In this document: positions 1-15,043 of the stretch, piece after piece | Layout: each line of letters starts with the position of its first letter | Position numbering within the stretch: the first letter of the stretch is position 1 | Source of the DNA: a virus | Taxonomy: Duplodnaviria > Heunggongvirae > Uroviricota > Caudoviricetes | Direction: 5' to 3' (one strand) | Virus record (IMG/VR): IMGVR_UViG_2541047845_000008 | Length of the DNA stretch: 15,043 nt | The notes under the pieces: generated by a model | Seen by the model: the letters and a program-made list of their open reading frames with translations, nothing else | The model's database searches: none | What the model was told of the DNA's origin: nothing | Made by a program: the position numbers and the translations under genes

Positions 1-165
1 ATGGCAAAGCCGATCATCACGCTCAATGGCCTAAAAATCGTCATTATGTTGGGAATGCTGGTCATTATTCTCTGCGGTATCCGTTTTGCCGCCGAGATCA
101 TCGTGCCGTTTATTCTCGCATTATTTATTGCTGTTATATATAACTTATTTCACTTAACACATTGA
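1..165 (+). pseudogene. tqsA: Truncated 5' fragment of an AI-2E family transporter gene (TqsA/YdgG-like), 54 codons, interrupted by the element
   Basis: Frame-1 ORF from ATG at 1 to TGA at 163-165 (below the ORF-track size cutoff). Translation [46 protein letters not shown] is a hydrophobic N-terminal membrane segment that I recall as the start of E. coli TqsA. The reading frame then runs into YNLFHLTH-stop in AT-rich sequence from about nt 136-141. Identification is from memory, not a search. Confidence 0.5.
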
Positions 166-564
166 TTTAATTAAATAATTTGCACCACAAAAAGTGCCAA
201 AAATCGCAAAATGACTACACCAGTAACTACACCGTTCGGTGCACTGTATGAAACAACGTGGAACAAATAGACACAAGAAATATACAGGCAGATCATCTTT
301 CCAGGGGGAAGCGCACCAATTCATGAGGGGCGTTGCTGTCGATATGGGGATCTCCACCTACCTGGATTTTTTTCCGGTTAAACGTTAATCAGGCTGGTGG
401 GTTTTACCTGTTCTGTAGGAGTGGTCATTATGACCATCCCTTATATCGTCCGAATGCCGGACGAAGGCACACATCAACCGTAACGAAAATCGTTATGGTT
501 GCCTTGATGGTCTGCGTGGTCATTATGACCATTCAGCCAATGACCTTAATCAGAATTTTTCGCT

Positions 565-588
565 AAAAAATGACGTTGGTCACGTCAT
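565..588 (-). terminator. Putative rho-independent terminator ending the long leftward operon
   Basis: Palindrome TGACG-TTGGTCA-CGTCA at about 571-587, flanked on the plus strand by an A6 run (565-570) that reads as a U-tract on the minus strand. It lies about 70 nt downstream of the last operon gene (stop at 659). Stem is short, so confidence is modest. Confidence 0.35.
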
Positions 589-658
589 CCGGAAAGCACA
601 AAATCACGTCAATTTTTAATGGATGGTTAAACCGTCTTTATCTCGATGTCCGTACGTA

Positions 659-940
659 TTACGTACGCAGTCGTTCCGGCTTCTTCCAGTGGTACGTTAT
701 TTTCTCCTTCTCCCGATACATCTCCACGCGGCGACGGTAGGCCAGCAACTCAAGAACTCTGGTTCGTATGTTGCGCATATCCACGCCATTAAGTTCTATA
801 CCATCACGGCGCATCACCTCAGCAACAACACGCGCATAGTTTTCGGCTGTCACGCTGTCCGGCTGCGTGGCCTGTTCGTCAGCCTGCTGGCTGATTCCGG
901 CAACGCGGCGGATTAATCCCGTTATTTCGGCTTCTGTCAT
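659..940 (-). CDS. Hypothetical protein (93 aa), last gene of the packaging operon
   Basis: ATG at 940 preceded by a GAGGT Shine-Dalgarno; starts 14 nt after the TerL stop. No family recognised. Confidence 0.55.
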   Translation of the reverse strand: MTEAEITGLIRRVAGISQQADEQATQPDSVTAENYARVVAEVMRRDGIELNGVDMRNIRTRVLELLAYRRRVEMYREKEKITYHWKKPERLRT

Positions 941-953
941 GCTGCTGACCTCA

Positions 954-2615
954 TTACACCCCGCTAAATTCTTCCAGTTTCTGGCGGTGGCTGTCGCTTA
1001 TATCAAAAGCAAAATCCTCATGCTCTGCCTGGAATGTACCAAACGCCATCAGCGCCGCCACGCTCGGGTCTATCTTGTTCGGTGATTTTTTCTTGTTCGG
1101 CTTGATATTGGCGTTCGCGTCACTCTGCATCACGACGTTACTCATCGACCAGGACAACACCGGATCGCCACGATGCACAATCACCCTGCGGTTAACAAAA
1201 ACTTCGAACGATTTCGCCGCCGGACTGAATCTGAGGTAGGTTTGCGGGAACGGCTCCACCTCAAAACCTGCCCCCTGTAATTGCGTTCTGAGATGCGTGG
1301 CGTTCCACGTATCAAAGCCCACCAGCCTGATATTAAATTTCTCCGCGTCCTGCATGATGTCATCTCTGATCCGGTCGTAATCAATGCAGTCGCCAGGCGT
1401 TGTGCGTATCCAGCCCGCTTTAGCCCACTGACGATAGACAGCGCGGTTTTTATTGGCGGGGTTCTGTAGCTGGAACTCCGGCAGATAATGACGGGAAACC
1501 AGCATAATGGTTTTACCGACCGGAAAGGCATAGCACACGCTGGAAATATCGCTTGTGGATGATAAATCCAGCCCCGCGTAACACTCCTGGCCGTGTAAAT
1601 CTTCCTCCGTGAACGTTCCGGCGCACTCCGCCCATGCACCGTTACCCATCCACGGCGTAGCCCCCTGACACCAGATATTGAATCGCTTGGTGAGCATTTC
1701 CACCCACTGCGACGGAATACCCCGCGCTTTCTGGATGGTTGAGGCCAGTTTTTCACGATCGACGGAAACATCGATATTTGGATTCGCCTTTATCCACATC
1801 GCCGGATCGTCAACCTCGCTTTCATCATCCAGCTCGTAAATCAGAACGAACATGGATTCGTTCATCTCTTCACCATCCAGTATCTGACAGCAATAGTCAT
1901 AGTGTTGTTTACAGGCTGAAACAACGTTGCTCCCCGATGTGGTGATGGCAAATAACAGCCCCTCCGGACGCGCCCCCATCCCCATATCAAGTGCGGAATA
2001 AACCCCGTTGTCTGGGTGCAGGTGATATTCATCCACAATGGCAAGACTCGGGTTTGTCCCCTCAATGGTTGCCGCTTTTGCTGCCAGTGGCTTTAACAGG
2101 CTGTTGGTTTTCGGGTGTATCACCTTATGCGCCTGAATATTCACCCGCCTGCGTAACGGTCGGGATAAAAGGCACATCTGACGCGCATCATCAAAGACGA
2201 TCCGCGCCTGGTCACGGCTCACCGCTGCGGTGTAGATATCCTGCTGACCGTTCTCCATAATCAAAAACCAGTTAGCCAGAATCGCGGCGGTCGTGGATTT
2301 CGCATTTTTGCGCGGCACTTCGATAAAGGCGCTCGTGTATTTGCGCCGTCCGGTGGCCTTAACCTTAAAGCCGAGGATGCACGCAAAGGCGAACTGCTGC
2401 CACGGCTCCAGCTCAATGGGTCTGCCACGCATCGGCCCTTTTACGTGCGCGCACACCCTGGAAAAGGCAATAAACCGCTCCACAACCTCACGATCGAACG
2501 TGTAAAGGGGGCTTTCAAGGTCCGAAAAGTACCGTTTAACGGCCTGTTTCAGCCGTTTACAGGCCGGAATTTTGCCCGTTTTTACGTCTTCTGCGTACTT
2601 ATTCCAGGCGGTCAA
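954..2615 (-). CDS. Phage terminase large subunit
   Basis: 553 aa. N-terminus MTAWNKYAEDVKTGKIPACKRLKQAVKRYFSDL is typical of HK97-type large terminases, with an ATPase P-loop-like PRKNAKST and an acidic C-terminal nuclease region. Apparent TTG start at 2615 with GAGGA Shine-Dalgarno, overlapping the TerS 3' end by 17 nt. Confidence 0.9.
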   Translation of the reverse strand: MTAWNKYAEDVKTGKIPACKRLKQAVKRYFSDLESPLYTFDREVVERFIAFSRVCAHVKGPMRGRPIELEPWQQFAFACILGFKVKATGRRKYTSAFIEVPRKNAKSTTAAILANWFLIMENGQQDIYTAAVSRDQARIVFDDARQMCLLSRPLRRRVNIQAHKVIHPKTNSLLKPLAAKAATIEGTNPSLAIVDEYHLHPDNGVYSALDMGMGARPEGLLFAITTSGSNVVSACKQHYDYCCQILDGEEMNESMFVLIYELDDESEVDDPAMWIKANPNIDVSVDREKLASTIQKARGIPSQWVEMLTKRFNIWCQGATPWMGNGAWAECAGTFTEEDLHGQECYAGLDLSSTSDISSVCYAFPVGKTIMLVSRHYLPEFQLQNPANKNRAVYRQWAKAGWIRTTPGDCIDYDRIRDDIMQDAEKFNIRLVGFDTWNATHLRTQLQGAGFEVEPFPQTYLRFSPAAKSFEVFVNRRVIVHRGDPVLSWSMSNVVMQSDANANIKPNKKKSPNKIDPSVAALMAFGTFQAEHEDFAFDISDSHRQKLEEFSGV

Positions 2616-2955
2616 GCTCGTCCTCTTCTTCTGTTTCCGGTGGATTTTTACGGCGGCTTATCGGGTCAAAACCGAGCAAGGAGGCCATTTTTATCATCAC
2701 TCTTTCAGCGTCGGATTTTGCGCTTAATGCGGGGTTTCTGCTCTCGCCGCCCTGACTGTTAACAATGCTGAACCCGCGCGCCGCAAGGTCTGCGACGGCT
2801 TTCCGGTAAATGGAGTAGTTGACACAATACAGTTCCAGATTGCTCCAGTCGGCGGGGGTCAGGTCTCCCCGTTCCGCAAGCTGCCGCGATTTTTCCCGCC
2901 ACTGCTTCACGGCGATGTCATCCAGGTAGGCGGGGGCTTTCGGTGGTCTTGCCAT
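2599..2955 (-). CDS. Phage terminase small subunit (P27-family-like)
   Basis: 118 aa, MARPPKAP... N-terminus and acidic C-terminal tail; positioned immediately upstream of and overlapping TerL, downstream of HNH and the putative cos region. Confidence 0.8.
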   Translation of the reverse strand: MARPPKAPAYLDDIAVKQWREKSRQLAERGDLTPADWSNLELYCVNYSIYRKAVADLAARGFSIVNSQGGESRNPALSAKSDAERVMIKMASLLGFDPISRRKNPPETEEEDELDRLE

Positions 2956-3243
2956 GCTTATTTTTCGTCAGATTATTTTTCAAAAAATTCCCGTGCATAA
3001 AAATTTGAGGAGGCGTTCGGTGTCCGGCAGGGACGGTTTCGTCCTGAAAACCACCCCCACCCCCTCTGACGGCCTCACCAGCGATTGCGAAAACATTCCA
3101 TGACCTCGCGGTCACGGTCGGTTAATCGCTTCGCTGTGGTGCGTTCTGTGCGCCCTGTCCTGTTGGCTTTGTGCCCTGTCTCCTGTGTCTTCCATGCGTC
3201 ATGCTGCCTTATCAGTCCACGAATCAGCCTGTTTTGTTCCTGT
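2956..3243. other. Putative cos / terminase recognition region
   Basis: The only sizeable non-coding gap (about 290 bp) inside the packaging module, between HNH and TerS, where HNH-dependent cos phages of the HK97 type place cos. Contains palindrome GGACG-GTTT-CGTCC (about 3031-3044), a C-rich tract CCACCCCCACCCCC (about 3052-3065), and two near-identical pyrimidine-rich direct repeats CTGTGCGCCCTGTCC / TGTGCCCTGTCTCC (about 3146-3185). Confidence 0.35.
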
Positions 3244-3684
3244 TCAGTCATCATCGCCATACATCCAGTCGTTACGGTGTGCCGCCCGTTCTTCCTGCTC
3301 GCGATACATGCCCGCTTTACGGTTTGCTTTCGTGGCGGGATCTTCCCGCGTCGTCTTACGGTTGTGGCACGTCTGGCACAATGCCTGGTGATTCCACTCA
3401 GGCCAGAAGAGAACATCACCGCCACCATTGATGGGGATAATGTGATCCACCACAAAGGCTGGCGTATAAATACCCTCAGCCAGACAACGCACACATAACG
3501 GATTTTTTTTCAGGTACATGGCGCGGTATTTGTCCCACTGTCGGGAATACCCACGTGCGCGGCGGTGTCCCCGTCTGGCATCCTCTGCACGCCATGCAGC
3601 CCGCCTGTGCTCTTCACACTTGCCGGACTTCACGCGCTTATTACAGCCCGGCTCAGTGCATCGCCTTAATGGTTGCCACGGCAT
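3244..3684 (-). CDS. HNH endonuclease (terminase-associated)
   Basis: 146 aa with paired cysteine clusters (CTEPGCNKR..KC and LCVRC ... CQTCHNRK) and HNH-like motif VDHIIPINGGG ... WNHQALCQTCHN. Start codon overlaps the stop of the upstream connector gene. Confidence 0.9.
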   Translation of the reverse strand: MPWQPLRRCTEPGCNKRVKSGKCEEHRRAAWRAEDARRGHRRARGYSRQWDKYRAMYLKKNPLCVRCLAEGIYTPAFVVDHIIPINGGGDVLFWPEWNHQALCQTCHNRKTTREDPATKANRKAGMYREQEERAAHRNDWMYGDDD

Positions 3685-3980
3685 CAGTACACCCCCACAT
3701 CACGATAAACCGACCAGAGCATCCCTACAGCCAGCGGGATTTCTTTTGTGTCTGCATCCCCGACCGTGGCCCTGTATTCGTACAGTTGCGACACGTACAT
3801 CATGCAGCCAATCTTTATGGCTGGCGTGAACTCCAGCCCGTCATCAAAGCGCCTGCCGATGTGTTTCTGGCACACCTCAAGCGCGGCGGCGATGTATCCG
3901 CTGATTAACTGGTCTTCCTCATTGCCATCAATGCGGCAATGGAGTTTCACTTCTTCCAGGGTGATTAATTCTGCTGTCAT
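3684..3980 (-). CDS. Phage gp6-like head-tail connector protein
   Basis: 98 aa; N-terminus MTAELITLEEVKLHCRIDGNEEDQLISGYIAAA matches the characteristic LITLEE-K-HLRID...D-LI-.YI-AA pattern of gp6-like connector proteins. Overlaps neighbours at both ends. Confidence 0.75.
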   Translation of the reverse strand: MTAELITLEEVKLHCRIDGNEEDQLISGYIAAALEVCQKHIGRRFDDGLEFTPAIKIGCMMYVSQLYEYRATVGDADTKEIPLAVGMLWSVYRDVGVY

Positions 3981-4315
3981 CGTGGCGCACCTGTTTTACA
4001 AAGAATTTCCAGACGAGTCCTTTTACCGTCGGGAACGGGGGGGCCAACAATATCAAGCTCATTGCCGGAATAAGCCCCCGTGAGTACCCGTATCCGGCTG
4101 GATGCCGTAACATCCCCACGAAAACGGATCCAGACTCTTACGGTTGCCTGTGCCGTTTCTGCACCTGCGGTCATGCGTTCCCGTCCGCTGATCCCTTTCA
4201 CCTCCGCCCATACGGTGGCAACATCCTCCCATGTGCTTTTCATTGCACCGGAAGGGAGGCGGGAAAGTTTCGCGCTCATGATGACAATGCGATCCCTCAT
4301 GCTCCCCGCTCTCAT
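3977..4315 (-). CDS. Phage head closure / head-tail adaptor protein
   Basis: 112 aa; size, position after the portal gene and the motif VWAEVKGISGRE...TVRVWIRFRGDV resemble head-tail joining proteins. ATG at 4315 overlaps the portal stop. Confidence 0.7.
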   Translation of the reverse strand: MRAGSMRDRIVIMSAKLSRLPSGAMKSTWEDVATVWAEVKGISGRERMTAGAETAQATVRVWIRFRGDVTASSRIRVLTGAYSGNELDIVGPPVPDGKRTRLEILCKTGAPR

Positions 4316-5526
4316 GATTTGCCCTCTTTATCGTCCTTTACTTCGATCTCCTGTTTCCAGGCCTGGCTGAACTCATCGCCACCATCACGCGGCGATAATC
4401 CCTCACGTTCGCGGGCTTCGTTCGGGCACATAACGCCGGACTTGATGCCGCGTTCATAGGTGGCAAAGCGTTCGCCAGGTGTGGCCCGTAACAGGTCCGC
4501 GCTGTCAAACTCCACCTGATACCGGATACCAGGTACAGGCGAGGCCACCAGCAAAGCATTTTTTATCTGCTGCTCAAAGTTCGCCAGCCACGGGCGCATC
4601 GTCATGGTCAGAAACGCGCGGCTTGCCTCGCTGAAATTGCTGTAGGTGCTGTTGCTGTATTCCTGCAGAAAAATCGGCGAGACGTTGAACATTCGGGCGA
4701 TGTCTTCAATGGTGAAGCGACGGGAGGCCAGCCATTCAGCATCCTGGTTACTCATGCCAAGCTGCTGATAGCTCATACCCCCTTCAAGAATGGGCGTTTT
4801 TCCGGCGTTTCTGGCTCCTTTGTAGCGTTCCAGTGCGGCTAATGCCTGTTTGCCCTTCACGCCGTCCAGCCATTCGCCTGACGTGATAACCCCTGCTGCC
4901 ATCATGCCATCACGCATCACGCTCGCGCCGTGGCGCTGTTGGGCCAGCCCAAGCCCCAGCGATTCGCGGCAGATGGTCACAGGTGAGCGCCCCATAAAGC
5001 CGTCATCCGTGGAGTAACGAAGGTGGAGAACCTCCCACGGTAAATAGTTGCGGGTGTTTCCGCTGTAAGCGTCAGTGATGCGGTAACGCCAGTTATGTTC
5101 CCCTGTCTGCTCAACATTCACCGACTGCGGCGGGTAAGGGTGCAAAGCCACCGGAAAACCATCACGCCCCCACTGAATCACCGCATAAGCATTACCGTTT
5201 AACAGGCAGTGGCGGACCATCATTCGCTTAAACTGATAGGGCGTCTGCCACGCGTTCGGGCGCTCGTTGAGGATATGATCGACCGGATGAGAATCAAGCC
5301 ACTCGCGGGCCTCCTTCCCCTTCTCATTGCGTACCAGGTACAGGTAGCATGGCATAGTAGCCACCGCCTCAGAGATGACCGTGACGGCGTTCATGACGGC
5401 GGGGAGTGATTCCGCTGTCCCCGATGATACGTACTCACCCGCCCCCGTGTTCGATGTGCCAGCCAGCGCCATAAATTCATCCAGCGTAAGGCTGCGATGC
5501 TCTTGTTTTCGTCTGAAAGGCCACAT
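4312..5526 (-). CDS. Phage portal protein (HK97 family-like)
   Basis: 404 aa; length, position adjacent to the prohead protease gene and conserved portal-like core; acidic C-terminus. Confidence 0.85.
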   Translation of the reverse strand: MWPFRRKQEHRSLTLDEFMALAGTSNTGAGEYVSSGTAESLPAVMNAVTVISEAVATMPCYLYLVRNEKGKEAREWLDSHPVDHILNERPNAWQTPYQFKRMMVRHCLLNGNAYAVIQWGRDGFPVALHPYPPQSVNVEQTGEHNWRYRITDAYSGNTRNYLPWEVLHLRYSTDDGFMGRSPVTICRESLGLGLAQQRHGASVMRDGMMAAGVITSGEWLDGVKGKQALAALERYKGARNAGKTPILEGGMSYQQLGMSNQDAEWLASRRFTIEDIARMFNVSPIFLQEYSNSTYSNFSEASRAFLTMTMRPWLANFEQQIKNALLVASPVPGIRYQVEFDSADLLRATPGERFATYERGIKSGVMCPNEAREREGLSPRDGGDEFSQAWKQEIEVKDDKEGKS

Positions 5527-5527
5527 A

Positions 5528-6103
5528 TCACACCCCCGCTAAATCCGCCCACCAGCGGCGATTATCCGCGCGTGGCATTTTTTCGGGGTGCTGCTCATAC
5601 AGGGAACGGCGGGCCAGATCCACGCCGGAATCAGGGTAAGCCGGTACGGATGTAACGGTAATTTCGTACAGTTCCGCCACCAGCACGGTGCGCACGCATG
5701 GATCTGTTGTGGTATCCCATACATCCTTACGGGAACGAAAGCCAAAGCTCATGCCGGATATATCACCACGTTTAACCAGTTCGATAACGTCCCGCCCTGT
5801 GCTGGTATCCGGTGGGGTCAGTTCAAAGCGTAACCCTGTGTCGTCCTCTTCCAGTTTCAGCGTGCCGGAACGGGTGCGCCCCAGTAACATGCTGTGGTCA
5901 TGCTCATACAGGCCACGAACGTCATTACCCGCCGCCAGCCACTCACTGAACGCCCCCCGCTGGAATTTTTCGTAAAACTCACCCCATAGCAGATCAGAAA
6001 GGTTATTCCAGCGAACAACGTAACCCGTCAGCGTACTGGCTCCGCTGGTGGTGATTTCTGATGACCGGATTTCCATGCTCTTTTTCATATTTTTTTCACC
6101 CAT
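5528..6103 (-). CDS. Prohead maturation protease (HK97 family-like)
   Basis: 191 aa; lies between the major capsid and portal genes. Alternative ATG starts at 6088 (GGTGA Shine-Dalgarno) or 6076 are possible. Confidence 0.8.
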   Translation of the reverse strand: MGEKNMKKSMEIRSSEITTSGASTLTGYVVRWNNLSDLLWGEFYEKFQRGAFSEWLAAGNDVRGLYEHDHSMLLGRTRSGTLKLEEDDTGLRFELTPPDTSTGRDVIELVKRGDISGMSFGFRSRKDVWDTTTDPCVRTVLVAELYEITVTSVPAYPDSGVDLARRSLYEQHPEKMPRADNRRWWADLAGV

Positions 6104-6111
6104 AAAACACC

Positions 6112-6135
6112 AAAGGGGCTTTTTAGCCCCTTTTT
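6112..6135 (-). terminator. Hairpin with flanking T-runs between capsid and protease genes (attenuator/terminator)
   Basis: Perfect 6-bp stem GGGGCT / AGCCCC with 4-nt loop at about 6115-6130, with T-rich flanks on both strands, immediately 3' of the capsid stop at 6139. Confidence 0.45.
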
Positions 6136-6138
6136 CTG

Positions 6139-7308
6139 TTAATCGCCGTTTTTCATCTCGAGGACTTTTATCGCGCGGGAGTCAACAACCCCGCCGCCGA
6201 TGTATTTATCCGTGTGTACCTTGTAGAAGCCCGGCTCTGTAATGTTGTCCGGTCGGGTACGGATCCCCGTTTCATGGTCAACGATGAAATAACCGCGCTT
6301 AAAGTCACCGACAGCCAGCGGCGTTTTGCCTTTGCCGATGTCCGGCATACTTTCCAGGTAATAAACAGGACGGCCCAGCAATGTGTCAGGTGCGCCCTCT
6401 TTGAGGCTGTCACGCCATACGTAATCACCGCTCTGGTTTTTCAGCTTCTGCAATGCTGCCGCAGTGTTCGAGTTCATCACCCACACGGCGTTCTTACGGT
6501 ATTTCGCTTTCAGCTTGTAGAGGATGTCGATCAGTTCGTCCGCTGTAATGGCGTCGGTTGTTGTAACCATTTTTTCAATGGTGCCAAAGGCGCGGGCTTT
6601 GTCGTTGTTGGTATCACGGGTGTAATTCAGGAAACCCTTCGGCTTGCCAGTACCGTCACCATTTACAAAATCATCTTCTTCGGTCGTGGCGAACGTGTCG
6701 GCGATTTCAGACGATAACCAGCCCAGCACATCCACTTCTGAAAAATCCAGGATTTCCTGCGTGGTTTTCGGGTAGGCATAGATCGGGTTAAGTTTGATGC
6801 TTACGCGCTCAACTTTCGGGGTTTCTGTTTCGGTTCGCTTGTTGCCCTCAGTGCCACGCCCCACCGTTGCGCCACCTGTGGAAACCAGTTTCTGGTATTC
6901 GTTTGATTTCGCCGTTTTCACCGTCGCAATCATTCGCATGACGCTTTCATCACTCAGTAACCGCATAACCTCGCGATCAAGCTCAGGGATAACGGTATAA
7001 CCACCGTCCTTGCCGCCGTTGGTGGTGGTGGATAATGAGCGAACGTCACCCGTTACGATGTAGTTGCGAAGTTCTGCGGGGTCAGTGGTCTGGCTGGCTT
7101 TACCTGGCTTGCTGCGCTCTTCGTCGGCAACGGCTTCAAGGCGGGAAATGTCTTTATCGAGGGATTCAGCTTTAGCGCGTAATTCGTCAAATTTTGCGCC
7201 CTCGGCGTCGTTAAGGCTGCGGTTTTCTTTTTCCGCGTTCTCCAGCATGTCGCGCATCTGATTTTTGATGGCGGTTTTCTGCTGGCGCAATTCGATAATT
7301 CTCGGCAT
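6139..7308 (-). CDS. Major capsid protein, HK97 fold
   Basis: N-terminal coiled-coil delta-domain-like region (MPRIIELRQQKTAIKNQMRDMLENAEKENRSL...) followed by a capsid core. The ORF track extends to 7353 on a TTG; ATG at 7308 is the more likely start (389 aa). Confidence 0.9.
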   Translation of the reverse strand: MPRIIELRQQKTAIKNQMRDMLENAEKENRSLNDAEGAKFDELRAKAESLDKDISRLEAVADEERSKPGKASQTTDPAELRNYIVTGDVRSLSTTTNGGKDGGYTVIPELDREVMRLLSDESVMRMIATVKTAKSNEYQKLVSTGGATVGRGTEGNKRTETETPKVERVSIKLNPIYAYPKTTQEILDFSEVDVLGWLSSEIADTFATTEEDDFVNGDGTGKPKGFLNYTRDTNNDKARAFGTIEKMVTTTDAITADELIDILYKLKAKYRKNAVWVMNSNTAAALQKLKNQSGDYVWRDSLKEGAPDTLLGRPVYYLESMPDIGKGKTPLAVGDFKRGYFIVDHETGIRTRPDNITEPGFYKVHTDKYIGGGVVDSRAIKVLEMKNGD

Positions 7309-7558
7309 AAAAAAAAGTCCTGATGCAAAGAGGAAAACACCAGGACGCGGCAAGACTCACGGTACGAGAACAAAAAGAAATGCACACCGATGCAGGCTTC
7401 CCGCCTGTTAACGCTGATGAGATTAACAGGCGGGAAAATGGTCCCAGCGTCCTGGCAACAGTGGCGAGAATAACCACGGTTCGGGCCTGATAAAATAAGC
7501 CAGCCATGCCGCTGAACAACCACGAACAACCACGCACAAATAATTTACAAAAGCTGAC

Positions 7559-7584
7559 AAAAAAAGCCCTGGTTAAACCTGGGC
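7559..7584 (-). terminator. Rho-independent terminator after the replication/regulation segment
   Basis: Stem-loop GCCCTGG-TTAAA-CCTGGGC (one mismatch) followed on the minus strand by U7 (plus-strand A7 at 7559-7565), directly 3' of the gene ending at 7592. Confidence 0.5.
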
Positions 7585-7591
7585 TGGGCCA

Positions 7592-7852
7592 TTAATTAAC
7601 GTCTTCCGGTGGTACTGATTGCACTGTGCGGGGCTTCACCTTTTCCAGATATGCGATGAGCGCATCAATCTGTTCAGGACCAGCCGCCAGAATTTCACCG
7701 GAAAGCGTGCTGCGTAAAAAACCATGATGATCAACCCAGAATATCGCCCCCGCCGCCAGGTGCTGGCGATAACGCTCCGTTGTCGTGTGGGCCGGATGTT
7801 CAAGGCCGAATAATTCGCGGTGTCGTTTAATTTCCTCTGTGGTTACTGGCAT
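7592..7852 (-). CDS. Hypothetical protein (86 aa)
   Basis: ATG at 7852 with AGGGGG Shine-Dalgarno; overlaps the 3' end of the upstream PerC-like gene by 10 nt. No family recognised. Confidence 0.55.
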   Translation of the reverse strand: MPVTTEEIKRHRELFGLEHPAHTTTERYRQHLAAGAIFWVDHHGFLRSTLSGEILAAGPEQIDALIAYLEKVKPRTVQSVPPEDVN

Positions 7853-8100
7853 GTTTCCCCCTTTAATTTATCTAATCCCATTTCAGCATAAACACGATCA
7901 GCGGCTTTTTTAATATCGCTGAAATTGTCCGGCCCGAGTGCTGGCCTTGTCGATTTTCTGCAACATTCCAGCCGTCGCATCGTGATGTGCTCCCGTTCCT
8001 TGTCTGTCTCCACCAGTAGCATGACTTCACCCCATCGCGCCGACGCTCTCCGGTAAAAGCCTTTCGCCTCGAGTTCTTCCGCTATGCGGTCATGTACCAT
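7843..8100 (-). CDS. PerC-like transcriptional activator (85 aa)
   Basis: From ATG at 8100 (GAGGGTGA Shine-Dalgarno; the track's longer ORF starts on a GTG inside ssb). The motif MVHDRIAEELEAKGFYRRASARWGEVM ... C..C ... DNFSD ... MGL matches my recollection of PerC/Pch-family small activators. Not search-verified. Confidence 0.5.
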   Translation of the reverse strand: MVHDRIAEELEAKGFYRRASARWGEVMLLVETDKEREHITMRRLECCRKSTRPALGPDNFSDIKKAADRVYAEMGLDKLKGETCQ

Positions 8101-8110
8101 CGTCACCCTC

Positions 8111-8521
8111 TCAGAACGGAATATCATCACCGTAAGGGTCATCGCCTCCCGCTGGTGGCTGATTACCCTGTGTGCCTGTGGTCTTGCGTCGGCTCCCACC
8201 AGGTCGCGCCGTTCTGGCACTGATTACGCTGTCTGCAATAACCTGCCAGCCCTGCCGCGTTTCCCCGTTCTGTCCGGTCCACTGGCTGACCTGCATCGTG
8301 CCGGATACGCTGGCAACGTCGCCTTTTTGATGTTTAGCCAGGAAGTCGGCCTGCTTACCAAATGCCATCACCGATAGCCATAACGTAGCCTGCCCATCCT
8401 GCGCCTGACTACATGGCAACGATACCGCCATACGTGCCAGCGTCATTGGTGTGCCCTTGCTGGTCTGTTTTACCTGCGGGTCGTCCACCAGCCGCCCGTA
8501 AGCTGCTATCTGTGCTGTCAT
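8111..8521 (-). CDS. ssb: Single-stranded DNA-binding protein
   Basis: 136 aa; OB-fold-like core (AAYGRLVDDPQV ... W..V.AFGKQADF ... KGD.V.V.G ... W) and the hallmark acidic C-terminal tip ...GGDDPYGDDIPF. Confidence 0.85.
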   Translation of the reverse strand: MTAQIAAYGRLVDDPQVKQTSKGTPMTLARMAVSLPCSQAQDGQATLWLSVMAFGKQADFLAKHQKGDVASVSGTMQVSQWTGQNGETRQGWQVIADSVISARTARPGGSRRKTTGTQGNQPPAGGDDPYGDDIPF

Positions 8522-8775
8522 GATTCCACCTCTCCGGTTTTAACGTTGATGGTTGTTACCTGTTCCGCTTCGGCAATCTCCCGTTCTGTCAGCGTGGCAA
8601 AGTTTGCCGCCGCCGTGGTCATGAATGCGCTTATCAGGTCGGGATGTGCTTTCGCGTATCCTTCCCCCGTGTTGCGGTCGATGATTTTTATCGCCACTCT
8701 CAGCCAGTGCTCTGTAAGGTCAATGGCGCGGTTATGCTGCTTCTTCTGATTATTAAGTTTTCCTGATGTGCGCAT
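8518..8775 (-). CDS. Hypothetical protein (85 aa)
   Basis: ATG at 8775; stop overlaps the ssb start. Sits between the origin iterons and ssb. No family recognised. Confidence 0.5.
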   Translation of the reverse strand: MRTSGKLNNQKKQHNRAIDLTEHWLRVAIKIIDRNTGEGYAKAHPDLISAFMTTAAANFATLTEREIAEAEQVTTINVKTGEVES

Positions 8776-8823
8776 TTTTATTTTTACCCCCTCGTTTAAA
8801 AAGTTTTGAGTTGTGCCTCCCCT

Positions 8824-9050
8824 TGTCTACCTTATCTACCTTACTGGCTCTCATGCCAGTAATGGCGCGGCTTTCAGCGGGGTAGAGTGCTTTTATCCAC
8901 TATCTACCCCGTATCTACCTCCCTGTCTGATTCAGGTAAAATCAGGTAGAGAGGGTAGATAGTAGGTAGACAGTGAAAAAAGGCTGTCTACCTAAGTTAA
9001 TATACTGAATTAAATGTATTTTTCTTTACTCAGGTAGACAGGGTAGACAG
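8824..9050. repeat. Iteron array and AT-rich segment: putative replication origin
   Basis: Eleven copies of an octamer with core TCTACC / GGTAGA in a non-coding stretch just 3' of the primase gene. Forward copies (TGTCTACC or TATCTACC) at about 8824, 8833, 8901, 8912, 8985; inverted copies (GGTAGA-CA/TA/GA/GT) at about 8881, 8945, 8954, 8965, 9033, 9043. An AT-rich spacer (about 8994-9030) is flanked by inverted iterons. Confidence 0.7.
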
Positions 9051-9063
9051 CCATTGCAAAAAA

Positions 9064-10818
9064 TTATAAAAACGCGTCGCAATCGTCTGTTGTTATTGCG
9101 TTAGTCTGCGTTACTCCCTTAACTTTCCGCGTAATATATTCATGTCCGTAAACTTTCGCGGCTGGCTTCATAGCCTTGCCAAAGTCATTTACGTTTAGCG
9201 GTTTGCTCCTGCCTGCGTATGCCATAAACGCCAGATAGACGCGGTAAAGGCTGTTCCTGGTCGTGTACTTCACTGAATCGCCACCGCCCCCCATCATCAG
9301 GCCGCGCGCTTCCTCCAGAAAATTCAGGAACTGGCAAAACTCAATAACCGGATCCGTCTGTTGCTTTATTGCCAGTGCTTCATCACCGTCACGCTGTTCC
9401 AGTAGTAAAGCCCGTGCCTTCTCAGGGTCGGTAAAGTTCGCCAGCAATCGGCGGATAATGACAGGGATTTCAGCCGCAATCTTTTCCGGTAGCTCCCTGT
9501 CTTTTTCGGCCTCACTGACGATATTGTCGAAACGGAAAATTACGCGACGACGTGACACACCTCCGGCCCGTTCGGTGAATATCATCGGATTGTTATTGGT
9601 TGCCAGCACCACCGCCCTGATTACCGCCGTAAAACGCTTTTCATATTTCGGGTTAATTTCCACGGGGTCGCCGCCCGTGATTTTCTTGATGCCCGTTCCT
9701 TCGCCTGTATATTTCGGCTGGTCAGCCAGGACGATAAGACGACTCCCGACAACCTGCGCACGTCCACCAGCATCATCAAGCGATGTCATTTCAGCGCTTA
9801 CCGTGTTCTGTTTCCCTGCCAGAAGGCTGGCTATGTGCGTGAATGTACTTTTACCGCTCCCGCCATCTCCGGTGGCCTCAATAAACATCTGCCAGTCGTA
9901 CCGGTTCGCCATAATCATGTACAGCGCGGCACATATACGCATCATCTTGCGCGGGTCTTTTCCGGCTGCGTGCTCAAGCCATTTATGAAAGTTTGGCGCG
10001 TTATCGCGGATGTTCTCCCCTGGTGCTGGTGGCGTGTACTCAATGCCGTTGTGCGTGGTGATCCAGTTCTCCGGCGTGTGCGGGGAAAATTCCCCCGTTT
10101 TCAGGTCAAGCGCACCATTGGCGAACGGCAGCAAATCGCCGGACGGCTCGCCCATTGGTTCGGCAATAACTTTTAACGCTTCCACGGCGTTATTGATTAC
10201 GCGCTTGCTGAAAGTGGCCCTGTGCTCTGAATAGATCGCCACCATTTCGCGGCTAAGTTCCATTGTGCTGACCGGACACCATACCCCGCCGCGCCATACG
10301 TGAACGATTTCACTTTCAGGATGTACGCAAACGCCATCAAAGCGATCGGCAAGCAGCTGCGCGCGCTCACTGTCCGCCATCTGCGAAAGTTGCGCCTTTT
10401 GCTTTACCGGAAGCTCAATGACCAGACCATCAGAAAGATTCTGGCGCTCACGGGCCAGATATTCGCGCCAGTTCTCCACCTTCTGACCGTGCATACCCTC
10501 AGGATAAAAATTTGCATCCTGTACGCCTGCCGCCGCCAGCTTCTGGCCAATCGCCTTTATCATTACTGGCGCAAGATATCCGGCCCTGAATATGCGCACG
10601 GATTTTCTGCCTTCCGGCACAATTTGCAGCTTATCCAGTTCTGATAACTGCTGCTCCCCAAGCCACACAGGAGGCTCATTATCTCCGGCCATACGCGCAT
10701 CATGTTCCTGCCATTGTTTCGCGTGTGCCCAGGCATCACTACCCGCAAAAATAATGACTTCTGTTCCTTTGTGTTTTATGCCGCGTGACTGCTGTTTTAC
10801 GTTCGGTGCCAGTTTCAT
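9064..10818 (-). CDS. DNA primase/replicase, P4 alpha-like family
   Basis: 584 aa with Walker A GDGGSGKST and surrounding NTPase motifs; architecture resembles satellite primase-helicases. Its ATG overlaps the stop of the upstream small gene (ATGA). Confidence 0.85.
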   Translation of the reverse strand: MKLAPNVKQQSRGIKHKGTEVIIFAGSDAWAHAKQWQEHDARMAGDNEPPVWLGEQQLSELDKLQIVPEGRKSVRIFRAGYLAPVMIKAIGQKLAAAGVQDANFYPEGMHGQKVENWREYLARERQNLSDGLVIELPVKQKAQLSQMADSERAQLLADRFDGVCVHPESEIVHVWRGGVWCPVSTMELSREMVAIYSEHRATFSKRVINNAVEALKVIAEPMGEPSGDLLPFANGALDLKTGEFSPHTPENWITTHNGIEYTPPAPGENIRDNAPNFHKWLEHAAGKDPRKMMRICAALYMIMANRYDWQMFIEATGDGGSGKSTFTHIASLLAGKQNTVSAEMTSLDDAGGRAQVVGSRLIVLADQPKYTGEGTGIKKITGGDPVEINPKYEKRFTAVIRAVVLATNNNPMIFTERAGGVSRRRVIFRFDNIVSEAEKDRELPEKIAAEIPVIIRRLLANFTDPEKARALLLEQRDGDEALAIKQQTDPVIEFCQFLNFLEEARGLMMGGGGDSVKYTTRNSLYRVYLAFMAYAGRSKPLNVNDFGKAMKPAAKVYGHEYITRKVKGVTQTNAITTDDCDAFL

Positions 10819-11114
10819 TTTTTACCCCTGAATCCTTTAATCATGGTTTTCATCTTCTGAATATTGGCGCGTGCTTTCTCCCTGCTGGTGGGCACGTTAC
10901 GCGGTACGGCCTGCACAAGAGAAAAATCACGGTCGAACTGATAAACAGGCATCACGCAATCATATTCGTAGCCTTCACGACGGTAGGTTACGCGCCGTTC
11001 CTCCACGCCCTTAATCATTACCGTGCCGCCGTACTTATCGCGGTAAATATCACCGCGCATGAATTTAGTGCGAGTTTTGCCACTGGCAGTTAAGCCAGAA
11101 TATTTAAGTTTCAT
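10815..11114 (-). CDS. Hypothetical basic protein (99 aa)
   Basis: ATG at 11114; translationally coupled to the primase gene. No family recognised. Confidence 0.55.
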   Translation of the reverse strand: MKLKYSGLTASGKTRTKFMRGDIYRDKYGGTVMIKGVEERRVTYRREGYEYDCVMPVYQFDRDFSLVQAVPRNVPTSREKARANIQKMKTMIKGFRGKK

Positions 11115-11119
11115 TATTT

Positions 11120-11353
11120 TTATTCTCCGGTGTGGGGCGCTTTATACTGGTCGTGTAATGTCTCTATTTCCTGCAACTCATTTATTACAGGCTCAAGAAG
11201 CGTTATTAATGCCGTGACAATCCTTGATTTCTGTTTATCACGTTCATTATCTCCAAGCGTTTCAAGACATATGCGCAATATTTCCAACATATTTTCACTG
11301 TGAGAAAGTGCAAGAAATGCGCGGTCTATTGTTTCGTGGTAAATATCACGCAT
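11120..11353 (-). CDS. Hypothetical acidic protein (77 aa)
   Basis: ATG at 11353 with GGGGA Shine-Dalgarno, immediately after the stop of the upstream gene. No family recognised. Confidence 0.5.
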   Translation of the reverse strand: MRDIYHETIDRAFLALSHSENMLEILRICLETLGDNERDKQKSRIVTALITLLEPVINELQEIETLHDQYKAPHTGE

Positions 11354-11354
11354 A

Positions 11355-11576
11355 TTAATCCCCGTCCGTCGTTTTTCTTAAAATAACCTCTGTCACGAAA
11401 TCAGCATAATCGGCGGCGATATTCAGTACATCAAGCACCGTTGATTTATATTCTCTCGTGGAAAGTAAGAAAAAAGCCGCTCTAATAAGTTCTGGCATTG
11501 ACGAAAGCGCATCAGCCGCATCATCAGGAACGCCGGAAAATTCCTGTTTCAGGGAATTAAAACGATTATCACGCAT
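11355..11576 (-). CDS. Hypothetical acidic protein (73 aa)
   Basis: ATG at 11576 with GGGGGG Shine-Dalgarno; overlaps the upstream gene by 8 nt. No family recognised. Confidence 0.5.
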   Translation of the reverse strand: MRDNRFNSLKQEFSGVPDDAADALSSMPELIRAAFFLLSTREYKSTVLDVLNIAADYADFVTEVILRKTTDGD

Positions 11577-11934
11577 GTTTACCCCCCTGAATGACCTGAT
11601 AACCGCAACTGGTCAGCAACTCGATAAATTCCGGCAGTGTGCCGAAACAGCAATCATCACGCAGCCGTTCGCAGGATACCTCGACGCCGTTTTCGTAGTG
11701 ACTCACCATACATCCGGTAAAATGCAGATCATCATCGTGATGGCTCGTTGACGGCTTAATCAGTCGCGCACGTTCCGCCAGTTCCAGCAATGCTTCAACG
11801 CTTCCGGCAATTGCACCATCCGGCAGGTGATAATTACGCACTATGCGCCCGTTCTCCACATTGACCAGCAACTGCCCGGTAAATTTCTCGTCAAACTGAA
11901 TGCTGTTAAGGTCAGAAATTGACAGGTTATGCAT
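11569..11934 (-). CDS. Hypothetical protein (122 aa)
   Basis: Preferred start is the ATG at 11934, preceded by a perfect AGGAGG Shine-Dalgarno at 6-nt spacing (the track ORF extends to 11952). Cys/His-containing; no family recognised. Confidence 0.55.
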   Translation of the reverse strand: MHNLSISDLNSIQFDEKFTGQLLVNVENGRIVRNYHLPDGAIAGSVEALLELAERARLIKPSTSHHDDDLHFTGCMVSHYENGVEVSCERLRDDCCFGTLPEFIELLTSCGYQVIQGGKHA

Positions 11935-12151
11935 GGTGCACCTCCTGCACATCAGCCATGATAATTTTTCCGGCCTTATCCAGTGCCTGATCGGCTTTTA
12001 GCTGCACAAATGCTAAATAATGGAAGATGCATTCTGATTCTCTGGCTGCGTGTTTATGCGCCCTGTCAGCAATAACAGAAATATCAATCAGCGCATGCAT
12101 TAGCGTTATGATGGCTTCGGCGGCTGCGTCCGGACGGGTGTTATTGCACAT
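11927..12151 (-). CDS. Hypothetical protein (74 aa)
   Basis: ATG with GGAGG Shine-Dalgarno; overlaps the downstream gene by 8 nt. No family recognised. Confidence 0.5.
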   Translation of the reverse strand: MCNNTRPDAAAEAIITLMHALIDISVIADRAHKHAARESECIFHYLAFVQLKADQALDKAGKIIMADVQEVHHA

Positions 12152-12347
12152 GGCACACCTCCTGACGAATACGGGCAGCGAATACCATCACGCAGCCAGC
12201 CGGGGATTGCTGGCGTGCTTCCTGTTCGCTGGTGGCCTCAATGGTAATCACGCGCGGTTGTGCCGTGCTCAGGGCGATAAAACGCCAGATGTATTTATTC
12301 AGGTTGTGCGAATCCCGCCCTTGCGGGTGTGTGGTATGATTTAACAT
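12141..12347 (-). CDS. Hypothetical protein (68 aa), first gene of the leftward operon
   Basis: Only the 3' 68 codons of the 354-aa track ORF are plausible: ATG at 12347 with GAGGT Shine-Dalgarno, just downstream of the predicted leftward promoter. The rest of that ORF runs antisense through the regulatory region. Confidence 0.4.
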   Translation of the reverse strand: MLNHTTHPQGRDSHNLNKYIWRFIALSTAQPRVITIEATSEQEARQQSPAGCVMVFAARIRQEVCHVQ

Positions 12348-12443
12348 AGCTACCTCGATACTTTCGCTATCGTTGGTGGTTAGAAGCCCCGTTACTGCTC
12401 CTACAGTGCGGGGTTTCGTCGTTTCTACACCTTGCCTTAATAA

Positions 12444-12497
12444 GGTGTTGAACACCAATTTAAATCGAGGTGTTAAACACGTCAAGTGTTGAACACT
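12444..12497. promoter_or_regulatory. Three palindromic operator-like sites in the divergent control region
   Basis: GGTGTT-G-AACACC (12444-12456, perfect), GGTGTT-A-AACAC (12469-12480) and AGTGTT-G-AACACT (12485-12497, perfect); centre-to-centre spacing about 25 and 16 bp, between the leftward operon and the rightward small regulator gene. Confidence 0.6.
12457..12485 (-). promoter_or_regulatory. Candidate sigma70 promoter of the leftward operon
   Basis: On the minus strand: TTGACG (-35, plus 12485-12480), 16-17 nt spacer, TTAAAT/TAAATT (-10, plus about 12463-12457). Operator sites overlap the -35, spacer and start region. A rightward candidate (TTGAAC at 12489-12494, 17 nt, CATACT) lies back to back. 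Confidence 0.4.
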
Positions 12498-12546
12498 TAT
12501 TTTTTTTCCTGCATACTGCATTTGTTTTTTATGAAGGGTGCTCAAC

Positions 12547-12726
12547 ATGGCGACAAAAGCAGTAAACGCAAAATCACAAACAGTTGCGGCAAGGGTTCCA
12601 CATGAAGTTATGAACAATGTTGAGGCGGTAAAAATGCCCGGCGAAAGTACAGGGCAGTTTGTTACAGCTGCATTAAAGCGGGAAGTTGAATACCGCCAGC
12701 GTCGCAAGGCCAAAGAATCAGAATAA
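12547..12726 (+). CDS. Small ribbon-helix-helix-like DNA-binding protein (putative island regulator)
   Basis: ATG at 12547 with AAGGG Shine-Dalgarno (the track starts on GTG at 12538). The pattern beta-strand (QTVAARVP), helix (HEVMNNVEAV), turn (KMPGES), helix (TGQFVTAALKREVEY), then a basic tail fits the RHH (Arc/CopG-like) fold. Encoded next to the operator array. Confidence 0.5.
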   Translation: MATKAVNAKSQTVAARVPHEVMNNVEAVKMPGESTGQFVTAALKREVEYRQRRKAKESE

Positions 12727-12783
12727 TCACTATCAGCGCCGTGGCGTGAGGTACTCCGGCGCATTGCTTTACAGGTCAGTACT

Positions 12784-12993
12784 ATGAGCAAAAAACACCG
12801 ATCAGCAGATGAGATTTTTGCAGAACAACGAAGATTGCTTTTGCAAAGTATCATTTCACGCCAGCAAGAGAAGGCGCGAGCTAAACAAATGCCACCAAAT
12901 ACAGAACCAGCGCCTACAAGATTTGCGCTTGATGACTTTCTCGATAAACACCCCAGGGTAATGAAAGCAAACAAAAACCGCCCACCAGGCTGA
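12784..12993 (+). CDS. Hypothetical protein (69 aa)
   Basis: ORF downstream of the RHH gene on the same strand, followed by a strong terminator. No family recognised. Confidence 0.4.
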   Translation: MSKKHRSADEIFAEQRRLLLQSIISRQQEKARAKQMPPNTEPAPTRFALDDFLDKHPRVMKANKNRPPG

Positions 12994-13088
12994 TCACATT
13001 GCCCACCAGCCTGATAGCGGCTATCATCCCCGTGCTTATGTTTGAGATCACACACACAAACGGCGCAGCGGGTTATCTGTTCAGAAAG

Positions 13089-13116
13089 GCGGCTCCATTT
13101 CGGGGCCGCTTTTTTT
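13089..13116 (+). terminator. Rho-independent terminator of the rightward regulatory transcript
   Basis: GC-rich stem GCGGCTCC / GGGGCCGC (8 bp including one G-U) with loop ATTTC, followed by T7 (13110-13116). Confidence 0.6.
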
Positions 13117-13262
13117 ATTCCTGAAAAACCCCAATTTTGTTGTTTTTCAGTTTCACCAGGGCGAACGAATCCCCGCCCACGTTCTGGCGTATATTCAATC
13201 TTCATGGTTATAGCTCTGTGTTCAGATGATTGATGTGTGGCGGCTGCGTGCCGCCAGCGTGA

Positions 13263-13451
13263 TTAATGAACTGCCTTGCAGCTATCCTTCCAGGCCAGAA
13301 CCTCGGATAAAGACCAGCCAACGGAACGACCGCCAAGTTTACGACGTGATGGGAATTGTCCGGCCTTTTCCAGGCGGTAGCGACACGTACGGCTAAGGCC
13401 GGTTAGTTTTTCGCATTCTTTTTCACGTATAAACCGATCAGTGCTTAACAC
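13263..13451 (-). CDS. alpA: AlpA-family transcriptional regulator / excisionase-like protein
   Basis: 62 aa; motif EKLTGLSRTCRYRLEKAGQFPSRRKLGGRSVGWSLSEVLAW is the characteristic AlpA helix-turn-helix signature. GTG start with AAGGGGG Shine-Dalgarno; directly downstream of int. Confidence 0.85.
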   Translation of the reverse strand: MLSTDRFIREKECEKLTGLSRTCRYRLEKAGQFPSRRKLGGRSVGWSLSEVLAWKDSCKAVH

Positions 13452-13825
13452 TATTGCCCCCTTTCGTTTCTTAAAGAGTTATTTCGTGTTCTATTGCGTT
13501 GGGATGTGTCTGATTGTGTCAGGATGATTCAGAGTTGGCAAATGTTGAGGCCGTATGGTTTACAGAAAGAGGAATAATCAGGATAAAATCATTTAATTTC
13601 ATGTTAATACAAAGGCATAAAATATTGTTTCATGCCTTTTTTCTCGCTATTTAAAGAGTGATTCGCTAGTGTATAAAAAACCAGCAACACATTAAAAATC
13701 AGCTACTTATAAATCCGTACACTTTTTCGCCTCTTGTTCGTAGTTGTTCCGCATTGTTGCTCATTGTTGCACGTTGTATCTGTTCGCATATCCAGTATGC
13801 GCATACTGAAAAAACACGAAAAAAA

Positions 13826-15043
13826 TTATTTTCTTCTGGCTACTGGTAGCGTGGTTACGTTTTCATGTGTTCCCGCCAGTATCCCTAACCGCTCCGTCCA
13901 CATATCCAGCGCATTGCGTTTAGCATCCAGATAACGGGAATGATTATAAACTCGCTGCATTCCTGGCATCTGGTGGCCTGTAAGCTGCTCCACGACATGC
14001 GGATCAACGCCTAAATCGTTCAGCATGGTTGTAAAGGTGCGCCGGATGTCATGCAGTGACCAGTGAGGGTGATTAAGCCTCCTGTGCACTAATCTGCCGT
14101 ACTGCGATACGCTGGCCTCCTGTTTCACTTCCCCCAGCAATAAGCCCGTGTGCCTGTTCTGCTCCACCAGCTGCGTGACGAACGGCAGGATCGCTTCCGG
14201 TATGGGCCGGAATATTGCGACCTTCGTTTTGCTGTGCTCCTTCGGAACGGTCCATAGCATTTCCGTAAAATCCCACTCCCCGATCTCCGATAACCTCAGT
14301 TCTACCGTTCTGGCTCCGAAGACAATCAGGAGGCGGATTAACGCGACGTAGTAAGGGGAAAATATTTTTTTGTCCAGTGCCTGCAATAATTCGCCAAGTT
14401 CTTTGTTACTTAAGACACGTTCGCTTATATCCGGTTTTTTCCCAACGTCCGCCACGTTCAGATCGTCCAGAACGTTGCTGATTGCATAGCGCCGCCTACG
14501 GCAAAACTTAAGCGCCTGTTTGCACGCCTGTAGCACGAATCCGGCAGTAACAGGCGTTCGCTTTGCCACCTGGTCAAAACAGGCCAGCCAGTGCCGTAGC
14601 TCGCATTTATCCAGCGGCATAGCACCAATCTGCTGTATTACGTGATTATTAAGTCGCCTTTTCAGGGCGATATAATCCACGCGGTTTTCCTTTACGTAAT
14701 ACTCAAGCCAGTAGGTGAGCGCATCGCCAACCGTTACCGGCTTTAACGCTTCCTGTACGGTGTAATTAAGCTCATGACGTGGATTTTTCCCCTCTGCCAG
14801 CCATGCGCGACACTGGGCGGCTTTTTCCCTGGCTGATTTCAGGCTCAGATCAGGATAATTTCCCAGCTTAATGCGTTCCGGTGGTGCCCCCCTTCCCGTT
14901 CCGGCCCTGTAAGTGAAATACCAGGTCAATTTCCCTGATGTTAAATATTTCACGCTCAGGTTTCCGCCATCACTATAAAACGTGTTTTTCTCCGCTGGCT
15001 TACCATGAAGTTTCCTTAGCAAGGTATCGCTCAGTTTGTTCAT
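13826..15043 (-). CDS. int: Tyrosine recombinase, P4-type integrase
   Basis: 405 aa; N-terminal arm-binding-like region, core-binding domain, and catalytic C-terminus with R ... HDIRRT ... and YNHSRYLD (catalytic Tyr region). Its ATG is the last three bases of the window, so its upstream region and the adjacent att site are outside the window. Confidence 0.95.
   Translation of the reverse strand: MNKLSDTLLRKLHGKPAEKNTFYSDGGNLSVKYLTSGKLTWYFTYRAGTGRGAPPERIKLGNYPDLSLKSAREKAAQCRAWLAEGKNPRHELNYTVQEALKPVTVGDALTYWLEYYVKENRVDYIALKRRLNNHVIQQIGAMPLDKCELRHWLACFDQVAKRTPVTAGFVLQACKQALKFCRRRRYAISNVLDDLNVADVGKKPDISERVLSNKELGELLQALDKKIFSPYYVALIRLLIVFGARTVELRLSEIGEWDFTEMLWTVPKEHSKTKVAIFRPIPEAILPFVTQLVEQNRHTGLLLGEVKQEASVSQYGRLVHRRLNHPHWSLHDIRRTFTTMLNDLGVDPHVVEQLTGHQMPGMQRVYNHSRYLDAKRNALDMWTERLGILAGTHENVTTLPVARRK

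Follow-up and report, generated by a model that had tools for sequence, protein, structure and literature searches.

A mosaic capsid-forming phage-inducible chromosomal island in the tqsA gene of Escherichia coli

The locus described here raises the question of what kind of element combines an integrase, a P4-like replication gene and a full set of head and packaging genes: a satellite that builds its own capsids, a prophage in decay, or a satellite that remodels the capsids of its helper. The sequence-only reading had favoured the first of these, a capsid-forming phage-inducible chromosomal island (cf-PICI). From the comparisons given below, the window (the whole stretch of DNA analysed, 15,043 nt) very probably holds an intact cf-PICI of the EcCIEDL933 type, inserted by its tyrosine integrase at a 9-bp core within E. 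coli tqsA. Judged by its sequence, the element is a mosaic member of an already known family, described in 2022–2023, with a reported occurrence in about 13% of the genomes of Enterobacteriaceae, the prototype of which is EcCIEDL933 of E. coli O157:H7 EDL933 (L004, NZ_CP008957.1, about 1.680–1.696 Mb).

Boundaries and the tqsA insertion site

A contig that is 99.987% identical to the window across all 15,043 nt (L005) served as the source of the missing 190 nt and of the flanks. The element is ~15.1 kb long and lies between two copies of a 9-bp direct repeat, TGCTGTTAT, in tqsA; the int-distal copy occupies positions 129..137, and the second is found at window-equivalent positions 15231-15239 in L005. 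The element start at 136, as originally proposed, was essentially right, since the att core at 129-137 forms the left end, and the right boundary does lie past the window as predicted, ~190 nt beyond its end, where the att repeat was located in L005.

Positions 1..137 (plus strand) contain the 5′ part of tqsA (AI-2 transporter), a host flank that is interrupted by the insertion, lies outside the element and is annotated as a tqsA fragment in relatives. When this stretch is joined to the sequence past the second att core of L005, the TqsA reading frame is restored. Of 5426 complete E. coli genomes, 5174 (95%) carry an intact copy of the 98-nt empty site rebuilt in this way. The same junctions are seen in the AST216 cf-PICI (L001). 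The 3′ part of tqsA in L005 has a later frameshift. Outside the element, L005 carries host genes only, with mdtJ at one end, and pntB with the remainder of tqsA at the other; tail, lysis or repressor genes just beyond the ends, named beforehand as evidence that would count against a satellite, are not there. By published description (He et al. 2025 preprint), cf-PICIs measure about 10-18 kb and have att repeats at their bounds; the present element agrees in both respects.

The tyrosine integrase (13826..15043, minus strand; PF13356 and PF00589) has its annotated GTG start 12 nt past the window end, and shares 97.8% identity with its counterpart in another tqsA-inserted element and 92.8% with that of EcCIEDL933. 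It carries an Arm-DNA-bind_3 domain, and an arm-type repeat pair, GACTACACC-N3-AACTACACC, at 213..233 (plus strand), matched by a second pair by int at window-equivalent positions 15082-15102, probably represents the integrase arm-binding sites; the same arm-type repeats, likewise arranged, are present at both ends of EcCIEDL933. The terminal non-coding region (138..658) has no supported ORF and shares 83% identity with its EcCIEDL933 equivalent. A perfect 17-nt repeat that contains a palindrome, GTGGTCATTATGACCAT, occurs twice in it, at 421-437 and 516-532. The region is followed by the conserved terminal gene orf93 (659..940, minus strand; phrog_1561, E 6e-56), which is 87% identical to its EcCIEDL933 counterpart and is also the terminal gene in classical E. 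coli PICIs of the EcCICFT073 group (L006-L009).

Head and packaging genes

The head and packaging ORFs are without exception full length, with HK97-type matches in Pfam and NCBIfam; the capsid and terminase ORFs are thus not disrupted remnants, the other outcome named in advance as speaking against a satellite. The major capsid protein (6139..7308, minus strand, 389 aa; PF05065, E 6e-72) has the HK97 fold with an N-terminal delta domain, its start being placed at 7308 in place of the mechanical TTG at 7353. It matches PDB 9gyi (E 9e-173), whose 385-aa chain resembles the EcCIEDL933 capsid by length and by alignment to the window capsid only. Compared with the EcCIEDL933 capsid, it is 68-70% identical overall, with 93% identity in the delta domain, 63% in the mature part and 36% in the connector loop, and five of the five EcCIEDL933 residues found to be important by mutagenesis (He et al. 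2025) are conserved. The remaining head genes, all on the minus strand, code for an HK97-type prohead serine protease (5528..6103; PF04586, E 1e-47; TIGR01543; 94.8% identity to EcCIEDL933), the portal (4312..5526; PF04860, E 8e-92; TIGR01537), a head-closure or head-tail adaptor protein (Hc1, 3977..4315; PF05521, E 1e-23; PDB 2kz4, E 1.5e-32) and a gp6-like head-tail connector (Ad1, 3684..3980; PF05135; TIGR01560; phrog_40). The last two are closer to the IAI39 cf-PICI (L002; 99% identity each) than to EcCIEDL933 (51% for the head-closure protein and 74% for the connector).

The packaging genes, also on the minus strand, comprise an HNH endonuclease as packaging cofactor (3244..3684; PF01844, E 2e-9; 83.6% identity to EcCIEDL933), the exact protein of which is present on 340 public contigs, a 61-aa ORF (orf61, 3075..3260; phrog_3173, E 2e-29; 82% identity to the EDL933 ORF), a P27-family TerS (2599..2955; PF05119, E 1e-23; TIGR01558) and TerL (954..2615; PF03354 and PF20441), which is 98.4% identical to the EcCIEDL933 TerL across all 553 aa. 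By gene order, orf61 appears to be the counterpart of EcCIEDL933 gene 1792, whose mutant shows very poor transfer (Alqurainy et al. 2022 preprint). The region between the HNH gene with this small ORF and TerS (2956..3074, minus strand) is strongly conserved in EcCIEDL933, IAI39 and AST216, and bears a conserved G-rich motif, GGGGGTGGGGGTGGTTTTCAGGAC, at 3041-3064. LR881103.1, a linear 16.5-kb cf-PICI-like record from induced particles, starts 22 nt before terS and ends exactly in the GGGGGTGGGGGTGGTTTTCAGGAC motif. Cohesive cos ends have been reported for cf-PICI DNA (He et al. 2025), and the position, the conservation and the ends of this one database record point to 2956..3074 as a putative cos.

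The SatelliteFinder cf-PICI model consists of 11 core components and two forbidden ones, tail and lysis (SatelliteFinder paper). Scored by hand against the published list, the element has all 11, corresponding to 'Type A': integrase, AlpA and pri-rep with its origin account for integration, regulation and replication, and the remaining eight are all present, full length and contiguous. Pfam, PHROG and NCBIfam scans of all window ORFs found no member of the tail, lysis (holin/lysin) or CI/Cro families, as the sequence-only reading had stated, and everything that it had listed (int, alpA, a regulator with operators, pri-rep, an iteron origin, ssb and the full head and packaging set) is present and intact. 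The element agrees with published cf-PICIs in gene content, gene order and size, and in having neither tail nor lysis genes (He et al. 2025 preprint; SatelliteFinder paper). The earlier assignment to the cf-PICIs by gene content is thereby supported, and is also backed by closeness to the experimentally proven EcCIEDL933 (TerS and AlpA identical, TerL 98%).

HK97-like temperate siphophages (HK97; helper HK106) share with the element a delta-domain HK97 capsid, S78 protease, portal, gp6-like and head-closure proteins, as well as HNH-dependent cos packaging. A defective HK97-like prophage, that is, a decaying remnant with its tail, lysis and immunity modules deleted and no satellite at all, would account for head and packaging genes of HK97-type phage families and for a head-closure protein with homologues, of up to 64% identity, in phages of E. 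coli and Klebsiella. This is nevertheless very unlikely, given that the att boundaries are precise with host genes immediately beyond, that every ORF is full length, and that the int-alpA-pri-rep-iteron module is of the PICI type, its pri-rep and origin being identical in classical PICIs. In addition, no more than 13% of the element is similar in DNA to any of 50,697 phage records, hundreds of public contigs from E. coli bear its exact proteins, and the same architecture has been proven experimentally to be a satellite in EcCIEDL933. Nor is it an intact HK97-like prophage, since the 15.1-kb att-bounded element contains neither tail nor lysis nor CI/Cro genes, and is one-third the genome size of such phages.

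Replication and regulation

Most genes lie on the minus strand, as in the co-oriented element first described, except for the regulator and its 69-aa partner orf69 on the plus strand. The pri-rep gene (9064..10818, minus strand; D5_N, DUF5906, Pox_D5) codes for a P4-alpha-like protein with an SF3 helicase and an origin-binding C-terminus, which is identical in classical PICIs. Its earlier description as a P4-type primase is upheld by a TIGR01613 ('primase, P4 family') score just over the cutoff and by the match of the C-terminus to the P4 alpha origin-binding domain (PDB 1ka8), but not at the N-terminus, where no recognisable primase catalytic domain was found in residues 1-160. The adjacent replication origin (8825..9048) contains nine (G/A)TCTACC iterons in both orientations, one group of which flanks an A+T-rich stretch, a layout known for Gram-negative PICIs (PMC6092414). 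Nine of the ten DTCTACC sites in the window fall within 8825-9048, compared with 2.7 sites expected in the window, and a count of ten was reached in none of 200 shuffles. The origin region is identical in loci with the Rep type of the window, apart from one of five that differs by a few bases, and the iteron type co-varies with the Rep type: EcCIEDL933, with a different Rep (710 aa, DUF927, versus 584 aa, D5_N/DUF5906, in the window), has 11 TAACCCGCA iterons at the same place instead of TCTACC.

The other genes of this half are mostly small and, like pri-rep, on the minus strand. They include ssb, coding for a single-stranded-DNA-binding protein (8111..8521; PF00436, E 2e-16), the conserved orf85 (8518..8775; phrog_1231, E 3e-48), a DUF4222 protein (10815..11114; PF13973, E 3e-24) and four small overlapping genes within 11120..12151 (11120-11353, 11355-11576, 11569-11952 or -11934, and 11927-12151) of PHROG families 2196, 24341/2512, 340 and 5146, none of which gave a PADLOC defence match. 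The early (replication) operon opens with the gene for an Icd-like small protein (12141..12347; NF033153, E 2e-18; phrog_6196), which is supported as the C-terminal portion of a mechanical 354-aa ORF. Two genes are accessory: a PerC-family regulator (7843..8100; PF06069, E 7e-36), whose homologues are common PICI cargo (PMC11773190), and orf86 (7592..7852; phrog_1957, E 1e-24) in a variable slot, with no DNA match to 7564-7869 in three reference elements.

Several of these features recur in other satellites. L006-L009 have an identical pri-rep, an identical or nearly identical origin and similar integrases, and also share alpA, DUF4222, ssb, perC and the terminal orf93 with the window. Their stretch between perC and orf93, however, contains lambda-E-like capsid and D-like decoration homologues plus three small genes, and they lack the portal, protease, head-closure, connector, HNH, TerS and TerL genes that are all present in the window. 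The likeness to P4 is in the primase C-terminal/helicase region, the origin-binding-domain homologue and the arm-binding tyrosine integrase. P4 relies on its helper for virion parts. Its particles are made with the capsid protein and terminase of the helper, whose cos P4 carries (Alqurainy et al., introduction), unlike the window element with its own head and terminase. A P4-like satellite or classical PICI that remodels helper-encoded capsids in place of its own would fit the P4-family primase C-terminal domain, the P4 alpha origin-binding homologue, the Icd-like gene, the P4-type integrase arm-binding domain and the pri-rep and origin identical in classical PICIs. Such an element is scarcely credible here, since portal, head-closure protein, connector and TerL, the components by which SatelliteFinder separates cf-PICIs from PICIs, are all present, in place of the helper capsid and large terminase on which a classical PICI draws; only the C-terminal/helicase and origin-binding parts match the P4 family, and Pfam, PHROG and NCBIfam scans of the element returned no P4 capsid-size or helper-control families.

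AlpA (13263..13451, minus strand; PF05930, E 5e-17) is 100% identical to AlpA of EcCIEDL933, in which mutation of alpA abolished induction and transfer (published EcCIEDL933 experiments); by analogy, it would be the activator of the satellite cycle. A small regulator of the YlcI/YnfO family (12547..12726, plus strand; NF041551, E 2e-16) is predicted to have a ribbon-helix-helix (RHH) fold; regulators of this class (CopG/Arc/MetJ) typically carry a strand at the N-terminus, with two helices after it, and bind operators that occur in repeats. Its partner orf69 (12784..12993, plus strand), 100% conserved in IAI39, has a FAL(D/E)xFL motif in common with the equivalent ORFs of L006 and EcCIEDL933. 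Three operator-like palindromes, GTGTT(G/A)AACAC, with spacings of 25 and 16, are located at 12445..12496 and overlap a leftward promoter-like site. With one mismatch allowed, GTGTTRAACAC has seven matches in the window versus 0.49 expected, a number reached by no shuffle, and among the six loci compared the operator-like sites vary in sequence together with the YlcI allele. EcCIEDL933 is without a YlcI homologue and has a non-homologous, unannotated RHH-like ORF in its stead, beside which it seems to have palindromes of its own at the same place.

The global repressor of Gram-negative PICIs has been called unclear (Fillol-Salom et al. 2018), and the covariation of the operators with the YlcI allele makes the YlcI regulator a candidate for it. 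In the window, the divergently encoded protein probably represses the early icd-to-rep operon through its three sites. More broadly, we tentatively suggest, while holding the contrary somewhat more probable, that the YlcI/YnfO protein is an allele-specific RHH repressor of the early icd-to-pri-rep operon in the PICIs and cf-PICIs of E. coli, Klebsiella and Xenorhabdus, acting through three position-fixed, allele-tracking operators. If this is true, the YlcI protein would be the 'global repressor' of Gram-negative PICIs and would form an immunity-like module layered beneath AlpA activation.

Mosaic composition and expected life cycle

From int to the terminal orf93, the window element and EcCIEDL933 have their genes in the same order, and they are of similar length (15.1 and 15.4 kb). 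Identity is complete for AlpA and TerS and high for TerL (98.4%), portal (96.5%), SSB (96%), protease (95%) and integrase (93%), whereas the capsid (68-70%), adaptor (51%), connector (74%) and HNH (84%) are divergent; the two also differ in the small-gene set from alpA to rep, and in the att site, a tqsA core in the window and an intergenic roxA-phoQ core, GGACATATTT, in EcCIEDL933. Two uncharacterised cf-PICIs match the window in different halves. The head module of the IAI39 cf-PICI (roxA-phoQ site) is 95-99.8% identical to that of the window from capsid to connector, and the int-to-ssb half of the AST216 cf-PICI (tqsA site) is 93-100% identical, the regulator excepted; the YlcI regulator and operators of the window match IAI39 and not AST216. 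The element combines an IAI39-like half with an AST216-like half; neither relative has the orf86 of the window or its alleles of HNH and orf61 (about 83%).

For EcCIEDL933, dependence on alpA, a requirement of every packaging gene for transfer, small capsids and a need for helper tail genes have been demonstrated (published EcCIEDL933 experiments). Since AlpA and TerS are identical and protease, portal and TerL 95-98% identical to those of the prototype, helper induction, small capsids and use of helper tails may be expected of the window element by analogy. A helper phage would switch on alpA, as shown for the prototype, and AlpA would activate the island and lead to its excision, followed by replication from its own iteron origin by the P4-alpha-like Rep and SSB. 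Small heads would then be built from its own capsid, protease, portal, head-closure protein and gp6-like connector, and its own HNH-TerS-TerL would cut and package island DNA at the cos just upstream of terS. The filled heads would be infectious only once joined to the tails of a co-resident phage, with the fit probably decided by the head-closure/connector pair. Because capsid, adaptor, connector and HNH are divergent, the helper and tail specificity of EcCIEDL933 cannot be transferred to the window element.

A true cf-PICI by descent could also have become immobile in its present host, through lack of a compatible helper or tail or through a regulatory defect. No helper phage is known for the window element, none of the 17 prophages that reside in the native strain of EcCIEDL933 induces that island (He et al. 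2025; EcCIEDL933 papers), and the tqsA frameshift of L005 is consistent with long residence. However, all genes are intact, the functional prototype has the very same AlpA and TerS, and near-identical copies in many E. coli genomes, together with close relatives at two att sites, argue for recent mobility, so that we regard immobility as unlikely, and an intact EcCIEDL933-type cf-PICI remains the preferred reading.

As a cf-PICI, the element adds no new concept. The covariation of regulator and operators is its one mildly new point, and offers a small testable lead on the silencing of Gram-negative PICIs. The element is at the same time a natural recombinant of the prototype, with the same TerS and AlpA and a different capsid, adaptor/connector, HNH, Rep/origin and att, and could therefore help to identify the modules that govern helper induction, the choice of tail and capsid self-recognition.

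Gene content and boundaries of the element

Each gene named in the sequence-only reading was confirmed by profile searches. On the minus strand, the element carries an integrase gene (13826-15043, Arm-DNA-bind_3 and Phage_integrase), alpA (13263-13451, PF05930, E 5e-17), a gene for a P4-family replication protein (Rep, 9064-10818, Pfam D5_N, DUF5906 and Pox_D5) and ssb (8111-8521). Rep scores barely over the cutoff of TIGR01613 (‘primase, P4 family’), its C-terminus matches the origin-binding domain of P4 alpha (PDB 1ka8), and no catalytic primase domain was detectable in residues 1-160. The head and packaging genes form one contiguous set, also on the minus strand and each with a profile match, encoding the capsid (6139-7308, with 7308 as the corrected start), S78 protease (5528-6103), portal (4312-5526), head-closure protein (3977-4315), gp6-like connector (3684-3980; zero matches in a PDB sequence search), HNH (3244-3684), TerS (2599-2955) and TerL (954-2615). 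The island also holds a PerC-family regulator gene (7843-8100); for PerC homologues carried by other PICIs, both LEE silencing and the lack of any effect on LEE expression have been reported (PMC11773190). A PADLOC scan found no known defence system among ten small ORFs. The strict co-orientation first proposed has to be given up, as two small genes are oriented oppositely, while all other genes judged real lie on the minus strand.

No ORF in the window matched a tail, lysis or CI/Cro family in the profile searches, and the leftover non-coding gaps are too short to conceal such genes. It could still be a full prophage if tail and lysis genes lay just outside. The window opens with the start codon (ATG) of tqsA, a host gene that this element is also seen to interrupt in relatives from complete E. 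coli genomes. A look-up of the exact Rep protein led to a near-identical copy with flanks (DABEPX010000005.1), which equals the window at 15,041 of 15,043 positions and starts its integrase gene 12 nt beyond the window end. The 9-mer TGCTGTTAT, at 129-137, recurs in this copy at window-equivalent 15231-15239, and the TqsA reading frame is re-established once the flanks are joined. Outside the repeats there are host genes only, mdtJ at one end and, at the other, pntB and the remainder of tqsA, which disposes of the prophage alternative. Of 5426 complete E. coli genomes, 5174 have the rebuilt empty site intact, and in 248 it is split. Thus, the repeats and the host-only flanks delimit precisely a tail-less element of ~15.1 kb. 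Paired arm-type repeats GACTACACC lie inside both ends, here and in EcCIEDL933, the proven prototype of the capsid-forming islands (cf-PICIs). No literature report of tqsA as a PICI attachment site was found, the six sites in the att-site table of Alqurainy et al. not having been compared. In the DABEPX010000005.1 copy (4680-5566), the orphaned 3′ part of tqsA has a frameshift downstream of codon ~150 (numbered on the rebuilt gene) that divides it into ORFs of 149 and 169 aa, which suggests decay of the interrupted host gene following insertion.

Several non-coding features were also seen. Two perfect copies of GTGGTCATTATGACCAT, at 421-437 and 516-532 (95 nt apart), each containing the palindrome TGGTCAT-T-ATGACCA, lie in the 520-nt non-coding end between the terminal gene orf93 and the att core; EcCIEDL933 carries a related GGTCATAATGACC site. 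A strong 9-bp G+C-rich hairpin (6112-6133), flanked by T-runs on both strands, is placed exactly between the capsid stop and the protease start, and may be a partial terminator or stabiliser raising the capsid-to-downstream expression ratio. Upstream of the capsid gene, at 7400-7434 and 7514-7539, are two repeat features, an inverted repeat with perfect 12-bp arms (CCCGCCTGTTAA and TTAACAGGCGGG, 11 nt apart) and a 10-mer in 2.6 tandem copies (GAACAACCAC), which are candidate control sites for the packaging operon. SOS control of this operon is unsupported, since a LexA-box search gave one site, within orf74, no more than expected by chance. An Rfam scan of the whole window (E<=1) gave chance matches only.

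A mosaic member of the EcCIEDL933 lineage

EcCIEDL933 was located in the EDL933 chromosome and compared gene by gene with the window. AlpA and TerS are 100% identical, followed by TerL (98.4%), portal (96.5%), SSB (96%), protease (95%), integrase (93%), HNH (84%), the small ORF after HNH (82%), connector (74%), capsid (68-70%) and head-closure adaptor (51%), whereas the Rep of EcCIEDL933 is of another type. Within the capsid, the delta domain is 93% identical, the mature part 63% and the ‘connector loop’ 36%, and all five residues whose mutation damages EcCIEDL933 transfer (He et al.) are conserved. The window capsid also matches PDB entry 9gyi with E 9e-173; the length (385 aa) of the 9gyi chain and its alignment to the window capsid are like those of the EcCIEDL933 capsid, as judged without direct comparison of the two sequences.

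By the published criteria, a cf-PICI measures 10-18 kb, has an integrase along with regulation and replication modules, and lacks lytic genes and a tail module (He et al. 2025 preprint), while SatelliteFinder works with 11 core components and forbids tails and holins (PMC10085698). The element agrees with this definition on every point and with the SatelliteFinder component rules. The sequence-only reading was correct both in the gene content it observed and in taking the element for a cf-PICI. A phage remnant is rejected: the lengths of all head and packaging ORFs equal those of counterparts in at least one reference element, so that these genes are not disrupted, and a search of 50,697 phage genomes gave no parent phage, with none sharing more than 13% of the element or exceeding 78% identity. 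Such low sharing fits the very low gene-repertoire relatedness of cf-PICIs to phages that has been published.

DNA comparison with three reference elements revealed a patchwork. The int-to-ssb half is close to the tqsA-inserted element of AST216, and the head module is close to the element of IAI39, located at roxA-phoQ, which is the EcCIEDL933 site as well. None of the three matches the alleles of HNH and the small ORF, nor does any give a DNA match to 7564-7869 (orf86).

The iteron origin that had been proposed next to rep is borne out by the clustering of DTCTACC sites, nine of the ten in the window lying within 8825-9048, directly downstream of rep; 2.7 sites are expected per window, and ten were reached in none of 200 shuffles. 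Classical PICIs also carry the identical Rep, together with an identical or near-identical origin, and the corresponding position in EcCIEDL933, whose Rep is of another type, holds eleven TAACCCGCA iterons. Since the origin type differs with the Rep type and an identical Rep shares its origin, Rep and origin travel jointly as a cassette, in accord with the published finding that the left half is common to cf-PICIs and PICIs. An Rfam match to ‘mir-3927’ was discarded as the iteron palindrome. Unlike the window element, the classical PICIs with the identical Rep lack portal and terminase genes. In four such E. coli PICIs of the EcCICFT073 group (L006, L007, L008 and L009, at about 13200-16400 in each), the head/packaging module is replaced by a lambda-E-like capsid homologue (PF03864), a D-like head-decoration gene (PF02924) and three small genes, ahead of the same terminal orf93, which clearly exemplifies how PICIs and cf-PICIs exchange modules.

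Among complete E. coli genomes, 120 contain at least 80% of the window, and public contigs encoding the exact protein number 174 for the capsid, 338 for the adaptor and 340 for HNH. SatelliteFinder has detected 969 cfPICIs, in 13% of Enterobacteriaceae genomes (PMC10085698). Taken together, the element is an undescribed yet ordinary mosaic member of the EcCIEDL933 lineage, of a kind that is known and common.

Predicted transfer, tail choice and cos site

For EcCIEDL933, helper induction and transfer require alpA, every packaging gene is needed for transfer of the island and not for that of the phage, island-sized capsids are still formed when the helper capsid gene is mutated, and the helper major-tail and tape-measure genes are needed, as has been published; the fit of phage tails is set by the adaptor/connector pair (He et al. 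2025). By analogy, helper induction and transfer of the window element would depend on alpA, its own packaging genes would serve its own transfer in its own capsids, and helper tail genes would be required, with the adaptor and connector presumably governing tail choice. The published adaptor and connector identities are 35% and 63% for KpCIDSM30104, and 40% and 61% for EcCIGN02175, as against 51% and 74% between EcCIEDL933 and the window element, which is thus neither of these islands. Given this distinct adaptor/connector pair, its tail donors probably differ. Among phages, those like phi467, Evi and 606R7 have head-closure proteins with 63-64% identity to that of the window element.

The cos site is probably located in 2956-3074, near a GGGGGTGGGGG motif, in the strongly conserved gap between HNH/small ORF and TerS. 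The 16.5-kb linear record LR881103.1, which is cf-PICI-like and derives from induced particles, starts 22 nt ahead of terS and ends exactly within a shared motif, GGGGTGGGGG(A/T)GGTTTTCAGGAC; these ends are suggestive only as support for this location. This record (‘Escherichia phage vB_KppS-Ant’, 16,548 bp) also contains a 2.3-kb gene directly after terL that is annotated as tape measure.

A YlcI/YnfO-like regulator and its putative operators

The small regulator with operators seen in the sequence was substantiated by a match to the YlcI/YnfO family (59-62 aa; 12547-12726, plus strand) and by three GTGTT(G/A)AACAC palindromes (12445-12496), candidate operators faced by the YlcI-like gene. 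The three sites sit between this gene and the leftward icd-like gene, and overlap a promoter-like site directed into the icd-to-rep operon. Where relatives have a different YlcI allele, the positions of the sites are retained and their sequence changes, to GTGTAAGACAC and its complement in the AST216 element, GGTGTGGCCCAC in the relatives L009 and L011, GGTATTCAC in L006 and AGTGTCAGCCACC in a Xenorhabdus island. The sites of the window and their 25/16 spacing recur in a Klebsiella island (L014) with a YlcI allele of 81% identity to that of the window. The YlcI-like gene is likewise placed divergently between alpA and the early operon in two Klebsiella islands (L013 and L014) and the Xenorhabdus island. 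This last island is cf-PICI-like, with capsid and protease genes, and its primase is full length with Zn-ribbon and Toprim domains, both of which are absent from the window Rep. No YlcI homologue is present in EcCIEDL933, where an unannotated opposite-strand 63-aa ORF (5613-5804 of its locus, L004) with weak HicB/Arc (ribbon-helix-helix) matches is adjoined by two AGGTGGTCACCT sites.

A competing frame covers this region. A 354-aa ORF (12141-13205, minus strand) extends from close behind alpA into the Icd-like gene and lies antisense to the YlcI-like gene and orf69, both of them supported. The long frame is annotated by gene callers and in RefSeq (247 aa in EDL933), and it has counterparts at L004 5170-5913, L006 7254-8678 and L009 7526-8812; diverged versions (43-55% amino-acid identity) are open in some PICIs and broken in others. 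Its residues 1-260 gave zero family matches, its cysteine content is 4.8%, and a third-codon-position bias of substitutions is scarcely present. We have rejected it as a real gene except for its C-terminal 68 aa, corresponding to the Icd-like gene; the long frame is probably spurious, even though it stays open in some relatives.

A stem-loop (AAGCCCCG ... CGGGGTTT, 12384-12416), situated in the leader that separates the operators from the icd-like start codon, matched no Rfam family; the flanking leader is near-identical in all compared relatives, even where the operators differ. Upstream of the icd-like gene, the Rfam scan (E<=1) detected no C4/CI-type immunity RNA.

Comparison of the regulator with PDB sequences gave chance matches only, and our literature search found no functional study of YlcI/YnfO. 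For Gram-negative PICIs, Fillol-Salom et al. (2018) regarded the global repressor as unclear. The YlcI-like protein is a candidate allele-specific repressor of the early operon, a role that we consider possible rather than likely, and this regulator is the sole lead that goes beyond the literature consulted.

Follow-up and report, generated by a model that had tools for sequence, protein, structure and literature searches.

A cf-PICI phage satellite integrated in the tqsA gene of Escherichia coli

EcCIEDL933, which corresponds to CP-933C, O-island 51 and Sakai Sp7, is the prototype of the cf-PICIs and has a size of 15.4 kb (bioRxiv 10.1101/2022.09.08.507074; PMC3378721). The study on this class describes cf-PICIs as elements that make their own small capsids and take only the tails from a helper phage. 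For EcCIEDL933, the same study reports helper induction, as well as tail-less small capsids that acquire helper tails, with the phages HK106 and HK446 (bioRxiv 10.1101/2022.09.08.507074). It also states that cf-PICIs use six attB sites in E. coli, and that EcCIEDL933 has int, alpA, and rep in common with EcCICFT073 and EcCIED1a (bioRxiv 10.1101/2022.09.08.507074). EcCIEDL933 sits between phoQ and roxA, just past the stop codon of phoQ, with the core AAATATGTCC; since this site is intergenic, it breaks no gene. Flockhart 2012 placed the ED1a relative of CP-933C 'between ydgD and ydgG' (PMC3378721). Judged by this published description, the position of this element (EcCIED1a) is the tqsA locus.

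The gene tqsA has itself been reported as an integration site. In the sections of their study that deal with it, Bobay, Rocha and Touchon (2013) count tqsA among 15 additional genes broken by prophage integration and consider that, without prophage disruption, it would count as a core gene (PMC3603311). The abstract of Mageeney 2020 newly counts tqsA among the cases of 'regulated gene integrity', and the part of this study that gives the TIGER results lists Eco282.16.tqsA, Eco557.15.tqsA, and Eco33.11.tqsA as domain-disrupting islands of 11-16 kb (PMC7192596). The same source, in the part that covers them, gives the prophages known to act as gene-splitting switches, i.e., Listeria phi10403S in comK, the skin element in sigK, and the Stx phages of E. 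coli in mlrA, where a tyrosine or serine recombinase splits the gene and precise excision can restore it (PMC7192596).

We analyzed a stretch of 15,043 nucleotides, hereafter called the window. A preliminary description, made from the letters alone, had read its beginning as the N-terminus of a TqsA-like AI-2E transporter that breaks off near codon 46 and stops after 8 more codons, with a left junction at 136-141, AT-rich DNA past this junction, int at the far end, and integration in a coding gene and not at a tRNA. This reading agrees with what we find. A base-by-base comparison gives no mismatch between nt 1-137 and nt 1-137 of tqsA (b1601) of K-12 MG1655, and the sequences diverge from nt 138, which puts the break between 137 and 138, in codon 46 of 344. 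The codon is ATT in tqsA and ATA at the junction, with Ile kept. The ORF that opens on the ATG of the window then runs through 46 TqsA residues and 8 element-encoded residues to a TGA at 163-165 (Table 1). The GC content of the first 300 nt is 38%, against about 50-58% further into the window; the tyrosine integrase gene lies at the opposite end; and a scan of the whole window revealed no tRNA or tmRNA gene. In the uninterrupted reference, K-12 MG1655, tqsA sits between mdtJ and pntB. The neighbours here are homologues of mdtI/mdtJ (named in relatives, and with Multi_Drug_Res matches in L011) and pntB/pntA, and the 300 nt upstream of the window in a near-identical genome (L011) have 1 difference from K-12. 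The full identity of nt 1-137, the conserved mdtJI-tqsA-pntBA locus, and the match to PDB 7NB6 identify the interrupted gene as tqsA: the ORF does match a transporter N-terminus, and in place of an unbroken full-length copy, the remaining tqsA follows beyond the element.

The element that follows the junction resembles EcCIEDL933, which covers 73% of the window at 88% nucleotide identity. Gene order is the same in both, from int through alpA, small ORFs, DUF4222/RgdR, primase, SSB, and PerC/PchE to the major capsid protein (MCP), and from there through protease, portal, head completion, connector, HNH, TerS, and TerL to orf93. Identity at the amino acid level is 98% for TerL, 97% for the portal, 100% for AlpA, and 93% for Int, and both elements have about 15 kb and lack tail and lysis genes. 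Besides the insertion site, they differ in the C-terminal part of the primase, in the MCP (68% amino acid identity), and in the accessory region beside alpA. The PICI core module (int, alpA, primase), the capsid genes of cf-PICIs (major capsid protein, protease, portal, and head-tail connectors, by Pfam), and their packaging genes (HNH, TerS, and TerL, also by Pfam) are all present. Among the about 24 ORFs taken as genes between 659 and 15043, no tail or lysis family was matched in Pfam or PHROGs. The window stops at the integrase start codon and is thus without the last 196 nt of the element, which hold the int promoter region, the P arm, and the attR core. With one core copy counted, the element has 15,102 bp, in line with the about 15 kb of cf-PICIs. 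By every sequence-level criterion, it is a cf-PICI.

Table 1. Features of the window (15,043 nt).
Feature	Position	Strand	Evidence and remarks
tqsA 5' fragment, codons 1-46 of 344	1..137	+	0 mismatches to K-12 b1601; native upstream region just outside the window
Fusion ORF, 54 codons (46 TqsA residues + YNLFHLTH + stop)	1..165	+	Translation
attL core TGCTGTTAT, crossover region	129..137		Second copy in near-identical genome; same in L001, L005, L006
cf-PICI body	138..15043		Collinear with Sakai Sp7/CP-933C = EcCIEDL933, hallmark proteins all matched
P' arm-type repeats, ACTACACC x2, 12-nt period, putative integrase arm-binding sites	214..233	+	Only two in the window, 0.18 expected
Two copies of GTGGTCATTATGACCAT, each with a 15-bp perfect palindrome TGGTCATTATGACCA	421-437, 516-532		Sequence repeat
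Conserved 93-aa ORF downstream of terL	659..940	-	phrog_1561, E = 5.6e-56; hypothetical in all relatives
Large terminase subunit	954..2615	-	Pfam TerL_ATPase, TerL_nuclease; 98% aa identity to Sp7
Small terminase subunit, P27 family	2599..2955	-	Pfam Terminase_4, E = 1.3e-23
HNH endonuclease, packaging cofactor	3244..3684	-	Pfam HNH
Head-tail connector	3684-3980	-	Pfam Phage_connect_1
Head completion protein	3977-4315	-	Pfam Phage_HCP
Portal protein	4312..5526	-	Pfam Phage_portal, E = 8e-92
Prohead serine protease	5528..6103	-	Pfam Peptidase_S78
HK97-type major capsid protein	6139..7353	-	Pfam Phage_capsid, E = 5.5e-72
PerC-family regulator, PchE homologue	7843..8220 (maximal ORF)	-	Pfam PerC, E = 7e-36, aa 41-121
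Single-stranded DNA-binding protein	8111..8521	-	Pfam SSB
Primase/helicase, PICI replication protein	9064..10818	-	D5_N + DUF5906
DUF4222 protein, RgdR (ECs1581) homologue	10815..11114	-	Pfam DUF4222; 86% aa identity to Sp7 ORF at ECs1581 position
354-aa accessory protein, repressor-like C-terminus	12141..13205	-	phrog_6196 'transcriptional repressor', aa 263-353, E = 4e-55
AlpA-type excisionase/activator, 62 aa	13263..13451	-	phrog_2790 'excisionase and transcriptional regulator'; 100% aa identity to Sp7 copy
P4-type tyrosine integrase, 405 aa	13826..15043	-	Pfam Arm-DNA-bind_3 (PF13356), Phage_integrase (PF00589)

Several small ORFs stand between the alpA region and the DUF4222 gene in the order that leads from int to terL. 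The 354-aa ORF adjoins alpA, where it replaces the Icd-like and YlcI/YnfO genes of the relatives. It has no match in Pfam or PADLOC, and phrog_6196 covers only its last 90 residues, leaving the N-terminal 260 unmatched. The PerC-family ORF, which corresponds to PchE as annotated in Sp7, probably has its real start at an ATG near 8100. RgdR was found to activate the LEE type III secretion system in EHEC (Flockhart 2012, PMC3378721), and the satellite may affect the regulation of host virulence through its RgdR and PchE homologues. The two GTGGTCATTATGACCAT 17-mers lie 95 nt apart in the non-coding DNA that separates attL from the last ORF of the packaging module. One or two copies are kept in all five related elements checked, and their palindromic structure is probably that of a protein-binding site. 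An Rfam scan of the whole window returned nothing, and the non-coding region 138-650 matches no known RNA. Over positions 1-1000, promoter and terminator scans gave sites no more numerous than in shuffled controls.

The right junction lies outside the window itself and was read in a near-identical genome, GCA_964039095.1 (contig CAXJDP010000001.1, 5.4 Mb). Its geometry is that of the window, with 15043 nt between the int and fusion-peptide matches (2706273-2721315), and it differs from the window at 1 of 5218 nt and 2 of 2665 nt, i.e., by 3 mismatches in an overlap of about 7.9 kb, so that it is either the source of the window or a near-clone of this source. The preliminary description had suggested that the tail of the gene and a repeat of the junction be sought beyond nt 15043, and both are there. 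A second copy of TGCTGTTAT occupies positions 188-196 past the window end (composite 15231-15239), and the remainder of tqsA, 188 nt past the end, stands behind this second 9-bp core. After the right core, the near-identical genome continues with tcttaacccgctggtg..., which is tqsA from codon 47 on. The sequence predicted beyond nt 15043 is accordingly ...GATAAAATGCTGTTATTCTTAACCCGCTGG..., then tqsA codons 47-344. This 3' remnant is open from A44 to the native stop (301 codons), contains PF01594, and differs from K-12 by 13 of 907 nt and by 1 amino acid.

The same description had left it undecided whether the gene is inactivated or receives a replacement 5' end from the other end of the element; the evidence favours inactivation and speaks against replacement. 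In the frame of tqsA, the right junction reads ...AAA AAC ACT AAA TGA TAA AAT GCT GTT ATT CTT... (K N T K * * N A V I L) and continues past attR as ...N A V I L N P L V Q H M.... The in-frame TGA TAA is one codon ahead of A44, and since these two stops are just upstream of attR, the element donates no substitute N-terminus to TqsA. A consensus scan, which is weak evidence, found no sigma-70-like promoter facing the 3' remnant. The gene caller finds a single possible start for the remnant, M54, with a product of 291 aa, and the PGAP annotation of every related complete genome inspected has both halves of tqsA as incomplete pseudogenes. A 60-codon 'hypothetical protein' was annotated by PGAP at composite 15044-15230 (EC100 locus L001, 34885-35067). 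It starts inside the start region of int, is directed toward tqsA, whose frame it shares, and terminates with TGA TAA one codon before A44; most likely, it is not a real gene.

In the cryo-EM structure of TqsA (PDB 7NB6), the main contact of the pentamer on the cytoplasmic side is made by helix H1 (T7-F29), and helix H2 spans A31-W57 (PMC9475539). The break falls in the middle of H2, the helix that contains attB (codons 43-46). We infer that the split tqsA is inactivated and non-functional. Its 5' product would be a 54-aa stub with H1 and half of H2, and the 3' remnant, devoid of promoter and start, would give a product that lacks H1, the main pentamer contact. In principle, a truncated TqsA might still be made from GTG51 or ATG54 through read-through transcription.

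The attachment sites could be described at the level of single bases. Beyond the 9-bp core, the likeness between element and target extends imperfectly to nt 144, where TGCTGTTATaTaTAAC in the element is matched at 14 of 16 positions by TGCTGTTATtCtTAAC in the attB of tqsA. The uninterrupted attB junction is TTATTGCTGTTATTCTTAACCC, and the predicted attP junction is GATAAAATGCTGTTATATATAAC. When the left arm of attL is joined to the right arm of attR, the result is the K-12 sequence, and excision is therefore predicted to restore tqsA precisely. The P' pair of ACTACACC is 77 nt from the core and has a counterpart in a P pair upstream of int (composite 15083-15102). Both pairs are kept in all related elements, and their presence on the two arms fits the Arm-DNA-bind_3 domain of the integrase, whose putative binding sites they would be. 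The integrase has the arm-binding and catalytic domains of P4-type tyrosine recombinases, with the motifs ARTVEL, HDIRR, TGH, and RVY at aa 244, 331, 355, and 364, and its ACTACACC pairs flank a short core. Of the R-K-H-R-H-Y set typical of such enzymes, we take R245, H331/R334, H357, and Y366 as its putative catalytic residues.

The attP predicted from attL and attR, GATAAAA-TGCTGTTAT-ATATAAC, is a 23-mer that was found once in IMG/VR, in IMGVR_UViG_3300045988_152974 (L014), a contig of 11,098 nt from a virome. Because the ends of this contig overlap by 119 nt, L014 is a circular assembly, and with attP in a circle it represents the capture, in excised form, of an element with an int/att module of the type of the window. 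The order of its parts is the predicted one (right arm, int, core, left arm), and its int region has 96.6% nucleotide identity to that of the window. L014 is a shorter relative, a non-cf PICI of about 10,979 bp with an intact attP: it has the int/att module in common with the window, but, unlike the window, it lacks the terminase, portal, and HNH module and has homologues of the lambda-type capsid E and decoration D proteins instead. The evidence on attP thus comes from a related non-cf PICI with the same int/att module and not from the window's own element. It supports the assignment of the core and demonstrates that, in principle, the interruption can be reversed.

Another locus, L013 (GCA_910593955.1, 2501-5165), has the same 54-aa TqsA fusion peptide and the same junction next to a different element, with split Phage_capsid_4 ORFs and a ClpP-like protease. 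As the element differs at an identical junction, the att module is common to distinct satellite types. A search of species-representative genomes with the attL 20-mer gave a sole match (L015), inside a large ORF of a rumen Eubacterium MAG. This MAG is unrelated and the match lies inside a large ORF, and we rejected it as a sign of taxonomic spread and attribute it to chance.

The insertion in tqsA is recurrent. Of 5426 complete E. coli genomes, 5424 match the 5' part of tqsA. In the same 5426 genomes, a 201-nt probe with attB at its centre is unbroken in 5171 and split in about 252, so that interrupted and uninterrupted alleles coexist in the species and about 4.6% of the genomes carry an insertion at tqsA. 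The identical tqsA-element junction is present in 240 of the 5426 genomes, and the exact 54-aa fusion peptide in 3283 blocks of a public assembly collection. Three more elements at this site were inspected, in the pig isolate EC100, the human STEC isolate 2011C-4315, and RM10809-3 (O22:H8). Over the first 600 nt of the window, their identity to it is 84-92%, and they have the same element-side ATATAACTTAT. Together with that of the window, these make four divergent elements of 14.9-15.9 kb, in unrelated strains, with an identical breakpoint and core. The integrases of the tqsA site form a tight clade, being 95-98% identical among themselves, against 88-93% to the phoQ-site class. In the strain 2 HS-C (NZ_CP038180.1, 2229699-2230107), the attB probe matches in two pieces over 409 bp, in a gene annotated as 'AI-2E family transporter', which points to a small tqsA insertion or duplication (about 200 bp) unrelated to the satellite.

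Relatives at the phoQ/roxA site are more frequent, with 585 genomes occupied versus about 250 for tqsA. The nearest whole-element match among complete genomes, in IAI39, is located after the stop codon of phoQ, between phoQ and roxA, and Sp7 and elements in FORC_042 and STEC299 are at this site as well. Two genomes, NZ_CP116067.1 (DETEC-S792) and NZ_CP022279.1 (STEC299), match both the tqsA and the phoQ junctions and seem to carry two related satellites, one per site. The phoQ-type elements of the loci L004, L007, L008, and L009 have near-identical cf-PICI backbones, and their integrases are 88-93% identical to that of the window. Their attP arms, including the ACTACACC pairs, are nearly those of the window, and about 30 bp around the core differ, with AAATATGTCC as the core versus TGCTGTTAT in the tqsA type. 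In a small sample of 4 tqsA-type and 3 phoQ-type integrases, we counted 20 class-specific positions, of which 12 are in aa 1-38, in the arm-binding domain, and 8 at 117, 125, 129, 170, 196, 233, 244, and 310. The two types may represent a natural re-targeting comparable to that of lambda and HK022.

Very probably, then, a cf-PICI of 15.1 kb integrated site-specifically in tqsA at codon 46 and split the gene without repairing it. The P4-type Int would have recombined attB, inside codons 43-46 of tqsA, with an attP of the element consisting of the core TGCTGTTAT flanked by two arm-type ACTACACC pairs. Int and AlpA could excise the element after induction by a helper phage, which would restore tqsA precisely. 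A chimeric assembly or a chance similarity as the origin of the junction deserves practically no credence: nt 1-137 are 100% identical to tqsA, and the recurrence of the junction in hundreds of genomes, including 240 complete ones, and of the exact fusion peptide in 3283 collection blocks rules out an assembly artefact. The element might also use tqsA as a secondary, off-target site, with the primary site of its integrase elsewhere, e.g., beside phoQ, and in the part of their study on this question Bobay et al. (2013) read sparsely occupied gene-disrupting sites in this way (PMC3603311). Integrases 88-93% identical do use the phoQ/roxA site, which is the fuller of the two (585 genomes vs about 250). 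We nevertheless hold this very improbable, as the attP core of the tqsA-site elements matches attB at 9/9 and 14/16 positions and differs from the phoQ-type core AAATATGTCC, the tqsA-type integrases are a separate group with 20 class-specific positions, and all cases examined have the same breakpoint. This matched core, distinct group, and invariant breakpoint contradict an off-target event by a phoQ-site integrase.

Two other readings concern the fate of the gene. At many in-gene attB sites the element supplies a surrogate 5' end, and a functional, N-terminally swapped TqsA could arise here if the int-proximal end did the same. The 60-codon PGAP ORF at the right end points to tqsA in its frame, and the 3' remnant is an intact frame of 301 codons. 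This outcome is nonetheless scarcely credible: the 60-codon ORF stops one codon before A44 and does not resemble TqsA residues 1-43, the scan for promoter-like sites gave none, and the sole start of the gene caller, M54, removes H1 and H2. The relevant part of Mageeney 2020 likewise scores tqsA as 'disrupted without restoration' (PMC7192596). A repaired tqsA is contradicted by the in-frame stops before attR. Alternatively, the interruption could have been selected as a reversible switch, in the sense of regulated gene integrity or active lysogeny, with integration turning AI-2 export off and phage-induced excision turning it on, for which tqsA was proposed as a candidate by Mageeney 2020 in the abstract (PMC7192596). 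Both halves of tqsA are undecayed, excision would, by sequence, restore attB exactly, an excised circular relative exists, and both alleles coexist in the species. We still regard a selected switch as unlikely, given that the insertion is present in only about 4.6% of the genomes and that close relatives use the harmless intergenic phoQ site, which suggests that the choice of site is not driven by the function of tqsA. Besides, the satellite is packaged after induction and the helper normally lyses the cell, so that a restored tqsA would matter little, and E. coli has other proteins of the AI-2E family, e.g., YdiK (PMC9475539). If there were such a switch, carriers would be null for tqsA and show changed AI-2 levels or biofilm behaviour, spontaneous or helper-triggered excision would restore signalling in a subpopulation, and phage-satellite dynamics would be tied to quorum sensing.

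A satellite integrated in tqsA without repair of the gene thus joins what has been published on this site. The insertion site and its gene-breaking effect are already known. In the IGEs of Mageeney 2020, as described in the part of the paper that treats them, the UPF0118/AI-2E domain of tqsA is disrupted without restoration (PMC7192596), as it is in the window, where integration inside the coding sequence at codon 46 of 344 is followed by TGA TAA and no surrogate start. Judged by size and site only, and from the parts of the two papers that describe them, the tqsA islands of Mageeney and Bobay belong to the same element family as the window (PMC7192596, PMC3603311). These parts name the site, give no core sequence or arm sites, and are older than the cf-PICI class (PMC7192596, PMC3603311). 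No paper in the literature that we searched pairs 'tqsA' with 'PICI'. As far as we could see, the anatomy of the att sites at the level of bases and the explicit link between cf-PICIs and tqsA are only implicit in print. Unlike the prophage cases of comK, sigK, and mlrA, the element inserted in tqsA is a phage satellite, and the restoration of the gene is predicted from sequence.

The locus is a clean, resolved case of a phage satellite that uses a protein-coding gene as attachment site and knocks it out, in itself of little direct importance. Now that its att sites are resolved (core and arm sites, and attP both as predicted and as observed), excision can be assayed directly by PCR, and closely related integrases with different cores lend themselves to work on the way in which tyrosine integrases switch targets. 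The AI-2 exporter TqsA would be missing from about 1 in 20 sequenced E. coli, among them STEC lineages such as O103:H2 and O121, and this frequency of carriers bears on how quorum-sensing and biofilm phenotypes are read across strains, as well as on the annotation of tqsA as a 'pseudogene'.

What the first reader, a model, noticed from the sequence alone, without database searches (positions are those of the whole stretch)
417..588. Duplicated 15-bp perfect palindrome and short ORFs in the terminal non-coding region
TGGTCAT-T-ATGACCA occurs twice (about 422-436 and 517-531) inside an identical 17-bp direct repeat (GTGGTCATTATGACCAT), 95 bp apart. The first copy contains the ATG of a 17-codon ORF (430-483) with a strong AGGAG Shine-Dalgarno at 417-421. 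The second lies inside a 23-codon strongly hydrophobic ORF (495-566, MVALMVCVVIMTIQPMTLIRIFR) that resembles type I toxin-like peptides in size and composition. The TGGTC/GACCA half-sites also resemble GntR-family operator half-sites. This could be a regulated small-peptide module, protein-binding sites near the att end, or a small RNA locus.
Basis: seen in the sequence. Interest (0 to 1): 0.45.

Follow-up and report, generated by a model that had tools for sequence, protein, structure and literature searches.

The report
Duplicated hairpin repeat in satellite tail
The duplicated palindrome is real, but it is one copy-number variant of a short non-coding hairpin repeat in the hypervariable tail of E. 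coli phage satellites (PICIs), not a small toxin gene; what the repeat does remains untested.

Summary
GTGGTCATTATGACCAT occurs at 421-437 and 516-532, and both short ORFs exist. The window is a capsid-forming phage satellite (cf-PICI) inserted in tqsA. The finding lies in its 520-bp non-coding tail, between the last late gene (ORF93, 659-940, minus strand) and the attachment site.

The second copy belongs to a 25-nt unit, CTGCG-TGGTCAT-T-ATGACCA-TTCAG ("P unit").
- It is found in 52 of 57 distinct satellite tails, always in one orientation.
- Its neighbourhood (window 475-536) matches in 912 of 5426 complete E. coli genomes.
- Its arms vary on both sides at once (TAATCAT/ATGATTA, TGGTGAT/ATCACCA).

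The two-copy layout is rare: 10 genomes. A sister lineage is the same tail minus exactly one 95-bp repeat interval, so the copy number changes by recombination between the repeats.

The peptide reading fails. ORF starts, stops and lengths vary (13-86 aa), one variant carries a stop codon, substitutions are mostly non-synonymous, the 23-aa ORF has no Shine-Dalgarno, and no toxin family matches. I found no GntR regulator, promoter, Rfam family or lambda-type cos.

Best reading: a cis-acting hairpin or palindrome module in a recombination-prone, palindrome-dense tail. Its function is unproven.

Found in passing: a conserved Chi site 21 nt away, and 14 Chi sites in the 15-kb window.

The parts
1..137 (+). 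5' fragment of host gene tqsA, interrupted by the satellite
   Evidence: Homologous loci annotate a truncated 'pheromone autoinducer 2 transporter' here. The ORF 1-165 runs into element DNA.
137..156 (.). Approximate att junction, the end of the satellite
   Evidence: Similarity to the same tail next to phoQ or clpS starts at about 156. The tqsA-site loci stay alike through this point.
214..233 (+). Two direct ACTACACC repeats 12 nt apart. Probable integrase arm-type sites (inferred).
   Evidence: The only exact copies in the window. Invariant across tails at three integration sites.
248..278 (+). AACAA-repeat block. Probable AlpA (excisionase/regulator) binding sites (inferred).
   Evidence: About 27 of 32 positions align with the int-alpA intergenic stretch 13732-13764 on the minus strand. 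ORF 13263-13451 matches the PHROG 'excisionase and transcriptional regulator'.
393..400 (+). Chi octamer GCTGGTGG inside the invariant block AATCAGGCTGGTGGG
   Evidence: Kept on the + strand in 54 of 60 homologous tails, including lineages with different flanks. It is the only Chi between the + oriented cosN and att in three classical PICIs.
417..441 (+). Hairpin H1: the first palindrome copy (422-436) with flanking pairs. It contains AGGAG and ATG 430.
   Evidence: Folds at -11.8 kcal/mol on either strand. Most other tails carry a different hairpin at this position, GGTG-TTATGAT-T-ATCGTAA-TACC; a third lineage has no clear hairpin there. Full-length matches to 405-566, which includes this copy, occur in only 10 of 5426 genomes.
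430..483 (+). 17-codon ORF MTIPYIVRMPDEGTHQP. Judged not to be a gene.
   Evidence: Found only in the window-type lineage. The single-copy lineage reads MTIQTMTLIRTFR from the same SD and ATG.
446..464 (+). Hairpin H2, TCGTCCG-AATGC-CGGACGA
   Evidence: Perfect inverted repeat. Other lineages have unrelated hairpins here, such as CCCCCAATGGGG and CCACCAATGGTGG.
475..501 (+). Hairpin H3, CAACCGTAACGA-AAA-TCGTTATGGTTG, with a G.T pair on the + strand
   Evidence: -26.3 kcal/mol together with H2 on +, -23.2 on -. Conserved with the P unit across 912 genomes.
512..536 (+). P unit CTGCG-TGGTCAT-T-ATGACCA-TTCAG, holding the second palindrome copy. This is the conserved member of the pair.
   Evidence: 61 P-like units, all in + orientation, in 52 of 57 distinct tails. 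Both-sided arm changes are counted.
495..566 (+). 23-codon hydrophobic ORF. Judged not to be a gene.
   Evidence: variable boundaries, one nonsense variant, no family match. No SD in the sequence.
565..590 (-). Intrinsic-terminator-like hairpin (588 to 570) followed by a U run, on the late-operon strand
   Evidence: Fold of 556-600 on the minus strand gives -13.7 kcal/mol, z -3.3. The consensus scan missed it, I think because G.T extension consumed the T run.
651..667 (.). 17-nt perfect palindrome CGTACGTATTACGTACG spanning the ORF93 stop codon
659..940 (-). ORF93, the last gene of the late operon. Function unknown. It travels together with the tail.
   Evidence: phrog_1561, unknown function. 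No Pfam or NCBIfam match. Homologues are almost all E. coli or Shigella.

Best explanation
What it is (shown). The two palindromes are copies of a non-coding hairpin/palindrome repeat. I call it the P unit: consensus CTGCG-TNNTNAT-N-ATNANNA-TTCAG. It sits in the non-coding tail of a family of E. coli phage satellites, both classical PICIs and capsid-forming cf-PICIs. The tail lies between the last late gene (ORF93) and the attachment site. It is a mosaic of short hairpin modules that differs between strains in content and length: 225-761 bp from the Chi site to ORF93.

The copy at 512-536, together with hairpin H3, is the conserved member. The copy at 422-436 occupies a position where most other lineages carry a different hairpin.

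How the duplication behaves (inferred). The 17-nt identity makes a direct repeat, and recombination across it adds or removes the 95-bp interval. A sister lineage is exactly the one-copy product.

How it works (inferred, not shown). The unit acts in cis as a structure, either a stem-loop in single-stranded RNA or DNA, or a symmetric duplex site. It does not act through a peptide. My preferred role is this. With H1-H4 it forms a hairpin cluster between the late-operon terminator (565-590, minus strand) and the Chi/attachment arm. That cluster would stop or buffer transcription running between the host gene (tqsA or phoQ reads into the tail on the + strand) and the satellite's late genes, and would protect RNA 3' ends. 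This is the way REP/BIME-type extragenic palindromes work.
For: Context. The minus strand carries capsid, protease, portal, connectors, HNH, TerS, TerL and then ORF93. The same tail sits next to phoQ, clpS or tqsA, and is joined to either cf-PICI or classical PICI packaging genes.

Conservation and orientation. There are 61 P-like units in 52 of 57 distinct tails, and none is inverted. Window 475-536 matches in 912 of 5426 complete E. coli genomes, against 10 for the two-copy layout.

Structure kept while sequence changes. On 12 distinct units, 88.6% of cells pair and 5 of 11 pairs change on both sides. There are 12 such cells against 4.0 +/- 1.5 in shuffles (0 of 500 reach 12) and at most 3 in slid controls. 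The G.T pair flanking the stem is present in all 12.

Alternative hairpins at the same places. H1 and H2 are occupied by unrelated hairpin sequences in other lineages.

Palindrome density. The tail has about 20 times the density of the rest of the window, and 0 of 1000 shuffles match it. The fold z-score is -4.4 on + and -4.1 on -.

Recombination. The L071-type tail equals the window minus one repeat interval, with 6 mismatches in 125 nt. Other junctions fall at GTGGTCATT.

Not coding..

Restricted to these elements. There is no match in 50,697 phage records and only 6 PICI-like hits in plasmids.
Against: - No transcript data exist for the region, so RNA-level action is unproven.
- The palindromes lie beyond the predicted late-operon terminator on the minus strand, and no promoter is predicted on the + strand.
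- A symmetric protein-binding site would show the same both-sided arm changes, so one search does not separate hairpin from operator.
- Arms separated by a single base favour duplex recognition over a stable stem-loop.
- There are only about three arm alleles, so covariation rests on few independent events.
- Across all hairpin candidates, G.T (52) and A.C (54) mismatches are balanced, so there is no overall strand signal.
- At the H1 position one lineage (L005-type, GTAATGATGATCC) has no clear hairpin.
- P units carry no U run, so they are not classical terminators.
- At the clpS site no host gene reads into the tail.
- Constant orientation could simply reflect common descent.
Confidence: 0.4

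Rival explanations
1. Operator-type site. The palindrome is bound as duplex DNA by a dimeric protein from the satellite, the helper phage or the host. The extra half-sites nearby (ATGGTC 507-512, ATGACC 540-545) would make it a multi-site array.
For: The palindrome is perfect, with 7-nt arms and a 1-nt centre. T1, T4, A6 and T7 of each arm are invariant while other positions change symmetrically. In allele 2 a third, direct copy of the arm changes in step (TAATCAT CTGCG TAATCAT A ATGATTA), which a simple hairpin does not explain. The heptamer TGGTCAT is over-represented in the window: 8 copies against 1.9 expected.
Against: No further copy of the palindrome lies near any promoter of the element. 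No GntR-type or other matching regulator was identified. The site lies between transcription units that run towards each other, with no predicted promoter nearby to control.
Confidence: 0.25
2. Neutral or selfish repeat. The hairpin units are leftovers of repeated recombination between satellites, spread by short-homology events, and have no function.
For: Tail length and content vary widely, with 40 variants among about 60 loci. Blocks from different lineages are stacked, some carrying a second Chi. One element is truncated so that the array abuts phoQ (L077). Decayed P copies exist (TGGTCATTCTGCCCG). No function has been detected.
Against: A P unit is kept in 52 of 57 tails and never inverted. 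Arm changes are compensated more often than chance. Most copies of allele 1 share the identical 25-nt core.
Confidence: 0.2
3. Small RNA gene or cis-antisense RNA on the + strand, covering H1-H4 and running towards ORF93.
For: The cluster of four hairpins is strongly structured. G.T pairs in H1 of other lineages, in H3 and flanking every P unit are tolerated only on the + strand. A possible closing stem, GUUCUG/CAGAAU, changes to GUUUUG/CAGAAC in the one-copy lineage (my reading).
Against: No Rfam match at E up to 1. No promoter-like site is predicted upstream of the hairpins in the window or in Sakai Sp7. No + strand terminator is evident. None of the 63 Hfq-bound sRNA candidates in Sakai maps to Sp7 (PMC4104026 Table S2). 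There is no overall strand bias.
Confidence: 0.08
4. Type I toxin-like or leader peptide module. The 23-aa hydrophobic ORF, or the SD-linked 17-aa ORF, would be translated and regulated by the hairpins.
For: The frame through the P unit is hydrophobic in both alleles (ALMVCVVIMTIQ and LIICVIIMIIQ) and stays open for up to 86 codons in some tails. AGGAG and ATG are sequestered in H1, as in some toxin mRNAs. Repeat-associated tiny toxins exist, such as Ibs/Sib in the QUAD repeats (from my own knowledge).
Against: Start, stop and length are not conserved. There is a nonsense variant, and about 5 non-synonymous to 1 synonymous changes (my reading). The 23-aa ORF has no SD. The 17-aa ORF is confined to the lineage found in 10 genomes. 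There is no match to any Pfam or NCBIfam toxin family. No antisense promoter or terminator pair was identified.
Confidence: 0.05

Closest known systems
REP/BIME extragenic palindromic repeats of enterobacteria
   Same: Short imperfect palindromes repeated in non-coding DNA after the last gene of an operon and between genes that face each other. They cluster with IHF consensus sites in sister tails (as in RIP/RIB-type BIMEs). They show copy-number change by recombination, and they would act as hairpins that buffer transcription and protect RNA 3' ends.
   Different: The sequence is unrelated. These units are confined to satellite tails, typically one place per carrying genome, rather than hundreds of dispersed copies. 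All units point the same way, whereas BIMEs alternate orientation. No RAYT transposase link was looked for.
Operator palindromes of dimeric regulators, including GntR-family TGGT..ACCA sites
   Same: A perfect two-fold symmetric 15-mer with TGGT/ACCA ends, with extra half-sites nearby.
   Different: No cognate regulator was found in the element. The site is not at a promoter. The spacing between TGGTC and GACCA is 5 nt, which from memory is longer than FadR- or HutC-type sites.
Repeat-associated type I toxin-antitoxin loci (Ibs/Sib in QUAD repeats, Ldr/Rdl in LDR repeats)
   Same: A repeated intergenic module with hairpins and a tiny hydrophobic reading frame.
   Different: The ORF is not conserved, the 23-aa ORF has no translation signals, no antisense RNA gene was identified, and no family matches.
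Cis sites of lambda-type cos satellites (cosQ-cosN-cosB of EcCICFT073; PMC6739421, PMC6092414)
   Same: Non-coding cis elements near the packaging genes of the same satellite family.
   Different: cosN (GGGCGGCGACCT) lies on the other side of ORF93 in classical PICIs and is absent from this tail.

Membership tests
Type I toxin-antitoxin | Small hydrophobic ORF conserved among homologous loci | tested here: not met
   Peptides of 13-86 aa with different starts and stops, and one nonsense variant. About 5 non-synonymous to 1 synonymous changes (my reading).
Type I toxin-antitoxin | Match to a described toxin family (Ibs, Ldr, Hok, TisB, ShoB and others) | tested here: not met
   No Pfam or NCBIfam toxin family matches at E up to 10.
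Type I toxin-antitoxin | Antisense or overlapping small RNA with its own promoter and terminator | tested here: inconclusive
   No promoter-like site near the ORFs. The only clear terminator (565-590, minus strand) ends transcription before it reaches the ORF. No expression data.
Type I toxin-antitoxin | Toxicity of the peptide when expressed | not testable with these tools
   Needs inducible expression.
GntR-family operator | GntR-family regulator encoded nearby | tested here: not met
   The 20 ORFs scanned against Pfam have no GntR domain. The PHROG scan adds only AlpA-type and 'transcriptional repressor' hits.
GntR-family operator | Site overlaps or adjoins a regulated promoter | tested here: not met
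   The site lies beyond the end of the late operon, between transcription units that face each other. No promoter-like site within 120 nt.
REP/BIME-like extragenic palindromes | Repeated imperfect palindromes in non-coding DNA at operon ends | tested here: met
REP/BIME-like extragenic palindromes | Many copies dispersed around the chromosome, in both orientations | tested here: not met
   1290 places in 912 genomes, median 1 per genome, none reported under annotated genes and absent from most genomes. 61 of 61 units share one orientation.
Rfam small RNA families | Match to a curated covariance model | tested here: not met
   No match in 1-1000 at E up to 1.
Lambda-type cos site | cosN GGGCGGCGACCT | tested here: not met
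   No match in the tail with up to 2 mismatches. In classical PICIs cosN lies beyond ORF93.
Capsid-forming PICI (context of the finding) | int, alpA, primase/replicase plus own capsid, protease, portal, connectors, HNH, TerS and TerL, with no tail or lysis genes | tested here: met
   The gene order matches 10.1101/2022.09.08.507074. Sakai Sp7 is a homologous element.

The most novel reading that the evidence does not exclude
The P unit would be a strand-specific cis signal read as a stem-loop in single-stranded DNA or RNA, working with the adjacent conserved Chi site. It could be a priming or end-processing signal, or a protection signal for satellite concatemers and incoming DNA. It could also be a transfer-origin-like site. 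The tail (Chi, hairpin units and ORF93) would then be a functional module shared by classical and capsid-forming PICIs, which nobody has described.
Probability: 0.1. Interest if true: 0.6.

Novelty: new member of a known kind. Interest (0 to 1): 0.3.

Why it matters
PICI and cf-PICI satellites move virulence and defence genes and sit in a large share of E. coli genomes. Published work on them deals with genes and cos sites. I found no description of this tail in the papers I searched.

The results show that the two satellite families share their right-hand end as well: ORF93, a mosaic hairpin tail and a conserved Chi site. The tail changes by module gain and loss. That gives a defined piece of DNA to delete or swap when asking how satellites insulate themselves from host transcription, survive RecBCD or recombine with each other.

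For the finding itself, the practical result is negative. There is no good reason to chase a toxin peptide here.

Tried and rejected
- **Lambda-type cos or cosB.** cosN is absent from the tail. In classical PICIs it lies on the far side of ORF93.
- **Replication origin or iterons.** The origin-like region at 8770-9070 has (G/A)TCTACC iterons. Shared 11-mers between tail and the rest of the window are few and involve mainly the Chi context.
- **IHF sites.** There are none in the window's tail, although they are abundant in sister tails.
- **Known RNA families.** None.
- **Similarity to phages or plasmids.** None in phages. Six PICI-like hits among plasmid records.
- **Strand assignment from wobble pairs.** 52 G.T against 54 A.C over all hairpin candidates, so no bias. 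Only selected hairpins lean to the + strand.
- **Alignment of H1-H4 across lineages.** Too few independent lineages. One lineage lacks a clear H1 hairpin.
- **Link to ORF93.** Identical ORF93 proteins occur with different arm alleles.
- **Wider taxonomic search.** The pattern scan of 185,579 species genomes found only Shigella and one metagenome-assembled genome. The 120 best ORF93 homologues are all at least 88% identical and E. coli-like, so no distant relatives were available.
- **Resemblances to Fur, Xer/dif/cer, LexA, Fis and F-type nic sites.** These were considered from memory only and did not hold up by eye. They are not tests.
- **Transcript evidence.** The only accessible dataset (Hfq CRAC, PMC4104026) lists nothing in Sp7. 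The supplements of PMC7547250 are not held.

Full report
**Observation.** The sequence is as described. GTGGTCATTATGACCAT occurs at 421-437 and 516-532, 95 nt apart and identical. The 15-nt palindrome TGGTCATTATGACCA has no third copy in the window even with 3 mismatches. Expected matches are 0.35, and 1 of 200 shuffles reached the observed count. AGGAG (417-421), ATG 430 (17 codons to 483) and ATG 495 (23 codons, MVALMVCVVIMTIQPMTLIRIFR, stop 564-566) are all present. One such palindrome per 15 kb is about what chance gives (my arithmetic). The repetition and the local density are not chance. There are five perfect inverted repeats in 137-670, against 0.2 expected, and 0 of 1000 shuffles reach five. 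That is roughly 20 times the density of the rest of the window.

**Context.** The window starts at the start codon of the host gene tqsA and ends at the start codon of an integrase. Between them, all on the minus strand, lie the genes of a capsid-forming phage satellite:
- integrase, an AlpA-type excisionase/regulator, a D5-type primase-helicase, SSB and a PerC-family protein;
- then capsid, prohead protease, portal, head completion protein, connector, HNH, TerS and TerL.

This is the gene order published for cf-PICIs such as EcCIEDL933 (10.1101/2022.09.08.507074). Sakai 'prophage Sp7' is a homologous element. After TerL comes a 93-aa gene of unknown function (ORF93, 659-940; phrog_1561). After that comes about 520 bp without genes, up to the att junction at about 137-156. 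The finding lies in this tail.

**The tail in other strains.** The ORF93-plus-tail query matches in 1454 of 5426 complete E. coli genomes. The tail sits at three integration sites (tqsA, just after phoQ, upstream of clpS). It is joined either to cf-PICI genes or to classical PICI genes such as head decoration protein and Rpp/'TerS'. So it is a module shared by both satellite families. Published comparisons mention the shared left-hand region (PMC10085698). I found no mention of the right-hand tail in the papers I searched.

Alignment of nine tails, and then of about 60 more from IMG/VR, shows two parts:
- **From att to about 400, well conserved.** It holds two ACTACACC direct repeats (214-233). 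It holds an AACAA-repeat block (248-278) that resembles the int-alpA intergenic region at 13732-13764 on the other strand. It holds a GATC-centred palindrome, a T run, and the invariant block AATCAGGCTGGTGGG.
- **From there to ORF93, a mosaic.** There are 40 distinct versions, 225-761 bp long, built from short hairpin modules that are gained, lost, duplicated and swapped.

**What the two copies are.** The second copy is the core of a 25-nt unit, CTGCG-TGGTCAT-T-ATGACCA-TTCAG (512-536). P-like units occur 61 times in 52 of 57 distinct tails and are never inverted. Together with the preceding hairpin H3 (475-501), this stretch matches in 912 of 5426 genomes.

The arms come in several versions in which both sides change together:
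- TAATCAT/ATGATTA, about as common as the window's version;
- TGGTGAT/ATCACCA;
- TGGTG-ATTTC-CACCA.

Counting pairs on 12 distinct units gives 88.6% paired cells and 5 of 11 pairs with a change on both sides. There are 12 such cells against 4.0 +/- 1.5 in shuffles (0 of 500 reach 12) and at most 3 when the partner is slid. The G.T pair just outside the palindrome is present in all 12.

The first copy (422-436) is different. The full two-copy stretch 405-566 is found in only 10 genomes, IAI39 among them. At the same position most other tails carry another hairpin, GGTG-TTATGAT-T-ATCGTAA-TACC, which pairs through two G.T wobbles on the + strand. A third lineage has GTAATGATGATCC, with no clear hairpin. 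The next hairpin, H2 (446-464), is likewise replaced elsewhere by unrelated stems such as CCCCCAATGGGG, CCCCAGTGGGG and CCACCAATGGTGG.

**Origin of the duplication.** A sister lineage (L071, L075, L076, L079) has exactly the window's tail with one 95-bp repeat interval missing, with 6 mismatches in the first 125 nt. Other tails have junctions at the same GTGGTCATT core (L030). The two 17-nt copies therefore behave as a short-homology recombination substrate. Two copies and one copy are interconvertible states. I cannot tell which came first.

**Coding potential.** The frame that gives the 23-aa peptide is open in many tails, but it begins and ends at different places. The resulting peptides are 13, 17, 23, 26, 37, 45, 56 or 86 aa. 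One variant has TGC changed to TGA inside it. By my reading of the variants, the substitutions within the 23 codons are about five non-synonymous to one synonymous, which is what neutral DNA gives. The 23-aa ORF has no Shine-Dalgarno. The well-placed AGGAG serves a 17-aa ORF that exists only in the rare lineage, and in the one-copy lineage it reads a different 13-aa peptide. None of the peptides matches a Pfam or NCBIfam family at E up to 10. The hydrophobic character follows from the T-rich second codon positions of the palindrome. I rate a peptide function at about 5%.

**Other readings tested.**
- No GntR-family protein was found among the ORFs scanned, and the site is not at a promoter.
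- No Rfam family matches.
- The consensus scan finds no promoter-like site within 120 nt of the palindromes, and none at all in the 850-bp tail of Sakai Sp7.
- None of the 63 Hfq-bound sRNA candidates of Sakai lies in Sp7 (PMC4104026 Table S2). Those cells were not induced, so this is weak negative evidence.
- The tail is not a lambda-type cos site. cosN is absent here, and in classical PICIs it lies beyond ORF93 (PMC6739421, PMC6092414).
- It is not the replication origin, whose (G/A)TCTACC iterons are at 8770-9070.
- It has no counterpart in 50,697 phage records.

**Strand and level of action.** On the minus strand a good terminator-like hairpin with a U run lies at 565-590 (-13.7 kcal/mol). 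Late-operon transcripts should therefore mostly end before the palindromes. On the + strand the host gene reads into the tail: tqsA here, phoQ at the commonest site. Some hairpins are better on the + strand: H3, the L004-type H1, and the invariant G.T next to every P unit. Over all hairpin candidates, though, G.T and A.C mismatches are equal at 52 and 54. Both strands fold about equally well. The data do not settle RNA versus DNA, or which strand.

**Best explanation and its limits.** I take the palindromes to be copies of a non-coding, orientation-fixed hairpin/palindrome repeat of the satellite tail, duplicated or reduced by recombination. It acts in cis as a structure. The role I think most likely is a hairpin cluster that buffers transcription between host and satellite and protects RNA ends, as REP/BIME elements do. 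The identity part is well supported. The role is inference (overall confidence 0.4). A duplex protein-binding site explains the symmetric arm changes equally well, and explains the third, direct arm copy better (0.25). Neutral recombination debris remains possible (0.2).

**Seen in passing.**
- The invariant block 21 nt left of the first palindrome contains the E. coli Chi octamer GCTGGTGG (393-400, + strand). It is retained in 54 of 60 tails, including lineages where only the octamer is shared.
- In three classical PICIs it is the only Chi between the + oriented cosN and att, 630-740 bp from cosN. By the textbook rule for RecBCD, that orientation would stop the enzyme when it enters at the free cos end. 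This step is inference.
- The whole window has 14 Chi octamers against 0.64 expected (0 of 200 shuffles). That is several-fold above the E. coli average as I recall it.
- Chi-rich lambdoid phages that lack RecBCD inhibitors are known (PMC8791490). I found no such statement for PICIs.
- Sister tails carry 48 perfect IHF consensus sites, all in one orientation, against 0.85 expected. The window has none.

**Verdict.** The finding is real and non-random, but its headline interpretation does not hold. It is a lineage-specific copy-number state of a conserved non-coding repeat whose function is unknown. Interest is modest for the finding itself. The tail module (Chi plus hairpin units plus ORF93) deserves an experiment.

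Noticed in passing
window 393-400 (+), within 387-401: The invariant block AATCAGGCTGGTGGG contains the E. coli Chi octamer. Chi on this strand is kept in 54 of 60 homologous tails, even where the flanks differ. In three classical PICIs it is the only Chi between the + oriented cosN and att, 630-740 bp from cosN, in the orientation that should act on RecBCD entering at the free cos end (the orientation logic is inference).
   Followed up: partly
whole window: Chi at 393, 6044, 8151, 10025, 10884, 12228 (+) and 1319, 4545, 5549, 5677, 8485, 9764, 13003, 14164 (-): There are 14 Chi octamers in 15 kb against 0.64 expected, and 0 of 200 shuffles reach 14. That is several-fold above the E. coli genome average as I recall it. 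This fits a satellite that relies on Chi rather than on a RecBCD inhibitor, as described for some lambdoid phages (PMC8791490). I found no report of this for PICIs. Three of the sites share the 14-mer ATCAGGCTGGTGGG.
   Followed up: partly
window 248-278 (+) and 13732-13764 (-): An AACAA-repeat block in the tail aligns at about 27 of 32 positions with the int-alpA intergenic region on the opposite strand. These are probably binding sites for the AlpA-type excisionase/regulator at both its promoter and the attachment arm. Next to it lie two ACTACACC direct repeats (214-233), probably integrase arm sites.
   Followed up: partly
sister tails, e.g. L003:1473-2340, L060:1777-2540 (minus), L091:24324-25172: Tails of related satellites carry repeated units ending in a perfect IHF consensus WATCAANNNNTTR (TATCAACCAGTTA, AATCAACGGGTTA). 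There are 48 sites in 17.9 kb of distinct tails against 0.85 expected, all in one orientation. One of them overlaps the ORF93 stop codon. The window's own tail has none.
   Followed up: partly
window 565-590 (-): A terminator-like hairpin with a U run sits at the end of the late operon (-13.7 kcal/mol). The consensus scan missed it. A second ACGTCA copy at 605-610, followed by ATTTTT, could give an alternative pairing on the + strand.
   Followed up: partly
window 651-667: The perfect 17-nt palindrome CGTACGTATTACGTACG spans the stop codon of ORF93. In most other tails the ORF93 end is instead part of an IHF-consensus unit.
   Followed up: no
window 659-940 (-): ORF93 (phrog_1561, no known domain) always accompanies the tail and is shared by classical PICIs and cf-PICIs. 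The 120 best homologues listed are at least 88% identical and, where a source names them, from E. coli or Shigella. Its function is unknown.
   Followed up: partly
window 8770-9070: The likely replication origin lies downstream of the primase-helicase gene. It has more than 10 copies of (G/A)TCTACC in both orientations around a central inverted repeat. This explains the weak palindromic Rfam hits at 8888-8985 on both strands.
   Followed up: no
L077 (IMG/VR 2872693482_000001): This element is truncated. phoQ is followed directly by the middle of a hairpin array, with the att arm and Chi block deleted. It is an example of tail decay.
   Followed up: no
plasmid record NZ_CP148328.1 (10,790 bp): A small 'plasmid' record matches part of a satellite tail. 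It may be an excised circular PICI that was assembled as a plasmid.
   Followed up: no
PMC4104026 Table S1 (Sakai phoQ, ECs1601): phoQ ranks among the most Hfq-crosslinked mRNAs in Sakai, where the satellite tail begins 8 bp after the phoQ stop codon. Whether the signal lies in a 3' extension running into the tail is unknown.
   Followed up: no

Follow-up and report, generated by a model that had tools for sequence, protein, structure and literature searches.

The interval between the HNH endonuclease gene and terS in the window (the whole 15,043-nucleotide stretch of DNA that was analysed) very probably contains the cos site of an Escherichia coli capsid-forming PICI (cf-PICI). We estimate a probability of about 0.8 that the region at 2973-3064 is this site and that it belongs to the HNH-dependent, 3'-overhang family represented by P27, SfV/SfI, phiE125 and HK97. 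Read along the minus strand, the proposed layout is the HNH gene, a small ORF, a G-box (3064-3042), a 20-nt spacer, a core (3021-2973) and the start of terS. An initial annotation of this DNA had proposed a cos site somewhere within 2956-3243. We find there a conserved block homologous to the cos sites of P27, SfI, phiE125 and HK97, and a contig assembled from particle DNA of a Klebsiella relative breaks at the corresponding position, both of which support that proposal.

All genes of interest in the window lie on the minus strand. ORFs, Pfam matches and RefSeq annotation together define an integrase (13826-15043), a primase (9064-10818), a major capsid protein (6139-7353), a prohead protease (5528-6103), a portal (4312-5526), a head closure protein (3977-4315) and a connector (3684-3980), followed by the HNH endonuclease (3244-3684), TerS (2599-2955) and TerL (954-2615); genes for tail and lysis functions are absent. 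Cf-PICIs are elements of ∼10-18 kb with an integrase, a replication module and a capsid-protease-portal-connectors-HNH-TerS-TerL module, and they lack tail and lysis genes (10.1101/2025.02.11.637232; their architecture is laid out in bioRxiv 10.1101/2022.09.08.507074). Their small capsids are of their own making, and their packaging relies on HNH, TerS and TerL proteins that the elements themselves supply (bioRxiv 10.1101/2022.09.08.507074; 10.1101/2025.02.11.637232). A 99.8%-identical copy in E. coli SB0258h1 forms a ∼14.6-kb island between hpt and gcd, again without tail or lysis genes, and the region is present in 514 of 5,426 complete E. coli genomes. We assign the element to the cf-PICIs because of its capsid-to-TerL gene order, its integrase and primase, the absence of tail genes and its occurrence as a ∼14.6-kb hpt-gcd island; its size is also that of a cf-PICI. 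A conserved 93-amino acid ORF just past TerL (659-940, minus strand; phrog_1561, E = 5.6e-56) is the last island gene before hpt.

The minus-strand order HNH, gap, TerS, TerL bears out the earlier statement that an HNH gene sits directly upstream of TerS/TerL, and the interval studied here lies between the HNH gene and terS-terL. The HNH protein, a packaging accessory nuclease, matches the Pfam HNH family (E = 1.9e-9) and phrog_144 (8e-45), and shares 40% sequence identity with P27 L34 (5e-20) and 36% with HK97 gp74 (3e-17). TerS belongs to the P27 family (Pfam Terminase_4, 1.3e-23; TIGR01558, 1.9e-16, scoring 60.1 bits against a cutoff of 45.6) and is 31% identical to P27 L35 (5e-17). TerL contains the Pfam TerL_ATPase and TerL_nuclease domains and is homologous to the P27 large subunit L36 (30% identity, 8e-82).

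We gathered 39 loci from species-representative genomes by TerS alignment and compared the sequences upstream of terS in Escherichia, Klebsiella, Citrobacter, Enterobacter, Kosakonia, Erwinia, Pantoea, Serratia, Photorhabdus, Aeromonas and several Pasteurellaceae. TerS identity to the window is 58-84% across these genera (58-68% in the Pasteurellaceae). The alignment reveals a bipartite conserved block, which we quantified as mean pairwise identity among 24 loci from Enterobacterales, Aeromonas and Pasteurellaceae. The G-box GGGGGTGGGGGTGGTTTTCAGGA (3042-3064, minus strand; also given as GGGGTGGGGGAGGTTTTCAGGAC) has an identity of 0.72, and the 49-nt cos core ACCGAACGCCTCCTCAAATTTTTATGCACGGGAATTTTTTGAAAAATAA (2973-3021, minus strand; family consensus ACCGCCCGCCCCCTCAAATTTTTACGCACGGTGATTTTTTTGAAAATAA) reaches 0.82. 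The spacer between them (3022-3041, minus strand) has a constant length of 20 nt and an identity of 0.47, and the values for the flanks are 0.38 upstream (3065-3082) and 0.39 downstream (2960-2972). No indels occur from G-box to core among the 24 loci, and the terS start codon follows ∼17 nt beyond the core on the gene strand. The C-tract that had been counted as part of the cos site consists of two C5 runs (3054-3058 and 3060-3064) and is, on the gene strand, the G-box; it is the one feature on that earlier list that is conserved across genera. The G-box, as the upstream arm of the cos region, might position HNH/TerL or act in termination.

A degenerate pattern of the core, run on IMG/VR, returned at least 120 matching stretches. 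Among the 120 matches listed, a terS homologue is located 14-169 nt downstream of the core in 119 and an HNH homologue upstream of it in 118; none of these core-containing contigs ends at the predicted cut. Three IMG/VR contigs end nearby, with breaks in terS or upstream of the G-box.

Some copies of the module depart from this arrangement. In Shigella flexneri SFBU1023 (CP182556.1), a deletion of ∼105 bp joins the spacer behind the G-box to approximately codon 8 of terS; the junction is a shared CCCCGCC (locus L088, 2480-2510). This copy should be incapable of packaging, because the deletion removes the cos core together with the terS start. Several Pasteurellaceae elements carry 70-190 extra bases between the cos core and terS that are rich in short palindromes (CCAAATTTGG, CCAATTTTGG), and the genome of 'Pasteurellaceae bacterium Macca' contains at least nine copies of the module.

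The block stands in register with cos sites mapped in phages. In a blastn search, the cf-PICI consensus matches the depositor-annotated "cos-site" of phiP27 (AJ298298.1, misc_feature 21806-21815, CGCCCGCCCC), which is located between the HNH gene L34 and the Terminase_4 TerS gene L35, followed by the TerL gene L36. The alignment of P27 with the cf-PICIs is gapless from the G-run through TCAAATTTTTAC, and over the 28 nt surrounding the cut the core of the EDL933-type cf-PICI shares 92.9% identity with P27. When we searched with the P27 region, the final base of the SfI record turned out to coincide exactly with that of the aligned 10-mer, and the phiE125 and phi1026b records to begin at the base after it. 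Run-off sequencing of SfI particle DNA shows a gap of 10 nt, TGCCCGCCCC, when set against the prophage (PMC3636060); as this is a gap and not an overlap, we infer that the 5' ends are recessed, i.e. that the overhangs are 3'. HK97 likewise has 10-nt 3' overhangs (PMC11331095, PMC9410871), and its site has the same register, with the G-run ending at -43, GAC followed by CGCCGCCAAA at the record end, ACGC at +12..+15 and a T-tract at +24..+30. The cf-PICIs share the ACGC at +12..+15 (ATGC in the window) and a T-tract at about +23 to +29/30 in gapless alignment. A local alignment of the HK97 cos junction with the consensus scores 46, compared with 21.7 ± 3.8 for 500 shuffles. In the window, P27, phiE125, HK97 and KpCIDSM30104 alike, the last base of the G-run lies at -41 to -43. 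By blastn and gapless multi-genome alignment, the G-run, the AC, the C-rich 10-mer and the TCAAATTTTT that follows it thus occupy the same positions as in the mapped sites.

The gene preceding the cos end in phiE125, gp70 (AF447491.1, 52916-53272), is annotated as 'putative class I holin', yet it shows a clear HNH motif (…CQPCL…VDHV…CRDCHAAKT…). Given this motif and its position directly upstream of the cos end, gp70 is most likely the packaging HNH endonuclease.

By homology to four mapped or recorded sites, the predicted 10-nt 3' cohesive end in the window is CGAACGCCTC (3010-3019, minus strand). The nicks would fall between 3010 and 3009 on the gene strand and between 3020 and 3019 on the other strand, leaving a 3' overhang. 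We rate these exact positions, placed by homology, as probable, at a lower confidence than the cos region as a whole. The 10-mer takes 29 forms among 145 distinct contexts, with hardly any change in the AC and TCAAATTTTT on either side of it; a variable 10-mer between nearly fixed flanks agrees with an overhang that separates two recognition elements. The window-clade form differs from the consensus and from the commonest forms at 4 of 10 positions. A cut after CTCAAA (between 3004 and 3003), which a gapped local alignment with HK97 had suggested, is superseded by the gapless P27/SfI/phiE125 register that gives 3010/3009.

Sequence on the terS side of the cut is conserved in the window (2973-3009), and the T-tract columns are invariant across the 24 loci. 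In HK97, the minimal TerS site spans +15..+29 on the terS side of the cut and its A/T tract is essential (PMC11331095). By analogy, the TerS-binding site of the window is predicted to be CACGGGAATTTTTTG, which includes the T-tract and occupies the same +15..+29 positions (about 2981-2995, minus strand, on the terS side of the cut). BLASTP detects no similarity between HK97 TerS and the TerS of the window.

A break at the block is seen in particle DNA of a Klebsiella relative. A blastn comparison of the interval with phage records identified LR881103.1 (vB_KppS-Ant), in which the match extends to the last base of the record. This record was assembled with SPAdes from Illumina reads of particle DNA and left unmodified, with no re-orientation mentioned in the methods (PMC8006926). 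We take vB_KppS-Ant to be the cf-PICI KpCIDSM30104, because its source strain is Klebsiella pneumoniae DSM 30104. The last 2,400 bp and the first 2,800 bp of the contig match the copy integrated in K. pneumoniae ATCC 13883 (L089) at 100% identity, and the contig lacks exactly 69 bp of that copy (L089 2410-2478). The missing segment holds the 10-mer (2431-2440), corresponds to window 2969-3040 and includes the core. The library was presumably prepared by tagmentation. A unit-length contig that falls short by a few tens of bases on either side of one point is as expected for a cos genome in a tagmentation library; in principle, the 69-bp gap could also reflect a dropout in coverage and not the true ends of the molecule. 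He et al. report that KpCIDSM30104 DNA, once packaged, is joined into concatemers via cohesive ends (10.1101/2025.02.11.637232).

Two observations concern the phage records themselves. The source paper of vB_KppS-Ant calls it a filamentous ssDNA phage (PMC8006926). Its genes include those for capsid, portal, HNH, TerS and TerL proteins, and the one at 2036-4333 is annotated 'tail length tape measure protein', which is odd for a cf-PICI. The 106.5-kb record of Klebsiella phage P12620-1 (PQ569648.1) looks chimeric, with a cf-PICI-like segment of ∼16 kb (∼90,600-106,503) appended to unrelated sequence. This segment runs from terS codon 2 to a point 7 nt short of the small-ORF stop codon, which places the break in the cos gap, but as a second end-mapping we give it little weight, the record being chimeric.

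Headful packaging, in which the block would be no more than a pac recognition signal and staggered cuts at defined positions would not occur, is countered by the single defined break in the unit-length particle contig and by the cohesive-end concatemers of the related cf-PICI. Moreover, a module of HNH, P27-family TerS and TerL is that of cos phages (PMC3592412), and many records of the nearest true-phage relatives of TerL, such as BiPBO1, phi105, Gamma and WBeta, start just upstream of terS. We consider headful packaging the least probable of the readings discussed here.

A role for the block in terS-terL expression, be it as a promoter, a late-activator operator or an mRNA structure, would suit its location directly upstream of terS and its A/T-rich sequence near the start codon, and a scan of the gene strand picked out two terminator-like hairpins close by. 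This number is within expectation (2 compared with 0.8 ± 0.8), and the gene strand yielded no sigma-70-like promoter, so we rejected a promoter or terminator. An Rfam search of the conserved block returned no match and its RNAalifold consensus amounts to -1.87 kcal/mol with no compensatory pairs, which rules out a known RNA family or an RNA structure. In addition, the genomes of SfI, phiE125 and HK97 physically end at the homologous positions, and the contig from particles of the Klebsiella relative breaks at the block. An expression element in place of a packaging site thus appears very unlikely to us, and we retain the cos assignment.

The interval is not an empty gap. About 186 of the 288 bases at 2956-3243 belong to a small conserved gene (3075-3260, minus strand; ∼58-61 amino acids, 61 in the RefSeq annotation), which overlaps the HNH stop codon and aligns with phrog_3173 from end to end (E = 1.8e-29); the truly non-coding part comprises only 2956-3074. 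The encoded protein ends in a C-terminal motif RDRE[LV]xECFRNR. Searches for the small ORF in Pfam, NCBIfam and the PDB returned no match, and a homologue search found matches only in E. coli and E. fergusonii proteins; we collected the wider set of orthologues by synteny. An open frame of 49-59 amino acids is maintained at the same position in 17 orthologues from 13 enterobacterial genera, with a median dN/dS of ∼0.34 and most variation at third codon positions. Its stop codon precedes the G-box by exactly 16 nt in the relatives and by 13 nt in the window clade. The Aeromonas, Citrobacter amalonaticus and Pasteurellaceae relatives lack the ORF. The small gene may serve as a packaging accessory. 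One E. coli copy (IMGVR_UViG_2671180417_000010) has a 1-bp deletion within the ORF, aligned to window 3193, and the Kosakonia cowanii ORF also appears frameshifted; either these frameshifts are sequencing errors or the gene is dispensable.

The coding part of the interval also contains the two pyrimidine-rich direct repeats (3147-3163 and 3170-3186) that the initial annotation had proposed as terminase-binding sites, and which we judge to lie outside the cos site. Together with short palindromes and the C-tract, they suggested an arrangement of the lambda type, in which the repeats at 3147-3186 would be TerS sites, as in a cosB with R repeats, and the nick would fall at a palindrome or in the C-tract. 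All of these features are present in the interval, and the C-tract is genuinely conserved. The repeats share 13 of 17 bases, a level that dinucleotide shuffles attain in 11% (within 60 nt) to 31% (anywhere) of cases. They fall within a 7-codon insertion of the small ORF that is found only in the E. coli clade, and this stretch is also where 64 distinct E. coli-type sequences, once aligned, vary most. The sequence at the repeat position differs even among elements whose TerS proteins are 100% identical to that of the window, and Klebsiella, Aeromonas and Pasteurellaceae relatives keep the cos block without the repeats, which lie ∼140-175 nt from the predicted cut on the side away from terS. Being at chance level, part of a coding insertion and variable among elements with identical TerS, the repeats cannot be conserved TerS-binding sites. 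The palindromes have stems of only 5 bp (e.g. 3031-3044 and 3102-3115); perfect stems of this length or longer arise in 72% of shuffles, and relatives have not retained the palindromes, which speaks against a palindromic nicking site. We therefore rejected both repeats and palindromes as functional sites on the basis of the shuffles and their lack of conservation. The homologous phages are cut ∼42 nt downstream of the G-run end and not within the G-run. The interval hence has no conserved array of TerS-bound repeats, its sole repeats being chance-level, coding and lineage-specific, and we give almost no credence to a lambda-like arrangement. What remains of the features first listed for the interval is the C-tract.

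Under the preferred cos assignment, packaging could proceed as follows. After induction and replication, the island TerS would bind the A/T-tract box just past the cut (∼2995-2981), and TerL, aided by the HNH protein, would introduce two staggered nicks flanking the C-rich 10-mer (3019-3010), leaving 10-nt 3' cohesive ends. Packaging would begin from the terS side and end at the next cos, placing ∼15-kb unit-length DNA into small capsids made by the island.

The initial annotation had further suggested that an island-specific cos would let the element package itself selectively. As stated, this is unsupported, the nick region being common to true phages such as P27, SfV and ST64B, with the close match of the EDL933-type core to P27 as one instance. 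Specificity of any sort would have to reside in the flanks or in the variant 10-mer. Since the nick region is shared with phages, the exclusive self-packaging of cf-PICIs, and with it packaging selectivity, is probably provided by the TerS-side flank and not by a unique cos. A more speculative idea, which we regard as rather unlikely, combines two proposals, namely that the cos of the window sub-clade has been re-tuned as a packaging-specificity switch, and that the enteric-only phrog_3173 protein, whose gene has its stop codon phased exactly 13-16 nt from the G-box, is a fourth, cos-proximal packaging factor. The switch could consist of CGAACGCCTC in place of CGCCCGCCCC and of ATGCACGGGAATTTTTT in place of ACGCACGGTGATTTTTTT in the +12..+30 box. 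If true, it would make packaging orthogonal to P27/SfV-like phages and to co-resident cf-PICIs.

The accessible cf-PICI literature states that packaging is cos-type and HNH-dependent (bioRxiv 10.1101/2022.09.08.507074; 10.1101/2025.02.11.637232); we did not find the sequence or position of a cf-PICI cos there. Our analysis proposes a concrete one, consisting of the G-box, a 20-nt spacer, AC, the 10-mer, TCAAATTTTT and then a T-tract box. The block is a compact marker that could aid the annotation of cf-PICIs, the prediction of packaged ends and the design of packaging-competent or packaging-disabled constructs. The cos family itself is already known, and an HK97/P27-like cos is to be expected for an HK97/P27-like module and will not surprise specialists.

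The lambda cos comprises cosQ, cosN and cosB, with R repeats, an IHF site and a 12-nt 5' overhang. The site described here resembles it in function, with a nick site flanked by a terminase-binding element on the first-packaged side. It differs from lambda in having no conserved repeat array and no sequence similarity, in using another terminase family together with an HNH partner, and in that the overhangs of its homologues are 3' and not 5'.

Much closer are the cos sites of P27 and SfV/SfI (TGCCCGCCCC / AGCCCGCCCC), which share the order HNH, cos, TerS (Terminase_4 / P27 family) and TerL. In P27, as in the cf-PICIs, a G-box is followed by a C-rich 10-mer and then TCAAATTTTTAC, in gapless alignment. 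The packaging proteins, in contrast, are just 30-40% identical to those of P27, the window-clade 10-mer CGAACGCCTC has 4 differences, and past +12 the window reads ATGCACGGGAATTTTTTGAAAAAT where P27 has ACACCCGCGAAATTAAAAATTTCAGG. Unlike phage P27, the host element is a ∼15-kb tail-less satellite, and it has a small extra ORF between HNH and the G-box.

With HK97, where gp74 is an HNH protein that stimulates cleavage, the window shares a homologous HNH protein, a G-run that ends ∼42 nt before the cut, AC before and CGCC after the upstream nick, ACGC at +12..+15 (ATGC in the window) and a T-tract at about +23 to +30. The overhang sequences differ, and HK97 TerS, apart from its lack of BLASTP similarity to that of the window, has no Pfam Terminase_4 match. 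The distance from HNH to the cut is 319 bp in HK97 and ∼234 bp in the window.

The nearest counterparts are the cf-PICIs EcCIEDL933 and KpCIDSM30104, which agree with the window in module order and size. The contig from the EDL933 host and KpCIDSM30104 have the same cos block as the window, from which they are distinguished by the features of the window sub-clade, its diverged 10-mer and the 7-codon insertion in the small ORF.

Follow-up and report, generated by a model that had tools for sequence, protein, structure and literature searches.

We find that the 15,043-nucleotide (nt) stretch of DNA analysed here (hereafter referred to as the window) holds, with a probability of roughly 0.93, an Escherichia coli capsid-forming PICI (cf-PICI) of the EcCIEDL933 clade, integrated in the host gene tqsA, in which the packaging block is a self-contained head and packaging operon. 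On the minus strand, this block reads major capsid protein (MCP), hairpin, prohead protease, portal, head closure protein, head–tail adaptor, HNH endonuclease, a 288-nt gap, TerS and TerL. Throughout the gammaproteobacterial cf-PICI lineage the capsid-first order is invariant and ancestral, and the window's element has undergone no recent rearrangement. The gene order was already known, and the window is an unremarkable E. coli representative of a published family; we found nothing at odds with this membership.

The cf-PICIs make their own capsids, take only tails from helper phages, are present in ~10% of E. coli genomes and move from one species to another. For the prototype EcCIEDL933, from O157:H7 EDL933 (Alqurainy et al. 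2022/2023), helper induction, small satellite-encoded capsids and the use of helper tails only have been shown experimentally, and mutations reported in the cf-PICI literature show that each packaging gene is required for island transfer and dispensable for the phage. This gene order is diagnostic of such elements at a textbook level, and is useful chiefly for recognizing the window as a satellite and not a defective prophage.

The island extends from about position 145 to at least position 15043 (~14.9 kb), within the ~10–18 kb that He et al. give for cf-PICIs. Some part of the window has a match in 5,424 of 5,426 E. coli genomes, the packaging block is present in 538 of 5,426 complete E. coli genomes (~10%), and in E. 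coli CFSAN061761 both tqsA halves flank near-identical islands. Besides the packaging block, the window contains the following features:

1–144, plus strand: 5′ fragment of tqsA (host AI-2 transporter gene), split by the island, as judged from the tqsA halves flanking near-identical islands
7843–8100/8220, minus strand: PerC-family regulator, upstream of the packaging operon (Pfam PerC, E 7.4e-36)
8111–8521, minus strand: SSB, upstream of the packaging operon (Pfam SSB, E 2e-16)
9064–10818, minus strand: primase/replicase (Pfam D5_N, DUF5906 and Pox_D5)
13263–13451, minus strand: AlpA-like excisionase/transcriptional regulator (phrog_2790, E 2.5e-17)
13826–15043, minus strand: tyrosine integrase, left end of the island (Pfam Arm-DNA-bind_3 and Phage_integrase)

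The integrase at one end with an AlpA-type regulator, and the replication module of primase/replicase and SSB, are features by which cf-PICIs are recognized. Searches against Pfam and PHROGs, which covered ORFs with one or both collections and those shorter than 60 aa in part, gave no match to tail, holin or endolysin/lysin families; among the proteins scanned, the tail and lysis components that SatelliteFinder treats as ‘forbidden’ are thus absent. The SatelliteFinder/MacSyFinder cfPICI model uses 11 core component types, all of which appear to be present. At ~15 kb and with no tail or lysis families detected, the element does not fit the profile of an HK97-like tailed temperate phage, which has tail, lysis and immunity modules and a genome of ~35–45 kb. 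Across the whole window, an Rfam scan returned no family and ARAGORN no tRNA.

The packaging genes were identified with Pfam and PHROGs, with all E-values between 1e-9 and 1e-178. In the direction of transcription, the region comprises:

7309–7591, minus strand: intergenic region preceding the capsid gene; contains a perfect 14-bp inverted repeat (7398–7436)
6139–7308 (mechanical ORF 6139–7353), minus strand: major capsid protein, HK97 fold (Pfam Phage_capsid, E 5.5e-72; phrog_10, E 8.7e-93)
6112–6133, minus strand: terminator-like hairpin immediately following the stop codon of the capsid gene, AAAGGGGCT-AAAA-AGCCCCTTT, then GGTGTTTT
5528–6103, minus strand: prohead maturation protease, S78, HK97 type (Pfam Peptidase_S78, E 1.2e-47; phrog_80, E 7.2e-67)
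4312–5526, minus strand: portal (Pfam Phage_portal, E 8.2e-92; phrog_12, E 3.3e-116)
3977–4315, minus strand: head closure/head completion protein Hc1 (Pfam Phage_HCP, E 1.4e-23; phrog_25, E 6.6e-32)
3684–3980, minus strand: head–tail adaptor Ad1, gp6-like (Pfam Phage_connect_1, E 1e-10; phrog_40, E 8.3e-34)
3244–3684, minus strand: HNH endonuclease, packaging accessory nuclease (Pfam HNH, E 1.9e-9; phrog_144, E 8.4e-45)
3075–3260, minus strand: small conserved ORF of 61 aa between HNH and cos (phrog_3173, E 1.8e-29)
2956–3074, minus strand: candidate cos region, with a G-run (GGGGGTGGGGGTGG), a ~30-nt spacer and ACCGAACGCCTCCTCAAATTTTTATGCACGGGAATTTTTTGAAAAATAA
2599–2955, minus strand: TerS, P27/Terminase_4 family (Pfam PF05119, E 1.3e-23)
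954–2615, minus strand: TerL (Pfam TerL_ATPase and TerL_nuclease; phrog_9, E 1.4e-178)
659–940, minus strand: conserved hypothetical protein of 93 aa after terL, the island's last gene (phrog_1561, E 5.6e-56)

These assignments, all on the minus strand, bear out the capsid-to-TerL order that the initial annotation had read from the sequence alone, and the hairpin that it placed between the capsid and protease genes is real. That annotation was attached to positions 3244–7308, which hold the genes from capsid to HNH only; the cos candidate, TerS and TerL lie at 954–3243. The capsid gene is taken to start at the ATG at 7308, as RefSeq annotates it in an island of 98.8% identity. The Phage_capsid match spans residues 117–399 of the 404-aa ORF, and the N-terminal extension of ~100 aa is probably a delta (scaffolding) domain. 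Judging from gene order, Hc1 and Ad1 appear to correspond to the ‘adaptor’ and ‘connector’ of He et al., respectively. The small 61-aa ORF overlaps the end of the HNH gene by 17 nt and is annotated as hypothetical in EDL933, 86-24, SB0258h1 and CFSAN061761; terL and terS likewise overlap by 17 nt, and the 93-aa gene is annotated at the same position in EDL933, 86-24 and SB0258h1. The region at 7309–7591 is a probable promoter or regulatory region of the operon. As a sigma-70 scan for promoters on the minus strand found none ahead of either the capsid gene or terS, we assign no promoter position.

The order of the block equals that of EDL933 and the published description, and among 160 related loci it is shared by every one of sufficient length. 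All 80 genome loci, drawn from more than 20 genera, are consistent with it (56 show all eight genes and none deviates), as are all 80 IMG/VR loci, most of them on contigs of 10–19 kb and a few on contigs of up to 51 kb. The order is identical in EDL933, O157:H7 strain 86-24, SB0258h1 (98.8% DNA identity), vB_KppS-Ant and Pasteurella Pmp8. Alqurainy et al. describe exactly this capsid-first order as the conserved organization of proteobacterial cf-PICIs, the criteria by which He et al. search for cf-PICIs include the same series of genes, and De Sousa et al. found the core component organization of these satellites to be very conserved. The initial annotation had allowed that the order might be standard in a known phage lineage; it is indeed standard, in every related locus of sufficient length, in EcCIEDL933 and in the literature, but in a lineage of satellites rather than of phages.

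All eight proteins belong to HK97-type families, and the element has no detectable tail or lysis genes, as might be expected of a recently rearranged or decaying HK97-like prophage that had lost its tail and lysis genes and had its head genes shuffled in this strain. However, the same order with intact ORFs recurs in all 160 related loci, which span the Enterobacterales, Pasteurellales and Orbales, and in ~10% of E. coli genomes, the packaging genes are tightly coupled by overlaps of 1–17 nt with no pseudogenes, the nearest true phages have at most ~42% capsid identity and the canonical order, and the literature places cf-PICIs at a deep separation from phages. Origin as a prophage remnant is therefore effectively refuted.

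A comparison with HK97 locates the difference in the head genes. HK97 and the HNH-dependent cos phages (the helpers HK106/HK446, SfIV and VW-6S) use the same protein families as the window, which encodes an HK97-fold capsid, an S78 protease, a portal and an HNH-dependent cos terminase. The HK97 record has the usual order given in the initial annotation (TerS, TerL, portal, protease and capsid), continuing with Ad1 and Hc1 and ending with HNH. HK97, SfIV and VW-6S share the canonical series TerS–TerL–portal–protease–MCP–Ad1–Hc1 followed by tail genes, which the window does not show, and HK97-type phages carry tail, lysis and lysogeny modules, whereas neither tail nor lysis genes were detected in the window. 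In the HK97 record, 319 nt separate the end of HNH from the right cos end and terS begins 49 nt in from the left end, so that the circularized genome has the same HNH–cos–TerS–TerL junction as the window; the placement of HNH and cos, which the initial annotation had counted as a contrast, is in fact the same topology. Deriving the window's order from that of HK97 takes at least three changes: the head block moves upstream of HNH, and portal–protease–MCP and Ad1–Hc1 are each reversed. A simple inversion was rejected as the origin of the order, because all genes share one orientation. Of the ‘distinct, compact rearrangement’ proposed initially, the difference from HK97 in the head genes, the compactness and the conservation hold, but the layout is not new: it is the published cf-PICI layout, and the cf-PICI literature already describes ‘different genetic organisations’ relative to the helper phage HK106.

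The module could instead have come from a lineage of tailed phages whose normal order is capsid–protease–portal–Hc1–Ad1–HNH–cos–TerS–TerL, and some records with this order have indeed been deposited as phages (vB_KppS-Ant, 16.5 kb; Pmp8, 15.3 kb), while a 106-kb ‘Klebsiella phage P12620-1’ record holds a related block. Nevertheless, vB_KppS-Ant and Pmp8 have an integrase and a primase but no tail module and are therefore cf-PICIs, and the capsid matches of at least 59% identity in the phage collection are all such records or fragments. Capsid identity to the closest phages found reaches at most ~42% (SfI/SfII), with 39% for VW-6S and 35% for SfIV, and HK97 is not among the matches listed. Capsid homologues occur in 585 phage records; in the sample of these that was inspected, all bona fide phages examined or positioned fit the canonical order. 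We thus consider acquisition from such a phage lineage very unlikely, and favour inheritance of the order within the cf-PICI lineage.

The closest characterized system is EcCIEDL933, whose order is identical to that of the window from int to the hypothetical gene after terL. Compared with the EcCIEDL933-type O157:H7 island, TerS (WP_000113645.1 in that island, the same accession as in EDL933) is 100% identical, TerL 98%, portal 97%, protease 95%, integrase 93% and HNH 84%, whereas Ad1 (74%), MCP (68%) and Hc1 (51%) are divergent. The packaging proteins thus show 51–100% identity to that island, in line with the 50–90% (or more) similarity to EcCIEDL933 that the cf-PICI authors report across the family. 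EcCIEDL933 also shares the small ORF and the conserved cos-like motif between HNH and terS, and has a hairpin at the same position after the capsid gene. It differs in the attachment site (roxA/phoQ in EDL933, tqsA in the window) and in the primase (DUF927, versus a D5-like protein of 584 aa). According to He et al., the neck proteins Hc1 and Ad1 determine which helper tails are used; the mosaic pattern of capsid and neck proteins, a modest addition of this analysis, bears on how satellites change their capsid and tail specificity.

The 288-nt gap between HNH and TerS (2956–3243) consists of most of the 61-aa ORF and 119 nt of non-coding DNA, in which we place the candidate cos on the basis of its conservation, its position and a marginal profile match to HK97. 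Most of 63 distinct HNH–terS intergenic sequences from Enterobacterales, Pasteurellales and Orbales share the cos-like motif that precedes terS. When a profile of the region built from 58 relatives was compared with a 10.2-kb joined HK97 sequence, the best match straddled the physical cos junction, which is supportive but not decisive because its E-value is only 0.011; a blastn comparison of the gap with the HK97 cos junction returned nothing beyond chance matches of 7–12 nt. The HK97 cos and the putative cf-PICI cos have a similar build, with a G-run, a ~30-nt spacer, an ACCGCC-rich box and then an A/T-rich stretch, and by analogy with HK97, a modest addition to the published picture, cleavage is predicted near positions 3000–3015. 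We also considered record ends as physical termini and rejected them: the vB_KppS-Ant record ends after ...GGTTTTCAGGAC, yet ~85 nt of the conserved region are missing from it, and two IMG/VR contigs (L146 and L170) likewise end within the cos-like motif. As these three ends may represent either cos or assembly breaks at G/C runs, they were set aside as evidence for cos.

The capsid–protease hairpin has a 9-bp stem with five G–C pairs and a 4-nt loop. Of 67 distinct related sequences, 61 carry a G+C-rich hairpin at this location (mean of 6.5 and maximum of 12 in shuffled sequences), and a few Xenorhabdus relatives lack it; the hairpin's conservation across the clade is a further modest addition. 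In HK97, a putative terminator is likewise annotated right after the capsid gene. The capsid-first order and the conserved hairpin probably set capsid output high compared with that of the genes downstream, which are translationally coupled. More tentatively, we suggest that the cos of cf-PICIs is architecturally homologous to that of HK97, that the capsid-first position with its hairpin is a selected expression device and that the hairpin gap is a recombination boundary, a joint proposal that we regard as possible rather than probable. If it is correct, the cos architecture would be conserved from Escherichia to Pasteurellaceae and Orbaceae, the capsid-first position and hairpin would set the capsid-to-portal stoichiometry, and the capsid allele could be swapped independently, as in the 68% identical capsid beside 95–100% identical protease, portal and terminase. 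The cf-PICI papers examined contain none of these three ideas.

By homology with the prototype, a helper phage would induce the island, which AlpA and integrase functions would excise, as shown for EcCIEDL933, and which would replicate via its own primase. A single co-directional operon would be transcribed from MCP through protease, portal, Hc1, Ad1, HNH and the small ORF, and across cos into TerS and TerL. The capsid protein, portal and S78 protease would build small, satellite-sized procapsids, a size assumed from the prototype since the capsid allele is only 68% identical. TerS, TerL and HNH would recognize and cut the island's own cos, positioned between the HNH and terS genes as it is in HK97, and would package a single unit of ~15 kb, and Hc1 and Ad1 would complete the neck, on which helper-phage tails would dock.

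Among other relatives, EcCIGN02175, KpCIDSM30104, vB_KppS-Ant and Pmp8 have the same order in 13–18 kb elements combining int, regulator and primase with the packaging module; their capsids are 59–73% identical to that of the window and their accessory genes differ; in vB_KppS-Ant, for instance, a gene with a tape-measure annotation lies between terL and int. The classical PICIs EcCICFT073 and EcCIED1a share the left half (the int, alpA and primase modules and the induction logic), whereas classical PICIs are described as lacking their own portal, head–tail adaptor, connector and terL and as redirecting the helper packaging machinery. A 1.6-kb ‘ECO95 1-6-1’ fragment (host ATCC 43895) belongs to a different cf-PICI lineage.

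The gene order of the window is the standard, published hallmark of an already known satellite family, the phage-inducible chromosomal islands that form capsids (cf-PICIs). Every substantial gene is encoded on the minus strand.

Features of the window, in transcription order; named protein families are from Pfam and PHROGs
13826–15043, minus, tyrosine integrase
13263–13451, minus, AlpA-like excisionase/regulator
Between the AlpA-like regulator and primase genes, minus, several small conserved hypothetical genes
9064–10818, minus, D5-type primase
8111–8521, minus, SSB
7843–8100, minus, PerC-family regulator
7592–7852, minus, hypothetical gene (86 aa)
Upstream of the capsid gene, intergenic region (283 nt)
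6139–7308, minus, major capsid protein (MCP)
6112–6133, hairpin in the 35-nt gap between the capsid and protease genes
5528–6103, minus, S78 prohead protease
4312–5526, minus, portal
3977–4315, minus, head closure protein (Hc1)
3684–3980, minus, head–tail adaptor (Ad1)
3244–3684, minus, HNH endonuclease
3075–3260, minus, 61-aa open reading frame (ORF; phrog_3173) overlapping the HNH gene end
2956–3074, non-coding DNA (119 nt)
2599–2955, minus, P27-type small terminase (TerS)
954–2615, minus, large terminase (TerL)
659–940, minus, hypothetical gene (93 aa)

The genes from the protease through the small ORF, as well as TerS and TerL, abut or overlap by 1–17 nt. This map matches the initial annotation, which therefore described the capsid-first order, the hairpin and the HNH–TerS gap correctly; its range, 3244–7308, covers the capsid through HNH genes but ends at HNH, and so misses the cos candidate as well as the genes for TerS and TerL.

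In the HK97 record, the left end is followed by TerS (50–535), TerL, portal, a putative terminator, protease, MCP, a second putative terminator, Ad1, Hc1 and the tail genes, and the last gene encodes HNH (39054–39413), ending 319 nt from the right end. The SfIV and VW-6S records show the same canonical order, and the window therefore differs from these phages in its head-gene order, as had been proposed. Whereas the head block lies downstream of TerL in the phages, it lies upstream of HNH in the window, with portal–protease–MCP reversed and Ad1–Hc1 likewise. A single inversion cannot account for this change, because all the genes keep one orientation. By contrast, the claimed difference in HNH and cos placement arises only because the HK97 map is drawn as linear: in circular or concatemeric HK97 DNA, HNH, cos, TerS and TerL sit side by side, in the order seen in the window and similarly spaced.

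The closest capsids among the phages of the phage collection are at most ~42% identical to that of the window, and in the other phage matches the capsid gene lies ~4.4–5.6 kb from the terminase end, compatible with the canonical order. Every record with a capsid identity of at least 59% is satellite-like or a fragment, namely vB_KppS-Ant and Pmp8 (15–16.5 kb), one 3.8-kb fragment and a block within a 106-kb Klebsiella record. vB_KppS-Ant, Pmp8 and the 106-kb 'Klebsiella phage P12620-1' record are deposited as phages (LR881103.1, locus L002; OR544139.1, locus L004; PQ569648.1), but the first two are cf-PICI-like satellites and the third contains a cf-PICI-like block. A gene annotated as tape measure lies between terL and int in vB_KppS-Ant (16.5 kb), and one annotated as tail terminator lies upstream of the capsid gene in Pmp8 (15.3 kb).

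Related loci were compared in two scans. The first covered 80 loci from one-genome-per-species contigs of Escherichia/Shigella, Enterobacter, Kluyvera, Citrobacter, Kosakonia, Pantoea, Erwinia, Serratia, Rahnella, Pectobacterium, Proteus, Providencia, Xenorhabdus, Gilliamella, Frischella and several Pasteurellaceae. All eight genes occurred in the window order in 56 loci, eight had this order without a tblastn-detectable copy of the fast-evolving Hc1, and 16, mostly on short or cut contigs, had a shorter run in the same order; none of the 80 deviated. The second scan covered 80 IMG/VR loci on contigs mostly of 10–19 kb, with a few up to 51 kb. The full order was found in 53, Hc1 was undetected in 21 and a shorter run in the same order was seen in four; one locus had an extra Hc1 match ~5 kb past terL, and in one, terL preceded the capsid gene, as would be expected of a permuted contig.

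The 6.5-kb block was present in 538 of 5,426 complete E. coli genomes, always in the chromosome, with best matches in SB0258h1 (98.8%), ZH063 and IAI39; O157:H7 strains matched at ~93% over 82% of the block. In SB0258h1, 86-24, CFSAN061761 and EDL933, it makes up the right half of an island of ~15 kb with the integrase at the boundary. These islands share the window's gene order, down to the small ORF that follows HNH and the hypothetical gene that follows terL. The island of EDL933 lies between roxA and phoQ and fits EcCIEDL933 (15.4 kb), the prototype cf-PICI. Window positions 1–144 hold the 5′ part of tqsA, a host gene (AI-2 transporter) interrupted by the island; integration sites of related islands differ (hpt/gcd in SB0258h1, roxA/phoQ in O157:H7). 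The window has the size, integrase, AlpA and primase of a cf-PICI and a complete eight-gene packaging module in cf-PICI order, its packaging proteins are 51–100% identical to those of the prototype, and Pfam/PHROGs scans found no tail or lysis families among the proteins scanned. Alqurainy et al. described the capsid-first order ending in hnh–terS–terL as the conserved organisation of proteobacterial cf-PICIs, and noted that the packaging modules of the satellite and its helper phage HK106 "have different genetic organisations"; the cf-PICI search criteria of He et al. name this series of genes too, and De Sousa et al. found the organisation of core components to be very conserved across 969 cfPICIs. 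The suggestion of a distinct rearrangement is thus partly supported: the order is distinct from phages but is the published standard of cf-PICIs.

A stretch of ~110 nt upstream of terS is conserved across most of the HNH–terS sequences compared (63 distinct ones). These include sequences from Pasteurellales and Orbales members in which the flanking proteins share only ~55–75% identity with those of the window. The satellite motif consists of GGGGTGGGGG, ~30 nt and ACCGCCCGCCCCCTCAAATTTTTACGCACGGCAATTTTTTTGAAAATAA, and the HK97 termini share this architecture (GGGCAGGGGGGGGG, 29 nt, ACCGCCGCCAAA / GTTTGAATTTAACGC). A profile of the satellite region, searched against 10.2 kb of HK97 sequence, gave a single best match straddling the physical cos junction (E = 0.011). 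Conservation, architecture and profile match support the putative cos placed between HNH and TerS in the initial annotation; predicted cleavage, by analogy with HK97, would fall near 3000–3015. The strongly conserved motif at 2956–3074 is non-coding and spans three orders of Gammaproteobacteria, and three independent assemblies (vB_KppS-Ant and IMG/VR contigs L146 and L170) end within it. HNH–terS gap lengths among relatives cluster at ~118–143 and ~264–292 nt, with others scattered, and the 61-aa ORF may be absent from short-gap relatives.

In 61 of 67 distinct related sequences, the capsid stop codon is directly followed by a G+C-rich stem and then a T-rich stretch; shuffled controls averaged 6.5 and reached at most 12. 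The relatives have 30 different stem-arm pairs, with a different, longer stem in Proteus. The hairpin is absent from Xenorhabdus loci L041, L042, L047, L055 and L061, in which the next ribosome-binding site immediately follows the capsid stop codon. In the HK97 record, too, a putative terminator is annotated just past the capsid gene, and the hairpin is therefore a shared trait rather than a novelty. It likely acts by partial termination or transcript stabilisation, so that capsid protein exceeds the downstream products.

TerS (100%), TerL (98%), portal (97%) and protease (95%) are 95–100% identical to those of the O157:H7 island (EcCIEDL933-type), and capsid, Hc1 and Ad1 are 68%, 51% and 74% identical. 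He et al. reported that cf-PICIs diverge in a region at the adaptor and connector genes, and showed that the two encoded proteins determine the choice of helper tails. An independent exchange of the capsid allele, bounded on one side by the hairpin gap, seems to have taken place, which is a small new observation.

In experiments with EcCIEDL933, the helper induced the island via alpA, the island replicated, small capsids were built of island proteins, packaging relied exclusively on the island's own TerS, TerL and HNH, and helper tails were required. By homology, the window element would work by this mechanism. The need for HNH matches the HK97 paradigm, in which HNH is reportedly required for packaging.

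Most of a 354-aa mechanical ORF at 12141–13205 is spurious, a family match (phrog_6196, 'transcriptional repressor') being confined to the final ~90 residues. Pfam/PHROGs recognised no gene in the ~800 nt from 12420 to 13260, and both GC skew and AT skew reverse sign in ~12420–13260. The 283-nt intergenic region preceding the capsid gene contains a perfect 14-bp inverted repeat (TTCCCGCCTGTTAA / TTAACAGGCGGGAA, 11-nt spacer, 7398–7436), which could bind a regulator or attenuate the packaging operon; the PerC-family regulator gene lies just upstream.

Follow-up and report, generated by a model that had tools for sequence, protein, structure and literature searches.

The capsid gene of the element recorded as IMGVR_UViG_2541047845_000008 is separated from the ORF upstream of it by a gap of 283 bp (positions 7309-7591), and the question raised by this locus is what the gap contributes to expression of the genes that follow. 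The original prediction, drawn from the window, the whole 15,043-nucleotide stretch of DNA that was analysed, was that this gap of ~280 bp serves as an activator-dependent late promoter or leader for the head and packaging genes, with a PerC-like protein encoded just upstream as the candidate activator. All genes of the window lie on the minus strand and are arranged as follows in order of transcription.

13826-15043, minus strand: integrase, first in transcription order
13263-13451, minus strand: AlpA, 62 aa (PF05930, E = 5e-17)
9064-10818, minus strand: D5-type primase
8820-9050: iteron-rich gap after the primase gene
Between the iteron-rich gap and PerC in transcription order, minus strand: SSB
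About 7843-8100, minus strand: PerC (PF06069), second gene upstream of the gap under study
7592-7852, minus strand: 86-aa ORF (phrog_1957), adjoining the gap and given for context only
6139-7308, minus strand: major capsid protein gene, HK97-type (PF05065, Pfam E = 4.9e-72)
After the capsid gene, minus strand: prohead protease, portal, connectors, HNH, TerS and TerL

The capsid gene is the first of the head/packaging operon under the proposed control. Its ATG occupies 7308-7306, which corrects a start previously placed at 7309, and the gene adjoining the gap on the other side is the 86-aa ORF, PerC lying one gene further up. An integrase, alpA and primase/rep accompanied by the element's own capsid, protease, portal, connectors and HNH-TerS-TerL, in a size range of about 10-16 kb, make up the gene set of the capsid-forming PICIs (cf-PICIs), including those of the EcCIEDL933 type (10.1101/2022.09.08.507074), and by its gene set the window is a cf-PICI satellite. 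No tail or lysis genes occur in the element's gene set (~15 kb). An identical element is present in E. coli SB0258h1, sited between gcd and hpt, and the O157 relative of the element is the published EcCIEDL933 type (10.1101/2022.09.08.507074), whose reproduction is driven by alpA overexpression alone when particles are purified (10.1101/2025.02.11.637232). Satellites of this kind make their own capsids, steal only tails and cross species, and the timing of their capsid synthesis is undescribed in the literature searched.

Whether the gap is a functional region or a mere spacer was addressed by comparison with more than 170 related loci. Eighty capsid-homolog loci were gathered from GTDB genomes and 80 from IMG/VR, and a further 78 loci were gathered by scanning with the sequence of SL1, the first hairpin of the leader described below, alone; promoter statistics refer to 96 distinct regions and the leader alignment to 32 leaders. 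By blastn, the whole spacer is kept at about 74% identity before the capsid genes of 361 (about 360) E. coli genomes, among them O157:H7, in which the Sakai copy is annotated as prophage Sp7, and over its first ~50 nt the similarity extends to more divergent cf-PICIs of E. coli. The same order of modules (terminator, box, three 10-bp-phased repeats, a hairpin with T-run in some loci, promoter, SL1, SL2, C-rich linker, SL3) recurs in the 32 leaders, which span at least 12 genera, and in the 80 IMG/VR loci. Spacing is kept as well: the capsid homolog begins 120-146 nt downstream of SL1 in all 74 SL1-containing contigs, and the distance from box to SL1 is 92-94 nt in every locus. The leaders fall into three classes, namely class A, to which the window belongs (E. 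coli/Shigella), a larger class B, and a third class in Xenorhabdus/Photorhabdus. Position and architecture before this capsid family are thereby kept in every related element examined, and the region is absent from the bona fide phages of INPHARED, where the one of three matches that was inspected, vB_KppS-Ant, is a packaged cf-PICI-sized genome (16.5 kb). The packaged ends of that genome lie upstream of terS and leave the leader internal, which excludes a cos site; a replication origin is likewise excluded, the ori iterons being at 8820-9050, after the primase gene.

Rfam yielded no matches at the gathering threshold for the whole window and only chance-level ones at E <= 10 on the region, and a literature search found nothing relevant on this region, on transcription of the cf-PICI packaging module or on Sp7 sRNAs. 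The gap is a genuine cis-regulatory unit of the cf-PICI packaging operon, strongly conserved and to all appearance undescribed, and to this extent the anticipated late promoter or leader for the head and packaging genes stands, as a dedicated unit recognised by its conserved position, its architecture and a covarying leader. The activator dependence attached to it is compatible with the weak promoter and upstream phased elements described next; PerC as the cognate activator is not supported.

The DNA half of the unit, upstream of the predicted transcript, comprises four features.

7559-7585, minus strand: T0, an intrinsic-terminator-like hairpin (7585-7565) followed by T7, after the 86-aa ORF
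7536-7552, minus strand: box TTTTGTAAATTATTTGT, about -92 to -76 from the predicted transcription start
7514-7543, minus strand: phased repeats R0 (7543-7534), R1 (7533-7524) and R2 (7523-7514), about -83 to -54
7467-7494, minus strand: predicted sigma70 promoter P_cap, with -35 TTTATC (7494-7489), a 16-bp spacer and -10 TATTCT (7472-7467)

T0 folds at -10.9 kcal/mol and is followed by U7; class A relatives have matching hairpins, and a strict scan detects an upstream terminator in only 44 of the 96 regions. By its form T0 is terminator-like and would end the upstream (early) operon. The box is near-invariant across at least 12 genera and occurs once in the window. R1 and R2 are exact tandem copies of GTGGTTGTTC, which bears out the tandem repeat originally reported at 7514-7533 (GAACAACCAC on the plus strand), and R0 is the end of the box. 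The sequence of the repeats varies between elements, R0 co-varying with R1 and R2, and their 10-bp phasing and TT positions (T30/T40) are invariant. About a third of loci carry, after the repeats, a strong GC hairpin with a T-run (T1). Box and repeats probably boost the weak promoter, whether by recruiting an activator or architectural protein or by curving the DNA. The Fis consensus has a G at -7 and a C at +7 around an AT-rich core, and the box (GTAAATTATTTGTnC) would presumably fit a host Fis site.

That the gap has no obvious sigma70 promoter, as had been observed, is correct for a consensus scan of the window, which does not call P_cap, and the window's hexamers match the consensus at only 3/6 and 4/6 positions; comparison nonetheless reveals a conserved weak TTTATC-16-TATTCT. 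The 32 aligned leaders share an invariant TATnnT, and 16 bp upstream of it TT(T) opens a TTTAC(A)-like hexamer. All 96 distinct regions have a TAnnnT hexamer upstream of the inner stem of SL1, at a distance of exactly 11 nt, and the -35 is mostly TTTACT, TTTACA or TTTTCT, with TTTAC[A/T] predominating. In one locus (L287, strain JNEC-KY176) the box and repeats have been replaced by unrelated DNA, and TTGCGA-16-TATAAT still stands in register. Hexamers of sigma70 type at a spacing of 16-18 bp and conserved in register are the signature expected of such a promoter, and a weak sigma70 promoter is accordingly predicted to initiate transcription at the base of SL1, with the +1 inferred at about 7462-7459. 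The literature search found no experimentally mapped transcription start.

A transcript started there would open with a leader of ~150 nt, made up of SL1, SL2, a C-rich linker and SL3.

7436-7460, minus strand: SL1, the 5'-terminal hairpin, with inner stem CCAG/CUGG (7455-7452 / 7447-7444) and GACG loop (7451-7448)
7400-7434, minus strand: SL2, a perfect 12-bp hairpin immediately 3' of SL1
7349-7399, minus strand: linker, largely unpaired and pyrimidine-rich, C-rich of CCCUCC type in most relatives
7340-7348, minus strand: segment c, GCGUCCUGG, in the 5' arm of SL3 and complementary to the SL1 5' arm plus loop, CCAGGACGC (7455-7447)
7309-7346, minus strand: SL3 (7346-7317) and U8 (7316-7309), terminator-like and abutting the capsid AUG (7308-7306)

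The RNA of 7600-7300 as a whole folds better than 100 of 100 shuffles (z = -3.98). SL1 hardly changes from genus to genus, and its GACG loop not at all; in the window its outer stem is degenerate and its fold weak (-6.7 kcal/mol), and in 29 class B leaders it is 100% paired, with three of nine pairs covarying. SL2 follows after 0-2 nt and is the perfect 12-bp-stem hairpin CCCGCCTGTTAA/TTAACAGGCGGG recognised from the outset at 7400-7434, here confirmed reading the minus (coding) strand. It is highly stable (-23.8 kcal/mol, z = -7.75; none of 200 shuffles as stable), and eight of its ten basal pairs show compensatory double changes across loci, a count that none of 500 shuffles reaches, while its interior and length are highly variable. 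In 16 of 17 leaders the MFE fold leaves the linker unpaired; its composition is conserved and its sequence is not. SL3 and the T8 run adjoin the capsid start as first described, and the description of that hairpin as weak does not hold, since it has a 10-bp stem at -15.4 kcal/mol (z = -5.8) and is conserved in the 361 E. coli genomes. Nor does the capsid gene lack a recognisable Shine-Dalgarno (SD): a weak SD-like AGGA at 7321-7318, 9 nt from the AUG, lies within the 3' arm of SL3, and in both leader classes A and B a GGA at -12 to -10 is inside that arm. Across loci SL3 stands 3-9 nt before the ATG, followed in class A by U7-8, and the larger class B is without a U-tract. A stable GC-rich hairpin running directly into a U-tract of 7-8 nt, as found in the window's class, is the form of an intrinsic terminator.

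The structure is also recovered from alignment. RNAalifold finds SL1 and SL2 unaided, with compensatory changes in 12 of 14 pairs, and the MFE fold is SL1, SL2, linker and SL3 in 16 of 17 leaders. When SL1, SL2 and SL3 were specified by hand for the 29 class B leaders, 96% of positions paired against about 40% in slid controls, and the 11 double-change pairs were reached by none of 500 shuffles. No covariation was detected inside SL3 within either class, and SL1 and SL3 are nearly constant among class A leaders; between classes, SL3 is swapped wholesale with its position and GGA kept. The reality of SL3 therefore rests on conservation, stability and this class-to-class replacement. A G-U versus A-C strand test came out at 12 to 6, which weakly supports the strand. 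The only in-frame extension noticed in the window would start from the TTG at 7353, and neither a conserved leader ORF was noticed nor a recognisable Rfam aptamer found.

What gives the leader its probable function is a second pairing, exclusive of SL1 and SL3. In every locus examined, the loop and flank of SL1 could base-pair with the 5' arm of SL3, and the class B counterpart of the pairing in the window is that of AGACGUGAG with UUCACGUCU. The longest Watson-Crick duplex is 9 bp in the window (reached by 14 of 5000 shuffles), 9 bp in the O157-type leader L084 (5 of 5000) and 8 bp in the class B leader L009 (49 of 5000), and non-cognate combinations of SL1 and SL3 give only 4-5 bp. In class B the long-range helix is 97% paired and contains one covarying pair, U->G / A->C, a count that 139 of 500 shuffles reach; here a change of SL1 from CUCA/UGAG to CUCC/GGAG is matched by A -> C in the SL3 partner, a base that is merely a bulge within SL3. 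The third class (Xenorhabdus/Photorhabdus) is of unrelated sequence, and in its MFE fold the 5' arm of the RBS hairpin is engaged by a segment near the 5' end, the arm that carries the SD staying unpaired. A mutually exclusive helix involving the 5' arm of a terminator/sequestor, computed here, is one mark of an attenuator or SD-sequestering switch, and its presence in three sequence-unrelated classes suggests a bistable attenuator-like switch. In the window the long-range fold is the MFE (-60.2 vs -59.0 kcal/mol), the two states being near-isoenergetic. In the relatives the SL1+SL3 state is favoured by 2-13 kcal/mol, and since the long-range state is 6-8 kcal/mol less stable in most of them, a factor would there be needed to bring it about; none was identified by the co-variation comparisons. 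The original prediction had no place for an SD hidden in SL3, for the likeness of SL3 to a terminator or for the alternative pairing between SL3 and SL1.

From these computed elements (conservation, promoter signature, covariation of SL1 and SL2, SL1:SL3 complementarity and energetics), a dedicated two-level control region can be proposed, in which an insulated weak promoter with phased sites is coupled to a bistable leader gating capsid synthesis, and this is the reading that we hold, on balance, to be probable. T0 would stop transcription arriving from the upstream early/replication operon, and the weak P_cap would begin a fresh transcript at the base of SL1, boosted by a protein on the box and repeats (about -92 to -54) or by curved DNA. 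In the window's class SL3, which lies on the SD and is followed by U8, should both terminate transcription before the AUG and block ribosome binding. Pairing of the SL1 5' arm and GACG loop with the 5' arm of SL3 would dissolve SL3, and the long-range helix would thereby avert termination and free the SD. This would amount to a four-segment attenuator logic, with SL1 as anti-antiterminator, SL1:c as antiterminator and SL3 as terminator/sequestor. The exclusive pairings make the leader a candidate bistable, attenuator-like switch over capsid synthesis, for which we infer this direction of regulation in the cell; termination cannot be its general mechanism, as class B is without a U-tract after SL3. 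Should the switch be real, it would show how a satellite stays silent in the lysogen and then commits to particles, would add a cis-regulatory RNA family to those known (none is in Rfam) and would offer a handle for engineering cf-PICI delivery particles. The control element is compact, and hundreds of elements in the Enterobacterales carry it, Sp7/EcCIEDL933 of E. coli O157:H7 among them.

A more far-reaching version, which we put forward tentatively as a minority possibility, is that the leader represents a new satellite-specific regulatory RNA family in which SL1 docks a factor reporting helper infection or satellite replication and thereby flips SL1:SL3. The factor could be a helper or satellite protein, put-like RNA polymerase or an sRNA. 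If so, capsids would be licensed only when tails will be available, and this would be the first RNA-level checkpoint described in the life cycle of a phage satellite.

Several proteins were considered as readers of the repeats. PerC homologs are confined to E. coli/Shigella elements, whereas at least 12 further genera have the box with its repeats, the promoter and the leader but no PerC, and PerC was rejected as reader of the repeats; genes of PerC type are widespread, too, among PICIs that lack capsid genes (PMC11773190). It could still conceivably act as an E. coli-specific modulator, and attention moves away from it as an annotation-driven candidate regulator. The 86-aa protein (phrog_1957) has 106 homologs, all annotated as hypothetical, and is encoded upstream in most genera, though missing from some class A elements; its AF2 model (pLDDT 89.4) found no fold match in a structure search. 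It is rejected as reader, its Mantel correlations (r = 0.05 and 0.24) being similar to that of the capsid used as control (0.21). AlpA gives the highest Mantel correlation with the repeats (r = 0.48), but the repeats of the window are identical to those of two relatives (L001 and L088) although each of the three has a different AlpA subtype, so that the correlation reflects clade structure and AlpA too is rejected. Presence or absence of protein families gave no 1:1 mapping onto repeat type. With no assignable reader, the repeats may be recognised with little specificity, or their role may be that of phased, curved DNA.

The evidence on the DNA half of the unit bears on two further explanations. 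The region might be an activator-dependent late promoter only, with PerC, AlpA or the 86-aa protein acting at the repeats and the hairpins stabilising or insulating the mRNA. The weak -35 and the phased repeats upstream of it at a class-I-like position speak for such an activator, and a 5'-terminal stem-loop is a classic mRNA stabiliser. The observation that alpA overexpression alone drives EcCIEDL933 reproduction (10.1101/2025.02.11.637232) is also in its favour. The absence of PerC from most elements with the region, the identical repeats found with three AlpA subtypes, repeats that do not co-vary with the 86-aa protein and the failure of any family to map onto repeat type weigh against it, and it leaves the SL1:SL3 complementarity in three classes and a terminator-like hairpin on the SD unexplained; we consider it unlikely. 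Much less credible, and in our view barely so, is antitermination by a Q-type protein, in which a factor would load RNA polymerase (RNAP) at the box and repeats and carry it past the downstream terminator(s). The terminator-like hairpin T1, which about a third of loci have downstream of box and repeats, together with the binding of direct repeats by 21Q (PMC6606751), is what recommends it. Q and AlpA(Pae) elements, however, sit between -35 and -10 with a -10-like pause downstream, whereas here the repeats are upstream of the -35, and the scanned ORFs included no Q-like protein. The island's AlpA, a PF05930 protein of 62 aa, shares only its name with the Pseudomonas AlpA, which is 21Q-like and exceeds 140 aa.

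The leader itself allows three other interpretations. A put-like processive antitermination, in which SL1 and SL2 would bind RNAP and render it resistant to SL3-U8 and to later operon terminators, would restrict expression of the packaging operon to transcripts started at P_cap. Its layout recalls HK022 putL, with two stem-loops at the start of the transcript before terminators (PMC9378689); the SL1-SL2 gap of just 0-2 nt fits, and so does a near-invariant SL1, as expected of a conserved host target such as RNAP. We regard it as quite unlikely, given the absence of sequence or detailed structural similarity to HK022 putR, the variable interior and length of SL2 and a class B without a terminator after SL3. 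Homology to HK022 put as such was rejected, the putR region sharing just the possession of two hairpins; the fold of the putL region probably missed putL. A promoter followed by a strong terminator-like hairpin and U8 would also give a discrete product, and the segment from P_cap to SL3-U8 might be an sRNA gene whose stable, trans-acting RNA of ~150 nt is the functional product, the capsid being expressed by occasional read-through. Stable 5' and 3' hairpins are typical of such RNAs, and the arrangement is analogous to lambda 6S / StxS from PR'-tR'. This is very unlikely, however: class B and the third class keep the leader logic without a U-tract, and the fixed distance of the leader from the capsid ATG argues for a role in cis. 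That the region has no independent function, with the capsid expressed by read-through and the hairpins being leaky terminators or processing sites, would accord with a promoter that is weak and predicted only and with the detection of upstream terminators in 44 of 96 regions. It is rendered highly improbable by hexamers whose offset is the same in all 96 regions, by the in-register consensus promoter of L287 and by fixed box-SL1 spacing, and also by strong purifying selection across genera combined with covariation, which is unexpected for a mere spacer.

Within the proposed two-level control, the leader would belong, by its computed alternative helices, with the known cis-regulatory leaders of attenuator type. 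It resembles trp/pyrBI-type attenuators and SD-sequestering riboswitches in that exclusive helices compete for the 5' arm of a terminator/sequestor and in that one hairpin is both terminator and SD sequestor. It differs in that no leader peptide was noticed in the leader and no recognisable aptamer (the interior of SL2 is variable and has no Rfam match), and in that the competing segment lies in a 5'-terminal hairpin about 100 nt upstream. Lambda PR'-qut-tR' (6S RNA / StxS) offers a late operon with its own promoter, a short leader, an intrinsic terminator and the need for read-through; in the cf-PICI element, in contrast, there is no Q gene, the interval between -35 and -10 is free of a binding element, a -10-like pause site is not evident, the predicted terminator abuts the start codon, and an RNA-RNA alternative pairing is present. 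The HK022 put RNA (~70 nt), which contacts the zinc-binding domain of RNAP beta' and lets the enzyme pass terminators in cis, similarly places two adjacent 5'-end stem-loops before terminators in an element with HK97-like head genes, but here the second stem-loop is variable, sequence and structure show no similarity, and RNAP binding is hypothetical.

Among satellites, P4 Psid/PLL (activated by Ogr/Delta/Cox) and SaPI operon I (activated by helper LtrC) share with the cf-PICI unit a dedicated capsid/packaging promoter with a poor -35 and upstream repeats. The cf-PICI unit, unlike these, has no TGT-N12-ACA dyad and has a structured leader in addition, and cf-PICI capsid production can be driven helper-free by alpA overexpression. 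In the leader of the MS2 maturation gene, too, ribosome access is set by a long-distance pairing between 5'-proximal sequence and the RBS region; the long-range pairing closes the RBS in MS2, whereas in the cf-PICI leader it is predicted to open it, in a DNA element with its own predicted promoter.

The near-invariant box upstream of the predicted sigma70 promoter of the capsid gene contains GTAAATTATTTGTnC (window 7536-7550, minus strand), and the alignment places its nearly invariant G and C exactly 14 bp apart. Binding sites for Fis follow a consensus with G at -7, C at +7 and an AT-rich core. The sequence GTAAATTATTTGTnC would fit this consensus, and we take it to be a candidate Fis site. 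Downstream of the box and the 10-bp-phased repeats (7514-7543), a further repeat-like sequence is found at the promoter itself:

7468-7477, minus strand: third near-copy of the repeat, GTGGTTATTC, with one mismatch, overlapping the predicted -10 hexamer

In other leader classes, the sequence conserved around the -10, CATGTATAT, is likewise similar to the class's own repeat unit, CATGTTTAC. Given this resemblance in the window and in other classes, a putative repeat-binding protein could also contact the -10. In the related locus L287 (E. coli JNEC-KY176, NZ_AP045172.1 609407-610378), unrelated DNA stands in place of the box and repeats, and a near-consensus promoter, TTGCGA-16-TATAAT, occupies the same position ahead of the first leader stem-loop, SL1. 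L287 is a natural variant and, in effect, a ready-made "constitutive promoter" allele.

At the other end of the leader, the capsid ORF can be extended in frame by 15 codons from a TTG at 7353, across SL3 and the U8 tract (window 7353-7309, minus strand). This extension is probably not used, and the TTG can lead ORF callers to mis-set the start of the capsid gene.

Compared with the packaging module, the regulatory and early module has a mosaic make-up. Despite identical capsid leaders, the window (AlpA at 13263-13451) and the related loci L001 and L088 carry three different AlpA subtypes, and the accessory genes between int and primase differ among them as well. Several of the E. coli class A elements L281-L285 lack the 86-aa ORF and have PerC directly upstream of the leader; thus, the genes that immediately precede the leader vary even inside one leader class.

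In the gap just 3' of the primase gene (window 8820-9050), the iteron GTCTACC/GGTAGAC occurs at least 12 times, with copies in either orientation; this gap very probably serves as the replication origin of the island. The HNH-terS gap (window 2956-3243) is the likely cos site, because it corresponds to the genome ends of the packaged relative vB_KppS-Ant. It contains a direct repeat:

3146-3180, inside the HNH-terS gap: direct repeat CTGTGCGCCCTGTC / CTTTGTGCCCTGTC

A 354-aa ORF (window 12141-13205, minus strand) is Cys-rich and of implausible composition. Nearly all IMG/VR relatives have, ∼4.3 kb upstream of their capsid gene, a member of a family of ORFs whose composition is similarly implausible. 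This region may represent conserved non-coding DNA or mis-called frames.

Follow-up and report, generated by a model that had tools for sequence, protein, structure and literature searches.

The stretch of DNA analyzed here (the window, 15,043 bp in its full length) carries a dense cluster of short repeats directly 3′ of a gene that had been labeled as a primase gene. This raises the question whether the cluster serves as an origin of replication, and if so, to which family of replicons it belongs. An origin of the kind found in satellite elements had been proposed at this place in an original prediction made from the sequence letters.

The iteron array downstream from the initiator gene

On its two strands together, the window has 12 copies of the hexamer TCTACC, while the expected number is 3.48 (sd 1.92), and the count of 12 was reached in none of 200 dinucleotide-preserving shuffles. 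All but one of these copies are located between positions 8826 and 9047, where only about 0.05 copies would be expected in 222 bp. The array at 8824–9049 consists of 11 octamers, five in the forward and six in the reverse orientation, with the consensus T(G/A)TCTACC and with two variants, which are TCTCTACC and ACTCTACC (Table 1). The count thus agrees with the prediction that eleven octamers with a TCTACC core are present in both orientations in noncoding DNA, and the proposed limits of the array, 8824–9050, proved accurate to the base. The array fills the 288-nt-long noncoding gap (8776–9063) that separates the 584-aa ORF encoding the initiator protein Pri-Rep, from its stop codon on, from the ATG of an 85-aa ORF; the last iteron is separated from the Pri-Rep stop codon (9064–9066) by 14 bp. 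Elsewhere in the window, more than one TCTAC/GTAGA sequence was found in no stretch of 250 bp, which means that there is only a single cluster.

The start-to-start distances between consecutive iterons are 9, 48, 20, 11, 33, 9, 11, 20, 48, and 9 bp, and this series makes the spacing of the array dyad-symmetric, with the left half being a mirror image of the right half, minus one site. The left half (8824–8921), when aligned to the right half (8943–9050) in its reverse complement, gave a score of 67, compared to 31.8 ± 6.8 for shuffled sequences, and a repeat finder detected the same dyad symmetry as the inverted repeats I1 and I2. The neighboring iterons that are 9–11 bp apart are separated by approximately one helical turn. 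The array was also compared with two other types of element. The arrangement of a classical RepA/π-type iteron plasmid origin, in which tandem direct iterons of 17–22 bp are accompanied by conserved DnaA boxes, was rejected, because the sites have a length of 8 bp and are present in both orientations. The reading as a noncoding RNA was rejected as well: a permissive Rfam scan returned only eukaryotic miRNA hairpin models with scores of 18–29 bits (19–29 bits at 8888–8985) against gathering thresholds of 76–150, and these matches are artefacts of the dyad symmetry of the array.

The two halves of the array differ in the DNA between their iterons. As expected from the prediction, inverted copies of the octamer bracket an AT-rich stretch, the A+T content of which is much higher than that of the window (48.8%), and which is presumed to be the DNA-unwinding element. 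This AT-rich spacer is present only in the right half of the array, and it contains a TAYTGWAT motif that is common to the window, P4, Serratia, and Morganella sequences. The corresponding spacer of the left half is G+C-rich, and within it there is a block of about 22 nt without an iteron, CCAGTAATGGCGCGGCTTTCAG, which was nearly column-invariant in an alignment of seven E. coli elements, while the flanking spacer diverged. In the window this block is overlapped by an 8-bp hairpin (8841–8848 with 8855–8862), which was not conserved among the relatives. Two 9-mers resembling DnaA boxes, TTATCCACT (8893–8901, +) and TTTTTCACT (8972–8980, −), each with one mismatch to TTWTNCACA, are placed at mirror positions beside iterons. 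As neither is kept in the relatives, they are probably mere T-tracts. Neither an IHF site nor a GATC sequence was found in the array region.

Table 1. Coordinates of the iterons, the initiator gene and the surrounding features of the window (position 1 is the first nucleotide of the window)
Feature	Position	Strand	Remarks
Octamer TGTCTACC	8824–8831	+	forward
Octamer TATCTACC	8833–8840	+	forward
Octamer ACTCTACC	8881–8888	−	reverse; single; core kept in the alignment of E. coli relatives
Octamer TATCTACC	8901–8908	+	forward
Octamer TATCTACC	8912–8919	+	forward
Octamer TCTCTACC	8945–8952	−	reverse
Octamer TATCTACC	8954–8961	−	reverse
Octamer TGTCTACC	8965–8972	−	reverse
Octamer TGTCTACC	8985–8992	+	forward; left edge of the AT-rich stretch
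Octamer TGTCTACC	9033–9040	−	reverse
Octamer TGTCTACC	9042–9049	−	reverse
Distal iteron pair, TGTCTACC and TATCTACC	8824–8840	+	9 bp apart; cores invariant in seven E. coli elements
Forward iteron pair, 2× TATCTACC	8901–8919	+	11 bp apart
Reverse iteron triplet, TCTCTACC, TATCTACC, TGTCTACC	8945–8972	−	spaced 9 and 11 bp
Rep-proximal reverse iteron pair, 2× TGTCTACC	9033–9049	−	9 bp apart
AT-rich spacer	8993–9032		40 bp; 82.5% A+T; between 8985–8992 (+) and 9033–9040 (−)
Conserved non-iteron block	8853–8875		inside the G+C-rich left spacer
Pri-Rep initiator gene	9064–10818	−	584 aa; P4 α homolog over helicase and origin-binding domains
C-terminal winged-helix domain, residues 488–576	9091–9357	−	PDB 1KA8, E = 1.1e-6; Pox_D5; weak RFX_DNA_binding match
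D5_N and SF3 helicase core, residues 153–470	9409–10362	−	Pfam; SaPI5 PriRep 7OLA
N-terminal 140-aa domain	10399–10818	−	TOPRIM-like fold
Tyrosine integrase	13826–15043	−	
354-aa ORF	12141–13205	−	C-terminal Icd-like cell-division-inhibitor domain
Small ORFs, DUF4222 protein, 584-aa Pri-Rep, array		−	in this order of transcription after the integrase
85-aa ORF, phrog_1231	8518–8775	−	first gene downstream from ori
SSB gene	8111–8521	−	next after the 85-aa ORF
PerC-family regulator, PF06069	7843–8220	−	E = 7e-36; two genes downstream from ori
Major capsid protein, prohead protease, portal, head completion protein, connector, HNH endonuclease, TerS, TerL		−	in this order of transcription after PerC
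Head and packaging genes	675–6309	−	terminase genes 954–2955

Correspondence to the EcCICFT073 origin and to P4 ori

The closest counterpart of the array is an origin that has already been studied. EcCICFT073 is a Gram-negative phage-inducible chromosomal island (PICI) with a pri-rep-ori replicon (Fillol-Salom et al. 2018, ISME J, PMC6092414), which is located at ycfD-phoQ, and one of the primers listed in the supplement of that study contains the Rep-proximal iteron pair. In that study, the DNA adjoining the initiator gene on its 3′ side was described as the origin, which was defined by two sets of iterons around an AT-rich region (PMC6092414). The CFT073 genome was used as the EcCICFT073 reference and compared directly with the window. 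The data showed that 280 out of 288 nucleotides of the gap were identical (97.2%), with no change in any of the 11 iterons and all eight base differences in the spacers, while the Pri-Rep proteins were 99% identical. The two islands also occupy the same roxA(ycfD)-phoQ site, and they differ in that the window contains a complete head and packaging module in place of the capsid and decoration genes of EcCICFT073.

The function of the EcCICFT073 region was previously analyzed using a thermosensitive plasmid, in which the cloned pri-ori segment allowed DH5α colonies to grow at 44°C, while the Δpri clone gave no colonies at this temperature (PMC6092414). The deletion of ori (pri-Δori) significantly decreased the numbers of colonies, with abolition not being reported (PMC6092414). 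When the primers from that study were located in the window, the end of the pri-ori clone corresponded to positions 8753–8773, and the end of the Δori clone to positions 9060–9080, which places the published deletion at approximately 8753–9059. Primer rep-2cNotI, which is one base off the CFT073 sequence and the window alike, was mapped by its two exact halves. These positions mean that the ori deleted in the published work is the whole gap, with every iteron included. The dependence of plasmid replication on both pri and ori was shown in the published experiment on EcCICFT073 sequence that is 97% identical to the window. The feature and its function are already known, as they were described and tested on essentially identical sequence in 2018. 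Together with the likeness to P4 and the repeats in relatives, both considered below, the near-identity to the tested ori supports the prediction of an iteron origin adjoining the initiator gene, and the array very probably serves an E. coli-integrated PICI as its origin of vegetative replication, an origin of the EcCICFT073 type. In the literature we found no Gram-negative PICI in which the start site of DNA synthesis had been mapped.

The octamers had also been likened to the iterons of satellite phage P4. The α protein of P4 binds type-1 repeats, in line with the GenBank annotation. The ori of P4 (GenBank X51522) contains six type-1 repeats TGTTCACC, of which three in reverse orientation are followed by one in forward orientation, an AT-rich stretch, and two further reverse repeats. 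In the right half of the array, the sites follow one another in the same order as in the P4 ori core and are oriented in the same way with respect to the initiator gene, and the two regions aligned collinearly. The gaps between the sites are 10, 11, 22, 43, and 10 bp in the P4 ori core, and 9, 11, 20, 48, and 9 bp in its window counterpart. The reverse triplet of the window corresponds to the triple type-1 repeat at 9310, 9320, and 9331 of P4, while the AT-rich spacer has its counterpart in the 35-bp stretch at 9361–9395, with 83% A+T. The iteron TGTCTACC itself shares six of eight positions with the P4 type-1 repeat, and the two central positions differ. The likeness to the iterons bound by α was thus found in these six positions and in the layout of the ori core, although the exact P4 type-1 iteron was not.

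A different role for the array is suggested by the organization of P4, where the cluster of iterons placed directly 3′ of the α gene is not ori but crr, which contains 10 type-1 repeats and acts as a helper in cis, while ori is 4.5 kb away. By analogy, the array, or at least its left half (8824–8919), could be a crr-like cis-acting enhancer, which would bind the initiator and, in the manner of P4, reach the actual start site by looping, with synthesis beginning outside the enhancer. The left half would fit such a role in that it lacks the AT-rich spacer and has the conserved G+C-rich block instead. However, both ori and crr are required in P4 as separate clusters, whereas the window has one compact dyad-symmetric array and no second iteron cluster within its 15 kb. 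Moreover, the P4 ori-core layout is complete in the right half, with the AT-rich stretch included, and the pri-ori fragment of EcCICFT073 drives plasmid replication by itself. We consider the explanation by a crr-like enhancer improbable overall; such a role is possible for the left half, while for the whole array it is unlikely, given the lack of a second cluster and the complete ori-core layout of the right half. The position of crr in P4 also bears on the expectation that the place next to the initiator gene is the usual one for a satellite origin. This expectation follows the rule of PICIs and SaPIs, and it is not the rule of P4.

The Pri-Rep protein and a proposed model of initiation

The similarity between the window and P4 extends to the initiator protein. 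Residues 141–573 of Pri-Rep were aligned by BLASTP to residues 324–756 of P4 α with 41% identity over 434 aa (E = 4e-113). The protein was also matched by the Pfam families D5_N, DUF5906 (SF3 helicase family), and Pox_D5, as well as by the NCBIfam model of the P4-family primase C-terminal domain, TIGR01613, and its residues 193–432 matched the structure of SaPI5 PriRep, 7OLA (E = 5e-15). The winged-helix domain at the C terminus, which matched PDB entry 1KA8 (Table 1), is presumed to be the reader of the iterons. The database title of 1KA8 is putative P4-specific DNA primase, and the entry contains the C-terminal chain of P4 α, which we take to be the origin-binding domain of this protein; it was reportedly described as such by Yeo and colleagues in 2002.

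The N-terminal part of the protein is different. While P4 α begins with a Zn-ribbon and a Toprim primase, the N terminus of the window Pri-Rep is a different domain of 140 aa. This domain did not match any Zn-ribbon or Toprim family even at E ≤ 1, and neither the EGxxD nor the DxD motif was found in it, while sequence searches with the N-terminal 150 aa returned no match in Pfam or PDB. When the profiles of Pri-Rep and P4 α were compared, the linker and D5_N were aligned, and the TOPRIM region was not. The TOPRIM likeness of this domain comes from a fold search only, with a modest Z. Zn_Ribbon_Prim and Toprim_3 were detected in P4 α and in the homolog from Morganella, but in neither the window protein nor the homolog from Serratia. 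Hence, the name of primase that was given to this gene is not supported, as the Zn-ribbon and Toprim families of P4 α were not detected. Because the EcCICFT073 pri-ori plasmid replicated in DH5α without other island genes, the simplest inference is that priming in EcCICFT073-type replication would be performed by the host, presumably by DnaG. The N-terminal domain of Pri-Rep also recurs in alleles of the protein whose helicase modules are of at least three unrelated kinds, and this distribution suggests that it could act as a shared adaptor, perhaps for a factor from the host or the helper phage.

How such a protein could act at the array is suggested by the studies of SaPIs. In these islands, the C-terminal winged helix of Rep binds 6–12 iterons located just downstream from rep, around a central AT-rich region (PMC9371898). 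At least two opposed iterons are present on either side of this AT-rich region, and the SF3 helicase loads itself (PMC9371898). The window system belongs with the SaPI Rep/ori systems in its number of iterons, their place after rep, the opposed iterons around AT-rich DNA, and an SF3 helicase whose C-terminal domain is a winged helix. In contrast, SaPI iterons are pentamers or hexamers of unrelated sequence, and SaPIs have a primase of another type, which is either separate or fused. Shared descent with SaPIs was demonstrated for the helicase core only, as no other homology was detectable.

The model considered here builds on what the sequence comparisons showed about how the array is organized and conserved and about the homologs of the protein, while the binding domain, the melting site, the direction of the forks, and the priming agent are inferred. 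It follows the mechanism shown for the SaPI Reps (PMC9371898). Upon induction, the 584-aa Pri-Rep would be made from the gene directly upstream of the array, and its C-terminal winged helix would read the TCTACC octamers, which would be on one face of the helix when adjacent, because of their 9–11-bp spacing. The opposed sites flanking the 40-bp AT-rich stretch would place Pri-Rep there, and the SF3 helicase core would then self-assemble on this stretch as rings, melt the DNA, and unwind it outward, with no need for a separate loader. Priming would follow, either by the host (DnaG), or by a putative activity of the N-terminal domain of Pri-Rep. P4 α has the same mechanistic features as the SaPI Reps.

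The relationship between the two systems was viewed differently in the study of EcCICFT073, where the organization of the origin was regarded as common to no other known replicon, and P4 and PICIs as having evolved independently (PMC6092414). The Pri-Rep proteins were described there as only distantly homologous to α and as differing in sequence (PMC6092414). Contrary to this view, the match of the array with the layout of the P4 ori core suggests that the replication modules of P4 and of EcCICFT073-type islands could have a common origin. A more specific scenario, for which we see somewhat less than an even chance, is that the EcCICFT073-type ori is a direct derivative of P4 ori. It would then consist of two units similar to the ori core, placed head to head beside a helicase and origin-binding protein of the P4 α type, in which a TOPRIM-like domain without catalytic activity took the place of the primase and host priming became necessary as a result.

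Conservation and exchange of the origin among related islands

In the alignment of the seven E. coli elements the mean column identity of the gap was 78%, and the relatives had 72–82% nucleotide identity. The TCTAC(C)/GTAGA cores were invariant in position and orientation across the E. coli relatives, while the spacers drifted. Two classes of iterons could be distinguished by their flanking bases, T-R-TCTACC and C-N-TCTACC, and in the C-terminal domain of the three proteins of the second class the sequence NDFG was changed to AEFS or ADFS. As the comparison involves two clades, a tie between these substitutions and the class of iterons is suggestive only. In E. coli VL40 (locus L002, 3077–6452) the Pri-Rep gene is broken by insertions of the IS110 and IS4 families and the iteron array is kept, with the last base of the core changed in four of 11 sites (three TCTACT and one TCTACA). 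These changes may reflect decay after the loss of the initiator.

More distant relatives have arrays of the same layout with other sequences. A scan of one genome per species returned three loci, which are enough for comparison, but too few for covariation statistics. In Serratia aquatilis, the Rep protein is 53% identical to that of the window, and about 11 copies of TGTTCAC are located directly after the rep stop codon (locus L010, 3268–3520), while in Morganella morganii, where Rep is 52% identical, about 11 copies of TGTTCAT are located at the same place (locus L011, 2863–3100). These iterons are P4-like. Since arrays are present in the relatives from E. coli, Serratia, and Morganella, the possibility that the repeats are absent from related elements, which had been named as evidence against an origin, did not hold.

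A further comparison is with Sp7 of E. coli Sakai, a capsid-forming PICI of the EcCIEDL933 type. This element shares with the window the integration site, the order of genes, and flanks that are 91–93% identical, but it has an unrelated initiator, a 710-aa DUF927/HTH_56 protein in which only the N-terminal ~140 aa are common with the window Pri-Rep. After the initiator gene of Sp7 there are 11 copies of TAACCCGCA, in both orientations and around AT-rich DNA (locus L008, 7234–7603), which makes it a second type of origin, without TCTACC, in the same position. A specific pair of a protein and its sites would be expected to be exchanged jointly. The iterons change along with the initiator in Serratia, Morganella, and Sp7, and these comparisons indicate that the initiator and the iterons are exchanged as one cassette.

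These data also bear on the possibility that the repeats are operator sites of a transcription factor, which would control the downstream operon of the 85-aa ORF, SSB, PerC, and the head genes. The array is indeed located directly upstream of the next gene, and the 45 bp preceding the ATG of the 85-aa ORF are highly conserved. However, a scan of 8600–9250 for promoters and terminators detected no σ70-like promoter and no terminator on the coding (minus) strand, with counts equal to those in shuffled sequences. The iterons follow the DNA-binding domain of the initiator rather than the genes downstream, which in Sp7 are about 93% identical to those of the window, while its iterons are different. 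The homologous sites of P4 are annotated as origin repeats. A role as operators is therefore very improbable. There is hardly any chance that the repeats are a packaging (cos/pac) site recognized by the small terminase of the island, since, even though short-repeat arrays can be binding sites of terminases and the island has its own TerS, TerL, and HNH proteins, the terminase genes are 6 kb away from the array, this terminase module is missing from EcCICFT073, where the array is the same, and cos was treated separately from ori (PMC6092414).

Gene calls, which were taken from the sequence of the window itself, showed that all genes are on the minus strand (Table 1), and no tail genes were found in the window. 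Judged by this layout, the element is a capsid-forming PICI (cf-PICI). The island takes up positions 156–15040, and the window spans nearly all of it. Some PerC homologs encoded by PICIs were previously noted to activate the LEE pathogenicity island (PMC6092414). Of 5426 complete E. coli genomes, 558 had the 451 bp around the array, in every case in the chromosome, and these were 100% identical in E. coli AR_0013; in the copies examined the element was located between roxA (ycfD) and phoQ. A search of a phage database with window positions 8000–11200 returned no match among deposited phage genomes. The replication cassette (7942–11576) is 97% identical to EcCICFT073, while the head and packaging genes (675–6309) and the integrase side are 92–93% identical to Sakai Sp7. 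When the whole window was compared with complete E. coli genomes, the best match was about 94.6% over 90% of its length, and as no complete genome exceeded this value, the island of the window is a mosaic variant. It combines a replication cassette of the EcCICFT073 type with a head and packaging module similar to that of Sp7/EcCIEDL933.

Taken together, the recognition of a satellite origin from sequence alone was correct, and it is now tied to a published functional test on near-identical sequence. The results go slightly beyond the literature consulted in that the layout of the origin matches the ori core of P4, the initiator is 41% identical to α, the cassette is exchanged, and recognizable primase motifs are lacking in "Pri". 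For the PICI family, these data mean that its replication module is clearly homologous to that of P4, both in the protein and in the layout of the origin, and that the initiator and the origin form a cassette that can be swapped between islands that integrate at one site and have their packaging genes in common.

Follow-up and report, generated by a model that had tools for sequence, protein, structure and literature searches.

Icd-like and RgdR-like genes bracket a variable gene cassette ahead of the replication gene of a capsid-forming PICI

Introduction

What do six small, tightly packed genes ahead of the replication gene of a phage satellite do for that satellite? PICIs and capsid-forming PICIs (cf-PICIs) are common in E. 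coli and carry virulence and defence genes between strains. How a Gram-negative PICI stays silent, senses its helper and takes over the cell is partly known, and the operon studied here sits where these steps are decided. The whole stretch of viral DNA analysed, called the window below, is 15,043 nucleotides long. An initial annotation recognised none of the six genes (here g1 to g6, with g1 the first cistron), proposed helper-directed or host-takeover functions for them, and raised a duplication as the possible origin of two acidic neighbours.

Results

By its gene content the window is a capsid-forming PICI, which bears out the earlier assignment to a satellite. The window itself holds int, alpA, rep and SSB genes together with genes for capsid, protease, portal, connectors, HNH, TerS and TerL, and Pfam matches on its ORFs cover capsid, protease, portal, head-tail connectors, HNH, TerS and TerL. 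The integrase ORF (13826-15043, 405 aa) is a tyrosine recombinase according to the annotation of a 97% identical locus (L001), and the annotation of the homologous locus, which is flanked by the host genes phoQ and roxA, lists no tail genes. For one such island, EcCIEDL933, it has been published that a helper phage induces it and that it is packaged in small capsids of its own making, which use phage tails. None of the P4 signature genes (sid, psu, delta, epsilon/ash, cnr) is annotated in the 97% identical locus, P4 signature families have no match among the window ORFs scanned with Pfam and NCBIfam, and tblastn searches of a phage collection with g1, g3, g5 and g6 found nothing in P4. The authors who described PICIs likewise reported only AlpA, Pri-Rep and Int as distantly related to P4 proteins (PMC6092414).

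The six ORFs run on the minus strand from 12347 down to 10815, with limits as annotated initially, and encode products of 68, 74, 121, 73, 77 and 99 aa (g1 to g6); the earlier size range of 68-122 aa holds, apart from its upper value, which had counted the stop codon of g3. All six genes and the primase gene start with ATG behind a purine-rich Shine-Dalgarno sequence, as claimed (GAGG for g1, AGGAGG for both g2 and g3, GGGGGG for g4, GGGGA for g5, GGAGA for g6 and AGGGG for the primase gene). The tight coupling and the position ahead of the primase gene were also confirmed, with overlaps of 11 nt (g1/g2), 8 nt (g2/g3) and 8 nt (g3/g4), spacers of 1 nt (g4-g5) and 5 nt (g5-g6), and a closing ATGA overlap between g6 and the replication gene (10818-9064, minus strand), whose 584-aa product carries D5_N, DUF5906 and Pox_D5, including a P4-family primase C-terminal region.

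These ORFs are real genes rather than chance ORFs, because RefSeq annotates these six CDS in L001 as well and because dN/dS in the better-sampled comparisons of diverged alleles is 0.12-0.37 for g1, g2, g3, g5 and g6, rising to as much as 0.58 when the most distant alleles of g1, g2 and g5 are paired (g4 has 3 synonymous versus 11 non-synonymous substitutions, too few for a dN/dS verdict). It might still be argued that some of them are decaying or non-functional filler that passes ribosomes to the replication gene: g2, g3 and g4 have numerous database variants that carry an in-frame deletion, a truncation or a fusion, the few changes in g4 are mostly non-synonymous, and minimal islands have a single gene between the Icd-like and DUF4222 genes. 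We consider this quite improbable, given the low ratios of g2, g3 and g5 in the better-sampled comparisons, an N-terminal motif of g4 that is invariant across 22 sequences, and a g3 homologue kept in Salmonella at 76% identity.

Homology searches assigned the two end genes, so that the statement that none of the six is recognisable stands only for the four genes between them, which have no described family. The first cistron, g1 (12347-12141, minus strand, 68 aa in its short form), scores 69.8 bits on NCBIfam NF033153 (cut-off 25), the model on which P1 Icd scores 52.6 bits, and aligns with P1 Icd by BLASTP at 35% identity over 43 aa (E 4e-6). On this sequence similarity we identify g1 as homologous to P1 Icd, which the P1 record describes as a reversible inhibitor of cell division, required for expression of the overlapping ant gene. 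The two proteins share the core IWRF...A.TE.EAR.Q.P.G...F.AR, and each is encoded by a first cistron that overlaps the next gene and has a structured leader upstream. Unlike in the P1 immI operon (c4, icd, ant), the gene after g1 is not an antirepressor. A tblastn search of phage genomes with g1 returned one other cf-PICI-like record and nothing else; dN/dS of g1 is 0.15-0.29 in the closer comparisons and 0.58 against its homologue in island L008, the latter on 12 changes.

The 5' limit of g1 is ambiguous because, unlike that of P1 Icd, its frame continues open for 286 further codons (12348-13205, minus strand) to an ATG at 13205. Across this upstream stretch there are no stops in the g1 frame versus 21 and 22 in the other two minus-strand frames, and shuffling puts the chance of such openness at about 2e-5, a value obtained by multiplying per-segment probabilities. 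Among the first 11 loci, the window counted, 8 have this frame open, and it is open in Salmonella and in a Klebsiella-type element as well. The complete open frame of 354 codons in phase with g1 runs antisense through the divergent ribbon-helix-helix-like (RHH) gene described below and through orf69.

Upstream of g1, a predicted sigma-70 promoter (12457-12485, minus strand; TTGACG, 17 nt, TAAATT) keeps an unchanged position in all diverged alleles. Three copies of the palindromic operator GTGTT(G/A)AACAC (12443-12496) overlap this promoter at its -35 hexamer and spacer, and they also overlap the start of transcription. A divergent gene of the YlcI/YnfO family (12547-12726, plus strand; it scores 59.5 bits on NF041551, cut-off 30) encodes a protein that we read from its sequence as ribbon-helix-helix-like and regard as a candidate repressor of the operon; its predicted binding is consistent with an allele-specific covariation, in which the operator sequence switches together with the allele of the RHH gene. 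AlpA is the activator of Gram-negative PICIs, required for induction and itself switched on by the helper phage (PMC6092414); alpA of the window lies at 13263-13451 on the minus strand (Phage_AlpA, PF05930, 61.8 bits). The 5' leader contains a hairpin (12387-12413, minus strand; CCCCG-c-ACUG-uaggag-CAGU-aa-CGGGG) followed by a conserved C-rich tract, and 3 of its 9 pairs carry compensatory changes (RNAalifold, 9 loci). The hairpin matches no Rfam family, C4 included, and the whole window has no match to C4 antisense RNA or related Rfam families at E <= 1.

For g2 to g5, searches of Pfam, NCBIfam, PADLOC and the PDB yielded nothing informative, and g2 had no match in any of them. The mildly acidic g2 product (12151-11927, minus strand, 74 aa) matches phrog_5146 and the N-terminal half of phrog_2512, with dN/dS of 0.23-0.29, or 0.54 against the CFT073 homologue (42% identical). 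The acidic g3 product (11934-11569, minus strand, 121 aa) was given its start at 11934, which is preceded by the Shine-Dalgarno sequence; the first possible ATG, at 11952, would make 127 aa. Its N-terminal ~60 aa match phrog_340, its family turned up in Escherichia and Salmonella only, with many in-frame deletion variants, and in a Salmonella PICI the homologue adjoins DUF4222 directly upstream (dN/dS 0.27 against Salmonella). The AlphaFold2 model of g3 was unusable (pLDDT 48). The acidic g4 product (11576-11355, minus strand, 73 aa) matches phrog_24341 and the C-terminal half of phrog_2512, and its family turned up in Escherichia and Shigella only. Natural g2::g4 and g4::g5 fusions exist, among them an in-frame fusion of g2 with a g4 homologue into a 154-aa protein in the O157 islands L003 and L007. 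Together, g2 to g4 make up a mosaic cassette that our comparisons encountered in no genera other than Escherichia, Shigella and Salmonella.

The acidic g5 product (11353-11120, minus strand, 77 aa) matches phrog_2196 and is represented by no more than 8 clusters in a set of 1.84 billion representative proteins. Homologues occupy the same position in related islands (L008, L009 and L015), two of them detected by BLASTP at 41% and 25% identity and the third a 72-aa protein of a Klebsiella-type element that we call similar-looking. The dN/dS of g5 is 0.12-0.18 against four alleles and 0.50 against that of L008, and about 1-2 among three close alleles, on 8-9 changes. In most related islands compared, the slot immediately before DUF4222, or before the replication gene where DUF4222 is missing, is occupied by a g5-like gene. 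Of these small genes, the two checked, g3 and g5, were not found in isolated phages.

As the initial annotation had noticed, g4 and g5 encode adjacent acidic proteins (pI 4.5 and 4.9) that both begin with MRD and are close in size, and a tandem duplication could account for this. Such an origin is very hard to credit, since the two proteins give no BLASTP alignment at E <= 100, their profiles align by hhalign with a probability of 0.3%, they belong to different PHROG families, and related islands have g4 without g5 and g5 without g4.

The last small gene, g6 (11114-10815, minus strand, 99 aa, pI 10.2), scores 85 bits on DUF4222 (Pfam PF13973, gathering score 27), and by sequence its product is an orthologue of RgdR (ECs1581) of E. 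coli O157:H7. The two proteins are 86% identical, are both DUF4222 proteins of 99 aa, share RGD at 20-22 and K35, and are encoded upstream of an island replication gene. RgdR activates LEE1 and raises type III secretion, lowers motility and binds DNA weakly and non-specifically, and mutagenesis found the RGD tripeptide (20-22) and K35 important for its activity (PMC3378721). Within the DUF4222 family, G21 and D22 are invariant and position 20 varies (R 62, N 27, P 11, C 4, others), and at 4 of the 6 positions that separate active ECs1581 from an inactive ED1a variant (A10, K27, R45 and D61) g6 is ED1a-like. Structure prediction gives g6 the fold of a Tudor/KOW-like small barrel; Foldseek with this model gave no PDB match with an E value under 0.025, and a sequence link is likewise absent.

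The neighbourhood of g5 and g6 raises the possibility that these two, and perhaps others, are replication-initiation accessory factors that help to load the initiator, or to regulate it, at the island origin, whose iterons lie at 8888-8985; Cnr, the modulator of the P4 alpha protein, would be the model. DUF4222 sits directly before the replication gene and overlaps it with each of three initiator types (D5/P4-type primase, RepA helicase and DUF927), one lambdoid phage has a 59-aa DUF4222 ORF that overlaps the beginning of its gene for replication protein O, g5-like genes keep their slot even in an island without DUF4222, and the first 125-163 aa of the replication protein, common to the RepA-helicase and DUF927 alleles of other islands, travel with g5 and g6. 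The weak DNA binding of RgdR would also fit. However, specific binding to the initiator is hardly to be expected of a partner that serves three or four unrelated ones, g6 matches by tblastn are confined to 15 Klebsiella and Escherichia phages with none in P4, and RgdR expressed alone, without island replication machinery, alters host gene expression (PMC3378721). On balance we regard an accessory role in replication as possible but somewhat doubtful.

Discussion

We propose that g1 to g6 are probably the promoter-proximal genes of the early operon (regulation and replication) of the cf-PICI, forming a module that would take over the host and launch replication. Because a matching operon of strain ECOR61 causes phage-triggered death, we prefer to read the genes as an early module that is toxic or serves host takeover. 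There, orf24, an accessory protein of a phage, sets off cell death for which an Icd-like gene is needed, death-suppressing Tn5 insertions fell in this gene and the next two small genes, and the effect was rebuilt only with all six linked genes, primase included (Silas et al., bioRxiv 10.1101/2023.04.06.535777). The layout corresponds to that of the window: a single six-gene unit opens with an Icd-like gene and also comprises overlapping small ORFs and a primase. The host-takeover or helper-directed role suggested initially is thus plausible in view of the Icd homology of g1, the RgdR identity of g6 and this same-layout death operon.

In such a module, the divergent RHH protein would hold the sigma-70 promoter off from its three operators in the resident state. 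A helper phage would activate alpA, and the operon would then be expressed from its own promoter or by read-through from alpA, with ribosomes moving from cistron to cistron and ending in the replication gene. The Icd-like protein would stop host division and be toxic when unchecked, RgdR and its acidic partner g5 would change host transcription or DNA transactions and accompany the initiator, and the acidic g2 to g4 products would be exchangeable accessory factors directed at host or helper proteins. The net effect of untimely expression of the module would be to kill or arrest the cell. Several points count against the takeover reading: the uninformative searches with g2 to g5, the published RgdR phenotypes, which concern host virulence genes and not the satellite life cycle, and the predicted barrel of g6, which is a very common fold. 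In addition, the ECOR61 phenotype is not simply transferable, since the genes of 61 and 63 aa hit by Tn5 there gave no BLASTP homologue among g2 to g4 of the window, a comparison made through island type L009, with which the ECOR61 locus was equated by gene sizes and overlaps only. The Tn5 hits in upstream genes may also have been polar on downstream ones. That g5 and g6 go constantly with the replication gene fits a role in replication as well as one in takeover.

The same phage-triggered death could instead mean that the operon is primarily an anti-phage device for abortive infection or superinfection exclusion, in which small proteins recognise particular phage proteins and free a toxic Icd-like effector. 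Death in ECOR61 requires the Icd-like gene and the entire six-gene operon, a P4-type satellite similarly needs alpA, an Icd-like gene and primase for Abc1-triggered death (bioRxiv 10.1101/2023.04.06.535777), and rapid turnover of a variable cassette flanked by constant genes is what arms-race loci typically show. We find a defence function rather unlikely, as no PADLOC-DB 2.0 defence model matches g1 to g6 at E <= 0.1 and the death may simply be inappropriate island induction by a phage protein, the normal helper-sensing route. The cassette genes of the window also differ from those of ECOR61.

A more speculative reading, which we hold to be unlikely as a whole, is that the early operon is a three-layer switch so far undescribed for Gram-negative PICIs. 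First, the allele-specific YlcI/YnfO RHH repressor and its operators could be the missing master repressor. Second, AlpA-driven read-through could cross the repressor gene in antisense, and the conserved "spacer" frame in phase with g1 could keep this transcript translated, giving a long Icd isoform or escape from polarity. Third, g2 to g4, g5 and RgdR could set which phage or host proteins are sensed, with the Icd-like protein as the toxic output; here RgdR may be a free-standing Tudor/KOW-like barrel that binds RNA polymerase.

The operon combines a homologue of a division inhibitor, a regulator linked to type III secretion in EHEC and an island-variable cassette. Once the functions of g2 to g5 and the RHH-operator pair are settled, helper sensing and satellite-caused cell death become directly testable. 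The left operon of P4 (kil, eta, epsilon, cnr, alpha) likewise places small genes that act on host or helper ahead of a primase-helicase gene in a satellite. Across related islands, the Icd-like gene, a g5-like gene (in most), usually DUF4222 and the replication gene are constant and the middle genes vary, and parts of the block occur in 1777 of 5426 complete E. coli genomes.

The closest comparison is with the published islands EcCICFT073 and EcCIEDL933 (OI-51 / CP-933C), which share with the window the order int, alpA, divergent small gene and Icd-like gene, followed by small ORFs, DUF4222, replication gene, SSB and PerC; the packaging genes fit the cf-PICI definition. The islands of O157 differ in their middle cassette, which holds either the g2::g4 fusion or unrelated genes of 61 and 63 aa, and their replication genes are of the RepA or DUF927 type. 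EcCICFT073 differs by a 76-aa gene and the diverged g2 homologue noted above, and is without g3, whereas its primase is 99% identical to that of the window and its g4 and g5 are those of L001, with g5 identical to that of the window and g4 97% identical. The six-gene block is already annotated as a standard part of published E. coli PICIs such as EcCICFT073, and our result is mostly a clean placement of these genes in a known element.

A genuine six-gene operon in a capsid-forming PICI

The window is a capsid-forming PICI (cf-PICI), with ORFs matched to TerL, TerS, HNH, head-tail connector, head completion, portal, prohead protease and major capsid proteins and SSB, as well as to AlpA and a D5_N/DUF5906/Pox_D5 replication protein, and with an integrase ORF at its right end. 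In a homologous E. coli chromosome the island lies between phoQ and roxA and carries no tail genes. Six minus-strand genes precede the replication gene: g1 (12347-12141, 68 aa), g2 (12151-11927, 74 aa), g3 (11934-11569, 121 aa), g4 (11576-11355, 73 aa), g5 (11353-11120, 77 aa) and g6 (11114-10815, 99 aa), the last joined by an ATGA overlap to the replication gene itself (10818-9064, 584 aa). All six begin with ATG behind a purine-rich Shine-Dalgarno, and their junctions consist of three overlaps of 8-11 nt and two spacers of 1 and 5 nt. RefSeq annotates the identical set of six CDS in an E. coli chromosome with 97% identity over the block, and dN/dS was 0.12-0.37 for g1, g2, g3, g5 and g6 in the better-sampled comparisons of diverged alleles, rising to 0.58 in the most distant allele pairs. 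Three close g5 alleles gave values of about 1-2 (from 8-9 changes), and the g4 changes (3 synonymous versus 11 non-synonymous) were too few for a dN/dS verdict. ORF limits, Shine-Dalgarno sequences, RefSeq CDS and dN/dS therefore confirm the six consecutive coupled ORFs described in the initial annotation. Of 5426 complete E. coli genomes, 1777 contain parts of the block, but only 128 contain at least 80% of it.

Two further features lie elsewhere in the island. An 86-aa ORF (7592-7852, minus strand) occupies the spot where the homologous locus has an annotated PerC-family regulator; the ORF has no Pfam match at E <= 0.001, and PICI-borne PerC homologues are, according to published reports, LEE activators in some strains. 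The gap that follows the replication gene on its downstream side holds a 98-nt palindrome (8888-8985) with repeated GGTAGATA-type motifs; Rfam first flagged it through a miRNA match at chance level, and it is probably the island replication origin with its iterons.

Constant ends and an exchangeable middle

The window was compared with eleven islands (L001-L010 from Escherichia, Shigella and E. albertii, and the Klebsiella-type L015) and with two copies of a Salmonella island. At the near end of the operon, an Icd-like gene constantly follows the promoter; at the far end, a g5-like gene, DUF4222 and the replication gene follow one another in that order. These ends persist across at least three replication-gene types (D5/P4 primase family, RepA helicase and DUF927), with the g5-like gene recognisable in 9 of the 11 islands and DUF4222 absent only from the Klebsiella-type element. 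Between them lie one to five small genes from several unrelated families. In O157 islands g2 and g4 are fused as a 154-aa protein and the N-terminal domain of g3 is a separate 70-aa gene, whereas the CFT073 island has a 76-aa gene in place of g3, and in the Salmonella PICI the g3 homologue adjoins DUF4222 directly. Among the variants of g3 and g4 in databases there are numerous in-frame deletions and a g4::g5 fusion. Accordingly, g2, g3 and g4 are exchangeable cassette genes, and g5 holds the same position in most islands compared.

None of the six genes had initially been recognised, and this stands for g2-g5, which fall into no described family: they matched PHROG families only, all of unknown function, and nothing in Pfam, NCBIfam, PADLOC or PDB. 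Neither g2-g5 nor YlcI/YnfO has a function in the literature that we searched. Searching PDB by sequence and by profile with g1-g6 returned nothing meaningful, the best match being a designed helical repeat that reflected composition only. The g3 and g4 families were seen only in Escherichia, Shigella and Salmonella, g5 formed 8 clusters in 1.84 billion representative proteins, and neither g3 nor g5 had a tblastn match in 50,697 phage records. The AlphaFold2 model of g3, with a pLDDT of 48, was too poor to use. The two adjacent proteins beginning MRD, g4 and g5, had been proposed as a duplication; BLASTP found no match between them and profile-profile comparison gave a probability of 0.3%, and we reject the proposal.

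The first and last small genes have recognisable relatives

For g1 and g6 the initial non-recognition did not hold. The g1 protein scored 69.8 bits (cut-off 25) against the NCBIfam model of Icd-like inhibitors of host cell division, a model that phage P1 Icd also hits, and is 35% identical to P1 Icd over 43 residues (E 4e-6). P1 has icd as the first cistron past the C4 antisense RNA; icd overlaps ant1 there, and ant expression needs it (P1 record). Unlike P1, the window has no C4-type RNA: a whole-window Rfam search gave no C4, IsrK or other relevant RNA, and only chance-level miRNA and snoRNA matches. The sole tblastn match to g1 among phage records was one cf-PICI-like record. In one related island (L010, 3515-4804) and in the Salmonella copies (L013 and L014), the Icd-like domain is fused to Ash (PF10554; phrog_29966, 188 aa) or stands behind an AntA antirepressor gene; the operon's first position is therefore a hot spot for N-terminal Icd extensions.

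The g6 protein matched DUF4222 (85 bits, cut-off 27) and is an orthologue of RgdR (ECs1581), being 86% identical to the O157 protein that bears the published ECs1581 residues. RgdR is an OI-51 regulator that raises LEE1 and type III secretion, lowers motility and binds DNA weakly and non-specifically (PMC3378721), and it is encoded by all E. coli PICIs analysed by the PICI authors (PMC6092414). R20-G21-D22 and K35 are present in g6. Across 111 close homologues, residue 20 varies (R in 62, N in 27, P in 11, C in 4, and others) and G21 and D22 are invariant: the conserved element is GD, not RGD. AlphaFold2 predicted a small barrel of five strands and, after it, a long C-terminal helix (mean pLDDT 73, core 85-89). 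Foldseek against PDB gave nothing below E 0.025 with this very common barrel fold, the viral structure matches were uncharacterised, and there was no link at sequence level. RNA polymerase is a candidate RgdR target that would fit global, sequence-independent effects, which we offer as a lead and not as a result.

Because scanning genome contigs with g6 gave only two loci, our cross-species sample consists of E. coli genomes together with a single Salmonella contig and a single phage record. Among phage records, tblastn with g6 gave weak DUF4222 matches in lambdoid phages only. In Escherichia phage vB_EcoS-733R5 (L011, 3480-3659), and at the same spot in a second lambdoid record (L012), an unannotated 59-aa DUF4222 ORF is flanked by the cII-position gene and the gene for replication protein O, whose start it overlaps by 11 nt; both records annotate an opposite-strand ORF instead. 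The link between DUF4222 and replication initiators thus extends to lambdoid phages. The window's replication protein provides a separate observation: its N-terminal ~150 aa (10368-10818) matches the N-termini of RepA-helicase and DUF927 proteins elsewhere (64-83% identity over the first 125-163 residues), while the remainder of those proteins differs. This shared domain, which matched no Pfam family, travels with g5 and g6. That g5 and g6 are replication accessories is accordingly a live rival to a role in host takeover, to be set beside the published regulatory effects of RgdR.

A putative, covarying repressor-operator pair and a conserved leader

A sigma-70-like promoter was predicted on the minus strand at 12485-12457 (TTGACG, 17 nt, TAAATT), overlapped by three palindrome copies of GTGTT(G/A)AACAC that form putative operators (12443-12496). 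Divergent from the operon is a plus-strand gene of the YlcI/YnfO family (12547-12726), whose product in our own reading appears ribbon-helix-helix-like (the RHH gene). The promoter position is kept in every diverged allele while the repeats differ, changing jointly with the RHH-gene allele. Seven RHH alleles (in the window, L002, L003, L005, L008, L009 and L015) differ in the presumed DNA-reading strand, and at least six of them come with a distinct operator repeat. Such covariation would be the signature of a cognate repressor/operator pair, making the RHH gene a candidate for the master repressor of Gram-negative PICIs, which according to the literature is not yet identified (PMC6092414). 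The gene lacks annotation in some genomes (L003, 6019-6192; L009, 5239-5430). Past it lies a 69-aa basic ORF (orf69; 12784-12993, plus strand), 81% identical in L010 and without a family match; in other islands this slot is taken by another small basic protein, whose F-A-x-x-x-F-L motif is similar.

The 5' leader of g1 contains a conserved interrupted hairpin (12413-12387, minus strand) with compensatory changes at 3 of 9 pairs across nine loci and no Rfam family. Downstream follow a conserved C-rich tract, CUUCUAACCA(C/A)CAACG, and a short hairpin ahead of the Shine-Dalgarno. The leader hairpin is not an intrinsic terminator, since a U-run is absent. Complementarity of its loop to the g1 ribosome-binding region, sought by eye on the pattern of C4-type control, was inconsistent between alleles, and the idea was dropped.

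An open frame runs upstream in phase with g1

From the alpA stop to the g1 ATG, the g1 frame has 0 stops over 305 codons; the two remaining minus frames have 21 and 22. The open stretch (12348-13205, minus strand), read from an ATG at 13205, gives a 354-aa ORF, and it runs antisense across the RHH gene and orf69 and across the promoter. Openness antisense to the two proteins is unremarkable given those proteins (P about 0.24), and the two non-coding parts gave P of 0.013 and 0.016; the segments multiplied give ~2e-5. Eight of the 11 first loci, the window among them, have equivalent frames of 314-465 codons, as do the Salmonella PICI and the Klebsiella-type cf-PICI, over unrelated alleles of the antisense gene. 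The translation is mostly not protein-like, although Bro-N or Ash fragments appear in some alleles, and PGAP annotates such stretches as pseudogenes. Three readings can be weighed: the frame may encode a long Icd isoform, it may be a decayed fusion gene, or it may be selected only for holding ribosomes on a putative alpA read-through transcript, avoiding polarity.

Proposed role and relation to known systems

AlpA is required for PICI induction and is turned on by helper phages (PMC6092414), and Pseudomonas AlpA acts as an antiterminator, loading onto RNA polymerase. As the best mechanism at present, g1-g6 and the replication gene would form a host-takeover and replication-launch operon, whose output would be toxic if mistimed. 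In E. coli ECOR61, a phage accessory protein sets off cell death; suppressor Tn5 insertions fell in an Icd-like gene and the next two overlapping small genes, rebuilding death needed all six linked genes, primase included, and removing the Icd-like gene abolished it (bioRxiv 10.1101/2023.04.06.535777). An abortive-infection device is the other live rival for the operon; PADLOC matched none of the g1-g6 proteins. Under the host-takeover and replication-launch mechanism, the same death could reflect mistimed output.

The ECOR61 locus has the gene sizes and overlaps of island type L009, a type that carries RgdR proper as well; we therefore take the locus as an allele of the operon here. Its cassette differs from that of the window, and the match runs through L009 by gene sizes and overlaps alone. 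Of these results, the side findings on regulation are more original than the six-gene block itself: g1-g6 are a genuine yet standard component of a known satellite family, and the island has the same architecture as that published for EcCIEDL933.

Follow-up and report, generated by a model that had tools for sequence, protein, structure and literature searches.

The control region of this satellite probably works as a genetic switch with three promoters, in which a ribbon-helix-helix (RHH) repressor and an antisense RNA hold the element off and induction overrides both. The sites, their positions, the covariation between operator and protein and the structure of an RNA on the plus strand come from comparative sequence analysis; from them we infer binding, repression, expression of the RNA and a link of induction to AlpA or a helper. 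In the proposed mechanism, the RHH protein very probably binds three 11-bp GTGTT-N-AACAC sites, probably as one dimer per site, with the invariant residues K9, S10 and R16 reading the outer GTG/CAC and the variable residues 12 and 14 reading the core. Bound at OL2, in the spacer, and at OL1, over the start, it would block a strong leftward promoter, which is predicted to drive the operon of Icd-like, replication and capsid/packaging genes; at OR it would limit its own promoter. An RNA of about 80 nt from the plus strand, transcribed from a -10 that lies within the opening codons of the Icd-like gene, would be complementary to the leftward leader, its Shine-Dalgarno and its AUG, and would block the translation or stability of transcripts that escape repression, which would create a threshold. 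Induction would have to override both locks.

The satellite and its control region

The window, the whole stretch of 15,043 nucleotides that was analysed, is a capsid-forming PICI (cf-PICI) satellite. Such elements are defined by int, alpA and a primase gene, by their own capsid, protease, portal, head-completion and terminase genes, by the absence of tail and lysis genes and by a size of about 15 kb (10.1101/2022.09.08.507074). The window encodes an integrase (13826-15043, minus strand), AlpA (13263-13451, minus strand; Pfam Phage_AlpA, E 5.4e-17) and a D5-type primase (9064-10818, minus strand), and its ORFs also include genes for the capsid, protease, portal, head completion and terminase and none for a tail or lysis. 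An island of E. coli IAI39, located between phoQ and roxA, is 99.6% identical to the control region of the window and its flanks, and its annotation is exactly the cf-PICI gene set.

The first leftward gene encodes an Icd-like protein of 68 aa (12141-12347, minus strand; NCBIfam phage_ICD_like 69.8 bits, cutoff 25; PHROG 6196). Its reading frame starts at ATG 12347, which corrects the start at 12348 given previously. On the other strand, a 59-aa protein of the YlcI/YnfO family with a predicted RHH fold is encoded at 12547-12726 (plus strand; NCBIfam NF041551). Its start was also revised, from GTG 12538 to ATG 12547, and all homologues begin MATK. The ORF list contains a further ORF of 69 aa in the same orientation as the RHH gene (12784-12993, plus strand). 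Family searches gave no match for it, and a homologue, 81% identical, follows the RHH gene in locus L061. In the prototype island EcCICFT073, a 57-aa ORF after the RHH gene (L064 4743-4916) has, by eye, a FALxxFL motif in common with the 69-aa ORF. A small ORF after the RHH gene is missing from most loci of other genera.

A terminator-like hairpin read from the sequence, GCGGC-N11-GCCGC followed by TTTTTTT (13089-13116, plus strand), ends the unit formed by the RHH gene and the 69-aa ORF. Its minus-strand tail, facing the alpA transcript, is much weaker, and the hairpin is predicted to be a strong terminator for the RHH unit only; a weak STnc50-like match in Rfam lies over it. The alpA gene is upstream of the control region, about 700 bp from the palindromes and in the same orientation as the leftward operon, and the convergent RHH unit and the hairpin lie between the two. 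A truncated ORF follows alpA (12984-13205, minus strand), begins MKIEYTPERGRGFVRP and contains the terminator hairpin, which suggests that the module of RHH gene, 69-aa ORF and control region recombined into an older alpA-Bro/Icd arrangement. The IAI39 copy of this ORF is named a partial Icd-like pseudogene by PGAP, and a similar N-terminus (..PEQGRGFVRP) is encoded after alpA in EcCICFT073.

A promoter scan found a leftward promoter-like site composed of TTGACG (12485-12480, minus strand), 17 bp and TAAATT (12462-12457, minus strand), with a predicted start near 12450. Among the 47 of 49 loci with a recognisable promoter of the form TTGAnn-N17/18-TAnnnT, the -35 is TTGACG in 28, TTGAAG in 10, TTGAGG in 5 and TTGACA in 3. 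The predicted rightward (RHH) promoter, read from the sequence, has TTGAAC (12489-12494, plus strand), N17 and CATACT (12512-12517, plus strand); a TATACT-like hexamer is found at -36/-35 from the RHH ATG in about 47 of 49 loci. This architecture is kept from Escherichia to Xenorhabdus, Proteus, Pectobacterium and Yersinia. An inverted repeat, ACACCTT-N8-AAGGTGT (12427-12448, minus strand), overlaps the left edge of OL1 and probably forms a stem-loop at the 5' end of the leftward mRNA. Most loci have a repeat at the same place, of another sequence, and the element may be an mRNA-stabilising 5' hairpin. In L047 and L048, minus-strand G.U wobbles were seen by eye in repeats of this type.

Exact matches to GTGTTNAACAC occur at 12445-12455, 12470-12480 and 12486-12496. 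Allowing up to one mismatch, the window has 4 sites against 0.40 +/- 0.58 expected, and none of 200 dinucleotide shuffles reached 4. Extended to 13 bp, GGTGTTGAACACC (12444-12456) and AGTGTTGAACACT (12485-12497) are perfect palindromes, while GGTGTTAAACACG (12469-12481) is perfect over 11 bp only, in agreement with the two perfect and one near-perfect palindromes of the first-pass annotation. The predicted operator OL1, GTGTTGAACAC (12445-12455), is directly downstream of the leftward -10 and over the predicted start; OL2, GTGTTAAACAC (12470-12480), is in the spacer of the leftward promoter and abuts the -35; OR, again GTGTTGAACAC (12486-12496), is over the rightward -35 and just upstream of the leftward -35. 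The overlap with the leftward promoter and the rightward -35 that had been described is therefore confirmed, by the promoter scan for the former and by reading of the sequence for the latter. Centre-to-centre spacings of the three sites are 25 and 16 bp, which differ from classical cooperative RHH arrays and count against the proposed mechanism.

Two other sites were considered. The near-palindrome GTGCTTAACAC over the alpA start (13441-13451) was rejected as a fourth operator because EcCICFT073 has the same sequence, though its RHH protein and operators belong to another class, and because cognate sites outside the control region were not found in other loci. A degenerate site, GGTGCTCAACA, covers the start codon of the RHH gene (12537-12547) and was treated as chance, since it is not kept in L004, a locus of the same class. 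A separate inverted repeat of 12 nt, TACTGCATTTGT / ACAAAAGCAGTA (12514-12525 and 12553-12564, 92%), has one arm on either side of the ribosome site and start codon of the RHH gene and takes the place of the operator found after the rightward -10 in other classes; the transcript may begin downstream of its 5' arm.

The RHH protein as probable reader of the palindromes

The 59-aa protein scores 59.7 bits against NCBIfam NF041551 (cutoff 30), and the near-identical IAI39 protein has the same PGAP name. The predicted monomer has a beta-alpha-alpha fold resembling solved RHH domains. RHH proteins act as dimers whose two-stranded antiparallel sheet enters the major groove; in the monomer modelled here, the N-terminus is not a strand. 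Residues 10-17 (S-Q-T-V-A-A-R-V) alternate between polar and hydrophobic, and residues 12 and 14 would face outward in an RHH strand. RHH folds have a G-x-S/T/N turn between the helices, which G32-E33-S34, invariant in 29-32 homologues, would fit. No Pfam RHH family matched the protein and 32 homologues at E up to 1, the RHH-type PSK_trans_fac gave faint matches in 2 of the 32 members, and a PDB sequence search with the profile gave chance matches only. YnfO of K-12, in the Qin prophage, belongs to the family as a distant member; its surroundings differ, and a triple operator is not obvious there. A toxin-antitoxin pair made up of the RHH gene and the 69-aa ORF was also considered and was rejected, as a second gene is absent from most loci.

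To compare the sites, 56 loci with RHH homologues were taken from Enterobacterales, from one genome per species, and E. coli variants were added to them. An unbiased search for the most repeated 9-mer recovered the operator at three constant positions in nearly every locus, as an 11-bp GTG-N5-CAC element at about -103, -78 and -31 from the RHH ATG. The first is just past the leftward -10, the second is inside the leftward spacer, with GTCAA (equivalent to TTGAC) or TTCAA directly after it in most classes, and the third is just past the rightward -10. OL1 is found at about -102/-104 in most classes and at about -113 in the QMTT class, and OL2 at about -72 to -79. A site at -63 (OR) is specific to the QT-AAR class (L001, L004, L008 and L060); the other classes mostly have a site after the rightward -10, at about -30, which the window does not have.

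The operator core varies between loci, all copies within one locus change in concert, and differences in the core go with differences at residues 11-15 of the RHH protein. By residues 11-16, QT[VLI]AAR goes with GTGTTGAACAC, QS[VLI]T[AV]R with GTGTAAGACAC, QMTT[VI]R with GTGTATTTCAC, [KR]KLEAR with GTGTCAGCCAC, KRFDVR with GTGTC[CG]GACAC, Q[SA]LK[SA]R with GTGTGGCCCAC and QK[LV]Q[AT]R with GTGGACTCCAC. The matrix of these seven protein classes against operators, covering 51 loci, is perfectly diagonal, of which co-inheritance of the adjacent operator and protein alone would give some part; only the concerted change of the copies and the two comparisons given below go beyond co-inheritance. Essentially no cognate sites were found elsewhere within +/-3 kb in the 51 loci. 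Further classes occur in L026, L037, L042, L054 and L056; Klebsiella, Proteus and Xenorhabdus are genera with further classes, and at least nine classes were seen overall. Mutual information with operator class is greatest at residues 14 and 12, where it reaches 0.86 and 0.80 of the maximum, while K9, S10 and R16 are invariant in the protein, as are the outer GTG and CAC in the operator. In L026, L037 and L054 the outer triplets were changed as well (CTGGCACCCAG, CTGGATTCCAG, roughly 100 nt before the RHH gene), and the N-terminus is MTRDNVNNKS versus MATKAVNAKS, a hint that residues of the N-terminal arm may read the edges of the operator.

Two comparisons decouple the covariation from descent. 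The protein of L008 (Kosakonia) is 80% identical to that of L024 outside residues 11-15 and has a different operator, and is only 62% identical to the protein of the window and has the same operator. The natural chimera P0027, found in L061 and L062, joins a QSVTAR N-terminal half to a C-terminal half of the window type, and its operators are GTGTAAGACAC. None of the neighbouring proteins behaves in this way: Icd-like proteins are 95-100% identical across different operators, AlpA is 31-100% identical or absent within one operator class, and the identity of the replication protein (primase) does not follow operator class. Because the core tracks residues of the RHH protein and not AlpA, the Icd-like protein or the replication protein, the RHH protein is very probably the operator binder. 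Among the candidates named by the first-pass annotation, the RHH protein is thus retained on the covariation with residues 11-15, the first leftward gene is dismissed by its near identity across operators, and a host factor is unlikely, since several operator classes coexist within one species, E. coli. As the sites occupy the spacer, the start and the rightward -35, repression of both promoters would follow, and the 59-aa protein is a putative repressor and autoregulator.

That the palindromes are instead sites of AlpA, the known PICI activator and a protein of the excisionase family, is a reading with some points in its favour: AlpA is the sole experimentally supported regulator of these islands (PMC6092414) and is encoded 700 bp from the palindromes. 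It is scarcely credible given that the same operator occurs with AlpA proteins 100%, 66%, 35% and 31% identical, and also without AlpA nearby, and that the near-identical AlpA of the window/IAI39 and CFT073 go with different operators, GTGTTGAACAC and GTGTGGCCCAC. Furthermore, sites over the spacer and the start are in repressing positions.

A host or helper-phage protein might also bind the palindromes, the RHH protein being unrelated to them, for example an antitoxin-like autoregulator only. We consider this very unlikely. A single host factor cannot read the at least four operator classes found within E. coli alone, the copies in each locus change together with the RHH beta-strand, and the RHH gene is alone in its transcription unit in most loci and so has no toxin partner; no homologue turned up among 50,697 phage records searched by tblastn with the RHH protein, which also speaks against such a binder.

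Repeated 11-mers within an A/T-rich stretch upstream of replication genes would also suit replication-origin iterons read by the downstream primase or helicase. We give this reading next to no weight, because identical operators occur with the D5-type primase of the window and with the RepA-family helicase that replaces it in L060, primase identity is independent of operator class, the sites keep a fixed register with the -35, -10 and start elements, and published PICI origins are downstream of pri-rep (PMC6092414).

Among the loci that share the operators of the window, and with them the RHH protein as their probable reader, L004 of Edwardsiella hoshinae (2784-3171) has an RHH protein 100% identical over 57 aa and the same three operators. 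Its neighbours have diverged from those of the window (AlpA 31%, Icd-like 54% and primase 52%), and the switch thus seems to be passed on as one cassette from element to element and from genus to genus.

A predicted antisense RNA over the start of the leftward operon

The stretch 12348-12440 had been taken as a plain leader. This was not borne out, as it encodes a conserved structured RNA on the plus strand that is antisense to the translation start of the first gene. The predicted cis-antisense small RNA, of about 80 nt (12347-12425, plus strand), consists of an outer helix (12347-12354/12375-12382), a stem-loop (12356-12372), a 14-bp terminator-like hairpin (12383-12417) and a U-rich tail, and is complementary to the ribosome site (Shine-Dalgarno) and AUG of the Icd-like gene. 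By BLAST, the conservation of 12340-12448 extends to many more genomes than that of the operators.

RNAalifold on 45 distinct loci gave a three-helix consensus of -31.5 kcal/mol on the plus strand against -8.2 on the minus strand. In the alignment, 97.4% of cells are paired and 14 of the 24 pairs have compensatory changes; none of 500 shuffles reached the observed values of either, and nor did slid controls. The plus strand has 165 G.U against 2 A.C, the latter being 2 positions that are G.U on the minus strand. Since the G.U pairs fall on the plus strand, the folded molecule is a plus-strand RNA, antisense to the leftward leader. The window sequence itself folds at -35.2 kcal/mol (z -5.7), and a covariance model of the RNA scores 78.9 bits on the plus strand and 8.6 on the minus strand. 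The same model found no second copy near the truncated Icd-like ORF after alpA. Rfam gave no relevant match, including to C4 and isrK, over the whole window at the gathering threshold or over 12000-13900 at E up to 5.

The predicted promoter of this RNA is an extended -10, TGgTATGAT (12332-12340, plus strand), inside codons 3-5 of the Icd-like gene. It has no clear -35. All 49 of the 49 distinct loci have a TAnnnT hexamer whose distance to the following helix 1 is exactly 8 nt, despite differing N-termini of the overlapping protein. The RNA would start near 12347, opposite the AUG, and end after the hairpin 12383-12417. Intrinsic terminators have a G+C-rich stem with a U-tract straight after it. 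After the covarying 14-bp stem there is a mean of 5.4 T in 12 nt; in the window this tract is interrupted (UUUCGUCGUUUCU), and a simple terminator scan made no call.

The hairpins of 12347-12425 could also act in the leftward mRNA leader, in attenuation or stability, or as DNA only, with no antisense RNA being made. The leader is transcribed on the minus strand anyway, this strand folds better than shuffled sequences (z -2.5), and the proposed antisense promoter lies in coding sequence and has the weak point at its -35 already mentioned. Such a reading is unlikely, however, in view of the excess of plus-strand G.U pairs (165 against 2 on the minus strand) and the difference between the two consensus folds. 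The fixed spacing of TAnnnT, over codons that differ, and the presence of a U-rich tail after the hairpin on the plus strand only also argue for the antisense RNA.

Induction, related systems and distribution

Gram-negative PICIs were described with unidirectional transcription, an 'unclear' global repressor and AlpA as the helper-induced activator (Fillol-Salom et al., PMC6092414). The prototype of that work, EcCICFT073, carries the module: its YlcI/YnfO gene, on the opposite strand, belongs to the QALKAR class, and it has two GGTGTGGCCCAC sites together with the conserved promoters and the leader hairpins. Its RHH gene and small ORF (L064 4743-5153) have locus tags that were added late (C_RS30120, C_RS30800), which suggests that they were absent from the original annotation, and this may explain the 'unidirectional' description of the island.

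AlpA of Pseudomonas is a processive antiterminator (PMC7969949), alpA is required for cf-PICI induction (10.1101/2022.09.08.507074), and overexpression of AlpA alone induces EcCICFT073 (PMC6092414). As EcCICFT073 carries the module, the RHH lock would be either not absolute or downstream of AlpA, and AlpA would have to act above or through the switch. The first-pass annotation had called the region 'the master repression switch of the island', which is not supported; the published required activator is AlpA (PMC6092414; 10.1101/2022.09.08.507074). The outline of that interpretation otherwise stands, sharpened to the RHH protein as binder and extended by the antisense RNA. As the most likely route of induction we would propose helper-induced AlpA transcription from the right, whose read-through would also interfere with RHH expression; alternatively, a helper protein would inactivate the RHH protein. 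That AlpA-dependent read-through feeds the operon and hinders RHH expression is speculation, and a helper-encoded antirepressor is an equally open possibility.

The immI region of phage P22 has the RHH repressors Mnt and Arc, the divergent promoters Pant and Pmnt and the antisense RNA sar. It is the nearest analogue of the proposed switch, whose type of mechanism would be classical. Both have a small RHH repressor divergent from the controlled operon, operators that overlap back-to-back promoters and a short cis-antisense RNA, here predicted, over a translation start in that operon. On the other hand, no sequence similarity to Arc/Mnt was detected (no Pfam match), there is one RHH gene instead of two, three separate 11-bp sites take the place of one tetramer operator, and the operon is that of a satellite, with replication and capsid genes, and not an antirepressor operon.

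In immI of P1/P7 (c4 RNA-icd-ant) and with the CI RNA of P4, as predicted here, an RNA blocks the start of an operon and the first gene is Icd-like. P4 CI-type immunity RNAs (Rfam C4, isrK) have been reported in this same 'dynamic zone' of some Gram-negative PICIs (PMC10111431). In the present region neither C4 nor isrK matched, even at E up to 5, and the predicted RNA is cis-antisense, from the opposite strand, and paired with a putative protein repressor, whereas the RNAs of P1 and P4 are sense-strand and processed from the leader. Stl/Rpr of the Gram-positive PICIs (SaPIs) is likewise a divergent repressor by int that silences a replication/packaging operon (PMC6092414), but Stl is a larger helix-turn-helix protein inactivated by helper proteins. 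The protein of the present region is an RHH of 59 aa, and induction needs AlpA. The temperate phages P2, P2 Hy dis and WPhi (PMC1904268) are also related elements with differing repressor-operator specificities at the same position; here, a beta-strand of about 5 residues and a 5-bp operator core would switch specificity, in at least nine classes.

We put forward tentatively the wider proposal that Gram-negative PICIs and cf-PICIs, including EcCICFT073, carry a diversifying heteroimmune RHH-operator pair and a cis-antisense RNA that keep the island silent, that helper induction flips the switch, by AlpA read-through across the convergent RHH unit or by a helper antirepressor, and that the operator classes are immunity groups among co-resident satellites. 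Should the repressor model itself hold, it would supply the missing 'off' side of the switch in Gram-negative satellites, previously thought to be repressor-less, and assign a function to the uncharacterised YlcI/YnfO family. It would also offer at least nine natural orthogonal pairs of a 59-aa repressor and an 11-bp operator, with specificity in two or three residues, and make the induction of these islands by helper phages directly testable. A full-text literature search found no paper describing the module, and the switch appears to be undescribed so far in this large, actively studied group of satellites.

Of 5426 complete E. coli genomes, 1320 carry the module at least in part, and 498 have at least 80% of the control region. 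In genomes with two or three intact copies, each copy has a different RHH/operator class (L021/L033/L042 in Xenorhabdus innexi, L023/L028/L054 in X. mauleonii, L031/L034 and L046/L050), which fits heteroimmune co-resident satellites; X. indica, where three copies are of the KKLEAR class and two of these sit at the ends of contigs, is a possible exception. In L006 and L007, from Enterobacteriaceae RIT693 and Cedecea neteri, a QTLAAR-class RHH gene occurs without the upstream leader, antisense RNA and leftward operon and with a degenerate site after the -10 only, and looks like a solitary or remnant copy.
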